A stretch of DNA of 45,569 nucleotides from Candidatus Omnitrophota bacterium (GTDB taxonomy: Bacteria; Omnitrophota; Gorgyraeia; Duberdicusellales; 4484-171). The position numbers and the translations under genes were made by a program. The stretch spans positions 1 to 45,569 of the forward strand of contig JBAZGN010000006.1 in assembly GCA_041652815.1 (NCBI GenBank). Direction: 5' to 3'. This document shows positions 1 through 45,569 of this stretch, one piece after another. Position 1 is the first letter of the stretch, and the number at the start of each line of letters is the position of its first letter. A model generated the notes under the pieces. That model searched no databases. It saw nothing but the letters and a program-made list of their open reading frames with translations, and was not told where the DNA came from.

Positions 1-41
1 AAATTTGGTATGGGAAAATAATAATATTAAGGAGGCGTTTT

Positions 42-293
42 ATGCCGTTTTTTGAGCCGATTGAAAAAATAGACCCAAAACATCTTGATTTGGAAAGAGC
101 AAGGAAGTCTTTGAGAGAAGAGCTTGAAGCAATAGATTTTTATCAGGAACGTATTGACGCTACAAATGATGAATCACTGAAGAAAATTCTCGCACACAAT
201 ATGAACGAAGAAAAAGAACATACGGCAATGTTGATAGAGTGGATTAGAAAGAATGACCAAACTCAAGACAAAATGTTTGAAGAGCATGATTAA
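42..293 (+). CDS. Encapsulin-associated-type ferritin-like protein (EncFtn/Flp family)
   Basis: EELEAIDFY and EEKEH ferroxidase-type motifs in an 83 aa protein; RBS AAGGAGG upstream; no C-terminal GSLGIGSL-like targeting peptide. Confidence 0.8.
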   Translation: MPFFEPIEKIDPKHLDLERARKSLREELEAIDFYQERIDATNDESLKKILAHNMNEEKEHTAMLIEWIRKNDQTQDKMFEEHD

Positions 294-342
294 ATCATTT
301 TGCTATCTATGGCGCAAATATCAAAGGAGTTAAAGTCAAATC

Positions 343-954
343 TTGGAGAAACAAGTCTTAGAAAATCATCAAAGGTATTTAGAGCGTAAAGCCTTATATA
401 AAAGTTTTGGCTGCGATATCGATAAAGAAAGAGAATTTATTGTCGCAAAAGCCCAGCCTCTCTTTGGAGATATTTTAGAGGCCGGAACCGGCAAAGGGCA
501 TTTTGCGCTTAGCCTTGCCAAGCAAGGCTATCGTTTTACTACTTTCGATATTTCCGAAGAAGAACAAAAATTTGCTAAACTTATCTTAAGATATTTTGGT
601 TTAGATAGCCTGGTTGATTTCCGGATTGAAAACGGCGAACATTTAAGTTTTAAAGATGCAACTTTTGACATGGTTTTTTCCGTCAACACACTCCATCATC
701 TTACAAATCCTTATAAAGTTATGGATGAGTTTATCCGTGTGCTTTCTTTTGAAGGCAGAATTGTTTTAAGCGATTTTACTCTGGAGGGTTTTAAGCTGAT
801 GGATACAATACACAAAAGCGAAGGAAATACCCATCAAGTAAGCAAAACTACCTTAGCGGACATAGAGAAGCATTTAATTACCAAAGGCTTTAAGATAGAA
901 AAACATAAAAGCCAATTTCAGGAAGTTTTAATCGCTTATCATCTATTAATATGA
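343..954 (+). CDS. Class I SAM-dependent methyltransferase
   Basis: ILEAGTGKG motif I, FDIS motif II, FDMVFSVNTLHH; TTG start after AAGGAG; paralog at 34709. Confidence 0.85.
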   Translation: MEKQVLENHQRYLERKALYKSFGCDIDKEREFIVAKAQPLFGDILEAGTGKGHFALSLAKQGYRFTTFDISEEEQKFAKLILRYFGLDSLVDFRIENGEHLSFKDATFDMVFSVNTLHHLTNPYKVMDEFIRVLSFEGRIVLSDFTLEGFKLMDTIHKSEGNTHQVSKTTLADIEKHLITKGFKIEKHKSQFQEVLIAYHLLI

Positions 955-1817
955 TTATTTCAGTTGCAAGTGGAAAAGGCGGAACCGGTAAGACCACAGT
1001 TGCGGTGAATTTAGCGTTATCGTTAGATAATGTGCAATTACTAGATTGTGACGTAGAAGAGCCGAATGCCCATTTATTTTTAAAACCGGAAATAGAAGAA
1101 AGAAAGCAGGCTTTTATTCCTGTTCCAAAGGTTAATGAAGAGAAATGTGATTATTGCGGTAAATGTGCCAAGGTATGCGCTTATAATGCTATCGCGGTTT
1201 TACCTAAAACAGAAAATAAAAAAGGTTCAGTTTTGATTTTTTCTCATCTTTGCCATGGTTGCGGCGCTTGTAGCCTATTGTGTCCGCAAGAAGCTATCAA
1301 TGAAGTGAATAAGGAAATTGGAGTAATAGAGTTTGGGCATGCCGCTAATATCGAATTTATTCATGGGAAACTTAACATTGGTGAAATAATGTCACCGCCG
1401 TTAATCCGTCAGGTCAGACATTATAGCAGTCCCAGCAAAACAGTAATTATTGACGCTCCCCCTGGAACATCCTGTCCGGTTATTGCATCGATTAAAGGAA
1501 GTGATTTCTGTATTTTGGTAACTGAGCCCACACCTTTTGGTCTTAACGATCTGATTCTAGCTGTTGAAGTCGTGCGAAAGTTAGTCATTCCATTTGGAGT
1601 TATTATTAACCGCTCAGATATAGGAAATGGAGAGGTTGAAGAATATTGTTTAAAGGAAAAAATTCCTGTTCTTGCGCAAATTCCTTTTGATATGAAGATT
1701 GCCGAATCTTATTCTAGAGGCATAAATATTGTCGAAGCGATACCGGGATATAAACAGATATTTAACAAAATATTTCAAAGTGTTAATTGCTTAGCTAAAA
1801 AAGAGGATACTCAATAA
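951..1817 (+). CDS. MinD-superfamily P-loop ATPase with inserted ferredoxin domain (COG1149-type)
   Basis: SGKGGTGKTT deviant Walker A, DCDVEEPN, two CxxCxxCxxxC clusters, IDAPPGTSCP. Confidence 0.9.
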   Translation: MIISVASGKGGTGKTTVAVNLALSLDNVQLLDCDVEEPNAHLFLKPEIEERKQAFIPVPKVNEEKCDYCGKCAKVCAYNAIAVLPKTENKKGSVLIFSHLCHGCGACSLLCPQEAINEVNKEIGVIEFGHAANIEFIHGKLNIGEIMSPPLIRQVRHYSSPSKTVIIDAPPGTSCPVIASIKGSDFCILVTEPTPFGLNDLILAVEVVRKLVIPFGVIINRSDIGNGEVEEYCLKEKIPVLAQIPFDMKIAESYSRGINIVEAIPGYKQIFNKIFQSVNCLAKKEDTQ

Positions 1818-1827
1818 AGGTATTAAA

Positions 1828-2181
1828 ATGATTGTCAAAAAAGCGCGACAGTACTTCTTAGGAGAAAATGGCCCACGTTTAAATTGTGCCCAGGCAGTTA
1901 TTGCCGCATGCAGGGAGCTATTTCAATTACCCGAAGAAGCCATTAACGCTCATACCGGTGCAGGTGGGGGTAAAGCTCCGAATGGATATTGCGGCAGCCT
2001 GTATGCTGCATTGTATATTCTTGAGGAGACAAGAAAAGATAAACTTGAAGAGTGCAAAAATTTCTTTACTACCCACGCAAGTGCGCTTACATGCAAAGAA
2101 ATACGTTCTAAAAGAAAGATTCCCTGTGTAAGCTGCGTAGAAAAAGCAACTGAATTTCTGGTTGGGGTAAAAAATAAATGA
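1828..2181 (+). CDS. C-GCAxxG-C-C family putative redox-active protein
   Basis: NCAQAV, GGG..GYCGSL, LTCKEI, CVSCV pattern. Confidence 0.75.
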   Translation: MIVKKARQYFLGENGPRLNCAQAVIAACRELFQLPEEAINAHTGAGGGKAPNGYCGSLYAALYILEETRKDKLEECKNFFTTHASALTCKEIRSKRKIPCVSCVEKATEFLVGVKNK

Positions 2182-3038
2182 AACAAATCGTTGTTATTAG
2201 CGGAAAAGGCGGCACCGGCAAAACCATTCTTTCTGCTTCTTTTGCTGCCTTAGCCAGGAATAAAGTTATGGTTGATTGCGACGTAGATGCCGCAGATTTG
2301 CATCTTTTGCTACATCCGAAGATTAAAGAACGTAATGAATTTAAAAGCGGAAAGACAGCAAGAATTGATAGAGCGCTTTGTAAAGAATGCGGCAAGTGCA
2401 TTAAAGCTTGCCGTTTCAACGCTATAAATCAGAATTTTGCGGTTGATTCTATTTCTTGCGAAGGCTGTGGTTTATGTGTTTATATATGTCCGGCAAACGC
2501 CGTAGCTATGGAAGAAAACTTATCCGGCGAGTGGTTTATCTCAGAAAGTAAATATGGCCCCTTTGTGCATGCTAAGTTAGGCATAGCTTCTGAAAATTCA
2601 GGAAAACTGGTCTCAAAAATCAGGCAGGTAGCGAAAGAAATTGCCGACAGAGAAAAAACAGATTATATAATTATAGACGGCCCCCCAGGAATAGGCTGCC
2701 CGGTAATTGCTTCTTTATCCGGGGTTGATTTAGCTGTCATTGTTACTGAGCCGACAGTATCGGGCATACATGATATGACAAGAGTTTTAGAAGTGGCCGC
2801 GCATTTTGATATTAAGACAGGGGTCGTAATTAATAAATACGATTTGAATCTACAAAACTCTAAGTTAATAGAAGAGTTTTGCAAAGTCAAAAACATCAAT
2901 ATTATAGGCCAGATACCCTTTTCTTTAGAGGTTAACCGTTCAATAGTTAAAACTGTACCGGCAGTTGAATTTTGTAGCGGCATTATTCGCGAAAAAATTA
3001 CTGCGATTTGGGAAACAGTAGTAAATAATGTTGGTTAA
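2178..3038 (+). CDS. Second MinD-superfamily P-loop ATPase with ferredoxin domain
   Basis: SGKGGTGKT, DCDVDAADL, CKECGKC..C, CEGCGLC..CP, IDGPPGIGCP; ATGA overlap with the upstream gene. Confidence 0.9.
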   Translation: MKQIVVISGKGGTGKTILSASFAALARNKVMVDCDVDAADLHLLLHPKIKERNEFKSGKTARIDRALCKECGKCIKACRFNAINQNFAVDSISCEGCGLCVYICPANAVAMEENLSGEWFISESKYGPFVHAKLGIASENSGKLVSKIRQVAKEIADREKTDYIIIDGPPGIGCPVIASLSGVDLAVIVTEPTVSGIHDMTRVLEVAAHFDIKTGVVINKYDLNLQNSKLIEEFCKVKNINIIGQIPFSLEVNRSIVKTVPAVEFCSGIIREKITAIWETVVNNVG

Positions 3039-3060
3039 GAATCTACCAAGGAGATAGTTT

Positions 3061-3411
3061 ATGCATGATACGGTATTTGCTAAACAGATACAAGAAGTTG
3101 CGAATAATAAGCTTAAAGAATTAGGAAAAAATACGCGTATTTGCGCCATTAATGTAAAGCTAAGCCCTTTAAGCCACGTCAAACCCGAAACTTTAAAAGA
3201 AACTTTTGGCGCAACGGTTGAAGGAACTAACTTAGAGGGTATTGTTCTGGATATTAAGACCAGTGAAATTGAAATTAAATGTAATTCGTGTAGAAAGGCA
3301 TTCTTTTCGGCAAAAATGATTTTTTCCTGCCCGGAATGTCAAAGCGCAAATTTATCTGTTAAGGAAACCCCCGAATGTTTTGTTGAGTCAATTGAGGTGC
3401 AAAATGGGTAA
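3061..3411 (+). CDS. hypA: HypA/HybF-family nickel metallochaperone
   Basis: N-terminal MHD (MHE-like), CNSC and CPEC zinc sites, C-terminal VESIEV. Confidence 0.8.
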   Translation: MHDTVFAKQIQEVANNKLKELGKNTRICAINVKLSPLSHVKPETLKETFGATVEGTNLEGIVLDIKTSEIEIKCNSCRKAFFSAKMIFSCPECQSANLSVKETPECFVESIEVQNG

Positions 3412-3808
3412 AGATATGATAGGTATGAGTAACGTAAGCAATTTTAATTTTTCCACCCCGATATCAAGCATTATTAAGAAAGAAAAATTTTTCGGCAGAA
3501 TGAATGATCCCACCGCTTGCGCTGTATTTATCGGCCCTTGCGGTGACGAAATGGAGTTTTATTTGGTTATAGAAGAAGGAATAATTATTGAAGTAAAATG
3601 TTATACAGATGGCTGTAAAGAAACAAGGATGTGCGGGCTTATGGTTGCCTATCTTGCGCATAATAAAACAGTCAATGAGGCCTTGACGATTTCTGCTGGA
3701 GAAGTTATTAAGAAACTTAAAAATCTTTCTTTCGAGCATTTACATTGTTCAATCCTTGCGGTCAGTACTTTATATAGGGCCATAGCGGACTATTTACTAA
3801 AAAAATAA
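3404..3808 (+). CDS. NifU/IscU-like Fe-S cluster scaffold
   Basis: GPCGDEMEFYL, GC..T..C, HCSILAV; ATG 3404 preferred over the track's 3380 start. Confidence 0.85.
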   Translation: MGKDMIGMSNVSNFNFSTPISSIIKKEKFFGRMNDPTACAVFIGPCGDEMEFYLVIEEGIIIEVKCYTDGCKETRMCGLMVAYLAHNKTVNEALTISAGEVIKKLKNLSFEHLHCSILAVSTLYRAIADYLLKK

Positions 3809-3813
3809 TAAAT

Positions 3814-4062
3814 ATGCCTATTTACGAATTTAAATGTAAAGATTGCGGAAAAATCAGTGAATTTCTTATCGGCGTTGGGCAAAATAAACTTGAAAAAAAG
3901 TGTAGCTTTTGTGAAAGCAAAAAATTAGAAAAAATATTTTCTCAAACATTTGTTCCTATCAACAACAGTATTGGCTGTTTGCAGGGTGGTAAAACCTGTT
4001 GCGGAAGAACTGAGCGCTGCGATAAGCCGCCATGCCACGATACAAAAGGATATGGGCGATGA
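3814..4062 (+). CDS. FmdB-family zinc-ribbon protein with Cys-rich tail
   Basis: MPIYEFKCKDCG...CSFCES; tail TCCGRTERCDKPPC. Confidence 0.85.
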   Translation: MPIYEFKCKDCGKISEFLIGVGQNKLEKKCSFCESKKLEKIFSQTFVPINNSIGCLQGGKTCCGRTERCDKPPCHDTKGYGR

Positions 4063-4769
4063 ATATCAAGATTATTGCAGTTGGTTCAAGCAAATGGGAG
4101 CGGTTTATCCGAAAATGGGGGGTATCTTTTCTGATAGGGGAAGATATTTTATTTGATACTTTTGGTGACCCGGACGTCTTTTTAAGAAATATCAAAAAAT
4201 ATAAGATAAGTCTTAATAAAATAAAACATATTATTATTTCTCACAATCATTGGGACCATATTTCCGGGCTGTGGAATATAATTAATAAATGTAAAGATTT
4301 AACAATATATATCTGCTCGAATCTTCAACAAGACACTAAAGAAAGAATTAAGTCGTTTGGGGCTAGAGTTGTTGAGGTAGATAAACCGACAAGAATTACA
4401 GACACCATATGCACCACTAGTGAGTTAAAAGGTGAATACGAAGGCAAGATCATTTATGAGCAGTCGCTGGTGATAAAAACAATGAAAGGTTTAACTGTAA
4501 TTACAGGATGCGCCCATCCGGGAATAACTACAATTATTGATAATGTCCGTAAGCATTTTTATGAGCAAATTTATTTAATAGCCGGAGGTTTCCATTTAAA
4601 GGATGAGTCTCAGCAGGGAATTCAGAGTATCATTTCTGCTTTTAAGATATATCAGGTTGAAAAAGTTATGTCTATGCATTGTACGGGCAGGTTAGCAACT
4701 AAATTATTTAAGAAAGAATATGGAAATAATTTTATTAAAGCCGTAGCAGGTAGTTTTATAGAGGTATAA
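4059..4769 (+). CDS. MBL-fold metallo-hydrolase (COG1237-like)
   Basis: ILFDT, SHNHWDHISG, GCAHPG, GGFH, HCTG; ATGA overlap at 4059. Confidence 0.9.
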   Translation: MNIKIIAVGSSKWERFIRKWGVSFLIGEDILFDTFGDPDVFLRNIKKYKISLNKIKHIIISHNHWDHISGLWNIINKCKDLTIYICSNLQQDTKERIKSFGARVVEVDKPTRITDTICTTSELKGEYEGKIIYEQSLVIKTMKGLTVITGCAHPGITTIIDNVRKHFYEQIYLIAGGFHLKDESQQGIQSIISAFKIYQVEKVMSMHCTGRLATKLFKKEYGNNFIKAVAGSFIEV

Positions 4770-4792
4770 TTTAAGAACAAAAGATATTTAAA

Positions 4793-4960
4793 GTGCCTGT
4801 TTATAATTATTTTTGTAATAATTGTGGAATAAATTTTAATGTAGTCATAAAGAGGCATTCTAAAAAGATAAAGCCTAAATGTAAAAAATGCAGCAGCAAA
4901 AATATCATAAAGACAAAAGGGCCAACGCATTTTCGATACATTTGTCCTAATTTTATTTAA
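4793..4960 (+). CDS. Second FmdB-family zinc-ribbon protein (55 aa, not in ORF track)
   Basis: Manual translation from GTG: MPVYNYFCNNCGINF...KPKCKKCSSKNIIK...; RBS weak. Confidence 0.7.
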   Translation: MPVYNYFCNNCGINFNVVIKRHSKKIKPKCKKCSSKNIIKTKGPTHFRYICPNFI

Positions 4961-4988
4961 TTTAGTAGCAAAAATAAGGAGAGGTTAA

Positions 4989-5348
4989 ATGAAAAAACAA
5001 GTTTTTGGGTATGAACTCATAATGGATTTGCATGGTTGTGATTTAGGGGTAATGACATCCAAGAAAAAACTTCAAGAATATGTGGATAAACTTTGTCCGC
5101 TTATTGATATGGTAAAATACGGTAAGTTATTTTTGCCTTACTTCGGCATACAAAAACCGCACACAAAAGGTTATTCTCTCGCGCAGTTTATCGAAACCAG
5201 CTCTATCACCGCTCATTTTTCTGAACATTGGCGTATTTCTTATATAAATATATTTTCTTGTAAACCATTTAATCCATCTGTGGCTAAAAAGTTTACCAAA
5301 GATTTTTTTAAGGCTGACTATGTTAAAGCGCGGTTTCTCGTAAGGTAA
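4989..5348 (+). CDS. speD: S-adenosylmethionine decarboxylase (pyruvoyl) family proenzyme
   Basis: GYELIMDLHGC, IETSSITAH in place of the usual SESHISIH, YINIFSCKPF; RBS GGAGAGG. Confidence 0.75.
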   Translation: MKKQVFGYELIMDLHGCDLGVMTSKKKLQEYVDKLCPLIDMVKYGKLFLPYFGIQKPHTKGYSLAQFIETSSITAHFSEHWRISYINIFSCKPFNPSVAKKFTKDFFKADYVKARFLVR

Positions 5349-5367
5349 AAAAGAATGCGCCATTTTT

Positions 5368-5817
5368 ATGCTAGCTATTAAAATAAACATCGGTTTAATT
5401 ATTTTTTGCTTCGCAATAGCGGCGATTACGCTGGATTTATTTTTAGGTTGGCAGGGTTTCCTTCCTCAACGGATAGAGCCATTCTTTCTTGCTTGCGCTT
5501 TTTTAGGTGTACCGGCCGGTTTATTAATTTTGCGAGCTAATTATTTGGTTAAGACGATATTAAGTCTTTTCGCCGGATTTTACGCAAAAATCCTGATAGT
5601 GATTATGGCGCATATTTCAGCGGAAAATTTATACTTTTATGTTCAGAGACATCTTGGTCACTATCATCTTCCGGAAAATATAGGAAACGCCGTATTTATC
5701 TCTGCGCTTTTTATGCTTTGGTGTTTTATAATAGCTTCCATTAGTTTTTTAGGCGGTTTGATGATTCGTCTGAAAGAATATATTTTATTCGCGAAGGCAA
5801 ATAGAGATATTTCGTGA
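5368..5817 (+). CDS. Hypothetical membrane protein (about 4 TM)
   Basis: Hydrophobic stretches only; no family recognised. Confidence 0.55.
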   Translation: MLAIKINIGLIIFCFAIAAITLDLFLGWQGFLPQRIEPFFLACAFLGVPAGLLILRANYLVKTILSLFAGFYAKILIVIMAHISAENLYFYVQRHLGHYHLPENIGNAVFISALFMLWCFIIASISFLGGLMIRLKEYILFAKANRDIS

Positions 5818-5908
5818 CTAGGAGTAATGCTCAATCAGAAGGTGTAAACTGGAGTTGGAGTAAATTGTCTCAAGCAAAGCGTCGAGATCTGCTGGAACGT
5901 AGTTCGAT

Positions 5909-6415
5909 ATGTTAATTTCTGTAATGAAAAAAGAAATTAAACTAAAACCTATCGGAATAATCCATACGCCCTATAAAGAGTCGAAGGGGATGCCCATTCA
6001 AGGGCAGTTCGAAAAAGGCGTTAAGGGAAGAATAGAAATATTCCCACGATATAAACAAGGCCTTAAAGATATCAAGGGATTCTCTCATTTAATCTTAATT
6101 TATTATTTTAACCGTTCAAAAGAAGAGAAACTTATTGGCAAGCCATTCCTCGAAGATGTCGAGCATGGTATATTCGCGATAAGAAGTCCTCATCGGCCAA
6201 ATCATCTTGGATTCTCTATCGTTAAACTAAAAGATGTTATAGGCAGCACTATTATTTTTTCAGAAGTAGACATGCTTGATAAAACACTACTATTAGATAT
6301 TAAACCCTACGTAGCTTATTTTGATTATCGTAAACATGTAAAAAACGGATGGCTCAAAAAACATTTCCAGAACAATAGGACACCCCAAAGAGTCAAAATA
6401 GGAAAATTGTCTTAA
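5909..6415 (+). CDS. trmO: TrmO/TsaA-family SAM-binding tRNA methyltransferase-like protein
   Basis: PIGIIHTPY, GIFAIRSPHRPNHLG, LLDIKPY; start may be ATG 5924. Confidence 0.85.
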   Translation: MLISVMKKEIKLKPIGIIHTPYKESKGMPIQGQFEKGVKGRIEIFPRYKQGLKDIKGFSHLILIYYFNRSKEEKLIGKPFLEDVEHGIFAIRSPHRPNHLGFSIVKLKDVIGSTIIFSEVDMLDKTLLLDIKPYVAYFDYRKHVKNGWLKKHFQNNRTPQRVKIGKLS

Positions 6416-6446
6416 GATTAACTCCCAACCGTATTTAAATATTTTA

Positions 6447-6495
6447 TTGACACGTTTTTTAATTATGATATAAATAGAAATGATTTCTATTTATA
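6447..6495 (+). promoter_or_regulatory. sigma70 promoter with perfect Zur-box-like palindrome
   Basis: TTGACA 6447-52, TGnTATAAA -10; TATAAATAGAAAT-G-ATTTCTATTTATA (6469-6495, 13-1-13) resembles the Zur consensus TAAATCGTAATNATTACGATTTA. Confidence 0.8.
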
Positions 6496-6503
6496 ATAAG
6501 TCT

Positions 6504-6920
6504 ATGGAAGAATATTTTCAAACACTCAAAAGGAATAAATTAAAGATAACCCCAAGGCGTAAAGCGGTTATAGGTTTATTTTTGAAGTCTGGCATGCGAA
6601 TGGGGCCTTACGATATTTATAATAAGTTAAAACAAAAACTTCCTAAAATAGGGTTACCGACTGTATATCGGATATTGGATGAACTTAAGAAAGCAGGGAT
6701 TTTAGTGCAATCATTATCTTCTGACCGCCAATTGTGCTATGCGCTATGTGATTCTCCCGGCACGCATCACCATCATTTTGTTTGCCGTAAATGCAAAAAG
6801 GTTGATGAAGTTAATTTTTGTAACTTTAAAGGTATATCGGAATTTATTAAGAAGAATCTTAAAGCTAAAGTCGAGACGCATCATCTGCAAATAGAGGGTG
6901 TATGTTCAAAGTGCAAATGA
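6504..6920 (+). CDS. zur: Fur-family regulator, Zur-like
   Basis: KITPRRKAVI, IGLPTVYRIL, HHHHFVCRKC, GVCSKC; heads an operon with znuACB; ATG 6504 lies downstream of the box. Confidence 0.85.
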   Translation: MEEYFQTLKRNKLKITPRRKAVIGLFLKSGMRMGPYDIYNKLKQKLPKIGLPTVYRILDELKKAGILVQSLSSDRQLCYALCDSPGTHHHHFVCRKCKKVDEVNFCNFKGISEFIKKNLKAKVETHHLQIEGVCSKCK

Positions 6921-7201
6921 GAAAGAAAATATCTTTTTTATTATTAGTTGTTTTTGCTGTTTTTCTTGGGATTGTAATATTCCATCCGTTTGTACACAGC
7001 CTGCATCACGATAGAAACGATGCACATGAGTGCCCGATTTGTATTTGGCTGTACTATGCAGCATTTATATTTTTCTTTGCGGCTATATTTTACGTTATAT
7101 TCCATGTCGTCAGTTTCATTGACATTCTAGCCACCATTCCATTGGTTAAGATTTTGCTTTCCGCTAATATTTCCCGTGCCCCGCCATATGCCCTTTATTA
7201 A
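6917..7201 (+). CDS. DUF2946-like small membrane protein with H/CxxC site and C-terminal RAPP motif
   Basis: TM-HSLHH..HECPIC-TM-...ISRAPP; ATGA overlap with zur. Confidence 0.7.
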   Translation: MRKKISFLLLVVFAVFLGIVIFHPFVHSLHHDRNDAHECPICIWLYYAAFIFFFAAIFYVIFHVVSFIDILATIPLVKILLSANISRAPPYALY

Positions 7202-7262
7202 AATCATTTAAGTATGTATCCAAATAGGGTCTAACTCAGATTGTTAGTAAGTAAAAGGTAAA

Positions 7263-7964
7263 ATGATTTCTTCTATTCAGAATATATTAATTAATGGTTC
7301 ATTTCCGGTAGTTTTAGCGGCGGTGGCTTTTGCTGGTGCTGTTGCGTCACTAAGTTCTTGCACTATCGCCAGGCTTCCTGTTGTTTGGGGTTATGTTGCC
7401 GCGGGAGCAGAGTCTAGAAAAAAAGGAATGCATCTCTCATTGGCTTTTATCTGTGGGCTGATTGTCAGCTATACTATCATCGGGTTTTTGTTTGGGCTTA
7501 TTACTGATCTTGCCGGAAAATTTATCCAAATCAGCAGGTACCTTTATTTAAGCTTAGGAATTTTACTGTTTATCGGAGGGTTTCTTTTTGCAGGATTGAT
7601 ACCTGCTGGTCAAAGCTGGTTTCACAAACGCTGCGATGCAACGATAAAACAAGCTAAAACTATTCACTCAGCATTTGCCCTGGGAATATTTTTCGCTTTT
7701 TTAGAAATGCCTGCCTGCCCCTGTTGCGGAGCAGTACTGATGGTAATAGCGAGTTTAGCGGTAATTAAAGGATCTTTATTTTATTCAGGCCTGATATTTA
7801 TTAGTTTTGCTATCGGCCAAAGCGTCCCAATTTTAGTTATAGGTTTCTCAACCAGCATTTTGAAACACATAATGCCTCAGACCCAGCGGCTTGAAACAGC
7901 TATCGGTTTTATCGCAGGTAATATTTTAATAGTTACCGGAATATTCCTGATAATGCTTGCATAG
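7263..7964 (+). CDS. CcdA/DsbD-type transmembrane thiol-redox protein
   Basis: SLSSC..LP in TM1, CPCCGAVL, about 6 TM. Confidence 0.75.
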   Translation: MISSIQNILINGSFPVVLAAVAFAGAVASLSSCTIARLPVVWGYVAAGAESRKKGMHLSLAFICGLIVSYTIIGFLFGLITDLAGKFIQISRYLYLSLGILLFIGGFLFAGLIPAGQSWFHKRCDATIKQAKTIHSAFALGIFFAFLEMPACPCCGAVLMVIASLAVIKGSLFYSGLIFISFAIGQSVPILVIGFSTSILKHIMPQTQRLETAIGFIAGNILIVTGIFLIMLA

Positions 7965-7979
7965 AAGAATGGAGAAAGA

Positions 7980-8585
7980 ATGTCTTTAGAGAAATGTACG
8001 TGTGGCCAAGAGCACCATCATCACTCTTCTCATAGCTTGTTTAAGCGATGGCTGATAAGTGTGCTTATTGTTGTACCGCTGCTATTTTTATTAAAACCAT
8101 TTATAGCTCAACAAATGCTTGTACGGGCTGCTTCATATTTTTCCTGCGCTTCTTATGATGAAGTCATAAGAGTATGCAGAAAAATCATCTTTATTGATAA
8201 AAATAACGCAAAAGTCTGGTCTTCTCTAGGATATGCTTACAGGGAGAAAGGAGACATTGGTAAAGCTTTAACTGCTTATGAAAAAGTTTATTCGTTGAAT
8301 CCCAATGATAGAGAAGCAAATTTTGATCTCGGTATGATTTATTTCTCAAAGAAAGAGTTTGCTAAAGCTATGCCGTATTTTGAATACATACGGAATAAAG
8401 GCCCTGATAACGGTAATTCTTTGGGCGTAAATTTACTTAATTATCATCGCAGCGCGCTGGCTATGCTCGAAGAATGTTTCAAAGCATTAGGTGATAATTT
8501 CAAAATGAGGCAAATTCAACAAGAAATAAAAAAGTATTATCCAGAGCAAAGCGCAGGAGGCCAGATTAATTTATATGGAAATTAA
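7980..8585 (+). CDS. Membrane-anchored TPR protein with N-terminal CxC/His-rich tail
   Basis: CTCGQEHHHH, TM, WSSLGYAY..ANFDLGMIY TPR repeats. Confidence 0.75.
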   Translation: MSLEKCTCGQEHHHHSSHSLFKRWLISVLIVVPLLFLLKPFIAQQMLVRAASYFSCASYDEVIRVCRKIIFIDKNNAKVWSSLGYAYREKGDIGKALTAYEKVYSLNPNDREANFDLGMIYFSKKEFAKAMPYFEYIRNKGPDNGNSLGVNLLNYHRSALAMLEECFKALGDNFKMRQIQQEIKKYYPEQSAGGQINLYGN

Positions 8586-9147
8586 AGGGAAAAACAGCAT
8601 TATTGTAAAAACTGTAGCCTTACTATACTTGTTGGCAGTATTAATCTGGCAAAGTGCGGTATTGGGTGCAGCAGAAAAAGAACCTTCAAAAGAAAGCCAA
8701 CAGATAGTTACTCTTGATTTTAAGTTATTAGAAAAAACTGAGCGCTATGTTACTGATGATAAGGCAGATTTAAAAGAAATACCGAAAACTATCCTTGCTT
8801 TAAACGGAAAGAAAGTAAAGATAACAGGGTATTTTTTAATACCTTCCCAAGCCTATTACGTGAAAGAGCCAATTTCTAACTTTGGCGTTTCAAAAAATGC
8901 CTATGGATGCCCTTGCTGCAGTTGGGGTAATCAGCCTACAATATTTAATACGGTTATCGTGGACATGAAACAAGGAGATGTTGTTGAACCGCCATTTACG
9001 CCGTTGGTTGAAGTAATCGGAACATTTATTGTAAAAAAAGAACAGTTTGCCGATGGTGCTGGAGAAAAGCATTTGAACACACTTTTTTATATAAAAGATG
9101 CTCAGGCCACAAAAAAGAAACAATCGTTTTTAGAAAGTATTTTTTAA
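8575..9147 (+). CDS. Exported DUF3299-like protein
   Basis: Signal peptide, LNGKKVKITGYFLIP, GCPCC..QPTIFNTVIV; family from recall. Confidence 0.55.
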   Translation: MEIKGKNSIIVKTVALLYLLAVLIWQSAVLGAAEKEPSKESQQIVTLDFKLLEKTERYVTDDKADLKEIPKTILALNGKKVKITGYFLIPSQAYYVKEPISNFGVSKNAYGCPCCSWGNQPTIFNTVIVDMKQGDVVEPPFTPLVEVIGTFIVKKEQFADGAGEKHLNTLFYIKDAQATKKKQSFLESIF

Positions 9148-9161
9148 CCAGGAGGCACAAG

Positions 9162-10172
9162 ATGTTTAAGAAAATTTTTATAGCTTTCTTATTTGTATTT
9201 TTGGTTGGGGTAGCATCTATCATGGCTCAAAGCTTGCAAGACAAGAAGAAAATTGAAGTTATAACAACATTATTCCCAACCTATGATTTCGCAAAACAAA
9301 TTGGCAAAGATAAAGTAAACGTTACGTTGTTACTGCCACCAGGGGTTGAGTCACATACTTTTGAGCCTAAACCAGCGGATATTATTAGGATTAGCAAGGC
9401 AGATGTGTTTATTTACACTGGAAAATATATGGAACCATGGGTAGAGGATGTACTTAAAGGAATTTCTAATAAAAATCTTTTAGTAGTTGACGCAAGTAAA
9501 GATGTTGAACTTATGAGCGAAGAAGACCATAACGAGGAAGCTGAGCATGAAGAAGGAGAGCATCACGAAAGAGAAGATGATAAACATGCCGAACACCATA
9601 AAGAAGAACACGAACATAACCATCACCATGGCGGTAAAGACCCGCATATATGGCTTGATTTAGGCAATGCCCAAATCATGGTGCAAACTATTGCCGATGC
9701 CTTTGCCGATAAAGACCCCGACAACAAAGATTTCTATCTAAAGAATGCGAATGAATATAATACTAAACTCATCCATCTTGACAGGCATTTTAAAGACACG
9801 TTTCTTAGCTGCAGGCATAAGACACTTATCTACGGCGGGCATTTTGCTTTTGGATATTTTGCTAAAAGGTATGGATTAGAATATATCTCTCCGTATGAAG
9901 GTTTTTCTCCGAATGCCGAGCCAACCCCTAAGGCAATAGTTGAATTAATTAAGAAGCTAAAAGCTTCCGGAACAAACTATGTCTATTACGAAGAGTTGCT
10001 TGATCCAAAAATAGCGCGCACTATTGCTTCCGAAACAGGAGCTAAACTTGAATTGCTTCATGGAGCACATAATGTCAGTAAAGATGGGCTAAGCAGGGGA
10101 GTTACTTTCCTTGAGATTATGGAAGATAATTTGAATAAATTAAGAGTCGGCCTTGAGTGTTCGCCCCGTTAG
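9162..10172 (+). CDS. znuA: Zinc ABC transporter substrate-binding protein
   Basis: SHTFEPKP, long His/Glu loop, DPHIWLD, H(F)AFGYF. Confidence 0.92.
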   Translation: MFKKIFIAFLFVFLVGVASIMAQSLQDKKKIEVITTLFPTYDFAKQIGKDKVNVTLLLPPGVESHTFEPKPADIIRISKADVFIYTGKYMEPWVEDVLKGISNKNLLVVDASKDVELMSEEDHNEEAEHEEGEHHEREDDKHAEHHKEEHEHNHHHGGKDPHIWLDLGNAQIMVQTIADAFADKDPDNKDFYLKNANEYNTKLIHLDRHFKDTFLSCRHKTLIYGGHFAFGYFAKRYGLEYISPYEGFSPNAEPTPKAIVELIKKLKASGTNYVYYEELLDPKIARTIASETGAKLELLHGAHNVSKDGLSRGVTFLEIMEDNLNKLRVGLECSPR

Positions 10173-10213
10173 AAATTACGGGGATATTTAATTGTTAGAG
10201 ATTTCTAACGGGG
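10164..10213. repeat. REP-like inverted repeat between znuA and znuC
   Basis: CCCCGTTAGAAAT (10164-76) / ATTTCTAACGGGG (10201-13), perfect 13 bp stem. Confidence 0.7.
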
Positions 10214-10223
10214 TAAATAAAAA

Positions 10224-10958
10224 ATGATAGAAGTAAAAAACTTAAGCGTTAAATACCAAAATATTGAAGCGTTATCTAGCGTAAACTTCAAAGTAGAAGC
10301 CGGTGATTACATTGGCATTGTCGGGCCTAATGGTTCCGGCAAAACTACTTTGGTAAAAGCACTTTTGGGATTGGTTTCTTTTGAAGGTAAGATTGTTTTC
10401 CAGGGTGAGAGCCTTTCAAGGTTTACTTTACATAAACATATAGGATACCTTCCTCAGAAAATGTCATTTCTTGACCAGCGTTTTCCAGCTACCGCTAAGG
10501 AAATAGTTGTTTCCGGGGTGTATTGTTGTAAAAAGTTCCCCAAGCGGTTAACAAAAGAAGATTATGCGGCAGCTGAAGCAATCATGAAGACGCTTAAGAT
10601 TACAAGCCTCAAGGATCGCCCCATAGGCAAACTTTCAGGTGGTCAACAACAAAGAGTTCTGTTAGCTCGTTCTCTCGTGCATTCGCCCAGTGTTCTTATT
10701 CTTGATGAACCGACTATTGCTCTTGATCCGCAGTCGCGAGAAACATTTTATGAGACTGTGCAGAAACTTAATAAAGAAAAACATGTAACTGTACTTTTGG
10801 TTTCGCATGATATAGCTTCAGTCGGAAAATATGCCTCAAAACTGCTTTATTTAGACCGGCAGGTTATTTTTTACGGAACATTTGAAGAATTCTGTAAATC
10901 TCCCCGGATGTCTGAATATTTTGGCGTAAGCCAACACCTTATTTGTCACAGGCATTAA
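10224..10958 (+). CDS. znuC: Zinc ABC transporter ATP-binding protein
   Basis: GPNGSGKTT, LSGGQQQR, LILDEP, C-terminal CHRH. Confidence 0.92.
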   Translation: MIEVKNLSVKYQNIEALSSVNFKVEAGDYIGIVGPNGSGKTTLVKALLGLVSFEGKIVFQGESLSRFTLHKHIGYLPQKMSFLDQRFPATAKEIVVSGVYCCKKFPKRLTKEDYAAAEAIMKTLKITSLKDRPIGKLSGGQQQRVLLARSLVHSPSVLILDEPTIALDPQSRETFYETVQKLNKEKHVTVLLVSHDIASVGKYASKLLYLDRQVIFYGTFEEFCKSPRMSEYFGVSQHLICHRH

Positions 10959-10959
10959 A

Positions 10960-11781
10960 ATGGATATATTTCAACAGATTCAAGAAGCCCTTAAATATGC
11001 ATTTGTGCAACGCGCAATTATCGCGGGTTCGTTTATGGCTCTAGGATGTTCTTGTTTGGGTGTATTCCTTGTTTTACGCAGGTTTTCACTCATCGGCGAC
11101 GGCCTTGCCCATGTAAGCTTTGCTACCGTAGCCATTGGGCTTCTTTTGCGCTCTCAACCAATGGTTATTTCTATTCCTTTAGTCGGGCTCGCTTCACTTC
11201 TTATCCTTAAGCTCAATGAAAAAGCAGCCGTATATGGCGATGCAGCAATAGGGCTTGTTTCATCTTTTGGTATAGCCCTTGGAGTGATTATTGCGAGCAC
11301 CGCCGGTGGTTTTAACGTAGATTTATTCAGTTATCTTTTCGGTAATATCCTTTCAGTGAGTAGCTTTGAAGTCTGGATGACGGTTATAATTTCTTTGATC
11401 GTAGCTTTAATTATCGGGCTTTTTTACCATGATTTATTCGCCATAACCTTTGATGAGGAATACGCTCAAGTGTCAGGAATAAAAGTACGTTTGGTTAATA
11501 GGATTTTAATATTGTTGACTTCGCTGGTTGTAGTATTAGGAATCAAGATCGTAGGAACAATGCTGGTTTCAAGTTTGATTATCCTGCCGGCAATATCTGC
11601 TTTGCAGGTAGTAAAAAGTTTTCGTTCAACCATAGCCCTTGCCGGAACATTTGCGGTTATTTCAGTAATTATAGGTATCTTTGCTTCGTATGTTCTAAAT
11701 CTTCCATCAGGCGCTACCATTGTGATGGTGAATTTTATATTTTTCGTCGGCTCTTTTTTATATCGTAGAGCCAAAGAATGA
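10960..11781 (+). CDS. znuB: Zinc ABC transporter permease
   Basis: GDGLAHVSF, DLFSYLFGNIL, PSGATIV. Confidence 0.92.
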   Translation: MDIFQQIQEALKYAFVQRAIIAGSFMALGCSCLGVFLVLRRFSLIGDGLAHVSFATVAIGLLLRSQPMVISIPLVGLASLLILKLNEKAAVYGDAAIGLVSSFGIALGVIIASTAGGFNVDLFSYLFGNILSVSSFEVWMTVIISLIVALIIGLFYHDLFAITFDEEYAQVSGIKVRLVNRILILLTSLVVVLGIKIVGTMLVSSLIILPAISALQVVKSFRSTIALAGTFAVISVIIGIFASYVLNLPSGATIVMVNFIFFVGSFLYRRAKE

Positions 11782-11841
11782 AAACTAATGATAATAAAAA
11801 AATGTGAGTTCCGCATGTCGGTTAAAGAATGCTAAATGGGC

Positions 11842-11888
11842 TTGACAACATATTATTTAGTGTTATCATTAATAAAAAAGTAACACTA
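11842..11888 (+). promoter_or_regulatory. nikR promoter with NikR-type operator
   Basis: TTGACA 11842-47, TGtTATCAT -10; TAGTGTTA-N15-TAACACTA (11858-11888) overlaps the -10. Confidence 0.8.
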
Positions 11889-11934
11889 GAAATTAAGTTC
11901 TTCCAAAATATAATTCTAAAAAAGGAGGAGTTCG

Positions 11935-12333
11935 GTGCAAATAAGACGTTTTGGTGTATCGTTAGAAGATGATCTTTTGAAAAAATTGGATAAACTTGTA
12001 GGGGTACATAAATTTCCTAATCGTTCACAAGCTATAAGATTTTTGATAAGGAAAAATCTTGTTGAAGAAGCTTGTGAGAAAAATAAAGAAGTTTCCGGGG
12101 CAATTATTCTTATCTATGACCATCACAGGAGAGAATTAGTGAATAAGTCATTAGATATACAGCATGACTTTTCGCATAGTATTTTATCTACCCAGCATGT
12201 TCATCTAGACCATAATAATTGTTTGGAAATAATTGCCTTAAAGGGGAAAGCAAAGAATTTAAAGGAGCTTTCAGATAAACTGATAGCCCTAAAAGGCGTT
12301 AAGCACGGAAAACTGGTTATAAGCACGACATAG
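11935..12333 (+). CDS. nikR: Nickel-responsive regulator NikR
   Basis: RRFGVSL RHH strand, [18 protein letters not shown]; GTG start with RBS AGGAGG. Confidence 0.95.
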
Positions 12334-12361
12334 CTTTATGTAGTTTTTGAAAATATAACAA

Positions 12362-12523
12362 ATGGAAAATAAAACGCTTAAATTAGAAGAAAAAGAAAAA
12401 CAACGCATAGCGCATGAAGTTTTAAGGGCGATTGGCAATATAGAATATGGCGAAGTAGTGCTTACTATACATGATTCAAAAGTTGTACAAATTGAGAAAA
12501 GGGAGAAGAGGCGGTTTAAATAA
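12362..12523 (+). CDS. DUF2292 (YezD/OscA-like) small protein, 53 aa (not in ORF track)
   Basis: Manual translation: ...RAIGNIEYGEVVLTIHDSKVVQIEKREKRRFK. Confidence 0.8.
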   Translation: MENKTLKLEEKEKQRIAHEVLRAIGNIEYGEVVLTIHDSKVVQIEKREKRRFK

Positions 12524-12611
12524 GAATTACTACTGCACCTGCAGTGTCAGATATTAAACAGTAATTTTTTCGACTGGACAACCAGAGAAAAAAGTAAAGG
12601 AGGTTGTCCAG

Positions 12612-13958
12612 ATGCGGATAATTACATTTTTGATTGGTATCTGTTTTTTTGCAAATGTTTGTCTTGCTGATGAGTCATCTATACAGGATGAAATAAATCA
12701 GCTCAAATCCCGTATAGAAGCGTTAGAAAAAAAAGCTTCCCAGCAGGACGGTTACATTAAGTCTCAGGAGGGCACAATAAAACTTCAGGCAGACAAAATC
12801 TCTCAATACGAAACAAAACTCTCTCAGCTTGATGAAAAGCTTCATCGTGAAACTGGGCTTCCTGAACAAATCGCAAAGGGTCTTGATATTAGCGCTGGCG
12901 CAACAATGGTCGTCCAAGGAACAAATAATGTTAATAACGCATCAGACGATGCCAACCGGAACATTTCCCGTACTGATGGCTCATATTCTACGGACATTAC
13001 GATAGGCAAGGAATTTGAGCAAATAACCGGTAGAGCCTTTCTGCATCTTGAAAATGGTCAAGGCGCAGGGCTTGAAGACAATCTTACCTTGTATAGTAAT
13101 GTTAACCGTGATGCTGATGACGATGTTAATGTCAGAGTTACTGAAGCCTGGTATGAACAAGGGCTTTTCAACGATAAGGCAGCCATAACCTTTGGAAAGC
13201 TTGATCCTACGGTTTATTTCGATGATAACGCCGTTGCCAATGATGAAACTACGCAGTTTTTAGGCAGAATTTTCCGTAATTCACCGACAATTGAATTTTC
13301 TGATAATACAATGGGCATACGTCTTGCTTATATGCCGAAAGAGTGGGTTGAATTTAACTACGGCGTATTTGATGGGAACAATGACTGGGAAAAAATTACC
13401 GATAACCTTGTAAGTATGGGGCAGGTAACTTTTAAAACAAACTTTTTCAATCTCCCCGGTAACTACCGTATCTTAGGCTGGAGGAATAATGTTTACCATA
13501 CCAAATGGCTTGACGATACGCAAACCAAAGAAAATGCCTATGGTTTTGGTTTAAGTTTTGACCAGAAAGCCAACGATGTCGTGACTCTCTTTACCCGTTA
13601 TGGCTGGCAGAATCCAGAGGTTTATAATCCGGAAATTACCGCAACCGGCGATTTAAACTATTCCCTTGAACAATCCTGGAGCGCAGGCTTTCAGATTGAG
13701 GGAAAACCTTGGGGTAGGGAAAATGATGTAGTGGCTTTTGCTGTTGGCCAAATCTTTCCTTCTGATGATTACAAAGAAGCTACCGGACGTTTGGGGAAAA
13801 CAGAGGGCCATCTTGAGGCTTATTATAAAATATATTGCAACAAGCATCTTTCCGTCAGCCCAGATTTCCAATATATCTGGAATCCTTTTGGAAAAGACAT
13901 AGCCGATGATACAGATGGAGTATTTGTGGGAGGGATGAGGACACAGGTAGATTTCTAA
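12612..13958 (+). CDS. OprB/carbohydrate-porin-like outer membrane beta-barrel with N-terminal coiled coil
   Basis: Signal peptide, coiled coil, VTEAWYEQ, FGKLDP..F..N..ANDETTQF, EAYY, SPDFQYIWNP, terminal F. Confidence 0.8.
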   Translation: MRIITFLIGICFFANVCLADESSIQDEINQLKSRIEALEKKASQQDGYIKSQEGTIKLQADKISQYETKLSQLDEKLHRETGLPEQIAKGLDISAGATMVVQGTNNVNNASDDANRNISRTDGSYSTDITIGKEFEQITGRAFLHLENGQGAGLEDNLTLYSNVNRDADDDVNVRVTEAWYEQGLFNDKAAITFGKLDPTVYFDDNAVANDETTQFLGRIFRNSPTIEFSDNTMGIRLAYMPKEWVEFNYGVFDGNNDWEKITDNLVSMGQVTFKTNFFNLPGNYRILGWRNNVYHTKWLDDTQTKENAYGFGLSFDQKANDVVTLFTRYGWQNPEVYNPEITATGDLNYSLEQSWSAGFQIEGKPWGRENDVVAFAVGQIFPSDDYKEATGRLGKTEGHLEAYYKIYCNKHLSVSPDFQYIWNPFGKDIADDTDGVFVGGMRTQVDF

Positions 13959-13971
13959 GTAGGAGGTTAAT

Positions 13972-14250
13972 ATGTGGTTAGCAACAACTTCTATCGCGGC
14001 GACAGGCGCAACTTTAGCTAAATTTGTTTTACCCAAAAAATATAAATTAGATTTTTTAGCTTTAATGCTTTGGGGAGCAGCAGCAATGATTCTCATCGAC
14101 CATATATTCGGATATGAGGGTGGGGCGTTTTTGGAGAAAACAACAGATGGGATGATTAGAAATAGCGCGTTATTGGGGATTACAATGTTGGTGCCCGTGT
14201 TTATAATATGGGGAATTTCACTTTTAATTTCAAATTTAAAAAGGAGGTAA
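13972..14250 (+). CDS. Small 3-TM membrane protein (paralog of the next gene)
   Basis: LMLWGAAAMILIDHI ... FIIWGI; RBS AGGAGG. Confidence 0.75.
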   Translation: MWLATTSIAATGATLAKFVLPKKYKLDFLALMLWGAAAMILIDHIFGYEGGAFLEKTTDGMIRNSALLGITMLVPVFIIWGISLLISNLKRR

Positions 14251-14253
14251 AAA

Positions 14254-14568
14254 ATGGCTTGTTTTCTTGTCCCAACAGCTGCGGCAATAGTAACAACTGC
14301 CGCAGGAAAAAAAGCTAGCGAGAAATTACACTTCAATTGGTTGAATTCAATGTTGTGGGGCGGAGTGGCAATGTTGGCAATCGAACATATCTCTCACGGC
14401 GAATTTGTTCCTTATCCACCATTTCTAACTGCTGGGCTTCCTGAGGTTTTACCGGAAATGGCAAGGGTTGGTATTCCGATGACTCTGTCTATCTTTCTGA
14501 TATGGGGGATAATGGTAACGGTAGCCGCAGTAACGGGTAAAAGAGTAAAGTATATAGAAACGTTATAG
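14254..14568 (+). CDS. Small 3-TM membrane protein
   Basis: MACFLVP, SMLWGGVAMLAIEHISHGE, FLIWGI; RBS AGGAGG. Confidence 0.75.
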   Translation: MACFLVPTAAAIVTTAAGKKASEKLHFNWLNSMLWGGVAMLAIEHISHGEFVPYPPFLTAGLPEVLPEMARVGIPMTLSIFLIWGIMVTVAAVTGKRVKYIETL

Positions 14569-14589
14569 AAAATTACGTTAGATATAACC

Positions 14590-14620
14590 AAAGCCCACCT
14601 TTTAGGTGGGCTTTGTGTTT
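14590..14620 (+). terminator. Intrinsic terminator after the nikR operon
   Basis: AAAGCCCACCT-TTT-AGGTGGGCTTT followed by a T-rich run. Confidence 0.75.
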
Positions 14621-14728
14621 ATAAGACAATCTCAAGCTGGTTAAATTCGTTTCGTATGTTTGGAAATGGATAGATGTTTTTTATAATTTATTTTTTGAAA
14701 AAAGAATTAATAGTATATCTGTCTTCTT

Positions 14729-15181
14729 ATGTGGGAAGTTTACAGGAATGTCATCAGATGCTATCCAAAGATTTCTCTATCCGAAGAAAGGCTTTTGATT
14801 TATAAGGCTCAAAAAGGATCAAAGAAGAGCAAGGATAAAATTGTTTTTCATTATATTGGTTTCTTAATCTTTAGAATTCACAAAATAGTATTTCCTGAAC
14901 TGCTTCAGCGATTTGGCGAAGATTTACTTGAAGAAGCCATATTGGTTGTTTATAAAAAAATTGAAAGCTATAATCTTGATTATTGTGATAAGCAAGGTAA
15001 CCCTAAGCCTGTAAAGCTTGTTTCTTATATTTGGAAACGAATCGATGGGTTTATAATTGATTCTTTGAAGAAAGAATTGGTTGAATCAAACTATTACAAC
15101 CAGTACAGTGAATATAGTATCAAAAATACAGATTTATCGCTGATGTCCACGTCAAGAGAGGTAGACAATGCTATCTCTTAA
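14729..15181 (+). CDS. Sigma70 region 1.2/2-like protein lacking region 4
   Basis: LSEERLLIYKAQKG, EDLLEEAIL...KIESYN, KLVSYIWKRI align by eye to sigma regions 1.2/2; only 150 aa. Confidence 0.6.
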   Translation: MWEVYRNVIRCYPKISLSEERLLIYKAQKGSKKSKDKIVFHYIGFLIFRIHKIVFPELLQRFGEDLLEEAILVVYKKIESYNLDYCDKQGNPKPVKLVSYIWKRIDGFIIDSLKKELVESNYYNQYSEYSIKNTDLSLMSTSREVDNAIS

Positions 15182-15216
15182 TAGCTCAATGGATTGCAGA
15201 TTTTTCACCCAAAAAC

Positions 15217-15353
15217 AACCGGACAAAACGGACAAATTAGCGAGGGATTAACCTCTCTAATCCGCGAATTTCTTGATAATCACCCTATTTAGCCCTATAA
15301 TACATACTTGTAGATAGAGAGAGGTTTCCCCTCGTGGAATACGACTGGGACCC
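15217..15353 (+). repeat. Promoter-bearing dispersed repeat, copy A
   Basis: AACCGGACAAAACGGACA; arm CGAGGGATTAACCTCTCT 15241-58; TTGATA-N17-TATAAT 15273-15301; arm AGAGAGGTTTCCCCTCG 15318-34; GGGACCC. Confidence 0.9.
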
Positions 15354-15536
15354 TGTTTTAGTTTCAGGAGTGCTCGGGTTAAAAAAGGAGAGGGGATAGA
15401 TCTATTTTTATCAAAAAATTAGAACTATCCCCTTTGTTGTTATATAATAATTAAGTATTGTGTCCCCCGAATTCCGTCCCGAATTCCCTTTTGGATCGCT
15501 AACAACGGCAATGTTCGGCAAAAGAAGGAGAGCAAA

Positions 15537-16580
15537 ATGAGCATATTAGGAAAATCATTCGGATTAAAGCCGCGCGCGCCTGGAAGCATATTCAACAGAT
15601 TTATATTAGGTTTTGTCTTGGTGCTGATGTTAGCCGGTCAAACATTGTACGCTCAGCAAAGCGATGCTGACGGTAAGAAGCTTTCCGAGATCCGGGCTAA
15701 GGCAGAGAACGGTGATGTCGAAGCGCAGGTTGAATTTGGTCGTATATTATCGCAAGGTAGGCTTGGCGTGACTAAGGATGAAGTGGAAGCGGTGAAGTGG
15801 TTTCGTAAAGCCGCCGACCAGAACTTTTTTTCAGCTCAAGACTGTCTTGGTTTTTGTTACCTTCACGGTATAGGTGTGGAAAAGGATGAAGAGGAAGGAT
15901 TGAGGTGGTATTGTAAGGCTGCTGAGCAGAATTTCGCCGAAGCTCAATACACTTTGGGTGTTTTCTACCGCGATGGGCAATTTGTAAAGAAAAATTCACA
16001 GAAAGCGGTAGAATTGTTTCGAAAAGCTGCCGACCAGAACTATCTATCCGCTCAAACCAATTTGGGCCTCTGTTATCTCCATGGTGATGGCGTAGGGAAA
16101 GATCAGCAGGAAGGACTAAAGTGGCTTCGTAAGGCCGCTGAGCAGAATGATGTTTATGCTCAGCATAATTTGGCCCAGTGTTATAGCAATGGTGAAGGTG
16201 TAGAAAAGGATCAGCAGGAAGCGGTGAAGTGGTATCGCAAAGCCGCCGAGCAGAATTTCTACGCTTCTCAATTCAATTTAGGCTTCTGTTACTATAATGG
16301 CATAGGCGTGGGGAAAGATGATGCGGAAGCGGTTAAGTGGTATCGCAAAGCTGCTGAGCAGGGATTTGTTGCGGCTCAGGGTGCTTTGGGAGAATGTTAC
16401 TTCAGGGGTATAGGTGTGGTGCAAGATATGGCGGAGGCCTACAGGTGGTTTTTGTTGTCCGCGTCGCAAGGTGATAAGGAAGCTAATATACGTGCGCGGC
16501 AAACTGAAAAGAAATTAAAAAAGGATCAAATTGCAGAAGTAAAGAAGCAAGTGGCTGAATGGATCGAACGGAACAAGTAA
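15537..16580 (+). CDS. Exported Sel1-repeat protein
   Basis: Multiple EAVKWYRKAAEQ / AQxNLG repeats; signal peptide. Confidence 0.92.
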   Translation: MSILGKSFGLKPRAPGSIFNRFILGFVLVLMLAGQTLYAQQSDADGKKLSEIRAKAENGDVEAQVEFGRILSQGRLGVTKDEVEAVKWFRKAADQNFFSAQDCLGFCYLHGIGVEKDEEEGLRWYCKAAEQNFAEAQYTLGVFYRDGQFVKKNSQKAVELFRKAADQNYLSAQTNLGLCYLHGDGVGKDQQEGLKWLRKAAEQNDVYAQHNLAQCYSNGEGVEKDQQEAVKWYRKAAEQNFYASQFNLGFCYYNGIGVGKDDAEAVKWYRKAAEQGFVAAQGALGECYFRGIGVVQDMAEAYRWFLLSASQGDKEANIRARQTEKKLKKDQIAEVKKQVAEWIERNK

Positions 16581-16603
16581 GCCACTAACTAAAAGGAGTT
16601 GTT

Positions 16604-17326
16604 ATGCAACCATCTTTGCTAAAGACCGGATCGTATCGTTTAATAAAATTCAGAAAAATATTTGCCGCAGGTTCTTTTTGCGTTTTATTAATTTTAGGGA
16701 TCACCGGATGCGCGACCATGGCGACTAATCCTGAGGCAGGGTTTATTCCGAACGAACAGGAAGGGATCGTTTTTGGCCAGATGCAAATTCTCATTGAGGG
16801 GAATCTTTATCGTTACGACGGAAAGAAGCTTTTCGGGGTTGTGTGCCCACAGATGATTGTTACGCACGTTTCGCCTTATTCCGATGAGCAATCGGTTAAT
16901 ACCAACATCCTTCTTCCTGGAAAACTGGCTTTTAAAACCCAGATAGCCGATAATGGATACTTCACGGCAAAATTACCGGTAGGTAGGTATTATGTAAGTG
17001 AATTCATGTTTTATTTGCCGAATTACGTGTCCTTCCCTCCGGCATACTTACAGTTCCCCAAAGGATATAAGACCTATATGTACAGTGCAGGATTAGAACC
17101 ATCCGATCCCAAAATTGTCATATTCGATGTTTTTCCGAATAAGGCCACCTACATCGGGACATTTATACATAGAGTAGACACTGGTGATGACAAGAAGACG
17201 TCTCTAAATGTACGAATCAAAAATGAATATGACGCGTGTAAATCCGTGTTTCTGGCCGCGCATCCAGTGAGCGAGGAATCTATTGTTTCGGAGCCGGCCA
17301 CGTCTATTCCTTATAAGAAAATGTAG
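16604..17326 (+). CDS. Putative lipoprotein
   Basis: Lipobox-like GITG-C after a hydrophobic stretch; RBS AAGGAG. Confidence 0.6.
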   Translation: MQPSLLKTGSYRLIKFRKIFAAGSFCVLLILGITGCATMATNPEAGFIPNEQEGIVFGQMQILIEGNLYRYDGKKLFGVVCPQMIVTHVSPYSDEQSVNTNILLPGKLAFKTQIADNGYFTAKLPVGRYYVSEFMFYLPNYVSFPPAYLQFPKGYKTYMYSAGLEPSDPKIVIFDVFPNKATYIGTFIHRVDTGDDKKTSLNVRIKNEYDACKSVFLAAHPVSEESIVSEPATSIPYKKM

Positions 17327-17440
17327 GCAGAGGGCCGGGCTTTCGTATTCGCCCTGTGCCGTGGGGACGTTCCCAAAAATGACATCCTGGGATTATAAGG
17401 TGTCCACAAATAGGATGGTCCCAATAGGACAACTACTGCA

Positions 17441-18100
17441 ATGACTTCCAAATCAAAGAAATCATTTATTTTCATGCCAACTAAGGCCGAGTGGCGTCAG
17501 CTGAAATTGATTTTCGGCATCTCAGTACTGGTAGCGCTCGCCATTCCTATAGTCATCACCATGGTTTGTCGACTCGGCCAACGGAAAGACGAACGGGAAC
17601 TTGCACCATTTGTTCCTCATGAAACCGAATACGGGACTATAATAAAAGCGGCTCTTGGATCATCACGCGTCCAGACTTCCACATCCAATCTCCCGCTAAC
17701 GATACGGGGAAAGTTGCTTCCGATGTGGCGTGGCTCGAACGGCCAAAATGCGATCGCTCTCGAAGAGCTACGTCAGCTTCCAGGCACTTTACGTCCACGC
17801 TCCCATGAAGAGGTTGGAACGCTAGTTATCTGGGAAAGCGAAAAAGTCCAAATTGGCTGTTATGACGATAAAAACGGCAATGGCGCTAACGCTTACAAGC
17901 ACTATATTTACTTAACATTTGTAGACGTGCAGACGGCATCAGTGATCGCCCGATATACTTTTACTGGCAGTGATCCATCGCAGGTGATCAGAAGGGATTT
18001 TCTAGGCGGATTTGTTGACGGAGAGGGCTCATACCCACTCGACGAAGCTAGAGTTTTCATCCGGTCAGTTACTTTGGCAGGCAAGCCCGCCGGCAAATAG
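17441..18100 (+). CDS. Hypothetical protein with N-terminal TM anchor
   Basis: Long ORF with one TM; no family recognised. Confidence 0.6.
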   Translation: MTSKSKKSFIFMPTKAEWRQLKLIFGISVLVALAIPIVITMVCRLGQRKDERELAPFVPHETEYGTIIKAALGSSRVQTSTSNLPLTIRGKLLPMWRGSNGQNAIALEELRQLPGTLRPRSHEEVGTLVIWESEKVQIGCYDDKNGNGANAYKHYIYLTFVDVQTASVIARYTFTGSDPSQVIRRDFLGGFVDGEGSYPLDEARVFIRSVTLAGKPAGK

Positions 18101-18139
18101 ACGCACCGGATCTAGGCAGATAGAATAAGCCGGTGTTGA

Positions 18140-18360
18140 TGCTACAAAATGTCCACCTTTATAGGGTGGACATTTTGTAGCAATTTTCCGTATAAAGAGT
18201 TACGTAATTTCTATCCAAAAACGAGCGGACAAATTGGACAATTTAGCGAGGAAAATAACCTTTCTAAAATGCGAATTTCTTGATAATCACACTATTTAGT
18301 CCTATAATGCATACATATAGATACCGAGAGGTTTCTTCTTGACAAATAATAGGGGGACCC
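18140..18360 (+). repeat. Promoter-bearing dispersed repeat, copy B, with perfect 18 bp hairpin
   Basis: TGCTACAAAATGTCCACC-N7-GGTGGACATTTTGTAGCA 18140-82; GGACA x2; TTGATA-N17-TATAAT 18280-18308; GAGAGGTTTC..GGGACCC. Confidence 0.88.
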
Positions 18361-18439
18361 AAAATTTGCACCTTGCGGCAGTACAAAAACTCATAAATTA
18401 CGAATTCGTATATTATATGTTAGGCGAAGAAGAGGAAGA

Positions 18440-19366
18440 ATGATGAATTGGTTCAAGTCCATATTCAACAAGACGACCACTGCTGACACTGGAACAACAC
18501 CAACGAGAATCGTGTCATCCACTGATCGTTTTAGTCGGGATCCAATAGTTAAGTGCCTCGTGGATGCGTATCGCACGAACATCTACTATGGAATACCAGA
18601 GAAGGAAAAGGAGAAGGCCCAGAATATACTCAAAGGAGCAGGCCCTGAAGCGGTTCCAGTAATTATACAGGCGCTTGATCAGCTACATTTCGATGCCAGA
18701 GAAGACAAATATTCACAAGAGGAACACCCCTTTCTCAAGATTTCCGTCACTTCCTACGTTCGCTATCTTATTGGGATTCTTCTGGAAATCGGTGACGAAC
18801 GTGCGGTGGATATTCTGCTTAGACACTTTGCGTTTGACGCGGAAAGCGCAGGTTCGCTTGCGGACAAGATTTCGCAGTTCTGTACACGAATCGGCACCAA
18901 GAAAGCAACTACTGCATTGATTGAGTATCTGGATGATGATCTCACGCGTTTGCGAGCAGTCTATGGCCTTGGGCTGTTGGCAGACGACCGAGCAACCAAT
19001 ATGCTTATGTCTGCTTTGGAGAAGTATGGCGATGACGTCAGAAGTCAGTTGAAGTATTCAAAAACATCTTTTGCGGAAGGCCTAATTGCTCAATGGGAGA
19101 GGAAACGCAAGGAATCAGGCCTACGCGTCGAAAGCATGAGAGATGCGGAGATGATCAAGATACTCAAGAAACTATGCAAAGCCTATATGGATAATGACAA
19201 GGAAACCATCACTTACAATGAGCCAATCGCCAGAGACATCGGAGAGGAACTAGACCGACGTGGCGGGCTAGTGGAGATGCGGCGGGTTTTCGCTTTACTG
19301 AATGGATGCCCTGGTTCTCGCACACTTGAGATGCACTGGCATCGTATCGGCCAGTGGATGGGATAG
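18440..19366 (+). CDS. HEAT/PBS-lyase-like repeat protein
   Basis: GPEAVPVIIQAL, IGDERAVDIL, LRAVYGLGLLADDRA. Confidence 0.7.
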   Translation: MMNWFKSIFNKTTTADTGTTPTRIVSSTDRFSRDPIVKCLVDAYRTNIYYGIPEKEKEKAQNILKGAGPEAVPVIIQALDQLHFDAREDKYSQEEHPFLKISVTSYVRYLIGILLEIGDERAVDILLRHFAFDAESAGSLADKISQFCTRIGTKKATTALIEYLDDDLTRLRAVYGLGLLADDRATNMLMSALEKYGDDVRSQLKYSKTSFAEGLIAQWERKRKESGLRVESMRDAEMIKILKKLCKAYMDNDKETITYNEPIARDIGEELDRRGGLVEMRRVFALLNGCPGSRTLEMHWHRIGQWMG

Positions 19367-19438
19367 GAGTGTGACTGGAAACTGCCTGAATTACTGCCCG
19401 GTGCAAAAATTATATCTGTTTTTTGTAGCTTCCCGCAC

Positions 19439-19637
19439 AATGTCCACCTTTAAGAGGTGGACATTATATATCTGACTGAAGCCAAAAGAATTACAGTATT
19501 TTGTCCCCGCAATTACCGGACATTCCGGACAAATTACGCGAGGGAATACCTCTCTAAAACCCAAATATATTGCCATAACGCCGTATTGCCTATATAATCC
19601 TTCTATATAAATAGCGAGAGGTTTCGAGGAGGATCCC
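19439..19637 (+). repeat. Promoter-bearing dispersed repeat, copy C
   Basis: AATGTCCACCT-N5-AGGTGGACATT 19439-65; TTGCCA-N17-TATAAT 19570-98; 19514-19625 matches copy D at 111/112 nt. Confidence 0.9.
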
Positions 19638-19707
19638 AGTTTTAGAGAAAAGTCACAAAAAACGAATTTGTATATTATATGTTGGCCATAATCAAGGAGG
19701 AAAATGG

Positions 19708-21093
19708 ATGAACATTGCACAAGTATTAGGGCTGAGCCCCAAGAACAAACACGTGGATGCCTTTATAGAGAAGGCTGTGAAACTTCCGCTCGAACGGGAT
19801 GGGAAACGAGCTGCGAAGCTCGTGAAGGATATGTCGGCTTTGTACGTATGGATCGAGGAAAAAGGTGATGCTGGAGTAAGAGCCTATTTAGGTCAGTTCG
19901 TATCAATGTCATTCAGTAATCTTCTCATTGATGCCAAGAATGCAGGCGCCACCGGACATCTGGCTCACGCGCTCCTCGTCTCGTTCTTAGAACTGACCCG
20001 CACACGTGGAACATTCAGACACATTGATTGGCTATATGAACGCGAGAAGCCTTCGCAAGTCATTGGTTCTAAGAGTGTGGACCACCAAGTATCGTCGAAG
20101 GACGTTTCGGGCCTACTTGCTCTTCGTGAAGCAGTTATGAAGGGCGATTTTGAAACGATTATGACAGCGATAAGAAACAATCCTGATCTCGTTTTCACCA
20201 CAGACCCCGATACCGGAGAAACTCTCTTGCATACGGCCGCATATAGTGGGTACAAGAATCTCATCACATTTCTTTTGGAGCATCACGCCGACATAAATGC
20301 TAAAGACAACCTAGGAAATACGCCGTTGCATAGAGCGGCACTTAGATGGCGCGAAGACATCGTCGATTTGCTGCTCTCCAACAATGCAGACGTCGATGCC
20401 ACAAATACCTTCGGCTGCACTCCACTGCATGTGGCGACCGAGTGGAGCAGCAAGGATGTAGTTAACACGCTCTTAGCCAGGCTAGCCCATATCAATGTAA
20501 TAAACAATGAAGGTTATACACCGTTACACATAGCGGCACTCACAAACAGGAAAGACATTGCAGACTTACTTTTGGCTAACAAAGCGGACATCAACGCTAA
20601 AGATCACTTGGGTAGGACTCCTTTACAACCACGGGTGTGTGAAAGTATGAGCACACTGTTACGTAAACACGGAGGAATAGCCAAAGCGACAGACACTACG
20701 TTTCATGATGCGGCACGCAATGGTAGTGTGGAAACATTGAAGTCAAGAATGAATGATAACCCTAACGTGGTCTTCAGTAAAGACGACTATGGCAAGACAG
20801 CTTTACATTATGCGGCGGAGTTTGGACAGAAGAAGATTGCAGAGTTATTGTTGGCCAACAAGGCCGAAGTCGATCCCACGACCAACTTGGGGGTTACGCC
20901 TCTACACATGGCGGCCTCAAATGGTCAGAAGGATATAGTGAGATTATTGCTGTTAATGGGCGCAAATGTGAATGAGAAGAGTTGCCCCGGCCAAACAGCG
21001 TTGGGCTATGCGTTGGCGCGAGGACACAAGGATGTCGTGACATTGCTACGCAAACATGGCGCTAGGGAGTATTTGCAGACTAGCGTTGGCTAA
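19708..21093 (+). CDS. Ankyrin-repeat protein with unique N-terminal domain
   Basis: GETLLHTAA, GNTPLHRAA, GCTPLHVA, GYTPLHIAA, GKTALHYAA, GVTPLHMAA. Confidence 0.95.
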   Translation: MNIAQVLGLSPKNKHVDAFIEKAVKLPLERDGKRAAKLVKDMSALYVWIEEKGDAGVRAYLGQFVSMSFSNLLIDAKNAGATGHLAHALLVSFLELTRTRGTFRHIDWLYEREKPSQVIGSKSVDHQVSSKDVSGLLALREAVMKGDFETIMTAIRNNPDLVFTTDPDTGETLLHTAAYSGYKNLITFLLEHHADINAKDNLGNTPLHRAALRWREDIVDLLLSNNADVDATNTFGCTPLHVATEWSSKDVVNTLLARLAHINVINNEGYTPLHIAALTNRKDIADLLLANKADINAKDHLGRTPLQPRVCESMSTLLRKHGGIAKATDTTFHDAARNGSVETLKSRMNDNPNVVFSKDDYGKTALHYAAEFGQKKIAELLLANKAEVDPTTNLGVTPLHMAASNGQKDIVRLLLLMGANVNEKSCPGQTALGYALARGHKDVVTLLRKHGAREYLQTSVG

Positions 21094-21192
21094 CCACTGG
21101 AGGCATCGTACGTCGCTTAGGACCTTTGGGGACATGTCAAAAAGGGACGCACAAATTAATTAGAGTGTCCCAAAGTGGCGCGTTCCTGGTAG

Positions 21193-21465
21193 CTCCTGAT
21201 ATTATGCATCTTGATAACTCTGTTTTTAGCTAAAGTAACCGCGGATTATATTTTTGCCGAGCCACCGAATAAAATCTCATCTTGTAATATAGGCGAAGTC
21301 AAACGGTATCTGCATTATGATACCGCCTATAACGAAAATAATTCTTCAAACAACAGCGCCTCAAGTAACGAGTTGAGCAATGCTGCACAAGAGCTGCAGA
21401 AACAGGCAGAACAAAGAGTGAAAGAAGCATTAAACAATAAACATTGTCTGTGTTTATCTAAATAA
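21193..21465 (+). pseudogene. 5'-truncated remnant of a secreted protein
   Basis: Hydrophobic LLILCILITLFLA segment follows an in-frame TAG at 21190 with no RBS or ATG; sits next to the GTGTCCC junction motif. Confidence 0.35.
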
Positions 21466-21618
21466 ATACCGCCTCTTCTGGCTTCGCCGGGCTATCAGCA
21501 CCGGTTTCTTATTCCAAAAACATCGTGATATTTATAGCATAGCCAAATTTGTATGGTATTTGTCCACGAAGATGTTTCCGCCGTCTTTACGCCCGCAACA
21601 AAAATTCAAACCAAAAAA

Positions 21619-21755
21619 TACCGGACATTCCGGACAAATTACGCGAGGGAATATCTCTCTAAAACCCAAATATATTGCCATAACGCCGTATTGCCTATAT
21701 AATCCTTCTATATAAATAGCGAGAGGTTTCCCCTTGTGGAATATGAGTGGGACCC
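21619..21755 (+). repeat. Promoter-bearing dispersed repeat, copy D
   Basis: 112 nt (21619-21730) match copy C with one mismatch; right hairpin CTTGT-GGAAT-ATGAG, GGGACCC. Confidence 0.9.
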
Positions 21756-21875
21756 GTCTTTTTACTTTCAGTAAAAAGGCAGAGAATCGAAAATTGAAAG
21801 TAGAGAATAGATGAAAATAGATTTTCGATTCGGTCAAATCTCGAATTTCGATTTTCAAAGAAAAAAGGAGAGGGT

Positions 21876-22562
21876 ATGGAGCGATTTTTATTAAAAATTA
21901 AAACTATGATTAAATTAAACTTATTCCGAAAAACTGGGATTTTGTTTGTTATTACTGTGTTGTTTCTGTTAGGAACGGCAACTTTGGCTTTTGCTAAATC
22001 ATCTCAAGAGGAATTGTCCACAGACGATTCTAGCCCGCTTAAAGATACGGTTATACTTATTATCCGTCACGCGGAAAAACCAACCAGCGGTGTTGAATTA
22101 TCTCCAGAAGGTGAAAAGCGAGCCAAGGCTTATGTAGGATATTTTCAGAGATTTACAATTGACGGCAAACCTATAAAACTGGATTATTTATTTGCGACAG
22201 CCGACTCCGCAAAAAGCCATCGCCCGCGCTTAACCATAACGCCGCTTAGCAAGGCGCTTGGCATTGAAATTGACAGCAGGTTTACGAACGATAATTTTTC
22301 GAAATTGGCACAAGAAATCCAGAATCATCCTCACGGTAAAAATATTTTGATCTGTTGGCATCATGGAGAAATTCCTCATCTGCTTTTCGCTCTGGGTGTT
22401 GATCCCGAAAAACTCATTCCCAATGCCAAATGGCCGGAAGATGTGTTTGGTTGGTTAATCCAACTGCGCTACGACAAGAACGGACAATTATTTGACATCA
22501 AGCGTATTGACGAAAATTTGTTGCCAGACGATTTGAACAAAGATACACTGGCTGCGCCTTGA
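21876..22562 (+). CDS. Exported histidine-phosphatase (phosphoglycerate mutase-like) family protein
   Basis: IIRHAEKP, LSPEGEKRA, RPRLT, CWHHGEIP. Confidence 0.75.
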   Translation: MERFLLKIKTMIKLNLFRKTGILFVITVLFLLGTATLAFAKSSQEELSTDDSSPLKDTVILIIRHAEKPTSGVELSPEGEKRAKAYVGYFQRFTIDGKPIKLDYLFATADSAKSHRPRLTITPLSKALGIEIDSRFTNDNFSKLAQEIQNHPHGKNILICWHHGEIPHLLFALGVDPEKLIPNAKWPEDVFGWLIQLRYDKNGQLFDIKRIDENLLPDDLNKDTLAAP

Positions 22563-22576
22563 AATATAATTTTGAT

Positions 22577-22709
22577 TCGACAAAACAGACATCTTAGCGA
22601 GGGGACAACCTCTCTAAGCTGCTACTTCCTTGATAATCACCACTTTTAGCTCTATAATACATATCTGTAGATAGAGAGAGGTTCACTTTGTGGCAAATAC
22701 GCGGGACCC
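22577..22709 (+). repeat. Promoter-bearing dispersed repeat, copy E
   Basis: TTAGCGAGGGGACAACCTCTCTAA; TTGATA-N17-TATAAT 22630-58; AGAGAGAGGTT..GGGACCC. Confidence 0.85.
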
Positions 22710-22805
22710 TTACATAATCTTATGAGCGAAGCGAATTAGAGTGTGTTATCCAACCGAGTTCTTAAAATTTTCGAAGAAAATTTTAAGATATACAGCGAGG
22801 TTGGA

Positions 22806-22888
22806 CAGTAATTCTCTTCTCTAGCCACAGAGGAGAGAGGATCAAAGCTCTGATTCCTAACGGTAATCAGGGCTTCTTTATTTGTCGT
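22806..22888 (+). terminator. 83 nt double-hairpin/terminator repeat block, copy 1
   Basis: CTCTTCTCT-N6-AGAGGAGAG, then AGC(T/C)CTGATT-N9-AATCAGGGCT plus CTTTATTT; 82/83 identical to 29410-29492. Confidence 0.75.
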
Positions 22889-22898
22889 CCTGCTGTTT

Positions 22899-23018
22899 TC
22901 ATTTAGCTGCATACAGAGAGGCCGTCCCCTTTTTAAAACCAAAATATCTTGCCATAGCGCCATATTTCTATATAATTCTTTTGGAGAGGTTTTTCCTTGT
23001 GGAATACGAGCGTGGCCT
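22899..23018 (+). repeat. Hybrid repeat copy F (type II arm fused to type I promoter)
   Basis: TCATTTAGCTGCATACAGAGAGGCCGTCCCCT joined to TAAAACCAAAATATC-TTGCCA-N16-TATAAT..GAGAGGTT..CTTGTGGAATACGAG. Confidence 0.75.
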
Positions 23019-23056
23019 GTCTTTTCTACGCAAAGCCCCTTAAGCCTTACGAGCAT

Positions 23057-23851
23057 ATGAAAAAATATCTAATATTTATTTTAATAAGTACGATAGTTGT
23101 AACGGCTGTTCCTGTTCGAGCTGCCAGCGTGGGGAGCCCGAAAACAGAGGGGCAGGGAAAAATTGCAGTTACAGCGGAGTGGTCGTATATTTTTAACCGT
23201 GATTTGGATTTTAAAAAAGCAACACGCCCTGCCGGTGCTGAAAGTTACATACCGGAAAGCTTCCAGATAGTTAAGGGGTATAATACTGCAGCTAAGGTTT
23301 CCTACGGCTTGTTTGATGCTATGGATGTATATATAAAATTAGGCGTTGCGGATTATGATTTAAAAGGAGACGTTTACGTAGGTGACATTAAGCATGTTGT
23401 AGAAAATTTATCCGGCGCAAACGCGTTTCTTTATGGCGGCGGTTTTAAGTTGGCCCAGGAATTAAAAGACGGATGGATTGTTGGTTTTGATGCGCAATAT
23501 CTTACATCAGCTAATGATTTAGATTTTCGCGCGGTCAATATAATTTCTGGGGCCACTTCTGTTGCCAAATATATTGACTGCAGAATACAAGAATGGCACG
23601 TCGCCCCTTATCTTGCCAAAAAAATTGCAAACTTTACACCATATTTTGGCGCAAAATATTCCGCATTAAGGCTAACCCAGGCCGAACCTAATGATCCAAA
23701 GCGCTGGGATGATTTAGTATTTAATGCTGATTGCAATGTTGGTGTATTTACTGGCTTAGACTGGAATTTTGCAAAGAATTTTACGCTAAACATAGAAGGC
23801 AGGTTTGTCGACGAAACCGCAATGAGCATTGGCGTAGAATACAAATTCTAG
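23057..23851 (+). CDS. Outer-membrane beta-barrel resembling chlamydial MOMP
   Basis: SVGSP, IFNRDL, DVYIKLG, EWHVA..FTPYFGAKYS, EGRFVDE..EYKF parallel recalled MOMP blocks; ATG 23057. Confidence 0.7.
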   Translation: MKKYLIFILISTIVVTAVPVRAASVGSPKTEGQGKIAVTAEWSYIFNRDLDFKKATRPAGAESYIPESFQIVKGYNTAAKVSYGLFDAMDVYIKLGVADYDLKGDVYVGDIKHVVENLSGANAFLYGGGFKLAQELKDGWIVGFDAQYLTSANDLDFRAVNIISGATSVAKYIDCRIQEWHVAPYLAKKIANFTPYFGAKYSALRLTQAEPNDPKRWDDLVFNADCNVGVFTGLDWNFAKNFTLNIEGRFVDETAMSIGVEYKF

Positions 23852-23904
23852 TTTTAAAAAATCTAGCAGTAATTCTGAAAATTGAGGAAATCTGTAAACA
23901 TATT

Positions 23905-24072
23905 CGGATAGGGAATAATCTCTCAGATCTTCCAATGGCCACGTACGGAGACCCCCCCCTGGGGATTATCTCTGTTCTTCGAAGTGGATAAAGAAGGGTT
24001 CTCTAACCTTTCAAGAGCTGTTTACAGAGAGGCCATTCCCTTGTGGATTTTTCTGTCCTTCTTCCGGGGACC
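23905..24072 (+). repeat. Degenerate repeat copy G (left arm + type II right part)
   Basis: GGGAATAATCTCTC 23911-24; AGCTG..ACAGAGAGGCCATTCCCTTGTGGATTTTTCTG..GGGGACC 24016-72. Confidence 0.6.
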
Positions 24073-24152
24073 ACCCCCGCTATTTAACCCATGCCTTATC
24101 TTCTTGAGGTTGAGAATGACAGTGGTACAATATAATTTTATAACTATTGCAT

Positions 24153-25184
24153 ATGCAAAAAACAAAGATTCTGCGGAATAAAATTTATCCCTATCTAATT
24201 AGTATAGGGCTTGTTTTTTTTACGACTTTGTTGGGTGAGTTTGTTAAAAGAAGACTTGAACCGACAAATATTGTAATGTTTTATTTGTTGGTTGTAGTAA
24301 TAGTCGCTATTCGATGGGGGCAGGGACCGGCGATTGTAACTTCCATATTGAGTGTTCTTACGTTTGATTTCTTTCTAATCCCGCCATACCTAACGTTAAA
24401 TGTTCACGATTTCGAATATCTTTTTACTTTTGCAGTTTTTCTGGTGGTTGGAATCATTGTCAGCACTCTAGCTTCGAAAGTAAGAGAACAAATTATTCAG
24501 CGCCAGACCGAAAAGCTACATTCAGCGCTTCTTAATTCCATTTCCCATGATTTTAAAACTCCCCTTGCTTCGATTACCGGAGCTTTAAGTGCTTTTTTGG
24601 ATAGTAACTCAAGGCTTGACGCGCAGCAAGTCAAGGAACTCTTAGAAACAGCTCGGGGTGAATCCGAAAGGCTCAATCTCCTTGTTAATAATCTCTTAGA
24701 TATGACCAGAACAGAATCAGGAGTGTTACGGATTTCTAAAAAGCCATGCGATTTAAGAGATTTTATGGGGGCGTGTTTTGAACAATTTAAAAGCAGAATA
24801 GGCAGTCGAAACATAGAGATAGAGTTTCCTAAAGATATGCCAGAGGTCGCCGTAGATTTTCCGTATATGCTTAAGGCGTTTATGAATATTATTGATAACG
24901 CTTTAAAGTATTCTCCTGATGGTTCTCCGGTTGAAGTCGTGGGCTCTTGCATAGGTCGTAAAGTGCAAATTGTCGTACGTGATCACGGTTGCGGGATACC
25001 CAAAGAAGATTTAGGGCACATTTTTGATAAATTTTACCGCGTACGAAATGCAGGGAACATATTAGGTACCGGTTTGGGTTTGAGTATTTCAAAAAACATT
25101 ATCGAAGCCCATGGCGGCTGCATTAGCGCGGAGAGCATTCTTGGTAAAGGCGCCACATTTATTGTAGAGTTTCCAACAGAATAA
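24153..25184 (+). CDS. kdpD: Short KdpD-like sensor histidine kinase (4-TM + HisKA + HATPase)
   Basis: FDFFLIPPYLT TM region, NSISHDFKTPL H-box, NIIDNALKYS, GTGLGLSI; no N-terminal KdpD/Usp domain and no GAF. Confidence 0.85.
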   Translation: MQKTKILRNKIYPYLISIGLVFFTTLLGEFVKRRLEPTNIVMFYLLVVVIVAIRWGQGPAIVTSILSVLTFDFFLIPPYLTLNVHDFEYLFTFAVFLVVGIIVSTLASKVREQIIQRQTEKLHSALLNSISHDFKTPLASITGALSAFLDSNSRLDAQQVKELLETARGESERLNLLVNNLLDMTRTESGVLRISKKPCDLRDFMGACFEQFKSRIGSRNIEIEFPKDMPEVAVDFPYMLKAFMNIIDNALKYSPDGSPVEVVGSCIGRKVQIVVRDHGCGIPKEDLGHIFDKFYRVRNAGNILGTGLGLSISKNIIEAHGGCISAESILGKGATFIVEFPTE

Positions 25185-25189
25185 AATTT

Positions 25190-25891
25190 ATGGCAGAACA
25201 AGTAAAGTTACGAATCCTGGTAGTGGACGACGAAAAGTCAATCCGTAATTTCCTTAAAACATCACTTTCGGCATATGGTTATACTGTCTTTGAGGCTGTG
25301 GAAGGAAAAGAAGCTTTAATGGATTCTATCGAAAAGCACCCGGATGTCATAATCCTAGATTTGGGGCTCCCAGACATGGATGGCAAAGAAGTTATTGTCA
25401 AGATACGAAAGCGAACAAAGACACCGATAATAATTTTATCGGTTCGGGATGATCCGTCAGAAAAGATCGCTGCCTTGGATGTGGGGGCAGATGATTATCT
25501 TACTAAGCCTTTTTCAGTCGGAGAGCTTTTGGCGCGCTTAAAGGCGGTTATGAGGCGTCTTGTGCCGGTTGAAAAAAATGAAATATTAACTTCCGGAAAA
25601 CTTAAAATGGATATTACAAGGCGCCAGGTAAATCTTAATAATAGTGAAGTCAATTTATCACCTACCGAATATGACATTCTTAAATTGCTGATTTTTAATG
25701 CCGGTAAAGTAATTACTCACAAACAGATTCTTCGCGATATATGGGGCAAAACAGAGGATTATGAGGGCATTTTGCATCTGCTACGGGTAACAATAAGTAA
25801 TTTACGCAGTAAAATCGAACCCAATCCCGACCGACCGACTTATATCCTCACAGAACCAGGCGTGGGGTATCGCCTACGTTCCGATGACTAA
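25190..25891 (+). CDS. kdpE: KdpE-like OmpR-family response regulator
   Basis: LVVDDE, ILDLGLPDMDG, KPFS, YILTEPGVGYRL. Confidence 0.9.
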   Translation: MAEQVKLRILVVDDEKSIRNFLKTSLSAYGYTVFEAVEGKEALMDSIEKHPDVIILDLGLPDMDGKEVIVKIRKRTKTPIIILSVRDDPSEKIAALDVGADDYLTKPFSVGELLARLKAVMRRLVPVEKNEILTSGKLKMDITRRQVNLNNSEVNLSPTEYDILKLLIFNAGKVITHKQILRDIWGKTEDYEGILHLLRVTISNLRSKIEPNPDRPTYILTEPGVGYRLRSDD

Positions 25892-25898
25892 CCATTCA

Positions 25899-25917
25899 TT
25901 TTGACCTTTTTTTGACT
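25899..25917 (+). promoter_or_regulatory. Putative KdpE box (11-bp-spaced direct repeat)
   Basis: TTGAC at 25901 and 25912 separated by a T-tract. Confidence 0.5.
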
Positions 25918-26038
25918 TGTCCTTTCTTTCTACCAAGCGTATCGTAAATTAGATAAAAATATAGGTTTTTAATTAAGCCAGAGTGTTTTACCTCTGGTTT
26001 TTGTCTGTTTAGAGCTTTTGTTAGGGAGGCTGCAGACC

Positions 26039-26158
26039 ATGAAAAAAATAAAGAATCTTTATAATGTGGCGCTTGGGATTTTTTTTGAAGCGATATACGT
26101 AATCGTAATTATTGGCATAGGGTTTGTATTTGTATACGCAATTAAATTGATAAGATGA
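26039..26158 (+). CDS. 39 aa single-TM peptide coupled to trkH (not in ORF track)
   Basis: RBS AGGGAGG; MKKIKNLYNVALGIFFEAIYVIVIIGIGFVFVYAIKLIR; ATGA overlap with trkH. Confidence 0.7.
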   Translation: MKKIKNLYNVALGIFFEAIYVIVIIGIGFVFVYAIKLIR

Positions 26159-27660
26159 TACTTAAGCCTCACTTAAGCGACATTAAAAATATAGGCTATT
26201 ATCTGGGCAGGATAATTCTTGGTATCGGTTTTACAATGTTCTTGCCGTTCATAGCAGGGCTTATTCTGTTTAAAGAATCTAATCCGGCATTTGATTTCTT
26301 AATTAGTGCCAGTATTACCATATTCATTGGTTTGATTTTAAGTTGGTTATGTAAAACCGATAAAAACTTACATACAGGACCGGCCATGGTCGTGATTGCT
26401 TCTTCGTGGTTGGCGGCAATGGCTCTTAGCGCTATACCGTTAATTCTTAGCGGCCACTATAAATCATTTCTTGATGCTTGCTTTGAGACTATGTCCGGTT
26501 TTACTACAACTGGGCTAACTCTTGTGCAAGATTTAGATCATCTTTCACGAACGCATAACCTATGGCGTCATTTAGGGCCTTTTTTGGGAGGACAAGGAAT
26601 AGCTATTATCGCGATTACATTTTTACTCGGCGGTACCAACGGTTCACTGAATTTATATCTCGGAGAAGGTCGTGACGAAAAATTAGTTCCTAATGTAATG
26701 CATACAGCACGTTTTATTTGGGCTATTAGTATAGCATATTTGATTTTAGGAACTATTGTTTTGGGGCTGATAGGGATGTCTATAGGATTAAAGCCGCAAA
26801 GTGCGTTTTTCCATGCCATCTGCATATTTATGGCCGGATTTGATACGGCAGGTTTTGCTCCTCAGTCAACTAATATCCTTTACTATCACAGCCTGATATT
26901 TGAAATCGCCACAATTTTCTTTATGGTTATGGGATCTCTCAATTTTAATTTGCATTATCAGATTTGGACAGGAAATTTCAAAGAAATATGGAAAAATATA
27001 GAAACGCGGACATTTTTGCTTATACTCATGATTGTTTCTTTGATTGTCATGGCCGGATTAAAACGATTGGGAGTCTATTCGGATGGGGTGATGCTATTTC
27101 GTAAGGGGTTTTATCAGATTATTTCGGGTCAAACCACAACCGGATATGTAACGATATACGCCCAGCAATTTTTTAAAGAGTGGGGGGATTTAGCTTTAAC
27201 CGGAATTATTATCGCTATGGCATCGGGAGGATGTGTGTGTTCTACGGCAGGCGGCATTAAAATGTTACGTATAGGAATTATTTATAAGGCATTAAGACAA
27301 GATATAAAAAGTTTTATGCTTCCGCCAAAAGCCGTTTTTGTACAAAAGTTTCATCATATAAAAACTATTCTTGTAGAAGATAAACAAGTACGAGCAGTAT
27401 TAATTGTTACCATGGGATATTTTTTTCTTTATGGATTGGGTACTCTTATAGGTGTAGTGCTGGGATATCCTTTTCTGGAATCTCTTTTTGAATCAACTTC
27501 TGCAGCTGGCAACGTTGGGCTCTCCTGTGGCATAACTGATGCAAGTATGCCGGTAATTTTAAAAATCACCTACATCATTGAAATGTGGGCCGGCAGGTTG
27601 GAGCTGATGTCGGTTTTTGCGCTTGCTGGATTTTTCGTGTCTTTAGTGAAGGGGAAATAA
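26155..27660 (+). CDS. trkH: TrkH-family potassium uptake membrane protein
   Basis: FETMSGFTTTG, AGFDTAGF, GQTTTGY, SAAGNVGLS pore loops; STAGGIKMLR. Confidence 0.92.
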   Translation: MILKPHLSDIKNIGYYLGRIILGIGFTMFLPFIAGLILFKESNPAFDFLISASITIFIGLILSWLCKTDKNLHTGPAMVVIASSWLAAMALSAIPLILSGHYKSFLDACFETMSGFTTTGLTLVQDLDHLSRTHNLWRHLGPFLGGQGIAIIAITFLLGGTNGSLNLYLGEGRDEKLVPNVMHTARFIWAISIAYLILGTIVLGLIGMSIGLKPQSAFFHAICIFMAGFDTAGFAPQSTNILYYHSLIFEIATIFFMVMGSLNFNLHYQIWTGNFKEIWKNIETRTFLLILMIVSLIVMAGLKRLGVYSDGVMLFRKGFYQIISGQTTTGYVTIYAQQFFKEWGDLALTGIIIAMASGGCVCSTAGGIKMLRIGIIYKALRQDIKSFMLPPKAVFVQKFHHIKTILVEDKQVRAVLIVTMGYFFLYGLGTLIGVVLGYPFLESLFESTSAAGNVGLSCGITDASMPVILKITYIIEMWAGRLELMSVFALAGFFVSLVKGK

Positions 27661-27662
27661 AA

Positions 27663-28154
27663 ATGAAAAAAGTTGTTCTGTCCGGCATATTTTTTATGTG
27701 GCTTATTCTTTTGAGCTATAACTGCCATGCTCAAGCGATGGTGAGCTTAGACTTACTGAATAATACTAAAAAGTATGATGGTAAGAAAGTTCTTTATAAA
27801 GGTGAAGTTGTAGGCGACATTATGATGCGCGCCGATCATGTTTGGTTGCACGTGAATGATGGTAATATTGCGATTGGCATCTGGGCTTCAAATGCTTTAA
27901 CTAAAAATATTTCTTATGCGGGGGATTATCAAAAAAGAGGAGATATCGTAGAGGTCTCCGGAACATTTCATCGCAGTTGTGCGGAGCATGGAGGCGATCT
28001 TGATATCCATGCTGACATTATAAAGATAATTACCTCCGGAGCCATTGTTATTAAACCAATTAATAACAAAAAGATTTACCTAGGGGTGGGTCTGTTAATA
28101 ATAGTTCTATTGTTGTATGTATTAAAAAAGTTTTTCCAAAACAAAAAACAATAA
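27663..28154 (+). CDS. Exported OB-fold-like protein with C-terminal TM
   Basis: YDGKKVLYKGEVVGD, GDIVEVSGTF; ATG 27663. Confidence 0.6.
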   Translation: MKKVVLSGIFFMWLILLSYNCHAQAMVSLDLLNNTKKYDGKKVLYKGEVVGDIMMRADHVWLHVNDGNIAIGIWASNALTKNISYAGDYQKRGDIVEVSGTFHRSCAEHGGDLDIHADIIKIITSGAIVIKPINNKKIYLGVGLLIIVLLLYVLKKFFQNKKQ

Positions 28155-28161
28155 TTCCGCT

Positions 28162-28251
28162 TATTACAATCAATATAATGAATACAGCATCAAAGGAACG
28201 GATTTATCGTCAATGTCCAGCTTAACGGAGGCAGATATTCCTATCCTATAA
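28162..28251 (+). pseudogene. 3' remnant of the sigma-like gene
   Basis: YYNQYNEYSIKGTDLSSMSSLTEADIPIL* matches the 14729 C-terminus YYNQYSEYSIKNTDLSLMSTSREVDNAIS*. Confidence 0.85.
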
Positions 28252-28286
28252 CAGTACAATAATTTGCATAATTTCCAGCCCAAAAT

Positions 28287-28424
28287 AACCGGACAAAGCG
28301 GACAACTTTAGCGAGGGAATACCTCTCTAAAACCCAAATATCTTGCCACAACACCACATTGCCTATATAATTCTTCTATATAAATAAAGAGAGGTTTCCC
28401 CTCGCGGAATACGAGTGGGGCCCC
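28287..28424 (+). repeat. Promoter-bearing dispersed repeat, copy H
   Basis: Arms 28311-28 and 28388-405 are 16/18 complementary; TTGCCA-N17-TATAAT 28343-71. Confidence 0.9.
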
Positions 28425-28476
28425 AACTTATTCGAGTTTTTGTAAGTTCTTATAATTTATAAAGAAGGAGTAAAAA

Positions 28477-29250
28477 ATGTTATATTATCAACCAACAGAT
28501 GAAAATTCCTTGCGTCATTTGTTTGCTTGCGCTGAGGAGATATTGAAAATTTCATATTTGGGGCAAGTGCCTAATGAATACGGATATGATGATAGCCCTG
28601 ATTGTTTGGTGCTTGATAAGCGAAATGAGGATAGGTATGAAATAAAAAGGTGTGAATTTAAATGGGATCTCAAAAATGGAAGTGCCGATTTCGCGCATAA
28701 TGGTAAGTTTGATATCGCGATTATATGGGATTTGCCAGGACATATTCCCCAAGAAAAGCTAGAAAGTGAATTGAGAGAAAATAATGGATGTACAGAGATA
28801 ATTATTTTAAAAGAAAAACAGAGTTTTTATAAATTGAACTTATATCCTACAAAAATAGAAGAAATAAAGAAACAGTTATTAATAAAGGAGTTAGACAAGT
28901 TTAGAGAAAAAATTCTTGGCCTAGAGTTAGCAACAGTTCACGCGGCCTATATAGCGGCTAAACGAACTAAATTTTCGCTAGATGCGGTGTTAGGCTATTT
29001 AACTAAGAAATTCCCAGAAGTGGAAAAAATGGCTCCCCAAGGTAGGGCGAATGTCGTTACTGCTCTTGTCCAAATGAAGTTAATAAAAAGACTACATGGA
29101 AGATATTATCAGTGGTCAGGAAATATTTCTCCTGCTCGTGCGTCCGCAGAGATTGAAAAAATATTACGTGATAACTTTGAGGTAGAAATTCCTAATATGA
29201 ATGGTGTGGATTTTACATCTTTAATAAAGAAGAAAAGAAGAAAAACCTGA
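28477..29250 (+). CDS. Hypothetical protein with PD-(D/E)xK nuclease-like motif
   Basis: PDCLV...RCEFKW; RBS AAGGAG; function not established. Confidence 0.5.
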   Translation: MLYYQPTDENSLRHLFACAEEILKISYLGQVPNEYGYDDSPDCLVLDKRNEDRYEIKRCEFKWDLKNGSADFAHNGKFDIAIIWDLPGHIPQEKLESELRENNGCTEIIILKEKQSFYKLNLYPTKIEEIKKQLLIKELDKFREKILGLELATVHAAYIAAKRTKFSLDAVLGYLTKKFPEVEKMAPQGRANVVTALVQMKLIKRLHGRYYQWSGNISPARASAEIEKILRDNFEVEIPNMNGVDFTSLIKKKRRKT

Positions 29251-29296
29251 ACCAATTGAAAAAGGCTATTTTTAACGCCTACTATACAGAAATAAA

Positions 29297-29410
29297 CGAG
29301 GGATTATCTCTCTAAAGTTGCAATATTGAGCATATATCAAGGTAACTCCTATGTATAAGCTTTATTAGTGAGCAGAGAGGTTTCCCCTCGTGGTATACGA
29401 GTGGGGCCCC
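29297..29410 (+). repeat. Repeat copy I (degenerate promoter)
   Basis: CGAGGGATTATCTCTCT ... AGAGAGGTTTCCCCTCGTGGTATACGAGTGGGGCCCC. Confidence 0.85.
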
Positions 29411-29492
29411 AGTAATTCTCTTCTCTAGCCACAGAGGAGAGAGGATCAAAGCCCTGATTCCTAACGGTAATCAGGGCTTCTTTATTTGTCGT
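29410..29492 (+). terminator. 83 nt double-hairpin/terminator repeat block, copy 2
   Basis: Near-identical to 22806-22888; abuts copy I directly. Confidence 0.75.
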
Positions 29493-29671
29493 GCTGGTAA
29501 AGACTTACGGCGTTCAATCTATTGGTTTCATAATAAAAATTCCTACCCGCAAGCTGTTTTAAAAACCCCTCTGGATTAAGCCAATTCTACGCCAAAATAA
29601 GCAAATTTATCTCTTATTTAATGATGGCTATTTAATGCTAATATCGGTAATATTTTACGCTATTTAAATTC

Positions 29672-29733
29672 TCATTTAGCTGTATGCAAAGAGGTCGTCC
29701 CCTTGTGGATTATGTCTGCCCTTCGTGAGGGGA
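29672..29733 (+). repeat. Type II repeat arm
   Basis: TCATTTAGCTGTATGCAAAGAGGTCGTCCCCTTGTGGATTATGTCTGCCCTTCGTGAGGGGA. Confidence 0.75.
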
Positions 29734-29872
29734 TTGTGAAAGATTTTCTGACCTTGCTTGAGCTGTAAACGGAAAGGTCGTTTCGTTTACCTAATTTTTC
29801 CTTTCCCCCGGTACATTAGGCATCTTTTAAACATGGTAATAATAGGATACGATATCTATTTAAATAAAATAC

Positions 29873-29902
29873 TTGACATACCATACCCCTCTATGGTATA
29901 CT
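29873..29902 (+). promoter_or_regulatory. csoR promoter with CsoR-type operator
   Basis: TTGACA 29873-78, TGgTATACT -10; ATACC-N7-GGTAT 29883-99 in the spacer. Confidence 0.75.
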
Positions 29903-29934
29903 TCAAATATAACAATAAAAGGAGGACAAAAATT

Positions 29935-30216
29935 ATGAAAGAATACCCAAGTCACACAGAGAGTATAGTGGCATTAAAAAGGATAGAAGGCCAGGTGCGA
30001 GGAATCCAGAAAATGATTCAAGAGCGTAAGTATTGCGTAGATATCCTAAATCAGATACATGCAGTGATGCGAGCGCTTGCTTCTGTAGAAGACAAAATTC
30101 TGGAGAGACACTTTAACGGTTGTGTAAGCGAAGCCATGCGGGGCAGGTCAGGAGTTGCGCCTGCAAAAAAGCTTGAGGAGATATTGCATCTTATCCGGCA
30201 GTTCAGAAAATTGTAA
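29935..30216 (+). CDS. csoR: CsoR/RcnR-family metal-sensing repressor
   Basis: LKRIEGQVRGIQKM, YCVDIL, RHFNGCV (C-H-C ligands); RBS AGGAGG before ATG 29935. Confidence 0.88.
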   Translation: MKEYPSHTESIVALKRIEGQVRGIQKMIQERKYCVDILNQIHAVMRALASVEDKILERHFNGCVSEAMRGRSGVAPAKKLEEILHLIRQFRKL

Positions 30217-30224
30217 GAAGATTT

Positions 30225-31238
30225 ATGTCCTATAAATCATTAATAGTCTTAGTTTTAATAGTTTTATTCCCTATATCTTGGGTTTATGCCGGTTCTGATG
30301 GGTTTTTCTATAAAGAGGCGAATCTTATAACAGGCTATTCTAGCCGAGATGGCTGGGTTGACAAGAATGGGATGATGAACAGTTCTGTAGGTTTTGAATT
30401 GTTTCGCAAGTTTTCCGGAGATTACGGTGATTTTCTTACCGCTGACTTACAGGTGCGCGCCGCCTACGACAGTACAAAGAATTCCCATGAAGCATGGGGG
30501 GCTGAGATTCACAACGCCTGGTTGGAATATAAGTTTTCTCAATATGTGAAAATAAGAGGAGGTCATTTTGCGCCTTCGTTTGGGCTTGAGCCGGTAGTAG
30601 ATACTCATAGCACGCTGCTGCAGACTCTATCTGAGCAGGATATTGGATTTAAGAAAGACTGGGGTATGCAGATGCGTGGATCGTTTCCAAAGTTTGATTA
30701 TGAAGCCAGCATGCAGATCGGCTCTGGTATGAGTATACGCCGCCAAGACGATAGTTACCTGGCAACGTTAAGAATAGGAACGTCTCGAGGTGGAAATTTA
30801 CAGGGCGGGCTTTCATTATTGTACGGCCGCACCTTGGATAGCGAAGGCATGCGTACTTTCCCCAAGAATAAACTATTGTCGCCTGATGCGGTAGGTAAGA
30901 AAAGAGTAGGCTTGGATGGGCAGTATCTTTACGGGCCGTTTCTTTTTAAAGGAGAACTCGCTTACGGACGCGATGATAAAAATGATGTCATAGGCTATCT
31001 GACGGAAATAAATTACACGCTTCCTTCGCATCAGAATATAGAACTTGAATTGCAATATAAATCATGGATTAATGATATCCATACGGCTTCCAGTGACGAG
31101 CCTGTGCTTACTTTGGGGGCAACATGCAGGTTAAGCCAGTCGACAAAGTTAAGCGCGGCATTTACGCATGATTTTGGTATGATGGATATGAAGCCGGAAG
31201 ATAGATTTGTGCTGCAATTTTATTTCTTAGGGGGCTAA
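30225..31238 (+). CDS. Outer-membrane beta-barrel (porin-like)
   Basis: Signal peptide, HNAWLEYK, GHFAPSFGLE, alternating strands, C-terminal aromatic strand. Confidence 0.65.
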   Translation: MSYKSLIVLVLIVLFPISWVYAGSDGFFYKEANLITGYSSRDGWVDKNGMMNSSVGFELFRKFSGDYGDFLTADLQVRAAYDSTKNSHEAWGAEIHNAWLEYKFSQYVKIRGGHFAPSFGLEPVVDTHSTLLQTLSEQDIGFKKDWGMQMRGSFPKFDYEASMQIGSGMSIRRQDDSYLATLRIGTSRGGNLQGGLSLLYGRTLDSEGMRTFPKNKLLSPDAVGKKRVGLDGQYLYGPFLFKGELAYGRDDKNDVIGYLTEINYTLPSHQNIELELQYKSWINDIHTASSDEPVLTLGATCRLSQSTKLSAAFTHDFGMMDMKPEDRFVLQFYFLGG

Positions 31239-31239
31239 G

Positions 31240-31833
31240 ATGAAAAAAACATTTAAAATTCTACCGATTTTTGTCATATTGATTTTATTCGCTGGTTCTA
31301 TCTGGGCTGCGGTAGGTTGCAGTCTTAATGACCCTGACCGCGATGTTAAGAGGATTTTTTCGGAGTCTACGGGTTATAAAACTACATTTGTTACTATTAA
31401 GGAGGCAGGCGGAGAGGCATTAAAGAAGCAAGTAGAGGAGAAACTTCAGGATAAACTTGAGCCAGTGTATGAGGGCCTTGATGTTCCTTATGCTTTTTAT
31501 ACTGTGCTAAAGGGTAAAAACAAGATAGGTTATATTCATGGTGTAAACCAGAAAGGCGAGTTCGGCGGGATGCAGCTTATTGTAGCCACTGATTTAAATG
31601 GCCGGATAGTTAATTTTTATTACCAAAAGATGTCTTCTCCGGAAGCCGGTAGATTTATGAATACTAAATTTACTTCTCAATTTAGCGGCTTAACCCTGGA
31701 TGATTTTATTAAAGGAAATATTTCCGTAAATGACCCCAGCGCAAATAGCCGGGATGATTTCCGGGCGACCTTGCGGGGATTAAAAAAAAATATGATTATT
31801 TTTGATCTGTTGTTTTTGCAGAAGCAGAAATAA
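31240..31833 (+). CDS. Exported FMN-binding-domain-like protein
   Basis: KG(EF)GGMQLIVATDLNGRI..F..QFSG resembles RnfG-type FMN_bind; canonical flavinylation motif (S/T)GAT not evident. Confidence 0.5.
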   Translation: MKKTFKILPIFVILILFAGSIWAAVGCSLNDPDRDVKRIFSESTGYKTTFVTIKEAGGEALKKQVEEKLQDKLEPVYEGLDVPYAFYTVLKGKNKIGYIHGVNQKGEFGGMQLIVATDLNGRIVNFYYQKMSSPEAGRFMNTKFTSQFSGLTLDDFIKGNISVNDPSANSRDDFRATLRGLKKNMIIFDLLFLQKQK

Positions 31834-31844
31834 AGGAGGACAAG

Positions 31845-32219
31845 ATGAAGAAAATATTATTGGTCTTTGCATTGGTTTTTGGTATATCCATATGTTTTTT
31901 TCTCTACGGCTGCGCCAAGAAGCCGGAAATTTATGGCAGCAGGCTTGGCCAGATGAAAGCTACTCCTGTGGCAGAAATTTTAAAGCAGCCAAATCAATAT
32001 ATCGGCAAGTCCGTAAGGGTAGAAGGAAAAATTATTCAGGAGTGCCCCGCCGGAGGCTGGTTTATACTTAAGGATAATACAGGAGTCATTTTCGTTAACC
32101 TGCATCCTACGGACATAGCCATACCGCAGGCGGTAAACCGTAATGTAGCGGCGCAGGGTAAAGTAAAAGAAGAGGATAACCAGATTTCCGTTATCGGGGG
32201 AGGGGTTGAGCTTAAATGA
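31845..32219 (+). CDS. OB-fold (BOF-like) lipoprotein
   Basis: LYG-C lipobox, YIGKSVRVEGKI..ECPAGGWF. Confidence 0.65.
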   Translation: MKKILLVFALVFGISICFFLYGCAKKPEIYGSRLGQMKATPVAEILKQPNQYIGKSVRVEGKIIQECPAGGWFILKDNTGVIFVNLHPTDIAIPQAVNRNVAAQGKVKEEDNQISVIGGGVELK

Positions 32220-33403
32220 AATTCATTTTCTTAGCCTATAAAAATCTGAAGCGTAAGAAAATCCGCACAGCCTTGACTGTGGGGGGCGTAGCGGTGGCAG
32301 TCGCAGTATTAGTCAGCCTTTTTGGTTTTGACGCGGGGTATCAAAATGGATTAAATAAGGATATTGATAAATTGGGTTACCATCTTTTAGTTACGGCTAA
32401 AGGCTGTCCTTATGAAGCGGCAACCTTGATGCTTAAGGGTGGCGGAGGCTTACGTTATATGGATGACGCAGTTTATAAGCGCATAGCAGAAGATAAACGC
32501 ATAGATAAAATTTCGCCTCAGCTGGTTTCCAGCGTTTATAACCAGGAGGGTGGTCCGGATAATCGCGGGGCGTTTACTCTTTATATGGGCATAGAGAAAT
32601 CTTACATTGAGCTAAAGCCCTGGTCGAAGTTTAAAGCCGGCGGATGGTTTTCTGGGCCGGATGCGGATGAGGCGATTATGGGTTACGAGGCTGCGGAATT
32701 GGAACAGAGATTGGTAGGTGATAAGATTTTTGTTTCCGGTATCAATAAGGTGCTTACCGTAAAAGGGGTATTTGAGCGTACTGGCACACAGGATGACGGG
32801 GTTATTTTTGTTCCGCTTGCTACCGCGCAGAGAATATTTAATTTACCCGGTAAGCTTACCGGTATCGGTATAAAACTTAAAGATATTCAGCAAATAGGTG
32901 ATGTTGAGGAGTCACTTTATAACGAACCCGGCATTCAGGTGGTTAGCCTTGCCCAGGTGCGTGGTACCATACTTAATCTCGTGGCTTCTGCCCGGGCAAT
33001 GGCCAATTCTATAGCCTTAATTGCTATTTTTATTGCGGTTATCGGTGTAACCAACACGATACTGATGTCGGTTTTTGAACGTACGCGCGAAATAGGCGTA
33101 ATGAAGGCATTGGGAGCTTCGGCCGTGGATATCTTTAAGGTAATCTGGGCGGAAACAGTGCTTATCTGTGTATTCGGCGGATTATTTGGAGTGATACTTG
33201 CTTCTCTGGGAAGCGCTATCGTAGAGAAGATCATTCGTCACACCCTGCCTTATGCGCCGTCAGGGAAGCTCGTGTTGATTAAACCAGAATTTCTTTTGAT
33301 TGCCTTTTTTGCCACTGTGGTTATGGGTTTGATAGCCGGGGCATATCCGGCATTGCGGGCGTCGCTGATGAAGCCGGTAGACGCGATTCGCTCGGGAGAA
33401 TAG
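32216..33403 (+). CDS. MacB/FtsX-family ABC permease
   Basis: RKKIRTALT, MSVFERTREIGVMKALGA, YPALRAS..PVDAIR. Confidence 0.9.
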   Translation: MKFIFLAYKNLKRKKIRTALTVGGVAVAVAVLVSLFGFDAGYQNGLNKDIDKLGYHLLVTAKGCPYEAATLMLKGGGGLRYMDDAVYKRIAEDKRIDKISPQLVSSVYNQEGGPDNRGAFTLYMGIEKSYIELKPWSKFKAGGWFSGPDADEAIMGYEAAELEQRLVGDKIFVSGINKVLTVKGVFERTGTQDDGVIFVPLATAQRIFNLPGKLTGIGIKLKDIQQIGDVEESLYNEPGIQVVSLAQVRGTILNLVASARAMANSIALIAIFIAVIGVTNTILMSVFERTREIGVMKALGASAVDIFKVIWAETVLICVFGGLFGVILASLGSAIVEKIIRHTLPYAPSGKLVLIKPEFLLIAFFATVVMGLIAGAYPALRASLMKPVDAIRSGE

Positions 33404-33405
33404 CC

Positions 33406-34101
33406 ATGAAAAACTGCATGATTAAAACCAATAAATTGACTAAAGTTTATAAGCTCTTGGCCGAAGAGATTTATGCGGTACACGATGTTGACCTGGAGGT
33501 AGCGGAAGGAGATTTTGTAGCCATTATGGGACCATCAGGCTCAGGTAAAACTACATTGCTTGACAGTCTTGGATGTTTAACTACAATTACAAGCGGAAGT
33601 TTAAATATACTCGGTAAAGATGTTTCAAAGGCAAAAGAGAACACGCTTGTTTCAATGCGCCGTCAGTCTTTAGGTTTTGTGTTTCAGGATTTTCTGCTTA
33701 TCCCTACGCTTACAGCTATTGAGAATGTGCAGTTGCCTTTGCTTTTTGCGCGACTGCCGCGAGAGGCCAGGCAAGCTAAGGAATTATTGGAAAGTGTAGG
33801 CCTTGGGAAGCGTATGAATCATTTGCCAAAAGAACTCTCCGGAGGAGAAAAACAGAGGGTGGCTATTGCCCGTGCCCTGATTACTTCGCCAAAGATCCTT
33901 TTTGCCGATGAACCAACGGGAAACCTGGACACAAAAAACAGTAATGATATTTTCAGCCTGTTAGCGGACTTAAACAAGAAGGAAAATCTAACCATTATAT
34001 TGACCACGCATAATCCTAAGCTTGGCTCGCAAGCAGCCAGGGTCATTTATCTTAAGGACGGTAGGATTGTTTCACGCGAAGATTCGTCTTTGTGCGTTTA
34101 G
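33406..34101 (+). CDS. LolD/MacB-type ABC ATP-binding protein
   Basis: [27 protein letters not shown]. Confidence 0.92.
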
Positions 34102-34116
34102 GTAAGTGGGTGCAGA

Positions 34117-34322
34117 TGTCTACCTAAGAGAGACTGTCATTTTATATCTATCTACGCCTCAAATAATTACTAAATTTTCAGCCAAAAACAACCGAACAAA
34201 CGGACATTTTCACGAGAGAATAATCTCTCTGAATTACGGATTTCTTGATAATCGCCGTATTTAGCACTATAATGCATACCTATAAAAAGCGAGAGGTTTC
34301 CCCTTGTGGATTTTTCTGCTCT
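34117..34322 (+). repeat. Repeat copy J with decayed sigma-like gene tail
   Basis: GATGTCTACCTAAGAGAG aligns to the sigma-like 3' end; TTGATA-N17-TATAAT 34245-73; GAGAGGTTTCCCCTTGTGGA. Confidence 0.85.
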
Positions 34323-34350
34323 TCTTTGCTGGATTACCCATATAAAGTTC

Positions 34351-34396
34351 TTGACAAAAAAACATGCTCTGCTATATTATTGGCATATGCCAATAA
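34351..34396 (+). promoter_or_regulatory. Promoter with perfect 20 bp palindrome upstream of the DUF134 gene
   Basis: TTGACA 34351, TGcTATATT; TTATTGGCATATGCCAATAA 34377-96. Confidence 0.7.
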
Positions 34397-34411
34397 CTAA
34401 AAGAGGTTTGT

Positions 34412-34708
34412 ATGTCTAGGCCTTGCCGGTGTAGAAGAATAAAATGCAATCCCGACACAAATTATTTTAAGCCTCGCGGTATCCCTTTGGATATGCTTGA
34501 AGAGGTGAATCTTACCCTGGATGAATTAGAGGCAGTCAGGCTTGCGGATTTTGATGGCCTTTATCAGGAAGACGCAGCTAAAAAAATGGATGTTTCCCGG
34601 CAGACCTTCGGTAATATTATAAATTCTGCTCACAAAAAGATAGCGGATGTTCTTTTAAACGCCAAAGCATTAAAGATAGAAGGCGGAACTGTTAAAAAGG
34701 TGAGGTAA
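34412..34708 (+). CDS. DUF134-family putative DNA-binding protein
   Basis: MSRPCRCRRI, YFKPRGIP, ELEAVRLAD, QEDAAKKMDVSRQTF. Confidence 0.9.
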   Translation: MSRPCRCRRIKCNPDTNYFKPRGIPLDMLEEVNLTLDELEAVRLADFDGLYQEDAAKKMDVSRQTFGNIINSAHKKIADVLLNAKALKIEGGTVKKVR

Positions 34709-35305
34709 ATGAGTAATTTAATAAAACAGGATCAAGATAGGCTTAAACTATTCAAAAAGTATGGTTACGATATTCCTAAAGCTAGGAAATTCATTCTTAC
34801 GAAAGCCAAAATTTCAGAAGGGAAAATTCTTGAAGTTGGTACAGGCCGTGGATACATGACGGCTGTTTTGGCTAAGAGCGGTTTGAAGATAGTTTCAATT
34901 GACCTGGACAGTAAGGCTCAAAATGCAGCCAAGCTAAAGCTTAAAAGCCTTAAACTTGATAAATATGTATCTCTTAAGAACATGAATGCCGAAAGGTTAA
35001 AATATAAAGATAACTCATATGATTGCGTTATTTCAGTAAATTTTATTCATCATGCAAATAATCCGGCTAAATGCTTAAAGGAAATGGCAAGGGTAATGAA
35101 AGATAAACTTATTATTGCTGATTTGAATAAGCGAGGCGAGAGGATTATGGAAAAAGTGCATGCTTTGGATGGGCATAAACATGTGGTGTCTAAAATGTCA
35201 TTGCCGGACGTAAAAGAATATTTAGAGAAAGCAGGATTGGTTGTTGAGGTTTATAAGGATGTTTGTCAAACTATTATTATAGCTAAAAGAGGAGGATTAA
35301 AATGA
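34709..35305 (+). CDS. Class I SAM-dependent methyltransferase (paralog of 343..954)
   Basis: ILEVGTGRG, VNFIHH; N-terminal YGYDIPKARKFI parallels FGCDIDKEREFI. Confidence 0.85.
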   Translation: MSNLIKQDQDRLKLFKKYGYDIPKARKFILTKAKISEGKILEVGTGRGYMTAVLAKSGLKIVSIDLDSKAQNAAKLKLKSLKLDKYVSLKNMNAERLKYKDNSYDCVISVNFIHHANNPAKCLKEMARVMKDKLIIADLNKRGERIMEKVHALDGHKHVVSKMSLPDVKEYLEKAGLVVEVYKDVCQTIIIAKRGGLK

Positions 35306-35667
35306 AAATTTGTATTCCAACAGAAACAAATGAAGGCAAGAACGCGGTAGTTTTTGAACATTTCGGCAGCGCGCCGTATTTTACCATCGTTGATACAGAG
35401 AAAGATTCTGTCGATATAATTGATAATGCAAATCAACATCATGCGCATGGTATGTGTCAGCCAATGAATGCGTTAACGGGAAAGTCGATTGACGCTGTAG
35501 TTACTGCTGGGATGGGTGGCCGGGCAGTTCAAAAGCTTAATGAAGGCGGGATTAAGGTTTATCGAGCTATCCAGGGAACGGTTACGGATATTGTCAGTCA
35601 GTTCACCAAAGGCGGACTTGAGGAGATAACCATAGATAATGCTTGTTCTCAGCACGGCTGCCATTAG
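35302..35667 (+). CDS. NifB/NifX-family (COG1433-like) metal-cluster-binding protein
   Basis: HFGSAPYF, HHAHGMC, GMGGRA, C-terminal CSQHGCH. Confidence 0.88.
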   Translation: MKICIPTETNEGKNAVVFEHFGSAPYFTIVDTEKDSVDIIDNANQHHAHGMCQPMNALTGKSIDAVVTAGMGGRAVQKLNEGGIKVYRAIQGTVTDIVSQFTKGGLEEITIDNACSQHGCH

Positions 35668-35855
35668 GAATATTTCCAATCAAATTCTTATTTACCTGTA
35701 AACGGAGGGGTAGCCTCCTTATGAATTTGTCTGCCTTTCAATAAGGATACACTTATCAAATTTATCAATCTATGTGCGGAGATGATTTCTTTCTATGGAA
35801 TATTGCTGTGTAGTAAAGATATCTTTCTGGGATTCATGCGTAATTTCTAAAAGCG

Positions 35856-35884
35856 TTGATAAAGTGTAGCATTGAGTTTATAAT
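35856..35884 (+). promoter_or_regulatory. sigma70 promoter of the glycosidase/glycosyltransferase operon
   Basis: TTGATA-N17-TATAAT. Confidence 0.6.
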
Positions 35885-35958
35885 AAAAATATTAGGGAAA
35901 GAGATTGTCACCTGAATTTTAAGCGGCAGCATTTTATGTAACAAACAAAAGGGGTCAA

Positions 35959-36981
35959 ATGATTGAAGTCAAAAGCGAAGGTGTAATCCTTGAGAGCTCA
36001 CGCAATGCGTTCGATAATCAAGCAGTACTAAATCCTGCCTGCGTCGAGGTAGACGGAATAACTCATATGTTTTACAGGGCCGTAAGGCAGGGCGACATGG
36101 TTTCTTCAATAGGTTACTGTCAGTTAGTTGACAACAAGGTAGTTAAAAGATTTGAACAGCCCGTCATTTTTCCGGAATATGATTACGAGGAAAAAGGCGT
36201 CGAAGACCCCCGGATTGTTTTTTTAAACGGGATATACTATCTTTTTTATACTGCTTATGACGGCAAAAATGCCATTTTTGCTTACGCTACAAGTGCTGAC
36301 CTTATCAATTTCGTAAAGCACGGGGTAATATCTCCACGCATTACTTATGCCGAAGCGGGCAAATTATTTGGTTGCTCAAGAATAAGGGTAAGGGAGAAAT
36401 ATTTTTTCTTTGAATCATACATAAAAGACAGGCAAGGCGCTGATATATTGTTATGGGAGAAGGATGCCTTTATCTTTCCTAAGAAATTTAACAATAAATT
36501 CGCGTTAGTCCACCGTATACTTCCGGGAATTCAAGTGATTTATTTCGATGATTTTAAAGATCTTACCGATGATTATTGGAGGGAGTATCTTAAGAATTTG
36601 GGTAGCTACATTTTGTTCGAATCCAAATACAGGTTTGAAAGCAGAAATATCGGTGGCGGATGTCCACCCATTAAAACTAAGGATGGATGGCTTTTGATTT
36701 ATCATGGCATAGAGGATTCGCCTCAAGGCAGAGTCTATCATGCGGCAGCCGCATTGCTAGACATTGACAATCCGGCTAAAGTTATAGGACGTATGAAGCG
36801 GCCTTTGTTTTCTCCGACTGAGAAATGGGAAAAGAGCGGAGACGTCGATAACGTTGTTTTTCCTACAGGAACAGTGCTGAGAGGCGACAGATTATATATC
36901 TATTACGGCGCAGCCGATAAGCTCATAGCGGCTAAGTCTGTTGATATCAATGAGCTTTTGGCAGAGCTCAAAAAACAGTAA
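35959..36981 (+). CDS. GH130-like (COG2152) glycosidase/phosphorylase
   Basis: VLNPA, GVEDPRI, GGGCPPI, LIYHG, NVVFPTG, IYYGAAD. Confidence 0.88.
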   Translation: MIEVKSEGVILESSRNAFDNQAVLNPACVEVDGITHMFYRAVRQGDMVSSIGYCQLVDNKVVKRFEQPVIFPEYDYEEKGVEDPRIVFLNGIYYLFYTAYDGKNAIFAYATSADLINFVKHGVISPRITYAEAGKLFGCSRIRVREKYFFFESYIKDRQGADILLWEKDAFIFPKKFNNKFALVHRILPGIQVIYFDDFKDLTDDYWREYLKNLGSYILFESKYRFESRNIGGGCPPIKTKDGWLLIYHGIEDSPQGRVYHAAAALLDIDNPAKVIGRMKRPLFSPTEKWEKSGDVDNVVFPTGTVLRGDRLYIYYGAADKLIAAKSVDINELLAELKKQ

Positions 36982-37000
36982 TCGGAATTTTTTATTAAAA

Positions 37001-39250
37001 ATGAATACAACTTTTAAGATTGTTTATTTATCCACTTTCCCTTCCAGAGAGTGCGGCATAGCTACTTTTACTGCAGACCTAACGGCTGCGATGGATGATT
37101 TACTCGGACCTGTCATTGAATCGAGAGTAGCCGCACTTAATCTTGATGATGTCTCACGTTACAGCTATTCAAGAAAAGTTATTTTCCAAATAAACCAGTA
37201 TTCTGAGCAGGAATATATTAAAACTGCTAAAAGCATCAACGATATGAATGAGGTTAAGCTTGTTAATATTCAGCATGAATTTGGTATCTTTGCAGGCGAA
37301 TACGGTTCATACGTTATTTCTTTCCTGTCGGCGCTCAAGAAACCATCGGTTGTAACTTTTCACAGTATCTTGCCTTCGCCAGAGGAGAAACGTAAGGCGG
37401 CAGTCCGTTCGATAGCCGAAAAAGCAAGCGGATTAGTCGTGATGACTAATCTTTCAAGGGAGATTCTTATCCGTGAATATGGGGTAGCTGAAGAAAAAAT
37501 TTCAGTGATTCCGCACGGCATCCATTCTATGCCCTATGTCTCCAGTGCAAAAAATAAGGCTACGTTAGGCCTTCCAAAAAAGGTAAACCTTTTGACGTTT
37601 GGATTGTTAAGCAGAGGCAAAGGCATTGAATATGTAATAGAGGCTTTGCCCAAAGTTGTTAATGCCTACCCGGATATTTTGTATATAGTTTTAGGGGTTA
37701 CTCATCCGAATGTTCTTAAAGAAGAAGGGGAAAGCTATCGTAAATCCCTAATCCAAAAAGTTTACGATCTTGGGCTTTCTTCTCACGTAAATTTTTATAA
37801 TGAGTATGTTTCTGTGGATAAGCTTCTTCATCTTTTAAGGTCCGCGGATATCTATATTTCAACTTCTCTCGACCAGAATCAAGCTGTTTCAGGGACATTC
37901 TCTTATGCGTTGGGTTCGGGAAGGCCGGTAATCTCCACTCCTTTTGCGCAAGCAAGAGAAGTCATTACTTCTGAGTTAGGGAGATTAGTTAATTTTAGGG
38001 AACCGGGTTCTTATGGCGAAGCTATCATGAGCCTTTTGAAAGATTCTTCTTTAAGGGAGCAACTTGGAAAGAACGCATATTACAGGACCCGTAATATGAC
38101 ATGGGAAAATGTTGCCCTTGAGTATTCAAAATTATTCTCAAAATATTCCAGCGATATCGCCGGAGTAAGCGAACACAAGAAAATTCCCCGGATTAATCTT
38201 AATCACATTCTTCGTCTTACAGATGATTTTGGGATTATACAGTTCGCCAAGCTGTCTTTACCGGATATTTCATCGGGTTATACGCTTGATGATAACGCGC
38301 GAGCCCTGATAGTTGCGTGTTTATGTTATGGCGAATTGGGAAAGGCGTTTAAAGCGGTGTATCCTGAAAGGCAGAAAAGTGAATTGCTCAAACGCATAGA
38401 GGTGTATTTAAATTTTATTAAATTTGTTCTAGGCGATGATTGTGTGTTTCACAATTATGTAAAGCCCGACAGGTCAATAAATATCGAGCTTAACAAAAAA
38501 GACAACCTTGACGATGCTAATGGCCGGGCTCTTTGGGCATTGGCGGTAGCCGCCACGGCAGATTACTTACCGGACAGCGTAAGGGATAAAGCCTTTTTTT
38601 TAATAAAGAAAAGGGTAAAAATGTATAAAATGTTTGAATCTCCGCGGTCAATCGCTTTTTGCGCAAAGGGGATTTACCTGCTTTTAAAAAAAATACAGGA
38701 GATTGAAGGTAAGGACTTAAAGGAATTATTGGTTGTTCACTGCGATAAGTTAGTATCGCTTTATCAGGGAGCATCATCTGAGGAATGGCAGTGGTTTGAA
38801 CATTACTTGACTTACTCTAATGCTGTTTTGCCGGAGGCTCTTATTTTGGGGCACGAACGTACCGGTAATAGGGAATATCTGGATATAGGCATTAAGACAT
38901 TGGATTTTCTGATAGGCAAGACTTTTGTCGGCAGGACATATGCACCAATAGGCCAGGATGGTTGGCATCATAAGTTTGGAGAGCGCCGCTATTTCGATCA
39001 GCAACCAGAGGATGTTTCGGCGATGATCTACGCTCTTGCTACGGCGCATGCGCTAACCGGAGAGGATTCTTATAGAAAGCTTATGCATGAAGCTTTTAAC
39101 TGGTTTTTAGGTGACAATAGCCTGAAGCAGGTTGTTTATGACAGGATTACGGGGGGATGTTATGACGGCCTGGGAGAGAGAAATATTAACCTTAATCAAG
39201 GGGCTGAGTCTACTTCGTCGTATCTGCTGGCAAGGCTTGCTATGGTATAG
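37001..39250 (+). CDS. GT4 glycosyltransferase fused to a C-terminal (alpha/alpha)-barrel-like domain
   Basis: STFPSRECGIATFT, IQHEFGIF, FGLLSRGKGIE, GYTLDDNARAL, NQGAEST; ATG 37001. Confidence 0.88.
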   Translation: MNTTFKIVYLSTFPSRECGIATFTADLTAAMDDLLGPVIESRVAALNLDDVSRYSYSRKVIFQINQYSEQEYIKTAKSINDMNEVKLVNIQHEFGIFAGEYGSYVISFLSALKKPSVVTFHSILPSPEEKRKAAVRSIAEKASGLVVMTNLSREILIREYGVAEEKISVIPHGIHSMPYVSSAKNKATLGLPKKVNLLTFGLLSRGKGIEYVIEALPKVVNAYPDILYIVLGVTHPNVLKEEGESYRKSLIQKVYDLGLSSHVNFYNEYVSVDKLLHLLRSADIYISTSLDQNQAVSGTFSYALGSGRPVISTPFAQAREVITSELGRLVNFREPGSYGEAIMSLLKDSSLREQLGKNAYYRTRNMTWENVALEYSKLFSKYSSDIAGVSEHKKIPRINLNHILRLTDDFGIIQFAKLSLPDISSGYTLDDNARALIVACLCYGELGKAFKAVYPERQKSELLKRIEVYLNFIKFVLGDDCVFHNYVKPDRSINIELNKKDNLDDANGRALWALAVAATADYLPDSVRDKAFFLIKKRVKMYKMFESPRSIAFCAKGIYLLLKKIQEIEGKDLKELLVVHCDKLVSLYQGASSEEWQWFEHYLTYSNAVLPEALILGHERTGNREYLDIGIKTLDFLIGKTFVGRTYAPIGQDGWHHKFGERRYFDQQPEDVSAMIYALATAHALTGEDSYRKLMHEAFNWFLGDNSLKQVVYDRITGGCYDGLGERNINLNQGAESTSSYLLARLAMV

Positions 39251-39327
39251 AAGGGCAATGGCGTAGGTAAATTAAAGGTTACTTAATTTTATTTACTCTA
39301 ATTATATAAGAGCTGTGCGGGTGATAA

Positions 39328-39606
39328 ATGCGAAAAGTTATTAAGAAGTGGGGATGGTATAAAGTTCTGGCGAAAGGAAATGGATTTAAGGTTAAGTTAT
39401 TGTATCTTAAGCCGTTTGGGCAAACAAGTTTACAAAGACATAAACACAGGAGAGAGACATGGGTGTTCCTTGGCAGCCAAGAAGTAAAGATAGTAGAAAG
39501 GCTTAAGTGGCATCGCTTGAAGAATCCAGGCAAGAATGGATTAAGGTTAATAGAGGTGCAAACAGGGATATGCCATGAAAGAGATATAGAAAGGCAAAGG
39601 GAGTAG
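39328..39606 (+). CDS. Cupin resembling type II mannose-6-phosphate isomerase C-terminal domain
   Basis: KWGWY, SLQRHKHRRETW, WHRLKN, IEVQTG, DIER. Confidence 0.75.
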   Translation: MRKVIKKWGWYKVLAKGNGFKVKLLYLKPFGQTSLQRHKHRRETWVFLGSQEVKIVERLKWHRLKNPGKNGLRLIEVQTGICHERDIERQRE

Positions 39607-39609
39607 CAG

Positions 39610-39823
39610 GCTTTGGCGGTTTTTGGTATCAATTCATATAGCTTTTACGCTATAGTTAAGGCCATTAACCGATGCGCAGGTGTTAATAATTTATTTAATG
39701 CTTCGCTATCTTTCAATAAAAGACATTCAAATGGATAAAAACAAAGTTTTATTTGTCCATGTGTATAATTCAGCATGTGACCAAATAGTCGATGTCCGGT
39801 GTTTTGAACCAGATAAAACATAA
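39610..39823 (+). pseudogene. Decayed acr3 C-terminus plus arsC N-terminus
   Basis: ALAVFGINS..[frameshift]RPLTDAQVLI..[frameshift]FNASLSFNKR resembles the Acr3 end; MDKNKVLFVHVYNSACDQI (39731-39823) resembles the ArsC start. Confidence 0.6.
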
Positions 39824-39863
39824 CTATTTAGCTTCAAAAGAGTTAGACGATTTCTGGGTAAAA

Positions 39864-39979
39864 ATAACCGGACAAATAGAACAAATTTAGCGAGAGGATA
39901 TTTCTCAAATTTACCAATAGCTGCCTACGGAGAGGATGCCCCCTCTCGTGGATTATGTCTGCCCCTGGTGAGAGGAGTC
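39864..39979 (+). repeat. Hybrid repeat copy K (type I left part + type II right part, no type I promoter)
   Basis: AATAACCGGACAAATAGAACAAATTTAGCGAGAGG joined to AGCTG..GGAGAGGATGCCCCCTCTCGTGGATTATGTCTG..GGAGTC. Confidence 0.75.
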
Positions 39980-40037
39980 ACCTCTTAAATTTTACAATAA
40001 GCGTCTCTTAGGAATTCCCGTACAACTTTTAAAACCG

Positions 40038-40066
40038 TTGCTAAGATTTGGTACCGAGCCTATAAT
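40038..40066 (+). promoter_or_regulatory. sigma70 promoter flanked by a short inverted repeat
   Basis: TTGCTA-N17-TATAAT; CCCGTAC 40017-23 / GTACGGG 40071-77. Confidence 0.55.
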
Positions 40067-40234
40067 ATAAGTACGGGTGAAATAAATCATCTCCTGAACC
40101 TGAAGAAAATTACGATCGGTCGCTTACGATACTTTTGAATAAAACGCAAAGTATTTAATTAAATAAAAGCTTAAGGTGTTTGATTTTTGAAGCATAGAAA
40201 CGGCACTGTTTTTACTTAAAAAGATAGGAGAAGA

Positions 40235-40795
40235 ATGGGTTTTTTTGGTTTGATTTTGGCATTTAGTCCTTGGATCCTCTTTGCGATTATTACGTCCGGG
40301 CATACCCTGCTGCGGCTTAAAGTAGCCGTTATAGTTTCTTTTATAGCGGTTGTCATACTGGGATTTACAAAGATACACCGGGGTTTTATCCTCTGGGCCG
40401 GGGTCGCATTCTTTACCTTTAACCTTATTGCGGTAGTGATAATGAACAACGTCTGGGTTGCAAGGCATATGGGTATTCTGGCGAGCGGGACGCTGGCTAC
40501 CGCTACTTGGCTGTCGATTCTCCTTGGGCATCCGCTTACGCTTGCATATGCGCGCGCCTCTGTAGAAAATAAAGAGTGGAGTTCTCCCGGATTTATCCGG
40601 ACGGGTTACATAATGACAGGATTCTGGGGGATTGTATTCTTGGCGAATCTCCTGGTGAATATCGCCAAGTTGTATTACAGCGGCATTGCCGGGTGGATAT
40701 ATGAATTTATGCAGTACGGATTTCTTTTGATCGGGATGCTCTTTACGGTTTATTATCCGAAGCTGCATATAAAGAGACAGAGTATGAGAAAATAG
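40235..40795 (+). CDS. Hypothetical multi-TM membrane protein
   Basis: About 6 hydrophobic segments; RBS AGGAG. Confidence 0.65.
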   Translation: MGFFGLILAFSPWILFAIITSGHTLLRLKVAVIVSFIAVVILGFTKIHRGFILWAGVAFFTFNLIAVVIMNNVWVARHMGILASGTLATATWLSILLGHPLTLAYARASVENKEWSSPGFIRTGYIMTGFWGIVFLANLLVNIAKLYYSGIAGWIYEFMQYGFLLIGMLFTVYYPKLHIKRQSMRK

Positions 40796-40893
40796 AGGTA
40801 GTTCAATGCGCCCCCGGAGCTGTCCTAGTTGCTCTGGTATCTCAGCCGCGAGAAGGAGCCTGTTAAGAGAAGTAAATGATATAGGAGAGTAAA

Positions 40894-42099
40894 ATGAAAA
40901 AATTATTTAGCACCGTGTTAGCTCTGTGTTTTTTGGTTTCGATTGCTTACGCGCAAGAGATGAAAGCCGTCTCTGAGTTTGAAGGGGGAAAGCTGTACAA
41001 GGCCGGGAAGATAAACGTCCTCGAGCTTCGCGGAAGCTATCGCCAGATGGGCAGGCAGTATGGAGGGCTTCTTAAAGGCGATTGGGAGAAGTGTTACCAG
41101 ATCGCTTTTGAAAAATATTTCATCGGTAACAACGGCATGACTTACGAGACCCTCGATAAGATCGCTAAGGACTATTTCAGGAGATTGCCGAAGAGATTGC
41201 AGGACTTGATATACGGGATGGCAGAAACTTCCGGTATCTCCCTAGAAAAACATATCCTGCTGAATACTCTCGATGCCTGCGCCGAGATATGGGGCGCATA
41301 CGGCAAGTTGATACCGGGTACCCAGGGCATGGGCTGTTCCGCAATCGTAGCCTGGGGTAAATACACCGGTGGCGGGCCGCTAGTCGTAGGCCGTAATTAT
41401 GATTATTTATCTTATTTTGAAGAACTCCTGCCTTTTATGGAATGTGTTGTCTATAATCCGAACGACGGCTCCATACCGACAGCGAGTTTTGCGTTCCTAG
41501 GCGCCGTGTACACACAAAATGGCATGAACAAAAACGGAATATTCCTCGAACTTAATGATGAGGAGTCGACCGGGGCCATCACCAGGCGCGACCGGGTTCC
41601 AAACATGGCCAACCTAATGCTTTTCCTGCTCGACTACCCCACCATGGATGGCATAAATACCGGATTTAACACTACGCTGCCGGATTTCGCCTGCATTATA
41701 CAGGTGGCCGATAAAGATGCTGCTTATTCATATGAGTGGGCGACGTACGGATTACGCCGGAAAGCGGGCAGCGCGGACGGGCTGCTGGCGGTATCGAACG
41801 ATTTTACCGATCCGTCGTGGGGACTATGGCCGTCTCCACTAGGAGAGAGCACAGAGAGGCGTGAAAACCTCTACGCCCTCGGTGATAAGTACAAAGGCAG
41901 GCTTAATGTCGATACCATGAAAAAGCTATTGGGAATACCTATCGATAAAGGTGGCGCGACACGGCCTAAAAACCCTAAAATCGAGACTTTGTACCAGATG
42001 ATAGCCGTTCCAGCCGAGCTTAAGTGGTGGATAAACCTGACCGGCTATCAGGGCTGGACCGAGATCAATCTGGCCCCGCTTTTTGCGAAGGAAGAATGA
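40894..42099 (+). CDS. Exported C45-family Ntn-hydrolase (peptidase/acyltransferase)
   Basis: Signal peptide, G-C-SAIVAWG nucleophile site, VGRNYDY, GMNKNGI. Confidence 0.8.
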   Translation: MKKLFSTVLALCFLVSIAYAQEMKAVSEFEGGKLYKAGKINVLELRGSYRQMGRQYGGLLKGDWEKCYQIAFEKYFIGNNGMTYETLDKIAKDYFRRLPKRLQDLIYGMAETSGISLEKHILLNTLDACAEIWGAYGKLIPGTQGMGCSAIVAWGKYTGGGPLVVGRNYDYLSYFEELLPFMECVVYNPNDGSIPTASFAFLGAVYTQNGMNKNGIFLELNDEESTGAITRRDRVPNMANLMLFLLDYPTMDGINTGFNTTLPDFACIIQVADKDAAYSYEWATYGLRRKAGSADGLLAVSNDFTDPSWGLWPSPLGESTERRENLYALGDKYKGRLNVDTMKKLLGIPIDKGGATRPKNPKIETLYQMIAVPAELKWWINLTGYQGWTEINLAPLFAKEE

Positions 42100-42142
42100 T
42101 TAGCGGATAAAGGGGCTATCCCTGAACCTGAATTTACGCGGT

Positions 42143-42220
42143 AATCGCTCTAGTTGGCCTTATAATACAGTCTTGTATTATATAGAGAGGTTTCCTCTCG
42201 GCTAATACGAGAGTGACCCC
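42143..42220 (+). repeat. Left-truncated repeat copy L
   Basis: Promoter-spacer-like AATCGC..GGCCT, TATAAT 42161-66, AGAGAGGTTTCCTCTCG-N7-CGAGAG, GACCCC. Confidence 0.7.
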
Positions 42221-42384
42221 AGTTTTTTCTCTTTGAGAAAAAACTGGCTCCGTAGCCCTTCGTGAAAATATCCTGCTGTTTTAGGTAGTGTGGATATTTT
42301 CACGATATCTAGGGGCAAGGAGCTACATATATTTTTGAGATATATAGCAGCAAGGGGCAATGTTTCTTTTCTCAGCTAATTCAA

Positions 42385-42533
42385 AGAGAGGATCAGAGCC
42401 CTGATTCCTAACGGTAATCAGGGCTTCTTTATTTGTCGTCCTTCTTAGAAAGAATGTTTATTAATTTTTCATTTAGCTGTATGTAGAGAAGCCGTCCCCT
42501 TGTGGATTCTATCTGTCCTTAATGAAGGGAGTC
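42385..42533 (+). repeat. Terminator block copy 3 (partial) plus type II arm
   Basis: AGAGAGGATCAGAGCCCTGATTCCTAACGGTAATCAGGGCTTCTTTATTTGTCGTCC; TCATTTAGCTGTATGTAGAGAAGCCGTCCCCTTGTGGA..GGGAGTC. Confidence 0.75.
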
Positions 42534-42918
42534 AAGAAAGCTCTTTATTTTCACTTAAGCAGGAAATAAATATTCTTGCGAAATATTTAAGTTTAAAATA
42601 ATCAAATATTATATTCGAGTCCTTGTGGGGAGTATTTGATTTTTTAACCCTTTGTGATAATATATTACAAACAGTTTTTGTTGATATAAAATAAATCTCA
42701 AGGCAAATTTTATAATGTTAAAATTACATAACAACCCAATCTACATTACTCTAATACGCAGTCGAGCGAGTGACCGGTTGTAGTGGGTGATTAATATTGT
42801 TATAATTAATATAAAATTTACTCACCAGAGTAAGGTTGAGAGTCAAATCTTGCGAGGTGGATCGAACAAAACCTGAATAGCATAAAGCTATCGTTACAAG
42901 GTGGCAGAGATTTAGTAT

Positions 42919-43444
42919 TTGCACGAGCAGAAAATTTTATCCTATATTATGGATTATGATAAAACCACATATCGACCTATGATATGCAGTCAAGCTTCTG
43001 GTGCCTTTACTTGGAGCCCTCTTTCTGGTTTATGGACACTTGCTGATACTAGCCCCGATCAATTTATTTATCCCAACAATACCAGTTGGACTGTAGGCAT
43101 TGGCACTGGCACAAGTGCTCCGCAAGCAAAATTGCAAGTTATTGGTAGTAATAATCCTGTGCCTGCAATGACGTTTACCTCTGATAGTCAAGCCAACTTT
43201 ACGATGGATGTTACCGCAGGGTAGGACATGGCGAGTCTTGTCGGTGGAGCACAAATAAATTCTACAGGATCAGGATACAACTTTTTAAGTACAAGAAGTG
43301 GTTCTCATATTGTCCTACACGATAGAGCAATTAAATTTGACACTTCAGATTTCTACTACCTATACAGTTAGGGTAGTAGTAAGCGGGCTTACTGTAGGCA
43401 GTGAAAGGATGATTATCGATAATAATGATATTGTATCTGTTTAA
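42919..43444 (+). pseudogene. Decayed fragment of a VGIGT-repeat surface/fibre-like protein
   Basis: VGIGTGTSAPQAKLQV; reading continues in frame past TAG 43222-24, then a frameshifted ERMIIDNN segment; no clear start. Confidence 0.55.
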
Positions 43445-43500
43445 AGGTTAGTAATTCAGAGAAGAACGTCTGACCCGGCGAACCCACAGGAGGAAGAGGT

Positions 43501-44253
43501 ATGATTGAGACAATAAAAATAGTTAAATTTATTTTTTTAGTATTTCTCTTTATATGTGTGGCATCTACTATCAGAGCAGCTACTATGGTTACCCAGGATA
43601 TTGGTCTTCGTTTACGTGATGGTGTCGAGAATGTTCCTATGGCAGTTCAACCCGTGGCAGCTTCTACTTCGCCACTTAGAATTTATAAAAACGGAACTAT
43701 CTATGGTATTAAGCTCGTGCCGATTAATCATCCAGCTGCTACTAAAGTGCATATTAAATTACCTTCGGGTCAGGTTATGGCAATTCAGAGAGGATGTGGT
43801 AAGCCGTGGTATACGAACGCTGGCTTAGGGTCTCTAAATTCTACCACCGGAGTATATACTTTTTCTGGAGGTGCTGCCGGAGAAGCTAAACTAGTTAACT
43901 GTTGGACTTATTATGCCTGTGGTACTTCTGCTGGTTCAACAGATTGCTTTCCTGCCGCTTCTTCTTGTTCGCATAACGATAATTGGATAGTTTCTCCTTC
44001 GTCGCCCGACGGAGCTGTCGCTGCTATTCAAGCTACGGCAAATATGGTTTGTCAGATGCAGGGGTATAACAGAGCGGTTTCCTATCACTCAAAGTCCTGG
44101 CCAGCCTACCCCAGCTATACCTCACCAGGAGATAACGTACTCGCATATTGGAATACGAGTAGCTCCAGGTGGATACCGGTTAAACCTGCTAATGCTAGTC
44201 CGGTTAACAACTATCAACTACAAGATCTAAAATGTGATTGCAACCAACCTTAG
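43501..44253 (+). CDS. Secreted Cys-rich protein with DIGLR..SPLRI.KNG N-terminal domain
   Basis: RBS AGGAAGAGG, signal peptide, multiple Cys. Confidence 0.7.
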   Translation: MIETIKIVKFIFLVFLFICVASTIRAATMVTQDIGLRLRDGVENVPMAVQPVAASTSPLRIYKNGTIYGIKLVPINHPAATKVHIKLPSGQVMAIQRGCGKPWYTNAGLGSLNSTTGVYTFSGGAAGEAKLVNCWTYYACGTSAGSTDCFPAASSCSHNDNWIVSPSSPDGAVAAIQATANMVCQMQGYNRAVSYHSKSWPAYPSYTSPGDNVLAYWNTSSSRWIPVKPANASPVNNYQLQDLKCDCNQP

Positions 44254-44596
44254 TCATTTTATTCAATGACAAGAGATTTAGTTAGAGCAGCAGACTGCTT
44301 ATCCTCGGCTCCTATCCTCGGATTTAAACCCGTAAGCAGGATAGGGCTGTGAGTGAAGTCAGGATTTTCCTGGCTGAGCGAGGGCACCTGTGGCATAATC
44401 TGGCTATACCCAGATATTGGGAAGGCGGATATATGCGGTACAAATTCCAATGCCACTTGGTGTAGACACCAAAATATCGTAAGCGGGTATTGCAAGGCAA
44501 AATAGCCTATCTTGATAGAAAAAATTCGGAAAAATATTGAATTTAACCTAAGGGCAAGAGTATACTATTATACTAAGGATAAATAGGGGGTATTAT

Positions 44597-45569
44597 ATGA
44601 ATACAGAAGAGGCTAAGAAAGTATCAATAGACGAGCTATTCAATAAGCTTTCTTCAAGCAAGGCAGGCCTTTCTTTCGAAGAAGCGAAGAAGAGGCTCGA
44701 GCAATACGGCCCTAATGAAATAGCTGAGAAGAAAATTAACCCACTAGTAAAATTCTTAAGCTATTTTTGGGGGCCTATCCCCTGGATGATAGAAATAGCC
44801 GCCATACTTTCAGCTATTATCCGGCACTGGGAAGATTTTGGGGTAATTTTTGCGATGTTGTTGATAAATGCTGCGGTGGGATTCTGGCAGGAGTATAAGG
44901 CAGATAACGCCATCGAGTTATTAAAGAAAAGGTTGGCGCTTAAGGCGCGCGCCTTACGCGATGGGAAATGGGCTGAGGTACCGGCACAAGAATTGGTGCC
45001 GGGCGATGTAATACGTATACGTTTAGGCGATATCATTCCGGCCGATATTAAGCTCACCGAAGGGGAGTATCTTCTGGTAGATCAATCTGCATTAACGGGA
45101 GAGTCTTTGCCCGTTGAAAAGCATCTTTCTGATATCGGCTATTCAGCGTCTATAGTTAAACAGGGCGAAATGGATGCTGTGGTGGTTGGTACCGGCTTAA
45201 ATACTTATTTTGGTAAAACTGCCAAACTCGTTGCCGAAGCCAAAACGCGCAGCCACTTTCAGAAAGCGGTGATTAAAATAGGTGATTACCTGATTGTGAT
45301 AGCAATAGCTTTAGTGGCGGTTATTTTTTTAGTTTCGCTTTTCCGCCATGAGAAATTCTTTGAAATCCTTCAGTTTGCGCTTATCCTGATTGTGGCTTCT
45401 ATCCCGGTAGCGATGCCTGCTGTGTTGACAGTAACAATGGCAGTAGGAGCTTCTATGCTTGCCAAAAAAGAAGCTATTGTAAGTAAATTAGTGGCTATAG
45501 AAGAAATGGCTGGAGTTGATATCTTATGTTCGGATAAGACAGGCACTATCACGAAGAACGAGCTAAGCG
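44597..45569 (+). CDS. Plasma-membrane-type proton P-type ATPase (P3A), runs off the window end (not in ORF track)
   Basis: YGPNEI, FWGPIPWMIE, DQSALTGESLPV, ASIPVAMPAV, CSDKTGT. Confidence 0.93.
   Translation, partial: MNTEEAKKVSIDELFNKLSSSKAGLSFEEAKKRLEQYGPNEIAEKKINPLVKFLSYFWGPIPWMIEIAAILSAIIRHWEDFGVIFAMLLINAAVGFWQEYKADNAIELLKKRLALKARALRDGKWAEVPAQELVPGDVIRIRLGDIIPADIKLTEGEYLLVDQSALTGESLPVEKHLSDIGYSASIVKQGEMDAVVVGTGLNTYFGKTAKLVAEAKTRSHFQKAVIKIGDYLIVIAIALVAVIFLVSLFRHEKFFEILQFALILIVASIPVAMPAVLTVTMAVGASMLAKKEAIVSKLVAIEEMAGVDILCSDKTGTITKNELS

Follow-up and report, generated by a model that had tools for sequence, protein, structure and literature searches.

A NikR-headed operon of Omnitrophota with an OprB-type porin and two paralogous three-helix membrane proteins, a candidate nickel uptake system

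Gene order and control region of the operon

The window, a stretch of 45,569 nucleotides from a 2.0-Mb genome of the Omnitrophota, carries at positions 11842-14620 a promoter, nikR, a DUF2292 gene, an OprB-type porin gene, two genes for small membrane proteins here called A and B, and a terminator, in that order. The genes are closely spaced on the same strand and run from one promoter to one terminator. A first-pass annotation of this DNA had described the same order, two three-helix paralogs included, together with an inverted repeat overlapping the promoter (11842-11869 against 11860-11886), and each element was found at its place. The features are as follows.

11842..11869, + strand: sigma-70-type promoter (-35 TTGACA 11842-11847, 16-nt spacer, TG-extended -10 TATCAT 11864-11869)
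11860..11886, no strand: predicted NikR operator, 27-bp palindrome GTGTTAt-N13-GTAACAC (= GTGTTA-N15-TAACAC)
11935..12333, + strand: nikR, first operon gene, 132 aa, GTG start (NF003381, NikR_C)
12362..12523, + strand: DUF2292/YezD-like small soluble protein, 53 aa (PF10055, 56.4 bits)
12574..12611, + strand: RNA hairpin with a perfect 10-bp stem, arms CTGGACAACC / GGTTGTCCAG
12612..13958, + strand: OprB-family outer-membrane porin, 448 aa (PF04966, 109.8 bits, cut-off 22.9, residues 149-448)
13972..14250, + strand: subunit A, 92 aa, three predicted helices, N-out/C-in, paralog of B
14254..14568, + strand: subunit B, 104 aa, three helices, N-out/C-in, paralog of A
14589..14615, + strand: intrinsic terminator hairpin, 12-bp stem with 7 G-C pairs, closing the operon

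The promoter matches the consensus at 11 of 12 positions, with TG preceding the -10 box, and the predicted operator spans this box and the likely start site, which gives it the geometry of a repressor site. The same layout from TTGACA to operator is present at the loci L001 and L004, and the operator upstream of nikR is kept at the same position in 14 Omnitrophota loci with a diverging spacer. The inverted repeat had been taken at first pass for the deltaproteobacterial NikR motif, and rightly so: the consensus GTGTTAC-[N13/14]-GTAACAC was published by Rodionov et al. 2004 (PMC545781, Table 4), and the variant given there for Desulfovibrio nik operons is identical to the window operator. The exact operator occurs as a single copy in the whole 2.0-Mb genome, with about 0.1 copies expected by chance (an estimate). 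The nikR product scored 163 bits against NF003381 (cut-off 105), with a ribbon-helix-helix domain (PF01402, 26.5 bits) and a NikR_C domain (PF08753, 109.8 bits), and the gene is presumably autoregulated. Its closest PDB relative is the Pyrococcus horikoshii NikR 2bj1 (E = 7e-35), and the Q-H, H-V-H and N-C columns of the alignment, which we take to hold the nickel ligands (three His and one Cys), are identical in both proteins.

A second complete copy of the operon, missed by the first-pass annotation, is present in the host genome. The two copies have diverged (75-85% identity), and the right half-site of the operator in the second copy deviates from the palindrome. The hairpin at 12574-12611 (-29.8 kcal/mol, z = -4.1) encloses the Shine-Dalgarno sequence of the porin gene, whose ATG abuts it directly, and its arms are identical in L007, L048, L052 and the nikR-porin gap of the second copy. 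The DUF2292 gene is confined to one subclade of these operons, being found also in L007, L048, L052, L059, L104 and the second copy.

The porin has a signal peptide, visible as a hydrophobic N-terminal leader, followed by a coiled-coil stalk of about 65 residues and an acidic beta-barrel, with a net charge of -26 for the mature protein. It matches the NCBIfam model 'iron uptake porin' (NF033921) weakly. OprB metal porins are similar in having such an N-terminal stalk and in combining an OprB barrel under a metalloregulator with an inner-membrane metal importer encoded downstream, as in Geobacter, where an OprB porin upstream of feoAB is regulated by Fur (PMC545781) and not, as here, by NikR. 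The window porin also differs from these in being interchangeable in sister loci with a PF13557 (COG4313) barrel, which replaces it in L004, L029 and L038; archaeal A/B loci have no outer-membrane porin. The partnership of porin and pair proposed at first pass is therefore best described as an exchangeable outer-membrane add-on.

Distribution of the pair and its nickel context

The A/B family, defined as an adjacent or fused pair of three-helix paralogs of about 90-115 aa, was found in species-representative genomes at no fewer than 588 loci (364 clusters at 50% identity), ranging over Omnitrophota, Patescibacteria, Thermoplasmata, Archaeoglobi, DPANN and Firmicutes. A closer reading of 80 loci showed nikR flanking the pair at 16 of the 19 in Omnitrophota and at 20 of the 61 in other phyla, Thermoplasmata, Altiarchaeia and Iainarchaeia among them. 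Outside Omnitrophota the pair has 108 immediate neighbours, in which no family but NikR_C is recurrent (14 hits against 5 for the next family), and no ABC, ECF, TonB or other transporter family recurs beside the pair in these 61 loci. The unit of nikR, outer-membrane channel, A and B recurs in Omnitrophota with differing flanking genes, and in L001 a group-4 [NiFe]-hydrogenase operon follows it directly downstream. A scan over 14 operator positions with up to 2 mismatches gave 37 NikR boxes in promoter windows totalling 16.4 kb and 9 in the 693 kb outside them, so that boxes are 173-fold enriched at A/B-family promoters; a looser scan (one mismatch per hexamer, spacer 13-17) returned only noise and was uninformative. 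At 10 loci without nikR nearby, a box lies directly upstream of the A/B pair, and in archaeal loci the operator lies 10-40 bp before the start codon, again a repressor geometry. An unexplained two-gene cluster under NikR has been reported in Desulfotalea psychrophila (422176-177; PMC545781) and may belong to this family.

Co-occurrence of the homologous pair with nikR and the NikR operator, the check proposed at first pass, is thus far above chance in bacteria and archaea. The broader expectation that the homologs are linked to nickel genes held in part: linkage to nikR or to a box is widespread, but about 31 of the 80 loci (approximately 40%; Patescibacteria, Bacteroidota, WOR-3, Archaeoglobaceae) have neither nikR nor a recognisable box, and the sampled Firmicutes are unlinked. 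In the Lachnospiraceae/Eubacterium branch (5380 proteins), the sampled Firmicutes loci lie among housekeeping genes without a nickel gene nearby, so that nickel specificity may not hold for the whole family. Upstream of Firmicutes and Patescibacteria members, no riboswitch or other RNA element was found with Rfam at gathering thresholds. Such loci, those of Firmicutes, Patescibacteria, Bacteroidota and WOR-3 in particular, would be expected if A/B handled other or broader divalent metals (Co, Zn, Fe, Mn) or had a non-metal role, the link to NikR being a lineage-specific recruitment. The window copy moreover adjoins Zur-ZnuABC, L004 adjoins FeoAB, and the two diverged copies in the host may hint at differing specificities. 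This explanation is nevertheless unlikely given that NikR is the only recurrent neighbour, that NikR boxes are present in both bacteria and archaea, that hydrogenase and hyp-type neighbours recur, that a [NiFe]-hydrogenase is encoded in 20 of 31 other pair-bearing genomes without a local NikR link, and that the seven loci scanned for a B12 riboswitch had none.

These 20 hydrogenase-bearing genomes include some of 0.8-1.3 Mb, several of them labelled Saccharibacteria, Patescibacteria or Roizmanbacteria. A single-gene sister subfamily (pattern M-C-Y...IDH.WNGE) has nikR and a PF13557 barrel as neighbours in some loci and, in others, an AIR-synthase-family protein (the family of HypE) or a HypC-radical-SAM fusion, and it also occurs beside Fer4_22 proteins like the one preceding the hydrogenase genes of L001. 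The position of the pair or its single-gene relative beside hydrogenase operons and such HypE-type or HypC-fusion genes in several loci could point to a membrane-anchored nickel chaperone or hydrogenase-maturation factor. Such a role is very improbable, as the conserved ligand-type residues are predicted to face the periplasm or the cell exterior, outer-membrane channels accompany the pair in diderms, and 11 of the 31 genomes have the pair without a detectable [NiFe]-hydrogenase.

The host genome itself has two genes each for the [NiFe]-hydrogenase large subunit and for HypA. The first-pass annotation had found no ECF or NiCoT genes, and this was borne out genome-wide: CbiM/NikM (PF01891), CbiQ/EcfT (PF02361), NiCoT (PF03824) and HupE/UreJ (PF04955) are absent from the whole host genome. 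One generic Opp/Nik-family ABC system, scoring below the NikA cut-off, is encoded elsewhere and may be an alternative nickel importer. Among 401 Omnitrophota genomes the pair is associated with nikR (odds ratio 13, p = 1.4e-4, without phylogeny correction), as is NikM (odds ratio 16.5). Among genomes with nikR there is an anti-correlation between the pair and NikM/CbiM (odds ratio 0.16, p = 0.009, without phylogeny correction), also when distant single-gene relatives of the pair are added (odds ratio 0.12, p = 2.7e-4). Of the 12 Omnitrophota genomes that have the pair, 4 have NikM as well, and the complementarity is therefore partial. CbiM was found in only 3 of the 31 pair-bearing genomes without a local NikR link (28 without), and 17 hydrogenase-bearing genomes with the pair are without CbiM. 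Surveys of nickel use take in few nickel/cobalt importer families, of which only three are reported in archaea (PMC2667541).

The anti-correlation also bears on the direction of transport. NikR of H. pylori is able to activate some promoters and small membrane proteins can serve as efflux devices, so that A/B might be conceived as a nickel export or sequestration (resistance) system with NikR as activator. This is scarcely credible in view of the repressor geometry of the operator in bacteria (-10 box and start site) and archaea (before the start codon), the sharing of one operon with an influx porin, the inverse relation to the importer NikM among nikR-positive genomes, and a host without any other recognised importer.

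Subunits A and B compared with known nickel and cobalt systems

A and B are 33% identical (E = 3e-10) and have in common the motif MLWG..(D/E)H..IWG, in agreement with the paralogy noted at first pass. A begins with M-W-L in almost all loci and has the pattern M-W-L...LWG...DH...G..F.E, with W2, M39, D43, H44 and E55 conserved. B has the pattern M-A-C-F...WLN.MLWGG...EH..HGE...PPFLTA...E...G..M...W, in which C3, H45, E50 and E68 are invariant and E44 and H48 near-invariant; its start codon lies directly before Ala/Gly/Cys-Cys-Phe in all 80 B genes examined, M-A-C-F being the form in the window. All positions that proved invariant among 78 B and 68 A sequences, drawn from over 10 phyla, are present in the window pair. 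The His and acidic residues to which the first-pass annotation had drawn attention are part of a set of conserved Cys, His and acidic positions at the predicted outer face, and its proposal of a heterodimer gains from natural B-A fusions, which support a heteromer. An in-frame read-through fusion of the window proteins (A-Q-K-B) was set aside for modelling because the C-terminus of A and the N-terminus of B lie at opposite membrane faces, and a natural B-A fusion was modelled instead. The AlphaFold models of this fusion and of B were of medium confidence (pLDDT 75-79); the AlphaFold2 model of B (pLDDT 79.3) has helices at 5-18, 27-47 and 62-103.

Searches of A and B against Pfam and NCBIfam returned no family, the sole row being SLATT_2 (E = 0.075). 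The B-family profile gave only a chance GPCR match among PDB sequences (E = 0.39), and Foldseek against the PDB gave a best E of 0.26 for the fusion model and 7.5 for the B model, with TM < 0.4. The literature searches found no description of the family. A/B is therefore proposed as a new family, apparently unlike any Pfam or NCBIfam family or solved fold in the searches made.

The nik(MN)QO and nikKMLQO operons of Deltaproteobacteria (PMC545781) have the same operator consensus as the A/B loci, and the reversed form GTAACAC-N13-GTGTTAC of their box was found in archaeal A/B loci. Both would follow one logic, with a nickel repressor encoded next to the nickel uptake system and on its upstream side. 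The window operon differs in having nikR as its first gene, in including an outer-membrane porin and in lacking NikM, NikN, NikQ, NikO and an ATPase. Its two three-helix proteins have no detectable similarity to ECF components, and the CbiM/NikM, CbiQ/EcfT and CbiO signatures of Nik/CbiMNQO importers were not found, the operon having no ATPase gene and A/B no Pfam match. An identity with NikL or NikK was rejected on architecture: these are described (PMC545781) as having a periplasmic domain behind a single N-terminal membrane segment, unlike A and B, which are three-helix integral proteins of 92-104 aa without a soluble domain. No match to CbtAB was found in the Pfam-A scan either, provided that the CbtA and CbtB models were in the library; we take PF09490/PF09489 to be this predicted cobalt transporter.

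NiCoT (HoxN/NixA), HupE/UreJ and UreH are ATP-independent inner-membrane nickel importers, as is proposed here for A/B, and are often NikR-regulated or encoded next to genes for hydrogenase or urease. An acidic-His dipeptide in a transmembrane helix is essential in NiCoT (HX4DH) and HupE/UreJ (HPxxGxDH). A and B have a comparable (D/E)H at the outer end of helix 2 without the full signature, and they gave no Pfam match to PF03824 or PF04955 at E <= 0.1. Further differences are the division of 3+3 helices between two polypeptides, in contrast to 6-8 helices in one, and the fixed Met-Ala-Cys N-terminus, which has no counterpart in these families. The N-terminal amine of NikM/CbiM binds metal, and in NikM2 structures a square-planar nickel site is built from the N-terminal amine and His residues. 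The fixed first residues of B and its unvarying start codon position resemble NikM/CbiM and the NiSOD hook in this respect and are as expected if a free N-terminus is a ligand. Ala at position 2 favours removal of Met, which would expose an Ala-Cys set of amine, amide and thiolate groups like the His-Cys hook of NiSOD. Purely by this analogy we infer that the N-terminus of B may be a metal ligand; A/B have no sequence or fold similarity to NikM/CbiM or NiSOD.

The strictly fixed N-terminus recalling NikM/CbiM, the six helices and approximately 21 kDa of A plus B, which is the size of an ECF S-component, and the four Omnitrophota genomes with both pair and NikM would also suit a module that assists, or captures substrate for, an unlinked energising module or permease, in the manner of a split S-component or a CbiN/NikL-like helper. 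We regard this as improbable, considering the lack of a recurrent transporter family beside the pair in other phyla and of CbiM in most of the further pair-bearing genomes. For the host, which has neither CbiQ/EcfT nor CbiM, an identity as ECF S-component was rejected.

A proposed two-membrane route for nickel

The reading we consider likely is a NikR-repressed nickel uptake route across two membranes, whose inner-membrane part would be a new heterodimeric A/B permease. The occurrence of the family beside nickel regulators, NikR boxes and hydrogenase genes in bacteria and archaea makes it probable that A/B is a so far undescribed minimal nickel importer, and the inference of a nickel transporter made at first pass is to this extent supported. 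With sufficient Ni(II) in the cytoplasm, Ni-NikR would bind the 27-bp palindrome that covers the -10 box, turning off the whole operon including nikR; with scarce nickel the operon would be transcribed. The acidic OprB-type porin would then pass hydrated Ni(II) across the outer membrane, and A and B, both N-out/C-in, would form a six-helix heterodimer in the inner membrane that takes Ni(II) at the periplasmic face and, acting as secondary carrier or channel without an ATPase, moves it inward. The putative capture site would comprise the Met-Ala-Cys N-terminus and E44, H45, H48, E50 and E68 of B with D43, H44 and E55 of A, and imported nickel would be delivered to HypA and the two [NiFe]-hydrogenases. 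Nickel repression, transport direction, metal specificity, site geometry and energy coupling are what we infer here from the genes and their contexts.

Put forward more tentatively, and doubtful as it stands, is the proposal that A/B represents a new class of metal importer, minimal and of ancient origin, in bacteria and archaea. The proteins would work as a parallel A/B heterodimer, as a homodimer in the M-C-Y subfamily and as a five-helix chain in fusions, with need of neither an ATPase nor a binding protein. The amine, amidate and thiolate of the processed N-terminal Ala-Cys of B would act as a 'hook' capturing Ni(II) at the cell surface, the site being completed by H45, E50 and E68 of B and D43 and H44 of A. 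If so, the family would supply the nickel entry route that is missing in many hydrogenase-bearing Patescibacteria, DPANN archaea, Thermoplasmata and Omnitrophota, organisms that would have none of the known nickel transporters.

As a nickel importer, this small two-gene family, frequent in the ultra-small genomes of Patescibacteria and DPANN and in those of Omnitrophota and linked to NikR in two domains of life, could close part of the importer gap seen in the host and the 17 hydrogenase-bearing genomes and would improve how the metabolism of uncultured anaerobes is annotated. For structural biology it would offer a 21-kDa model of how metals are translocated, one that may include an N-terminal nickel hook. 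The swappable OprB/PF13557 channel bears on the poorly understood TonB-independent passage of nickel across outer membranes.

With six helices, about 21 kDa and no known energy-coupling element, a carrier of this kind would be unusually small.

Layout and predicted control of the nikR operon

Direct reading of the sequence together with the ORF listing shows that region 11842-14620 of the window holds a compact unit on a single strand, running from promoter to terminator.

Features of the nikR operon
11842-11847 and 11864-11869, plus strand: promoter, -35 TTGACA, 16 nt, TG-extended -10 TATCAT
11860-11886: palindrome GTGTTAt-N13-GTAACAC, overlying the -10 box
11935-12333, plus strand: nikR (NF003381 163 bits, cut-off 105; NikR_C 109.8 bits)
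12362-12523, plus strand: DUF2292 gene (56.4 bits)
12612-13958, plus strand: OprB-family porin, 448 aa (OprB 109.8 bits)
13972-14250, plus strand: A, small membrane protein, 92 aa
14254-14568, plus strand: B, small membrane protein, 104 aa
14589-14615, plus strand: terminator, 12-bp stem

The operon described in the first-pass annotation was recovered in full, with all its parts in place. The family assignments of NikR, DUF2292 and the OprB porin are solid as profile matches, and the arrangement is shown here to be that of one operon, predicted to be governed by a NikR box that occludes its promoter. The deltaproteobacterial NikR consensus GTGTTAC-[N13/14]-GTAACAC was derived by Rodionov et al. 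2004 (PMC545781), and the variant of the window, GTGTTAt-N13-GTAACAC, is itself listed there for Desulfovibrio nik operons, which confirms the deltaproteobacterial assignment of the motif in the first-pass annotation. In its exact form, GTGTTA-N15-TAACAC occurs as a single copy in the 2.0-Mb genome, at the operon promoter. The closest alignment of the window NikR is with Pyrococcus horikoshii NikR (2bj1; E = 7e-35). The His, H-x-H and Cys columns, which we take to be the nickel-ligand positions, are identical between the two proteins, and the window NikR is shown here, as judged from these putative ligands, to be nickel-site-competent.

The porin is strongly acidic, with a mature net charge of -26. 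Its Shine-Dalgarno sequence is enclosed by a perfect 10-bp RNA stem (CTGGACAACC / GGTTGTCCAG; 12574-12611; z = -4.1) that abuts the porin ATG. The arms of this hairpin recur in a second operon copy of the host genome and in the loci L007, L048 (with one G-U) and L052; the hairpin is present only in operons also carrying DUF2292 and is kept across that subclade. It may set the ratio of regulator to porin.

The operon forms the end of a metal-handling island at 343-11781 of the window, which holds in order a methyltransferase, two ParA/CbiA-Fer4 NTPases, a C_GCAxxG protein, HypA (3061-3411), NifU_N, an MBL-fold protein, AdoMetDC, TrmO, a Fur-family regulator (6480-6920), a DsbD-like protein, a TPR protein and ZnuA/C/B (9162-11781). 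A syntenic gene set precedes the nikR unit at locus L004. Just 3' of the terminator, the ORF at 14729-15181 gave only weak partial matches to sigma-70 and ECF-sigma factors (E = 0.005-0.01). Other loci do not have it beside the operon, and it falls outside the unit.

Association of the membrane pair with nickel genes

Homologues assign the window to Candidatus Omnitrophota. The host genome (92.5% complete, 7 contigs) encodes two [NiFe]-hydrogenase large subunits and two HypA proteins, one of them within the window at 3061-3411. CbiM/NikM, CbiQ/EcfT, NiCoT and HupE/UreJ were all looked for in this genome and none was found, and the absence of ECF and NiCoT genes first noticed in the window holds across the whole host genome. 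A single Opp/Nik-family ABC system is encoded, scoring 203 bits against a NikA cut-off of 393, with no NikR box nearby. Taken together, the hydrogenases and HypA, the NikR and the missing importer families indicate a cell that needs nickel and has a sensor for it, without any of the dedicated importers tested. A role of A and B as ECF S-components is excluded for the host genome, CbiM and CbiQ/EcfT not being found there.

The unit of nikR, outer-membrane channel, A and B repeats in Omnitrophota amid unrelated flanks; in L001 it immediately precedes a Fer4_22/Mbh-type group-4 [NiFe]-hydrogenase operon, and in L004 it comes after feoAB. Co-occurrence of the pair with nikR and with the NikR operator, proposed as a check in the first-pass annotation, was found in both respects. 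By tblastn, nikR lies in the flank of 16 of the 19 Omnitrophota loci, the remaining three ending at contig edges, and of 20 of the 61 loci from other phyla, where it is often divergent in Thermoplasmata. A Pfam scan of all 108 immediate neighbours in these 61 loci gave NikR_C as the sole recurrent family (14 members), followed by an amino-acid permease with five members from one clade; no ABC, ECF or TonB family recurs among the 108.

The operator was scanned for in 710 kb of loci, using the 14 specified box bases in both orientations, a spacer of 13-14 and at most two mismatches. The 150-bp stretches preceding nikR or the pair's first gene (16.4 kb together) contained 37 boxes, compared with 9 in the other 693 kb, a 173-fold higher density in the promoter windows. 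Omnitrophota loci carry the convergent form upstream of nikR, with arms kept and spacers diverging. In archaeal loci the reversed box GTAACAC-N13-GTGTTAC stands 10-40 bp ahead of the pair, the same form as reported for Desulfotalea by Rodionov et al. (PMC545781). A box without a flanking nikR was found at ten loci (L062, L070, L076, L086, L089, L099, L100, L111, L115 and L120), so the pair is a member of the NikR regulon even when nikR itself is encoded at a distance.

Depending on the locus, the channel slot is occupied by OprB or by a PF13557 (Phenol_MetA_deg / COG4313) barrel, the latter replacing OprB in L004, L029 and L038; the slot genes of L042, L043 and L054 (323/304 aa) are not OprB, and no outer-membrane channel gene was found in the archaeal loci. 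Since the channel varies and is missing in archaea, the stable core consists of nikR, A and B, with the porin as an accessory of diderm cells. The pattern suggests that nickel-admitting outer-membrane channels are exchanged modularly.

Among 401 Omnitrophota genomes, nikR is present in 10 of 12 with the pair versus 108 of 389 without it (odds ratio 13, p = 1.4e-4), and the positive control, NikM/CbiM with nikR, gave an odds ratio of 16.5 (p = 2e-30), both without phylogeny correction. Within the nikR-positive genomes the pair and NikM are anti-correlated (odds ratio 0.16, p = 0.009; phylogeny uncorrected), and on adding distant single-gene relatives the likewise uncorrected odds ratio was 0.12 (p = 2.7e-4). 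The pair or a single-gene relative occurs in 10 of the 27 genomes with nikR but without NikM. Efflux, with A and B carrying metal outward, is unlikely because the operator has repressor geometry, the operon includes an influx porin and the pair is anti-correlated with NikM.

Outside Omnitrophota, 31 genomes have a pair with no local NikR link. A [NiFe]-hydrogenase is encoded in 20 of them, including genomes of 0.8-1.3 Mb, several labelled Saccharibacteria, Patescibacteria or Roizmanbacteria, and none was detectable in the other 11; just 3 of the 31 have CbiM. Nickel context is missing from roughly 40% of the 80 closely read loci and from the sampled Firmicutes branch. Clades may vary in their specificity, and cobalt or other metals are possible alternatives. 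What these gene associations show is a conserved membrane pair, predicted to be heteromeric, whose link to NikR and hydrogenases holds in both bacteria and archaea.

The A/B family and a predicted route for nickel

A and B are 33% identical (E = 3e-10) and have no match in Pfam or NCBIfam. B alone has 2209 close relatives in a set of 5.8 billion proteins, with no Pfam domain on any of them and source names, where given, all reading 'hypothetical protein'. A profile of A and B gave 364 clusters at 50% identity among 1.84 billion representatives, and a pattern scan at one genome per species gave at least 588 loci. Their sources are Omnitrophota, Patescibacteria/Saccharibacteria, WOR-3, Zixibacteria, Bacteroidota and Chloroflexota among bacteria, and Thermoplasmata, Archaeoglobaceae, Altiarchaeia, Iainarchaeia, Hadarchaeota and Halobacteria among archaea; a further branch in Lachnospiraceae/Eubacterium comprises 5380 proteins. 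Literature searches found no paper on the family. The inner-membrane component of the operon is a member of a widespread, undescribed protein family.

The A gene adjoins the B gene in nearly all loci, in either order, and the two are fused in some lineages. Loop 1 and the C-terminal tail of each protein carry Lys/Arg residues, which by the positive-inside rule predicts that both are N-out/C-in and that the dimer is parallel. In the natural fusion P0129, residues 1-95 correspond to B (49% identity) and 118-177 to residues 22-80 of A (52% identity), the first helix of A being missing, a geometry that fits the predicted topology. AlphaFold2 models of medium confidence have three helices for the window B (pLDDT 79.3, pTM 0.66) and five for the natural fusion (pLDDT 75.2, pTM 0.63). 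Neither model nor the sequence profile matched a solved structure.

Conservation was assessed in 78 B and 68 A sequences from more than 10 phyla. In B, C3, H45, E50 and E68 are invariant, E44 and H48 are at 97%, and M33, M76, W29, W35 and W84 are also kept; in A, W2, M39 and D43 are at 100% and H44 and E55 at 97%. All the ligand-type residues lie, by predicted topology, at the outer ends of helices 1-2 or in the outer loop, and it is from this predicted topology alone that their clustering is argued. The start codon directly precedes (Ala/Gly/Cys)-Cys-Phe in 80 of 80 B genes, and A starts M-W-L in almost all loci. The free amino terminus may play a functional part, which would account for a residue-fixed N-terminus. 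Precedents for such an N-terminus are NikM/CbiM and the nickel hook of NiSOD.

The window operon is supported as a predicted NikR-regulated nickel acquisition operon, an already known kind of system, and the first-pass interpretation of A and B as a putative nickel transporter with the porin is likewise supported. In such a system Ni-NikR would repress the operon. At low nickel the porin would admit Ni(II) into the periplasm, where the outward-facing Cys/His/carboxylate site of A/B would bind it and carry it inward without ATP; the membrane potential, or sinks in the cytoplasm such as HypA, would power this import.

Second copy, related genes and hairpins

A second copy of the complete operon (nikR, DUF2292, OprB porin, A and B) lies at C5:49984-52772 of the host genome and adjoins pstSCAB-phoU. 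Between the two copies the proteins share 75-85% identity. In the promoter box of the second, GTGTTAT-N13-GTGTTAC, the right half-site is off the palindrome. That a 2-Mb genome has two diverged copies may point to a difference in affinity or metal specificity. Half-sites resembling those of NikR form a direct repeat, GTAGCAC-N13-GTAGCA(A/T), between nikR and the next gene in the second copy (C5:50400-50430) and in L046, L051 and L053; it is absent from the window copy and could be a second regulatory site.

In Desulfotalea psychrophila an unexplained two-gene cluster, 422176-177, stands behind two reversed NikR boxes (PMC545781, Table 4), and these genes may belong to the A/B family. A sister subfamily of lone genes (L023-L038; Omnitrophota genomes G260, G388, G165, G135, G145, G400, G396, G264, G213, G323 and G360) encodes proteins of about 95 aa with an M-C-Y start and the motif WWL.L.FYGG...IDH.WNGELF. 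These genes adjoin nikR and a PF13557 barrel in L029, L034 and L038, a protein of the AIR-synthase family, that of HypE, in L031, and a HypC-radical-SAM fusion in L024. Scanning showed Fer4_22 proteins next to them in L023 and L025, resembling the one that stands before the hydrogenase genes of L001, and L026 and L027 have similar 341-aa neighbours. The single-gene subfamily probably represents the same predicted transporter as A/B in homodimeric form.

Dispersed intergenic hairpins, GTAACACGT-N6-8-ACGTGTTAC, were also observed in the host genome, for example at C1:76615, C1:629663, C1:630595 and C4:195570. Their arms equal NikR half-sites, but the heptamer spacing is 11-12 rather than 13. They often adjoin a second hairpin, GGCGAGTCCAC...GTGGAC, and look like a REP-like element.

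Follow-up and report, generated by a model that had tools for sequence, protein, structure and literature searches.

An undescribed cassette of about 270 nt is conserved in a subset of uncultured Omnitrophota and is exemplified by the window, the entire 45.6-kb contig of a 2.0-Mb Omnitrophota genome, in which 11 type I modules and 8 promoter-less type II relatives lie between 15.1 and 42.5 kb. The cassette is best explained (probability about 0.55) as a portable unit of punctuation and expression that also supplies homology for the gain, loss and shuffling of gene blocks. Based on sequence, full-length copies are predicted to be genes for an uncatalogued small RNA of ~110 nt, and a truncated form is predicted to act as promoter and leader of the downstream gene. 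The element is absent from Rfam and the searchable literature, in agreement with a preliminary description of this DNA, which did not recognise it as a described element.

Anatomy and census of the module

The type I module comprises, in order: (i) H0, an ATGTCC-N-GGACAT hairpin, (ii) two GGACA boxes with a period of 9, (iii) a left arm, (iv) a near-consensus, sigma-70-type promoter (-35/N17/TATAAT), (v) a right arm (GAGAGG), and (vi) P2, which ends in GGGWCCC. The tandem boxes, inverted arms and GGGWCCC hairpin of the preliminary description are all present; its TGTCCAC..GTGGACA hairpin is real but is more accurately described as the general H0 element, which opens nearly every copy in every genome, including copies that are not behind the sigma-like gene. 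The base of H0 is conserved and its interior is variable yet complementary; a T-run often follows, and the hairpin would end the upstream transcription unit. After H0 come ~110 bp of conserved DNA with a TTACGTAA-like box, two GGACAAA boxes and a GAGG-N5-CCTCTC arm. The arm-to-arm spacing (n = 19) is 68 bp in 11 cases, 69 in 5, 70 in 2 and 67 in 1, that from GGACA box to arm is 21-22, and the conserved unit reaches far past the arms on both sides. Alignment columns of the GGACA boxes, TATAAT and GAGAGG are invariant, subtypes of the promoter spacer are conserved across genomes, and every copy has a second A/T-rich, -10-like box between TATAAT and GAGAGG. Promoter use and start sites are predictions, with the transcript expected to start ~10-15 nt ahead of the GAGAGG mirror arm and to continue into the P2 fold. 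In P2, 86% of cells are paired, and C-to-U changes retain G-U pairs on the + strand; pairing is no higher than in shuffled controls, and P2 could be conserved at the DNA level.

The copies, recovered via repeat families D2-D11, a profile HMM of the copies and a covariance model, are genuine co-oriented repeats, as first described. The ~12 copies then counted become 11 type I modules, copy G (23905-24076) being a promoter-less type II unit. All 11 type I copies of the window are on the + strand, and 11 of the 14 type I matches in the genome are on this contig (2 on contig C5 and 1 weak on contig C1), a concentration that is beyond chance. Type II matches start at 22904, 23952, 24016, 29677, 34291, 35694, 39918 and 42474; type II units also form tandem 82-nt arrays, and the array extends onto the end of a neighbouring contig, with type II copies at C1:791-810 kb. 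A promoter of fixed sequence and 17-bp spacing, as originally claimed, is exact in seven copies (TTG(A/C)(T/C)A-N17-TATAAT in A, B, C, D, E, H and J), and the geometry is conserved, but the spacer of F is N16, the promoter of L is degenerate (TTGGCC-N16-TATTAT), and no such promoter is found in I or K. Module promoters account for 8 of the 12 top-scoring (11/12) promoter-like matches within 14.5-34.4 kb. The make-up of the copies is modular and mosaic:

14729-15181, + strand: half-sigma gene (sigma-region-2-only, 150 aa); last ~33 codons run into H0 of module A
15143-15353, + strand: type I module A (model match from 15205), leader form with H0, GGACA boxes (15221-15234), left arm, TTGATA-N17-TATAAT (15273-15301), right arm and P2; then a Sel1 gene block
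18140-18182, + strand: H0 of module B, a 20-bp terminator-like hairpin
18146-18360, + strand: type I module B (model match from 18211); promoter 18280-18308; then a HEAT-repeat gene
19437-19644, + strand: type I module C (model match from 19502); P2 deleted after GAGAGGTTTC; then an ankyrin gene
21607-21763, + strand: type I module D; promoter 21675-21703; then gene 21876-22562
22562-22892, + strand: type I module E, small-RNA form; promoter 22630-22658; 3' part with P2, ~100-nt insert, CU/GA hairpin and intrinsic terminator (block 22806-22892, repeat family D9)
22896-23026, + strand: module F (model match from 22918), a type II arm fused to a type I promoter and P2; promoter TTGCCA-N16-TATAAT (22949-22976) predicted to serve an outer-membrane beta-barrel gene
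23952-24071, + strand: type II units (the former copy G), upstream of a kinase/regulator/TrkH operon
24104-24131, + strand: own conserved promoter of the kinase/regulator/TrkH operon
28156-28236, + strand: half-sigma-tail-like stretch at module H
28214-28431, + strand: type I module H, with H0 (model match from 28275); promoter 28343-28371; then gene 28477-29250
29282-29743, + strand: unit I, the longest; left arm, degenerate promoter, right arm, P2, CU/GA hairpin, terminator, post-terminator segment and type II part (29677-29743) upstream of a CsoR-type operon; predicted small RNA at ~29375-29490
29873-29902, + strand: own promoter of the CsoR-type operon
34117-34344, + strand: type I module J (model match from 34178); promoter 34245-34273; type II-like end
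34351-34400, + strand: own promoter/operator of the DUF134 operon, downstream of module J
35694-35740, + strand: type II unit (repeat families D6 and D8), upstream of GH130/glycosyltransferase genes
39854-39985, + strand: unit K; GGACA boxes, left arm, 22-nt linker and type II arm, without promoter
42113-42538, + strand: unit L (model match from 42125); degenerate promoter, right arm, P2, insert, CU/GA hairpin and terminator (42357-42443, D9) and type II unit (42474-42538)

The arrangement of unit K is repeated at C1:793176.

The module recurs 3-8 times per genome, with nearly fixed spacing, in at least 11 other Omnitrophota genomes. Copies number 3-8 in 10 of 10 further genomes searched, mostly on one or two contigs, and a profile of the window copies finds the module at 23 loci of other genomes. 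The gene strand carries 52 of 54 matches, including the 11 of the window, and the 2 minus-strand matches are weak echoes of the palindromic arms; a promoter in the opposite orientation is absent from ~55 copies of about 24 genomes. Copies are clustered and co-oriented with genes, instead of being scattered evenly in both orientations, the MITE-like pattern named in the preliminary description as the alternative to its proposal.

Predicted small-RNA and leader forms

In complete units the RNA would run on through CCCCAGUAAU, a second hairpin and an intrinsic terminator, and such a unit would thus be a small-RNA gene. Compensatory changes occur on both sides of the 12-pair terminator stem (13 copies, 10 genomes), the pairing of the second hairpin is maintained despite very different sequences, and the small-RNA copy of the window has a folding z of -3.5. 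Conservation extends to the single-stranded CCCCAGUAAU linker, and the hairpin has one CU-rich strand. At least five complete copies occur in this genome (22.7, 29.4 and 42.2 kb of the window, C1:770.7 kb and C5:13.0 kb), and many more, with covarying terminators, are found in other genomes. The small-RNA form is commonly followed by a type II unit ahead of the next operon; this order of promoter, short RNA, terminator, type II unit and operon is noted at E/F, I and L of the window and at six other loci (L008, L018, L023, L030, L084 and L087).

In the truncated form, a downstream gene is joined to this promoter and 5' head. In many copies, from many genomes, only 17-54 nt separate the module end from an ORF, a beta-barrel gene has the module directly upstream in three genomes (this one, G005 and G050), and promoter-plus-P2 copies without a terminator are conserved as well as full copies. 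Downstream of the module, the DUF134 and kinase/TrkH operons retain conserved promoters of their own; the module itself is present before these operons in some genomes and absent in others. On this comparison of loci, the module is a unit separate from the conserved operons, contrary, in these cases, to the earlier proposal that each acquired gene module arrives with its own promoter.

The half-sigma gene has 891 homologues, of which the best 120 share 65-77% identity; a sub-threshold match to Pfam Sigma70_r2 is detected in 25 of 25 homologues, and a weak match to sigma-F region 2 in the PDB. Among 41 relatives, multi-copy arrays occur in 4 of 4 genomes with the sigma-like gene and in 0 of 37 without it. 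Single modules reside in two well-assembled genomes that lack the gene, and the 'sigma-like tails' before other copies are the module's own 5' hairpin, into which the sigma-like ORF reads, and not relics of moved genes. The half-sigma tail is found only where a module comes next, and 38 of 54 sigma-like loci have no module nearby. Six loci have a Fic gene between the sigma-like core and H0.

Strain variation, mobility and rival explanations

The cassette precedes almost every operon of a strain-variable gene array, and unrelated genes follow the copies in one orientation, as the preliminary description had it. Its expectation that passenger genes vary between strains is also borne out, and gene content differs between species too. 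Strain STD1_205 is without the 6.4-kb block between copies A and D, being 99.7% identical to the end of P2 of copy A and continuing with the gene that here follows D, and 14 related genomes contain no homologue of 5 of the 7 post-module genes tested (those at 16604, 17441, 18440, 21876 and 28477). Type I copies are mostly followed by strain-specific genes of higher G+C, with 0.42-0.47 in the 15-21 kb block versus 0.33-0.42 (mostly 0.33-0.39) in upstream intervals. The order of operon blocks varies from genome to genome, and modules lie where reordered blocks meet. Over a tract of 112 nt, copies C and D differ at a single position, as could result from gene conversion or a recent duplication. 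With an identity of only ~65%, copies A and D make a poor RecA-type substrate, such that a homologous crossover does not simply explain the strain indel. Breakpoints also differ in position: the end of P2 (L005), the middle of the right arm (C/D) and after an arm (F).

Recombinase genes are absent from the 45-kb array, as stated earlier for the window, but the genome has four large serine recombinases, and two of these precede the first type II copy on C1 by 13-23 kb. At C1:768.3-770.9 kb, a unit with a large serine recombinase carries a small-RNA copy and is flanked by direct copies of a motif that trails small-RNA terminators elsewhere. Of the 10 distinct module-carrying genomes searched (G006 and G048 being one), 5 have large serine recombinases at a distance of 7-30 kb from module clusters. 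Tyrosine recombinases of the genome are all Xer-sized and on other contigs, and a small serine invertase is absent from the genome. Inspection by eye of a handful of cargo ends revealed no att-type half-sites or common motif after P2 or before H0, and no target-site duplications were seen. A single weak match to a Y1 (HUH) transposase is on another contig of the genome; at G006:C16, a Y1 (HUH) transposase gene adjoins a module.

Integron-like capture, in a widened form of the proposal in the preliminary description, would use H0, the arms or the GGGWCCC end as attachment sites for a recombinase acting in trans (e.g., one of the C1 serine recombinases or XerCD); the units inserted and excised would be cassettes made up of a leader, gene(s) and H0, with each junction rebuilding a promoter-bearing site. 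Such site-specific movement would account for the sharp module boundaries, the strain indel that stops exactly at the end of P2, the attC-like conserved base and variable complementary interior of H0, the bracketed serine-recombinase unit, the large serine recombinases near clusters in half of the searched genomes, the strain-specific cargo and the interposed Fic genes. It is nevertheless quite unlikely, given an array without recombinase, tyrosine recombinases of Xer size only, no small serine invertase, no common half-site at the inspected cargo ends, breakpoints at differing positions and conserved operons with promoters of their own between copies. Furthermore, a unit consisting of a conserved small-RNA gene and its promoter explains the conservation without recombination. 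A multicopy, trans-acting small RNA may instead be primary, with the conserved boxes as sites of its regulator, its gene fusions decayed or co-opted and its link to variable genes incidental to a flexible region. The complete copies with covarying terminators, the conserved linker and the CU-rich strand point this way, and direct-repeat boxes before a promoter resemble the response-regulator sites of multicopy small RNAs (the CiaR-csRNA system). This too is unlikely: terminator-less copies are equally conserved close to ORFs, which suggests use and not decay, a simple scan for targets gave no convincing complementary sites, and type II units are promoter-less yet conserved in tandem arrays.

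Attenuation or processive antitermination, analogous to lambda PR'-tR' with Q, is improbable. The strong promoter would constitutively make a short terminated RNA, and a factor, perhaps half-sigma loaded at the promoter-proximal -10-like element, would drive read-through of the terminator and type II unit into the operon. The recurring order of full units before operons, the second -10-like box and the co-occurrence of arrays with the sigma-like gene are in keeping with such control, but the operons behind full units have their own conserved promoters, many copies are without a terminator, modules reside in two genomes without the sigma-like gene, and most sigma-like loci have no module. Least probable is a selfish repeat (MITE-, Correia- or REP/BIME-like) with an outward promoter, or a variant in which the promoter inverts between the arms. 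The inverted arms around a ~60-bp promoter segment, REP-like placement of H0 at gene ends, a mosaic make-up like that of BOX/BIME and the transposase beside one module are reminiscent of such elements; by contrast, copies are regional and gene-oriented, no target-site duplications were seen, the conserved unit exceeds the arms, and the only Y1 match in this genome is weak and on another contig. Against inversion, no flipped promoter is found, the ~68-bp arm spacing is short and no invertase gene is present.

Relation to known systems and proposed role

Streptococcal CiaR-dependent csRNAs, Vibrio Qrr1-5 and Pseudomonas PrrF1/2 are each several paralogous ~100-nt RNAs per genome. Direct-repeat boxes precede the promoter that each gene has of its own, and the RNA combines a conserved 5' part with a pyrimidine-rich stretch and ends at an intrinsic terminator. 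The cassette shares the paralogous RNAs, boxes before the promoter, conserved 5' part, pyrimidine-rich stretch and terminator (here predicted from sequence), but many protein-coding genes are also joined to its promoter and RNA head, its upstream region is much longer with mirrored arms around the promoter, and its copies are packed and co-oriented in one flexible region, with a promoter-less derivative in tandem arrays. As in integrons, a structured element whose hairpin base is conserved recurs between co-oriented, unrelated and strain-variable genes; unlike integrons, there is no IntI-type integrase and no attI/attC (R''/R' GTTRRRY) signature, each unit has its own promoter in place of a single Pc, and the element is a predicted small-RNA gene conserved for its own sake. 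Neisseria MMEs and capsule-locus switching exchange cassettes by homologous recombination between conserved flanks. Here, differing gene blocks likewise lie between conserved sequences without a dedicated recombinase, but the flanks are short repeated regulatory cassettes, 65-80% identical, whereas those of MMEs are unique housekeeping genes. Neisseria Correia, pneumococcal BOX and enterobacterial BIME/REP elements are scattered genome-wide in both orientations. They too are small and modular, lie in intergenic DNA, combine inverted arms with hairpins and can act as promoters, terminators or RNA-processing sites, but the cassette is regional, strictly gene-oriented and much longer and encodes a (predicted) terminated RNA. 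In lambda PR'-6S RNA-tR', late genes are controlled by the antiterminator Q. In both systems, a strong promoter precedes a (here predicted) short terminated RNA immediately ahead of the genes subject to control, protein-binding(-like) elements surround the promoter and a -10-like element lies in the initially transcribed region, but here the downstream operons have their own promoters and many copies are without a terminator.

As a portable cassette for punctuation and expression, the module is proposed to use its boxes and two arms (68 +/- 1 bp apart around the promoter) as putative operators of a DNA-binding regulator; shared operators would put the small RNAs and fused genes under common control. 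With numerous diverged copies pointing the same way inside a few tens of kb, the cassette would provide portable homology, and recombination, gene conversion or duplication between copies, or with incoming copy-bearing DNA, would add, delete and reorder blocks with no need for a dedicated recombinase. The sharp boundaries (H0 start, GGGWCCC end) and conserved spacer subtypes would also fit movement by another mechanism. Through exchange of blocks between copies, the region would thus form a flexible accessory-gene part of the genome.

Anatomy and distribution of the module

The repeated unit reported in the preliminary description as copies A to L is recovered by repeat finding, by inspection of every intergenic region and by an 11-sequence alignment. 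Two related forms are distinguished: type I, a promoter-bearing module, and type II, a promoter-less relative (e.g., copy G) with the sequence AGCTGTTTAC-AGAGAGG-CCGT-CCCCTTGTGGATTATGTCTGCCC..GGGGA. Type I positions are from a profile HMM and a covariance model, both built from the copies. The positions in the window are:

15205, 18211, 19502, 21607, 22562, 22918, 28275, 29282, 34178, 39854 and 42125, + strand: type I modules (profile HMM and covariance model)
22904, 23952, 24016, 29677, 34291, 35694, 39918 and 42474: type II units, related to type I and without its promoter

In the cross-genome alignment the type I unit spans about 270 nt. Its 5' part includes, in order, the hairpin H0 (ATGTCC, a variable and complementary interior, and GGACAT, often with a T-run after it), TATCTC, AAAGAGTTACGTAATTTCCAGCCAAAAATGACC, the heptads GGACAAA-N2-GGACAAA and a left arm, CGAGG-N5-CCTCTC. 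The 3' part consists of the -35 box, 17 bp, TATAAT, an A/T-rich box, a GAGAGG right arm that mirrors the left arm, and the hairpin P2, which ends in GGGWCCC. TATAAT and GAGAGG are invariant across the aligned genomes. Arm-to-arm distance is 68 bp for 11 copies out of 19, with the others between 67 and 70 bp, and the distance from GGACA box to arm is 21-22 bp. The fixed promoter geometry described earlier holds: TTGATA or TTGCCA, 17 bp and TATAAT are exact in seven copies, and the exact module promoters form the majority of the best promoter-like matches across 20 kb. Identical promoter-spacer subtypes reappear in different genomes. The modules would act as promoters, with the boxes and arms as putative binding sites for a regulator. 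A CtsR-like repressor of the heptads is ruled out, as the genome has no CtsR. Long-range pairing of the two arms, as an RNase III-type stem in read-through RNA, is rejected by alignment inspection: the right arm either stays constant or changes in step with P2, and mismatches with the right arm occur where the left arm varies. A short ORF behind GAGAGG (GTG at +9 in copies A and H) is not conserved in other genomes.

The genome is 2.0 Mb in seven contigs (C1 to C7), of which C6, the window, is complete at 45,569 bp and carries all of its genes on the + strand. A genome-wide search finds type I nearly restricted to C6, with 11 of 14 matches in a single orientation within one 27-kb stretch. Even scatter in both orientations, the MITE-like pattern against which the preliminary description set its proposal, is therefore not seen, and the array does not fit MITE, REP-BIME or Correia-type repeats, which are dispersed in this way and have terminal inverted repeats with target duplications or a cognate transposase (DDE or RAYT). 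Type II resumes on C1:791-810 kb as tandem 82-nt arrays. Since the end of C1 adjoins the start of C6 (an order read from the contig of a congener), the array covers some 65 kb, or around 3% of the genome. The C1 arrays (793220-793440, 805100-805250 and 809762-809950) have two or three units each and sit upstream of TetR/RND, methyltransferase and Fur operons, and each operon has, downstream of the type II array, a promoter and a palindromic operator of its own. A tRNA scan of the window found none.

Beyond this genome, 79 loci fetched around homologues of the sigma-like gene (half-sigma, window 14729-15181, directly upstream of copy A) were scanned with the profile of the window's copies. Modules occur in 23 of the 79, one to five each, on both sides of the gene. 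Of 54 profile matches (the window's own 11 included), 52 are on the gene strand; the two on the minus strand are weak echoes produced by the mirrored arms. Whole-genome searches place 3-8 copies in each of ten module-bearing genomes, mostly grouped on one or two contigs. In a survey of 41 relatives, three congeners have 3-7 copies, a single copy is noted in a further congener (where it lies at a contig end), in another genus of the family and in a different family, and the remaining 34 genomes have none.

A predicted small RNA and its gene-leader counterpart

In many copies, the predicted transcript runs on past P2 through CCCCAGUAAU and a second hairpin, and a strong intrinsic terminator closes it. 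Compared over 13 copies (10 genomes), 12 pairs of the terminator stem show compensatory changes on either side, and the second hairpin stays paired despite unrelated sequences (e.g., L043, one of the fetched loci). The fold of copy I has a z of -3.5. P2 is paired in 86% of cells, with variation mainly C-to-U and G-U pairs kept on this strand; its pairing is no higher than in shuffled controls. Copies E, I and L and the copies at C1:770.7 kb and C5:13.0 kb are thus read as predicted RNA genes of about 110 nt. On sequence, the family has the promoter, covarying structure and Rho-independent terminator of a small-RNA gene, and its expression is predicted. Rfam holds no family for the element in a gathering-threshold search of the whole window and an E-value search of 28.2-29.8 kb, and a literature search on Omnitrophota promoters, sigma factors or small RNAs returned nothing relevant. 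A seed-target scan with the conserved CCCCAGUAAU linker gives, apart from the cassette copies themselves, just a few scattered matches. Copy E includes a hairpin-rich insert of about 100 nt between P2 and a CU/GA hairpin (window 22710-22805), also present in its counterpart in the congener G003 (L087:1700-1800), and copy L holds a different insert (42230-42355).

The terminator is missing from copies A, B, D, F and H and from many elsewhere, and these lead into a gene. The module end is often just 17-54 nt from the ORF; thus, the module there is taken to supply that gene with its promoter and 5' leader. Six loci (L008, L018, L023, L030, L084 and L087) repeat a succession of type I, terminator, type II and operon.

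The half-sigma protein and the start of the module

Half-sigma is a 150-aa protein that resembles sigma region 2 only. It is extremely well conserved, with 891 homologues, nearly all of about 150 aa and from Omnitrophota and Elusimicrobia metagenomes, the best 120 at 65-77% identity. As in the window, they are often encoded behind Znu or NikR/Cbi metal-uptake operons. The Pfam Sigma70_r2 match is below threshold in 25 of 25 homologues (E 3e-4 to 0.1), and half-sigma weakly matches sigma-F regions 1.2-2.2 (E 0.28). Region 4 is not matched, and a protein of only 150 aa has no space for it. As sigma-70 family membership takes both region 2 and region 4, half-sigma is not assigned to that family. 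Its AlphaFold model has a pLDDT of 55, a low confidence that makes it unfit for a fold search. Half-sigma may be a metal-regulated factor that binds RNA polymerase.

The link between half-sigma and the module is a real physical and phyletic co-occurrence. Half-sigma is patchy: 4 of 41 relatives have it, all of a single genus, and multi-copy arrays are found in these four and in no others. Strict functional dependence is disfavoured, as most half-sigma homologues have no nearby module and single modules are also found in two well-assembled genomes that lack half-sigma, in one of which the module is the promoter of an ordinary-looking gene. Several other accounts of the protein are set aside. 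A phage origin is rejected, as IMG/VR viral contigs contain no half-sigma relative. A split sigma factor, composed of half-sigma and the region-4-like HTH of DUF134, is rejected for want of specific co-occurrence, since DUF134 is present in 21 of the 41 relatives and half-sigma in four. The 350-aa gene that comes after half-sigma in six loci is not the missing sigma part and encodes a Fic/DOC protein. On C5, a second copy of the NikR/porin/small-membrane-protein operon (50116-52826, 77-84% identical) is followed by a type II unit (52859) and a module fragment (53076), in the place that half-sigma takes on C6.

Similarity to the 3' end of half-sigma before copies H, C and J had been read as relics of the gene. 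Cross-genome flanks do not bear this out. H0 and the preceding TTTATCGTCTATGTCC begin nearly every copy, including those upstream of or distant from the gene, and a close relative of the H0/TTTATCGTCTATGTCC element trails the small-RNA terminators. For tandem genomic islands, which an integrase inserts at the 3' end of a target gene and which direct repeats of that end bound, the observations point both ways: the tail-like sequence lies before copies H, B, C and J, and large serine recombinases are at C1:768-778 kb, but in other genomes the same element also begins copies upstream of or far from the gene and trails small-RNA terminators, and the array itself has no integrase. The last ~33 codons of half-sigma occur only where a module comes after the gene; thus, the half-sigma ORF reads into the module and not the reverse. 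GGACA boxes lie downstream of half-sigma in 16 of 54 loci, and the other homologues align only to about residue 117. In six loci (L017, L018, L022, L023, L028 and L030), the Fic/DOC gene lies between the half-sigma core and H0, at about 10416-11468 of the 20-kb loci; the inserted 350-aa protein has a C-terminal winged-helix-like tail, and the half-sigma ORF is cut to about 136 aa.

Variable genes behind the modules and the question of gene capture

Genes behind the modules vary between strains and species, as the preliminary description expected, in a comparison with a second assembly (isolate STD1_205) and a homologue search in 14 related genomes. The STD1_205 contig (L005) is 99.7% identical to window 10957-15359, up to the P2 end of copy A, after which it has an unrelated leader of ~130 nt and then, at 94% identity, the beginning of the gene that copy D precedes in the window. 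As this contig passes from copy A to the gene of copy D, the 6.4-kb block of Sel1, HEAT and ankyrin genes bounded by copies A and D is strain-specific. The block has a G+C content of 0.42-0.47 versus 0.33-0.42 (mostly 0.33-0.39) upstream. The module-following genes at 16604, 17441, 18440, 21876 and 28477 have no homologue in the 14 related genomes. The beta-barrel gene that copy F precedes has homologues in two genomes (G005 and G050), each also directly behind a module match. A second short repeat, AAAA.TCA.AAA.ACGAATT.GTATATTATATGTT.G, is noted at window 18386-18440 and 19648-19702, immediately upstream of the HEAT and ankyrin start codons, and could be a proximal promoter or translation signal that they share.

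The kinase/regulator/TrkH and DUF134 blocks are reordered in other genomes, where the bordering modules are of other promoter subtypes. The DUF134 operon has its own promoter, TTGACA-N17-TATATT with palindrome ATTGGCATATGCCAAT, in six genomes, and the kinase operon its own TGGTACAAT promoter in two. Most units carry -35 and -10 boxes of their own; the earlier claim that each acquired module arrives with its own promoter fails for the DUF134 and kinase operons, which keep separate promoters. Since a module lies upstream of DUF134 in three of six genomes and is missing from the other three, the module is an intergenic unit in its own right, present or absent from genome to genome, and not a signal of the operon. 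In the DUF134/methyltransferase/NifX-like operon, the strongly conserved promoter overlaps the perfect palindrome (window 34351-34400, L006, L008, L030, L064 and L087), to which, as its operator, the DUF134 protein itself probably binds.

The array resembles an integron in that variable cassettes are co-oriented, with copies and genes all on the + strand. It differs in its promoters: integron cassettes are promoter-less and read from a single Pc, whereas most units here carry their own -35 and -10 boxes. No integrase is found within the array. A PF00589 search of the whole genome gives three matches, on C7, C3 and C4 and none larger than Xer (two of ~292-296 aa and one of 197 aa), with none on C6 or the C1 end; an IntI-type recombinase is absent, and the linkage to a tyrosine recombinase that had been suggested as a check does not hold near the array in this genome. 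In this and ten other module-bearing genomes, tyrosine recombinases number 2-4 per genome (6 in one) and are mostly Xer-sized. The linkage to an HUH transposase, also suggested, finds one weak Y1 match elsewhere in the genome, and a Y1/HUH transposase gene adjoins a module in just one other genome. The hairpin base is ATGTCC/GGACAT, not the R''/R' signature of attC (RYYYAAC/GTTRRRY). Integron-like gene capture as originally proposed is thus unsupported by a linked integrase, attC or single Pc.

An invertible promoter is also rejected. By eye, copy I and a recombinase flank on C1 looked like an inverted subtype-1 promoter; in the profile search, copy I aligns forward over its full length, and neither strand gives a match at C1:770.5-770.9 or 777.9-778.3 kb. 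Among about 55 copies, no promoter is flipped despite the inverted arms, no small serine invertase is encoded in the genome and no tyrosine recombinase lies nearby. The genome has four serine recombinases, all large, two of them at C1:768-778 kb. The first is:

C1:768495-770126, minus strand: large serine recombinase, with a 152-aa partner gene

It lies in a stretch (C1:768060-770900) composed of a tRNA gene and terminator, TTTATCTGGCGATGTCCCTAGGAGTTATGGCG, the recombinase, a promoter-less small-RNA copy with terminator, and the TTTATCTGGCGATGTCCCTAGGAGTTATGGCG motif again. The stretch resembles a small integrative unit that would use as attachment site the motif trailing the small-RNA terminators of other genomes. 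Another recombinase pair is at C1:775907-777982.

The best-supported reading is that the cassette, a conserved terminator, operator-rich promoter and small-RNA head, punctuates a co-directional array. It would make a new small RNA and drive many strain-specific genes, and its copies would supply repeated homology where blocks are gained, lost and reordered, such that recombination between copies may drive the variability. Alternatively, Omnitrophota may have a gene-capture system of their own, with the recombinase supplied in trans, in which the cassette is where foreign genes land and are expressed. Such genes would enter just after GGGWCCC or at the ATGTCC..GGACAT hairpin and acquire a terminator, a strong co-regulated promoter and a 5' head with a stabilising effect; half-sigma might be the dedicated transcription factor. 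The result would amount to an integron analogue in which every cassette has a promoter.

Capture in trans would suit the sharp module boundaries, the promoter-spacer subtypes shared between genomes and the identity of only ~65% between copies A and D, a poor RecA substrate. H0 also resembles the motif that brackets the large-serine-recombinase unit on C1, in which direct copies of the post-terminator motif lie on both sides and a small-RNA copy inside, and large serine recombinases are 7-30 kb from module clusters in five of ten distinct module-bearing genomes (G006 and G048 being the same). However, breakpoints differ in position, at the P2 end (L005), in mid right arm (the 112-nt identity tract of copies C and D) and just after an arm (hybrid copy F), and no motif common to the sequences just after P2 or just before H0 is seen by eye. 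Taken whole, capture in trans is improbable, and the punctuation cassette is preferred.

Omnitrophota are uncultured, and to our knowledge almost nothing has been learned of their gene control or gene exchange. The cassette would represent a new and widespread small-RNA family, its RNA predicted, with an elaborate and rigid promoter region of four or five elements at fixed distances, and would offer a natural promoter, leader and terminator part for gene expression in Omnitrophota. It also serves as a marker of the flexible part of the genome: the genes behind its copies are specific to the strain, and among their products are Sel1, HEAT and ankyrin-repeat proteins, a type of protein that takes part in cell-cell interactions. 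Should the sharp block boundaries be due to site-specific insertion, the cassette would belong to a new kind of gene-capture system; otherwise, it would be a clear case of a regulatory repeat that shapes genome plasticity via recombination.

Follow-up and report, generated by a model that had tools for sequence, protein, structure and literature searches.

A candidate stand-alone sigma domain-2 protein family of Omnitrophota and the 103-nt intergenic element that supplies the C-terminal tail of one subfamily

The window, by which we mean the whole stretch of 45,569 nucleotides that was analyzed, is an entire contig of a Candidatus Omnitrophota genome (2.0 Mb, 7 contigs), and all of its long genes lie on the + strand. 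The open reading frame under study is present in the ORF list at 14729-15181 on the + strand and encodes a protein of 150 aa that we call half-sigma. Upstream of it are genes for Fur, DsbD, ZnuABC, NikR, an OprB porin and two small membrane proteins. Downstream are genes for Sel1, HEAT and ankyrin repeat proteins, a two-component system, TrkH, a CsoR operon, a DUF134 protein and others. A hairpin closes the upstream NikR/porin/small-membrane-protein operon, and the features of the half-sigma gene itself follow:

14589-14615, + strand: terminator-like hairpin with a 12-bp stem, 7 G-C pairs and a T-rich tail (terminator scan)
14660-14687, + strand: sigma-70-type promoter-like site of the half-sigma gene, TTGGAA-16-TATAAT, 10/12 matches, a consensus match only
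14729-15088, + strand: residues 1-120, sigma domain 2 (regions 1.2 and 2.1-2.4) by AF2, Foldseek and profile
15089-15139, + strand: residues 121-137, low-confidence linker (pLDDT 41-56)
15140-15181, + strand: residues 138-150 and stop, a tail written by the first 40 nt of unit A (see below)

The frame at 14729-15181 is an intact, conserved gene. A search of 5.8 billion proteins returned 891 homologues of about 150 aa. The best 120 of these 891 were 65-97% identical to the window protein and almost all 139-160 aa long (listed range 131-178 aa); none of these 120 had a Pfam domain, and some homologues carry the JGI label ‘specialized sigma subunit’. When a profile was run against 1.84 billion cluster representatives, only 167 clusters matched, and those of full length did not exceed 160 aa. 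The family as a whole is about 130-160 aa in length, and hundreds of intact copies of similar length, with identity down to 44%, occur in several candidate phyla, their hosts being Omnitrophota and MAGs labelled Elusimicrobia and neighboring phyla. Among nine 150-aa genes that carry the unit described below, identity at the three codon positions of the core was 0.74/0.82/0.51 and 0.84/0.93/0.55, a pattern that indicates purifying selection on the half-sigma core. For the linker (residues 121-137) the values were 0.85/0.76/0.61, and constraint at the protein level appears weak there. Conservation was highest at R21, L23, I24 and A27 (regions 1.2/2.1), at D65, L67 and E69 (region 2.2) and at Y100, W102, K103 and I105 (regions 2.3/2.4); of these, D65, L67, E69, Y100, W102 and K103 are invariant.

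Residues 1-120 have the sequence and the predicted fold of sigma regions 1.2-2.4. The Sigma70_r2 model (PF04542) matched the window protein below threshold (12.7 bits against a cut-off of 24), as it did 17 of 24 members (best member, E 3e-4), and TIGR02937 scored 15.3 bits against a cut-off of 42.9. The NCBIfam matches were weak, below cut-off and all to sigma families, except for tyramine-glutamate ligase on one member (P0124). No Pfam or NCBIfam model reached its curated cut-off, and the half-sigma family is therefore uncatalogued. Searched against the PDB, a family-only profile (A5) matched sigma F (1l0o_C; E 0.001, residues 17-113 to sigma F 12-97) and RpoH (E 0.023), and the alignment to sigma F revealed a conserved insertion of 8 residues between regions 2.2 and 2.3. 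A second profile (A2) reached full-length sigmas (P0260, P0262 and P0265) at E about 5e-6 to 1e-5, and its most distant matches were ordinary sigma factors with region-2, -3 and -4 or ECF-sigma Pfam matches.

The structure predictions agreed with these matches. An AF2 model built from alignment A4, which includes three more sigma-like distant sequences, had a pLDDT of 85.7 overall, above 90 for residues 1-120 and low for residues 121-150, which are predicted to be disordered; with a shallow, family-only alignment the pLDDT was 57. When this fold was compared with the PDB by Foldseek, the top 50 matches were all sigma factors (50/50), with a probability of about 1.0 at the leading ranks and 0.77-1.00 overall. 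TMq was about 0.55 and TMt, which is normalised to the isolated region 2 of sigma E (2map, 4lup), was 0.65-0.70; the best E-value was modest (5.7e-3). In a viral fold library most of the top-ranked matches were annotated phage sigma factors, and gp55-type proteins appeared at rank 27 (E 0.32).

The original prediction, made from the nucleotide sequence, was that the protein contains sigma regions 1.2/2 only, and this was borne out by the family-only profile, by AF2 and Foldseek, and by the lack of any region-4 signal. A six-frame search of the genome gave no r4 or r4_2 match at or 3' of the half-sigma gene, and no region 3/4 is found in another frame downstream, where the next 350 nt consist of the unit, a promoter and a leader. 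At 79 species-level loci the half-sigma frame was 113-193 aa long. The possibility that the homologues are frameshifted full-length sigma factors is ruled out by the lengths of these frames together with the lack of r4 downstream and, as judged from sequence, half-sigma never carries a region 4.

No gene for a region-4 partner was linked to half-sigma either: when the neighboring ORFs of the 79 loci were clustered, no conserved small HTH protein emerged. Short frames elsewhere in the genome with weak r4 matches were considered as region-4-only partners and rejected, being an XRE-type HTH protein, a second DUF134 and an excisionase-like HTH protein. Half-sigma could also form a split sigma together with a region-4-like protein encoded elsewhere, for which DUF134 is an example. 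The DUF134 gene of the window (34412-34708, identified at E 1e-23, with unit J upstream) gave weak matches to Sigma70_r4 (E 0.044) and r4_2 (E 0.008), and a tblastn search placed DUF134 within 3.3 kb of half-sigma in 5 of the 79 loci, once only 65 nt downstream (L151). Such adjacency is rare, however (the DUF134 cluster spans 4 of the 79 loci in the neighbor-ORF clustering), and the DUF134 gene of the window sits beside a NifX-like gene (Nitro_FeMo-Co, 35302-35667). DUF134 is widespread and is typically found with NifX-like and Mrp/MinD Fe-S genes; it also occurs in archaea, which are not known to have sigma factors. Its co-location with half-sigma probably reflects a shared metal-homeostasis neighborhood, and we consider this partnership very improbable.

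The repeats that lie 3' of the half-sigma gene recur across 15-42 kb. In an alignment (A6) of the window copies with the DNA 3' of homologous genes in other genomes, the repeating unit consists of a TGTCC-N13/14-GGACA inverted pair, about 52 nt of further sequence and a GGACA-N4-GGACA direct pair. It is 102-104 nt long in 16 of the 18 aligned copies; one copy is 93 nt and one was trimmed before alignment. The motif TCAAN4TTR, which we take to be the core of the IHF consensus, was present in 21 of 55 distinct full-length units (1.2 expected), and a relaxed form was found at a fixed offset in 31 of the 55. The core of the unit thus resembles the IHF consensus. There are six full units and one 3' half in the window, all on the + strand and all downstream of the half-sigma gene:

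15142-15241, + strand: unit A (R1 model, 74.3 bits, E 3e-22)
15144-15148 and 15163-15167, + strand: inverted pair of unit A, TGTCC and AGACA
15186-15196, + strand: IHF-consensus-like core of unit A, TCAATGGATTG
15221-15225 and 15230-15234, + strand: direct GGACA pair of unit A
15240-15353, + strand: module downstream of unit A (repeat families D2-D5, alignment A1)
15240-15260, + strand: left arm of the unit A module
15273-15301, + strand: promoter of the unit A module, TTGATA-17-TATAAT, 11/12 matches (promoter scan)
15317-15353, + strand: leader arm and hairpins of the unit A module
18147-18247, + strand: unit B (R1 model)
19438-19537, + strand: unit C (R1 model, E 1e-18)
21599-21642, + strand: unit D, 3' part only (R1 model positions 58-101)
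28211-28310, + strand: unit H (R1 model, 74.1 bits)
34115-34212, + strand: unit J (R1 model, E 2e-18)
39790-39889, + strand: unit K (R1 model)

All of the unit copies that we inspected lie between co-directional genes, and in most of them a sigma-70 promoter close to consensus and a conserved, structured leader come next. The hairpin predicted at 15143-15169, inside the 3' end of the half-sigma gene, is indeed present but is degenerate (-9.2 kcal/mol, z -0.9); the corresponding energies were -26.3 kcal/mol in copy B, which forms a perfect 18-bp hairpin at 18140-18182, and -17.4 kcal/mol in copy C. By eye, the hairpin of copy B and those of several other genomes are followed by T-rich sequence, a feature of intrinsic terminators. 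Around the promoter of copy A no inverted-repeat arms were detected; copy H has such arms, at 28311-28328 and 28388-28405, with a promoter segment of 59 bp between them. No Rfam family matched anywhere in the window.

The R1 model matches 15142, 19438 and 34115 from its first positions, which places the start of the unit 40 nt (13 codons) 5' of the half-sigma stop codon. In every unit-carrying homologue of 150 aa the unit starts at -39 or -40 relative to the stop. Identity across codons 137-150 of nine such genes was 0.75/0.71/0.74, without periodicity, and since there is no relaxation at the third position the last 13 codons are constrained as DNA and not as protein. Where a family member ends earlier, the hairpin lies just 3' of its stop (at +3 in L037 and L043, at +49 in L054). 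Two unrelated ORFs of other genomes (L082 and L084) run into the unit hairpin and end in ‘...MSTFKGADIHNSR’ and ‘...MSRTKGVDIPIS’, and the pattern MS..D..IS is common to the tails of unrelated ORFs that read into the unit.

The last ~13 codons had been said to align with sequence before copies C (19439) and J (34117). They do, but pairwise only 22-25 nt around the hairpin can be aligned (z 3.8), and the R1 model shows this likeness to be homology of the unit and not decay of a gene tail. By these comparisons the last 13 codons and the stop codon of half-sigma are supplied by a separate unit, which is not a decayed piece of the gene. The original prediction of a mobile unit that included the gene, with most copies truncated at their 5' ends, is thus not upheld: the hairpin is the native 5' end of an element of fixed length, 103 nt, its tail is shared by unrelated ORFs, the constraint acts on DNA, and 76 of the 262 gene-less genomes contain the unit.

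A true remnant of the gene does precede one copy, copy H:

28162-28245, + strand: half-sigma gene remnant (codons 122-149), running into unit H

The remnant begins 8 nt after the stop of the ORF at 27585-28154. As predicted, the last ~30 codons of half-sigma recur here: 15092-15175 and 28162-28245 align without gaps over 84 nt at 74% identity (z = 16, 0 of 300 shuffles), and tblastn gave 66% identity over residues 119-147 (E 2.6e-5). Among the 17 codons 5' of unit H, those that differ comprise 6 synonymous and 3 non-synonymous changes, and the remnant shares ‘YYNQY.EYSIK’ with the window gene as opposed to ‘YYDRYSGYALK’ in other genomes. The most plausible origin of this remnant is a second, paralogous gene that once functioned and of which only the 3' end is left. 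Among the window copies, copy H alone shows homology extending 5' beyond the unit (nhmmer E 2.5e-5), and no other gene remnant was detected before the remaining window copies or before the units of other genomes. The idea that decayed gene tails precede the repeat copies therefore survives for copy H and fails for all others. A resemblance to a remnant seen by eye at another locus (L073) did not reach E 10.

Other genomes contain two to four half-sigma copies together with assorted fragments, and several have half-sigma fragments and copies with internal stops. Such debris, the remnant at copy H and the element-derived tail might suggest that half-sigma is a decaying relic, a sigma gene that was cut by insertion of the unit and no longer functions. 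This is largely refuted by the hundreds of intact copies of similar length and by the strong purifying selection on the core. Furthermore, in more distant members the frame stops short of the unit or there is no unit at all, so the short length of the protein predates the fusion. We regard a relic as extremely improbable.

The distribution of gene and unit was compared in an even set of 301 Omnitrophota genomes. The gene was found in 39 and the unit in 99 of them, with the reservation that absence of the gene from a MAG may be a binning artefact. Within the set, no other genome of the window genome's own family or order has the gene. The unit was present in 23 of the 39 gene-positive genomes (59%), leaving 16 without it, versus 76 of the 262 gene-negative ones (29%). 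Some gene-less genomes are rich in units (13 in G259, 11 in G031 and 9 in G191), and in these a broader profile gave weak matches only, two inside frames of 374-394 aa and one (E 0.24) in a frame of 182 aa, with no convincing family member. The observed co-presence of 23% is far from the expectation for an obligatory pairing of gene and unit. Given that 76 genomes have units and no gene, the unit can be neither a truncated copy of the gene nor dependent on it. We conclude that the unit is an autonomous, phylum-wide intergenic element and that half-sigma is its frequent neighbor, not its obligatory factor.

Linkage between the two is nevertheless far beyond chance. The unit lies directly 3' of the gene in at least 13 sampled genomes and at about 18 of the 79 species loci, at offsets of -69 to +49 nt, and members that are 52-75% identical have gene-unit offsets of -48 to +49 nt. 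Three genomes (G177, G266 and G220) have a unit 240-420 nt 5' of the gene or of a fragment of it; a module leader can be seen immediately before the half-sigma gene in G177. The repeat is linked to the homologues in many genomes but does not always follow them: 61 of the 79 loci have no unit at the 3' end of the gene, a few of these having one 0.6-6 kb away. Many of the junctions stem from one ancestral fusion and are therefore not independent events. That gene and unit have long adjoined each other repeatedly, with slightly varying offsets, may point to a functional connection, which we treat as linkage only. The patchy distribution of half-sigma, with 65-77% identity across classes of the phylum, points to horizontal spread.

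These distributions bear on the second role proposed in the original prediction, that of a factor binding the GGACA or arm sites. Half-sigma, alone or on RNAP, might read TGTCC/GGACA and so control termination at the hairpin or the adjacent promoter. The resemblance of TGTC to the GTC core of ECF -10 elements, the frequent position of the unit directly 3' of the gene, the three genomes with a unit upstream, the enrichment of the unit in gene-positive genomes and the location of all six full window units downstream of the gene would fit such a role. On the other hand, the 76 genomes with up to 13 units and no gene disfavor it, as do the gene-positive genomes without any unit and the loci without an adjacent one. 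In addition, many of the adjacencies go back to a single ancestral junction, and the module promoter is near consensus for sigma-70, so that no alternative sigma is needed. We find this role improbable, and the candidate view of the GGACA unit as the mark of a half-sigma regulon is weakened by the unit-rich genomes that lack the gene.

It could be speculated that an RNAP-docked half-sigma acts at boundaries between genes, its enlarged loop and YxWKR motif reading the TGTCC of the unit as a -10-like non-template element and deciding between stop, pause and re-initiation at the hairpin. The chance of this seems quite small to us. If it were true, half-sigma would be an optional, island-borne regulator laid over a phylum-wide cassette of terminator, IHF-like site and promoter, and the units of gene-less genomes would run in a default state.

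The half-sigma family is patchy and occurs among accessory genes. The subfamily fused to the unit is mostly found next to operons for the homeostasis of metals or metalloids (ZnuABC, NikR-OprB-CbiMNQO or small membrane proteins, ArsC/ACR3, Fur, DUF134). The neighbors of more distant members include Fic-type proteins (the top cluster, 16 of the 79 loci), HEPN/MNT, AbiE, tyrosine and serine recombinases, and ion transporters. The first three loci, with ZnuABC and NikR-OprB-CbiMNQO, suggested a metal-uptake context, and in the unit-fused subfamily about 8 of 11 genes conform to it. We considered half-sigma as the last gene of a metal-uptake operon and a metal-starvation sigma, and kept this as a tendency of the neighborhood only: ACR3/ArsC, CLC, Na/H exchanger, TauE, HEPN/MNT, AbiE, Fic, integrase and serine recombinase neighbors speak against it, as do the terminator and separate promoter that lie between the window operon and the half-sigma gene.

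A core-RNAP-binding role, the first of the two originally proposed, is the best reading, and we infer it from the conserved residues. Half-sigma, a member of a stand-alone sigma domain-2 family, would then act as a minimal, -35-independent initiation subunit or as one half of a split sigma; we give this explanation, which draws on sequence and modelled structure, about an even chance. The helix of regions 2.1/2.2 (DLLEEA; D65-L-L-E-E69) would dock on the beta-prime clamp helices of core RNAP, and the invariant segment of regions 2.3/2.4 (SYIWKRIDGFIID), together with the conserved enlarged loop, would contact a -10-type element on the non-template strand. Initiation could then proceed without a -35 element, as it does with T4 gp55; alternatively, half-sigma may be the sigma-2 half of a split sigma with its partner encoded elsewhere. 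The targets would be promoters of the accessory regions with which half-sigma travels, and the linkage of gene and unit would come from shared residence at the transcription-unit boundaries of islands plus descent from one junction. Counting against this explanation are the Pfam and NCBIfam scores below cut-off, the modest Foldseek E-values, the use of alignment A4 for the good AF2 model, the failure to find a conserved partner gene or, on either side of the gene, a promoter motif shared across the family, and the repeated adjacency of gene and unit.

Another possibility is that half-sigma is a decoy or competitor, a protein that would block the sigma-2 docking site on core RNAP, or titrate an anti-sigma factor, but would not direct initiation itself, and so would damp housekeeping transcription when island genes are expressed. 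The core-binding residues of region 2.2 are conserved, the protein lacks both a region 4 and a linked partner, and the neighborhood is rich in toxin-antitoxin and Fic genes, all of which would suit a decoy. Toxicity by competition of overproduced alternative or split sigmas is likewise reported for Tn916 Sig7-8. However, Y100, W102, K103 and the enlarged loop are not needed for docking, and their conservation suggests contact with nucleic acid; we therefore consider a decoy unlikely.

To our knowledge, stand-alone sigma region-2 proteins are known from few systems: T4 gp55, SPO1 gp34, RsoA and, most recently, Tn916 Sig8. With hundreds of members in cellular genomes, complete regions 1.2-2.4 and no region 4 linked to them, the half-sigma family would lend itself to testing how much of promoter recognition and melting can be carried out by a sigma-2 domain alone, and how accessory DNA redirects host RNAP in a phylum without cultured model organisms. 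The annotation of half-sigma genes, labelled ‘specialized sigma subunit’ or ‘hypothetical’, is corrected here. These data also provide a clear case of a repeat element from which several unrelated genes take their C-terminal codons and their stop; tails written in this way can mislead gene callers, and readers who infer ‘decayed gene tails’.

Published precedents for sigma-2-only or split factors are gp55/gp33, SPO1 gp33/gp34, SigO-RsoA and Tn916 Sig7-8 (PMC7826278; bioRxiv 10.64898/2026.10.01.756105). Like half-sigma, T4 gp55 is small, consists essentially of a sigma region-2-like domain and has no region 4, and it recognizes only a -10-type element, as we propose for half-sigma. T4 gp55 is a late sigma factor that acts together with gp33 and the sliding clamp; for half-sigma we identified neither a gp33-like partner nor one linked to the clamp, and its C-terminal tail is element-encoded and predicted to be disordered rather than a demonstrated partner-binding epitope. 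Unlike the phage protein, half-sigma is found in cellular genomic islands, and in the window it is accompanied by metal-homeostasis and envelope genes and by no phage genes. No sequence relationship between the two was detectable.

SigO-RsoA and Tn916 Sig7-Sig8 resemble half-sigma in that sigma functions are divided over small, separate polypeptides, and the genes of Sig7-Sig8 are likewise tied to accessory or mobile DNA. Both pairs are encoded side by side, whereas half-sigma has no conserved adjacent partner. Two distant relatives (P0241 and P0264) match Pfam HTH_16 (PF12645), presumably the family of Tn916 Orf7-type proteins. The region-2-like subunits RsoA and Sig8 are much smaller, the larger subunit carrying region 4 (PMC7826278; bioRxiv 10.64898/2026.10.01.756105). 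Half-sigma, by contrast, carries the whole of regions 1.2-2.4 in one protein.

The best target-normalised fold agreement was with sigma-2 of ECF (group 4) factors, for example region 2 of E. coli sigma E, and the two share the order of helices and a YxW..RI-type motif. Unlike ECF sigmas, half-sigma lacks sigma-4, has the 8-residue insertion and scores far below the TIGR02937 and Pfam cut-offs.

The 103-nt unit is most readily compared with the BIME/RIP elements of enterobacteria, in which REP hairpins flank an IHF site at the 3' ends of genes. Both are about 100 bp long, lie at gene 3' ends and have palindromic parts, an IHF-like core and many copies per genome. The sequence of the 103-nt unit is unrelated to theirs, its IHF site is putative and no RAYT-type transposase was identified for it. 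In contrast to BIME/RIP, it has a direct GGACA pair in place of a second REP, and the copies that we inspected are coupled to a downstream promoter and leader.

The 103-nt unit is an intergenic element of fixed length, built of a TGTCC/GGACA inverted repeat, a direct repeat of GGACA (GGACA-N4-GGACA) and, in the centre, a TCAAN4TTR core that resembles the IHF consensus. This architecture suggests that a bent nucleoprotein complex would form at the unit. The unit is present in 99 of the 301 Omnitrophota genomes. In all copies inspected the genes on both sides were co-directional, and in most of them a strong promoter and leader followed the unit. The window contains these full units:

15142-15241, full unit
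18147-18247, full unit
19438-19537, full unit
28211-28310, full unit
34115-34212, full unit
39790-39889, full unit

At copy H, a 59-bp segment carrying the promoter is enclosed by two 18-nt arms that are 89% complementary:

28311-28328, first arm of copy H
28388-28405, second arm of copy H

Similar arms flank other module promoters (GCGAGGG..CCTCTCT / GAGAGG..CCCTCG). The arms at the copy H promoter may act as a paired operator, fold into two hairpins or work as an inversion switch.

Two loci in other Omnitrophota genomes (L082 in G229 and L084 in G262) carry a family of small ORFs, unrelated to the half-sigma gene, that runs into the unit hairpin, ending in ...KKERQKAAQDGGLAPMSTFKGADIHNSR and ...KEECQKAAENGDRPTMSRTKGVDIPIS. 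With this second family, the unit supplies the C-termini and stop codons of several gene families.

Copies C and D of the promoter module, and two ECF sigma genes of the same genome, lie at these positions:

window 19494-19650, promoter-module copy C
window 21599-21755, promoter-module copy D
contig C1, 52470-53024, ECF sigma gene, 184 aa
contig C1, 59163-59717, ECF sigma gene, 184 aa

Within the extent of the alignment, long stretches of module copies C and D are near-identical; the two flank the ankyrin gene, and in copy D the unit is missing its 5' half. A recent duplication, or recombination via the module, could account for this arrangement. The ECF sigma genes have identical match scores and lie 6.7 kb apart, suggesting a duplication in the recent past.

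The same genome encodes two DUF134 proteins with Cys-rich N-termini and weak matches to sigma region 4:

window 34412-34708, DUF134 gene, with unit J upstream and a methyltransferase gene and a NifX-like gene downstream
contig C5, 59089-59409, DUF134 gene

Among 79 species-level half-sigma loci in other genomes, DUF134 was found nearby in five. The commonest neighbor was a Fic-type protein of ~350 aa (16 loci), on either side of the half-sigma gene and on either strand; next in frequency came HEPN/MNT pairs, GIY-YIG genes and recombinase genes. This gene company points to a defence or mobile island as the habitat of the half-sigma family.

Follow-up and report, generated by a model that had tools for sequence, protein, structure and literature searches.

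Orphan attI platforms in front of HEAT- and ankyrin-repeat genes in an Omnitrophota bacterium, and no integron site at the neighbouring Sel1-repeat gene

Can the attI site of an integron lie in front of genes where neither an integron integrase nor an attC site can be found nearby? The question is raised by a 45,569-nt stretch of a Candidatus Omnitrophota genome (contig JBAZGN010000006.1, positions 1 to 45,569, here called the window; all features below are on the + strand), in which an earlier note, drawn up from the sequence alone, had seen integron-cassette signatures on three repeat-protein genes: GTTCGGC at 15513-15519 before the Sel1-repeat gene (ATG at 15537), GTTAGGC at 18419-18425 before the HEAT-repeat gene (ATG at 18440), and GTTGGCC at 19681-19687 before the ankyrin-repeat gene (ATG at 19708). 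All the motifs that the note listed are indeed where it placed them. The genome (2.0 Mb, 92.5% complete, 7 contigs) has a GC content of 0.44-0.47 in this island, against about 0.37 in the flanks, and the island comprises i) a Sel1 operon at 15537..18100 behind promoter copy A (15273-15301), made up of the Sel1-repeat gene (15537-16580) and two function-unassigned genes (16604-17326 and 17441-18100), and closed by a perfect 18-bp-stem, terminator-like hairpin (18140..18182) that also opens intergenic region B; ii) promoter module copy B (18189..18360), with CGGACAA direct repeats, TTGATA-17-TATAAT at 18280-18308 and the leader GAGAGGTTTC, followed by a 308-aa HEAT-repeat gene (18440..19366; Pfam HEAT_PBS and HEAT_2) and a weaker copy of the hairpin (19439-19465); and iii) promoter module copy C (19480..19650), with TTGCCA-17-TATAAT at 19570-19598, followed by a 461-aa ankyrin-repeat gene (19708..21093; Pfam Ank families). 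Intergenic regions B and C can be aligned over their whole length, from terminator hairpin to ribosome-binding site, and are therefore not independent; the part discussed below as attI is identical between them at 26 of 27 positions, and the promoter parts at an estimated ~65%. A weak third look-alike of the 27-mer at 21272..21298 (19/27 identical, with TAGGCGAAG in common with the right flank of site B; chance p estimated at about 0.05 for the region) is possibly a decayed junction or a chance match.

The two intergenic regions share ACGAATT(C/T)GTATATTATAT at 18400-18418 and 19662-19680, a 19-mer that occurs twice in the whole genome, both times in the window, and which the earlier note, taking it together with the following GTT, had likened to an attI site. 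We had initially thought it very probable that the likeness was pure chance on top of a duplicated regulatory region, given 7-mers at chance level, the lack of an IntI, and a 19-mer no more frequent than a control in 40 relatives; we dropped this reading because the attI sites of relatives and a metagenome scan show that the 19-mer is attI. The sequence GAATT(C/T)GTATATTATATG/TT, where the second slash marks the crossover point, is letter for letter the same as the attI core in one class of chromosomal integrons of Omnitrophota. Site B (18377..18425) reads GGCAGTACAAAAACTCATAAATTAC, then GAATTCGTATATTATATG/TT, then AGGC, with the crossover at 18419/18420, and holds the palindrome TACGAATTCGTA; site C (19644..19687) reads AGAGAAAAGTCACAAAAAAC, then GAATTTGTATATTATATG/TT, then GGCC, with the crossover at 19681/19682. 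Measured against the attI core GAATTCGTATATTATATG/TT with its TACGAAT box, B matches at 20 of 20 positions and C at 19 of 20, the variant in C being found also in the metagenome contig L155.

Eight of eight IntI-bearing relatives carry a conserved attI, (T/C)CGTATATTAATT/GTTAG, between intI and their attC arrays, and site B agrees with their consensus at 16 of 18 positions, TACG..CGTA palindrome included. A weight matrix trained solely on the attI sites of these eight relatives picks out site B as the best match in its own genome (20.2 bits; left-out true sites score 15-27 bits), a score that is not decisive by itself because maxima of 17-22 bits are attained in shuffled genomes. The exact 20-mer of site B is found at 34 metagenome loci, 31 of them non-repetitive and with integron anatomy, including five with a divergent IntI (45-57% identical to those of the relatives) starting ~150 nt away and 14 with same-strand attCs 200-2300 nt downstream; both in metagenomes and in reference genomes, long-form intI genes lie ~150 nt from it, and it is the attI beside intI in L147, L148, L154, L177, G086, G106, and G158. 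Among 400 Omnitrophota genomes it recurs in five others, four of which encode an IntI, against a single match for the reversed control. Thus the 19-mer does occur near intI and attC sites, as the earlier proposal needed it to. Similarity extends beyond the core: the 25 nt upstream of the site B core resemble L161, L173, and L144, and the final 31 nt of attI C are identical to L155. A second TACGAAT-type box lies distally in canonical loci, about 75 nt upstream (CAAAnTRCGAAWT near -95); in the window this position is occupied by the promoter module, where AAAATGCGAATTTC by the -35 element of B is only loosely similar. IntI-bearing members of the bacterium's own family use a TAATT variant of attI, and the TATAT variant of the window is that of the integrons of family f22. 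Because the 20-mer adjoins intI, precedes attC arrays, and marks the point at which the first cassette changes, we consider it very probable, on these sequence comparisons, that sites B and C are genuine attI sites of the Omnitrophota integron class with long-form IntI.

Variable sequence beyond the GTT, as expected of an attI, is seen in two pairs of loci. Over 1500 nt, up to and including the GTT, L147 and L154 do not differ at all; past it they agree at 39 of 120 positions, which is the random level, so that GTT is the live crossover in this class of integrons. Closer to the window, L155 carries the same promoter module and attI (85% identity over 146 nt), directly preceded by a homologue of the window's 240-aa gene; site C and L155 agree at 49 of the 60 positions before the GTT (the last 31 all identical) and at 34 of the 120 after it, and from the GTT onward L155 continues into an unrelated gene. 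The HEAT and ankyrin genes occupy the first-cassette positions of attI B and attI C, with 18 and 24 nt, respectively, from the GTT to the start codon; in real first cassettes the start codon lies roughly 11-37 nt past the GTT, by our reading of printed flanks. Crossovers 18419/18420 and 19681/19682 bracket the HEAT gene on the same strand in an attI-gene-attI arrangement, which lies outside any variable region of an integrase-bearing integron, as there is neither intI nor array here.

Promoters B and C each match the sigma-70 consensus at 11 of 12 positions, and attI B and attI C lie 111 and 83 nt downstream of them, so that both sites, like those of a complete integron, adjoin a promoter reading into the cassette position; because attI sits in that leader, the gene just past G/TT would be transcribed from the promoter module. 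The module family is confined to the bacterium's own genus, with at least eight copies on the 45-kb contig, and copies C and D (21616-21730), which bracket the ankyrin gene, share 98% identity over 115 nt. In contradiction to ordinary cassette anatomy, the HEAT gene and the ankyrin gene each have a private promoter and terminator hairpin; between the two genes stand a terminator-like hairpin and a full promoter, where a complete integron would have promoterless cassettes. An Rfam search of the window gave no match. A structured riboregulator built from the 19-mer is unsupported, since the B and C leaders fold no more stably than shuffled sequences (z = 0.2 and 1.0); nor is the 19-mer likely to hold a second promoter, there being no usable -35 element on either strand.

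No integron integrase, nor a fragment of one, could be found to serve these sites, whether in the bacterium's own genome (92.5% complete) or in six further genomes of its genus. With the cut-off for a TIGR02249-type IntI at 265 bits, the highest score that the bacterium's own genome yields is 89, and tblastn with the IntI proteins of six relatives retrieves only Xer-like genes at 27-32% identity. Nor was any attC found between 15 and 22 kb by covariance model R1, for which 10 attCs from relatives served as training set and which was run with filters off and E up to 10; the same model gives held-out attCs 42-47 bits and metagenome attCs 20-56 bits. A strict/generic scan for R''/R' pairs yielded two loci where about four are expected by chance, one inside the Sel1 coding region and the other a 59-nt hairpin at 22748-22806, beyond the Sel1-HEAT-ankyrin region. 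Hairpins at 18140 and 14589 were considered as mini-attCs and rejected, R1 being silent at 18140 and scoring no more than 15 bits (E = 0.5) at 14580. The sole attC candidate in the window is a weak match at 42724-42805 (24.8 bits, fold z = -1.4). Elsewhere in the genome, contig C1 carries a strong lone attC (46.4 bits), and two genomes of the same genus have an attC array (G003) and a single attC (G001).

The HEAT gene has no homologue in 40 relatives, and R1 and the R'' box search agree with the earlier note that it lacks an inverse core and is followed by no attC. Among its homologues, which the note had suggested checking for cassettes, the nearest (39% identity, in L178) lies between attC-like palindromes, and the other contexts (L109, L111, L179-L183) are free of integron features. 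The N-terminal 175 aa of the ankyrin protein have no homologue among 5.8 billion proteins. At the end of the ankyrin gene, the R''-like box GGCTAAC (21088..21094) overlaps the TAA stop and, as the note had observed, is complementary to the gene's own GTTGGCC at 7/7 positions with one G-T pair; it is the sole R''-like box to pair in this way with the 7-mer of its own gene, a borderline result (rough p estimate about 0.01), and no palindrome follows it. The R''-GTT pairing rule holds exactly in real arrays (L131), and GGCTAAC may be the only remnant of an attC.

We therefore favor, with a probability of roughly 58%, a reading in which attI copies became fused behind promoter modules, received their genes from an integrase, and are now frozen. 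Each copy would have lost its usual neighboring intI and Pc promoter and come to lie within the 5′ leader, behind a copy of the strong, genus-specific sigma-70-type module; integrase-type recombination at G/TT, catalyzed by an IntI that would not have been encoded beside sites B and C, is the most likely way in which the HEAT and ankyrin genes arrived; the HEAT unit (18420-19681) is bracketed by two attI sites in direct orientation, as in class 1 attI-gene-attI cassettes; and the present role of the arrangement is probably simply that of promoter, leader, and gene. Sites B and C are probably inactive now, and the arrangement is probably frozen because a cognate IntI is not to be detected and attC is lacking. 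Besides the attI evidence itself, the reading draws on the spacing between GTT and start codons, the raised GC content, the absence of the HEAT gene from 40 relatives and the attC-like palindromes around its best homologue, the R''-like box at the ankyrin stop, and the closer agreement of B and C in the attI part than in the promoter part. Parallels exist. Orphan attI platforms that have a promoter of their own, and attCs, are seen in G086, G106, G382, L161, and L166, with the IntI on another contig, non-adjacent, or absent; in some such Omnitrophota genomes a single intI is located elsewhere, and in both G086 and G106 one intI is accompanied by further promoter-equipped attI sites, with their cassettes, on different contigs. 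It is accordingly plausible that, as the earlier note had proposed, an IntI encoded away from the sites loaded them. Against loading by normal attI x attC capture, an attC would be expected and none was found at 15-22 kb; the lack of an IntI in seven genomes of the genus, an attI variant that belongs to the integrons of another family, and an arrangement that shows no turnover in three other assemblies also weigh against the favored reading; and the private terminators and the 98%-identical promoter copies around the ankyrin gene fit homologous recombination as well.

This last point is the core of an alternative which we consider unlikely, namely that the attI sites are real but were never used here, and that homologous recombination among the module copies brought in or duplicated the HEAT and ankyrin segments, each together with its promoter-attI leader. 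The abundance of modules on the contig (at least eight in 45 kb), the near identity of copies C and D on either side of the ankyrin gene, and the lack of attC and IntI all suit it, as does the observation that members of the genus differ in the genes downstream of a sigma-like gene and all carry module copies there. It leaves unexplained why similarity to L155 ends exactly at the GTT, why B and C are far better conserved in the attI part than in the promoter part, and why an R''-like box lies at the ankyrin stop.

Improbable in our view is a platform that is still live, both attI sites being served in trans by a cognate IntI encoded in the unassembled ~7% of the genome or on a visiting mobile element. 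The genome is indeed incomplete and in 7 contigs, assemblies break at integron regions (of six contigs from relatives, four stop just past attI), the genus does contain attCs (on contig C1 and in G003 and G001), there are genomes in which several attI platforms go with a single intI, and the attI cores are perfectly conserved. But direct attI repeats 1.26 kb apart should be unstable in the presence of an active integrase (for attI1-aadB-attI1, excision by IntI1 exceeds 97%; PMC12901181); the B-C arrangement is 100% identical in three other assemblies (four in all) and so shows no sign of turnover in the population; and an IntI was found in 0 of 7 genomes of the genus.

The fuller version in the earlier note, with the Sel1 operon, HEAT gene, and ankyrin gene as three cassettes of one degenerate array and a collapsed attC at 15498, is very unlikely, and for the Sel1 unit it is largely refuted. 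In its favor, three GTT 7-mers do lie 21-27 nt before start codons, and CTAACAA at 15499 matches the start of the lineage's attCs. The 7-mers are uninformative as signatures, however: only GTTAGGC fits GTTRRRY, a pattern met with roughly every kb of the + strand and placed 9-40 nt upstream of 1 of 54 + strand ORFs, where ~1.4 are expected. GTTCGGC does not fit, and no attI precedes it. The supposed collapsed attC, GCTAAC-N9-GTTCGGC (15498..15519), is in our judgment a chance pattern and neither attC nor attI, YTAAC-N5-15-GTTNG occurring three times on the + strand and twice on the - strand against 5.1 in shuffles, with the attC model silent at 15498; and each unit has its own promoter and terminator. 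The Sel1 operon thus shares the higher-GC island with the HEAT and ankyrin genes, but without an integron site.

That the 20-mer is a regulator operator or Xer/dif-like site resembling attI by chance, as might be argued from the perfect palindrome TACGAATTCGTA in B, a weight-matrix score within reach of shuffled genomes, and GTATATTAT..GTTA, which we take to resemble the XerD side of E. coli dif, is contradicted, and given hardly any credence, by an exact 20-mer that adjoins intI and precedes attC arrays in many independent loci, switches cassette content at its GTT, and outnumbers its reversed control by five genomes to one among Omnitrophota, four of the five encoding IntI.

How, then, do these orphan platforms compare with known systems? 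The sedentary chromosomal integrons of Omnitrophota and neighboring phyla (long-form IntI of ~430-475 aa, Pc, attI, homogeneous attC arrays) have the same 20-nt attI core, a similar upstream box, and the same geometry of promoter, leader attI, and first gene 10-35 nt past G/TT; the window differs in that intI is missing both next to the sites and from the assembled genome, attC is missing as well, attI is paired in tandem, and a genus-specific module with leader hairpin stands in place of Pc. Like a CALIN, a cluster of attC sites lacking an integron integrase, half of which are in genomes without IntI and for which mobilization in trans has been proposed (Cury et al. 2016, PMC4889954), the locus is an integrase-less integron remnant in a chromosome; but a CALIN needs at least two attC sites with no intI nearby, and the region studied here has no attC, and attI instead. 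IntegronFinder would miss it because attI is searched for only for classes 1-3. The HEAT unit has the layout of the attI1-gene-attI1/delta-attI cassettes of class 1, in which a direct-orientation attI pair brackets a gene; those reside in mobile class 1 arrays with IntI1, and their excision and insertion have been demonstrated (PMC12901181), whereas the HEAT unit carries a terminator and a full promoter, belongs to another attI class, and has no integrase at hand. In0 elements (intI and attI, no cassettes) similarly have an attI with no attC downstream, but keep the integrase that the window lacks.

We wish to caution that short GTT/AAC cores are uninformative on their own, and that it was comparison with the real integrons of relatives that gave the answer. 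That comparison indicates that the attI of a whole class of environmental integrons is sharply conserved and can be searched for; that extra promoter-equipped copies of it occur away from intI; and that attI can persist intact and duplicated, with no detectable integrase or attC, in a position to drive accessory repeat-protein genes. To our knowledge, attI has been defined in sequence for no more than integron classes 1-3 and a handful of chromosomal integrons, so that platforms with neither intI nor attC escape standard tools. Going beyond our favored reading, we offer tentatively, as a doubtful possibility, that Omnitrophota integrons are distributed systems in which one long-form IntI serves several promoter-equipped attI pads on the chromosome; in this genus such a pad would have become joined to a strong promoter specific to the lineage, the HEAT unit (18420-19681; 1,262 nt) would be a mobilizable attI-attI cassette without attC that carries a terminator and the promoter of the next gene, and the pads might be a route by which probably host-dependent bacteria try out and express eukaryote-like HEAT and ankyrin proteins. 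Should the sites be in use in trans, or have been so in the past, the integron would have to be seen as a distributed system and not as one locus, and counts of integrons and CALINs in uncultured phyla would consequently underestimate their capture platforms.

Two sites in the window, B (18377-18425), upstream of a HEAT-repeat gene (18440-19366, plus strand), and C (19644-19687), upstream of an ankyrin-repeat gene (19708-21093, plus strand), are in our estimate real integron attI sites, with a probability of about 0.9. The genome is 2.0 Mb in 7 contigs and 92.5% complete, the window being one entire 45.6-kb contig (C6) whose genes lie almost all on the plus strand; a Sel1-repeat gene (15537-16580) and two genes of unknown function (16604-17326 and 17441-18100), all plus strand, precede the HEAT gene. 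By a MinD/ferredoxin protein, the closest relatives are metagenome-assembled genomes of Candidatus Omnitrophota. GC content is 0.44-0.47 across the Sel1, HEAT, and ankyrin range versus about 0.37 in the surroundings. A block of NikR, porin, small membrane pair, and sigma-like genes (11935-15181) is syntenic with a contig from the same genus (L112, G005:C48:1-3985); 3′ of the sigma-like gene, L112 is wholly unlike the window in content (PAS, Rnf/Nqr subunit-family, malic enzyme, M50 peptidase, and P-type ATPase genes) and also bears copies of the promoter module described below; the stretch downstream of the sigma-like gene is a variable region.

Every motif that an earlier note had listed around these genes is present and correctly placed. 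Short cores on their own carry little meaning, because GTTRRRY, which only GTTAGGC fits among the window cores, occurs at near chance frequency: about once per kb, and 9-40 nt upstream of a gene in 1 of 54, with 1.4 expected. Nor are B and C independent, since their intergenic stretches (18101-18439 and 19367-19707) align throughout, including terminator hairpin, promoter, and ribosome-binding site. The 19-mer common to both, which directly precedes GTT, occurs only twice in the whole genome, and in 40 relatives its frequency is no greater than that of a reversed control.

Of 61 relatives, 8 encode true integron integrases (IntI; 390-419 bits); these 8 share the family of the window's genome but belong to other genera, and in all eight the stretch from intI to the first cassette ends in (T/C)CGTATATTAATT directly followed by GTTAG, often after TACGG...CCGTA. 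Site B, TACGAATTCGTATATTATAT directly followed by GTTAGG, is identical to the relatives' attI at 16 of 18 positions, with palindrome and GTT in register; the attI palindrome of B and C is TACGAATTCGTA, and the core variants differ as TATAT/TAATT. With a weight matrix trained on the eight foreign attI sites only, B is the top of about 4 million positions in its own genome at 20.2 bits (left-out true sites, 15-27 bits), with C in tenth place; scores of 17-22 bits also arise in shuffled genomes, and the score of B is meaningful only because the site was named before scoring. About 45 nt of attI are kept at B, very similar to loci L161 and L173. In canonical attI regions, a further box of the TACGAAT type, the second, lies about 75 nt 5′ of the core; the relatives' IntI (L129, L130, L131, L132, L133, and L134) are 427-451 aa long, with an N-terminus about 110 aa longer than the 315-position IntI model, and this extension might read the second box.

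The exact 20-mer GAATTYGTATATTATATGTT, present in B and matched by C at 19 of 20 positions, was found in 34 metagenome stretches, 3 of them TA-repeat junk. Most of the 31 remaining loci present a -35/-10 promoter, a short G-rich/A-rich element, and (A/G)C-GAATTCGTATATTATATGTT, and then diverge immediately. Five loci carry a divergent IntI whose identity to the relatives' enzymes is 45-57%, and in the 4 complete ones it starts about 150 nt away; attCs lie 200-2300 nt downstream on the same strand in 14 loci, and on the opposite strand in none. Loci L147 and L154, from different samples, show identity over 1500 nt through GTT and random-level similarity beyond; they are one integron with differing first cassettes. 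IntI adjacency, downstream attCs, and the L147/L154 break together establish the 20-mer as the attI core of this class and G/TT as its working crossover. The association suspected in the earlier note is thus borne out: near the intI genes of reference genomes and metagenomes, the 19-mer plus GTT is an attI core adjoining intI and upstream of attCs. Among 400 Omnitrophota genomes, the 20-mer (at most 1 mismatch) occurs in only 5 others, four in family f22 and one in f55, and 4 of the 5 have exactly one IntI; the reversed control gave 1 match. In metagenome locus L151 (10731-11548; Ga0222657_1000769), no divergent intI stands before the 20-mer; genes for a short (205-aa) tyrosine-recombinase-like protein and for ParA-like proteins precede it on its own strand, and this version of the platform may be carried by a plasmid.

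B and C are orphan attI platforms behind a lineage-specific promoter. Site B is without the usual Pc promoter and is joined to promoter module B, the end of the -10 lying 111 nt before GTT; C is likewise joined to module C, 83 nt before GTT. Their attI parts are identical at 26 of 27 positions, and their promoter parts at an estimated 65% or so. From the end of GTT to the start codon is 18 nt (B) and 24 nt (C), and real first cassettes have about 11-37 nt at the same place, as read by eye from their flanks. The module, about 170 nt long and found in this genus only, has at least 8 copies on the 45-kb contig (15197-15353, 18189-18360, 19480-19650, 21599-21755, 22569-22695, 28267-28423, 34184-34310, and 39850-39922). 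It is built from an A-tract, direct repeats of CGGACAA, an inverted repeat (GAGGG..CCTCTC), and a core promoter (TTGATA or TTGCCA, 17 nt spacer, TATAAT) followed by the leader hairpin GAGAGGTTTC. Compared with the remaining genome, this contig is strongly enriched in the module, and a second leader type, TTTAGCTGTA..AGAGG..CCCCTTGTGGATTATGTCTGCC, occurs at 22896, 24007, 29669, 29752, 35685, 39910, and 42466.

Since a module lies upstream of each, the Sel1, HEAT, and ankyrin units each have a private promoter (11 of 12 consensus positions), and hairpins (at 18140 and 19439) close the first two of the three, the Sel1 operon and HEAT, whereas classic cassettes are promoterless. IntegronFinder distinguishes complete integrons, In0, and CALIN, and searches attI for classes 1-3 only (PMC4889954); the window locus fits none of its three classes, and a literature search of incomplete coverage returned no description of orphan or solo attI sites or of an Omnitrophota integron attI. 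A 59-nt hairpin at 22748-22806 (ATCCAAC...GTTGGAC ends, 13-bp perfect inner stem) has the size of an attC, though the attC model does not recognize it, and forms part of a promoter-hairpin-terminator module that contains no ORF.

Other attI sites also stand apart from intI. Genome G086 has intI and an adjacent attI on contig C1, and on C3 (L191, G086:C3:41960) another attI that has a promoter of its own and three attCs; G106 has intI and attI plus 2-3 more attI sites (L187 at G106:C3:376, L194 at G106:C1:131393); G382 has attI and attC and no IntI (L185, G382:C40:28791). The attI sites of L161 and L166 follow murJ-uvrC-type housekeeping genes, with attCs present, and 9 metagenome loci whose upstream sequence reaches 1.5 kb or more have no adjacent intI. 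The extra sites (L191, L187, L194, L185, L145/L166, and L161) each have their own promoter, and most have attCs; they sit at a distance from the one intI of their genome, or in a genome that has none, L145, L166, and L161 at a conserved chromosomal position after the murJ-uvrC-type genes. Loading by an IntI encoded elsewhere, as the earlier note proposed, therefore has real precedents, but the window's own genome holds no IntI, and there we can only infer it. In metagenome contig L155, from a close relative of the genus, a gene homologous to the window's 240-aa gene, at 70% nucleotide identity, precedes a C-type promoter module and attI (85% identical over 146 nt, without a difference in the last 31) and, exactly after GTT, an unrelated zinc-ribbon membrane protein gene; integrase-mediated exchange leaves just such a switch.

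Textbook arrays lie on two long contigs of relatives, with 9 attCs in G015 (L131) and 4-5 in G022 (L129); their attCs have the form TCTAACAA-AATCCAGCGGAC...GGCCGCTGATTTTTGTGTTAGAT, and in each cassette R″ is exactly complementary to the GTT 7-mer with which that cassette starts. A covariance model from ten of these attCs (R1) recovers training-excluded attCs at 42-47 bits and picks out 35 attCs among the metagenome loci. Run on the window without filters and at E up to 10, R1 has no match at 15-22 kb, so there is no attC after the Sel1 operon, HEAT gene, or ankyrin gene, in agreement with the earlier note, which had seen no complete one. The best of three tyrosine recombinases in the genome scores 89 bits against an IntI cut-off of 265; no IntI or IntI fragment was found in this 92.5% complete genome, and no IntI in six same-genus genomes. 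attCs do occur in the genus: a convincing lone family-type attC on contig C1 (G000:C1:618224-618278, minus strand, 46.4 bits), 4-5 in array on the tiny G003:C172 (L140, 3975 nt), and one at G001:C71:772-849, with no IntI detectable in the G003 or G001 assemblies. The C1 attC (L139, 5830-6740) lies between two small minus-strand ORFs of 108 aa and about 140 aa, with half-site remnants at about 5835-5855 and 6706-6730, and has the look of two small cassettes in decay, in a genome without integrase. A weak match at 42724-42805 (plus strand; 24.8 bits, E about 0.002-0.06; ACATAACAA...TTGTTATAA ends; poor fold, z = -1.4) is possibly a decayed attC; it lies upstream of a 101-aa ORF, within a long stretch that is non-coding and holds remnants of the promoter module.

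Position at G/TT, foreign GC, and strain-specific presence (the HEAT gene is in 0 of 40 relatives) speak for the HEAT and ankyrin genes as former cassettes. The best HEAT homologue (39% identity) is flanked by two attC-like palindromes, with R″ GTCTAAC matching the GGCTAAC expected from a GTTAGCC start at 6 of 7 positions, and the ankyrin stop codon does lie within GGCTAAC, pairing 7/7 (one G-T) with the gene's own GTTGGCC. Against cassette origin we count the ordinary contexts of five further HEAT homologues; an attC fold follows neither gene, and the HEAT gene is without an R″ box, as first noted. An intact attI with attC wholly absent counts against simple parallel decay. By analogy with class 1 integrons, where IntI1 recombines an attI-attI architecture (PMC12901181), the layout fits a HEAT unit (18420-19681) that is an attI-attI unit. 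It also fits homologous recombination between promoter copies: copies C (19511-19625) and D (21616-21730), which bracket the ankyrin gene, are 98% identical over 115 nt, which points to a duplication or gene conversion of recent date; that gene would be lost if the two copies recombined.

That the platform is still live seems to us improbable: excision of attI1-aadB-attI1 exceeds 97% (PMC12901181) and three other assemblies share the window arrangement at 100% identity, so that, in our opinion, no cognate integrase is active in the population. The Sel1 unit has no more in common with the B and C units than the promoter family and a place in the island of higher GC; its proposed cassette signature fails, with no attI by weight matrix, no attC by R1, and a non-canonical GTTCGGC, and the supposed collapsed attC is rejected, its pattern being at or below shuffle frequency. 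For the HEAT and ankyrin genes, the odds lean slightly toward placement by integrase-type recombination, in an arrangement that is now frozen.
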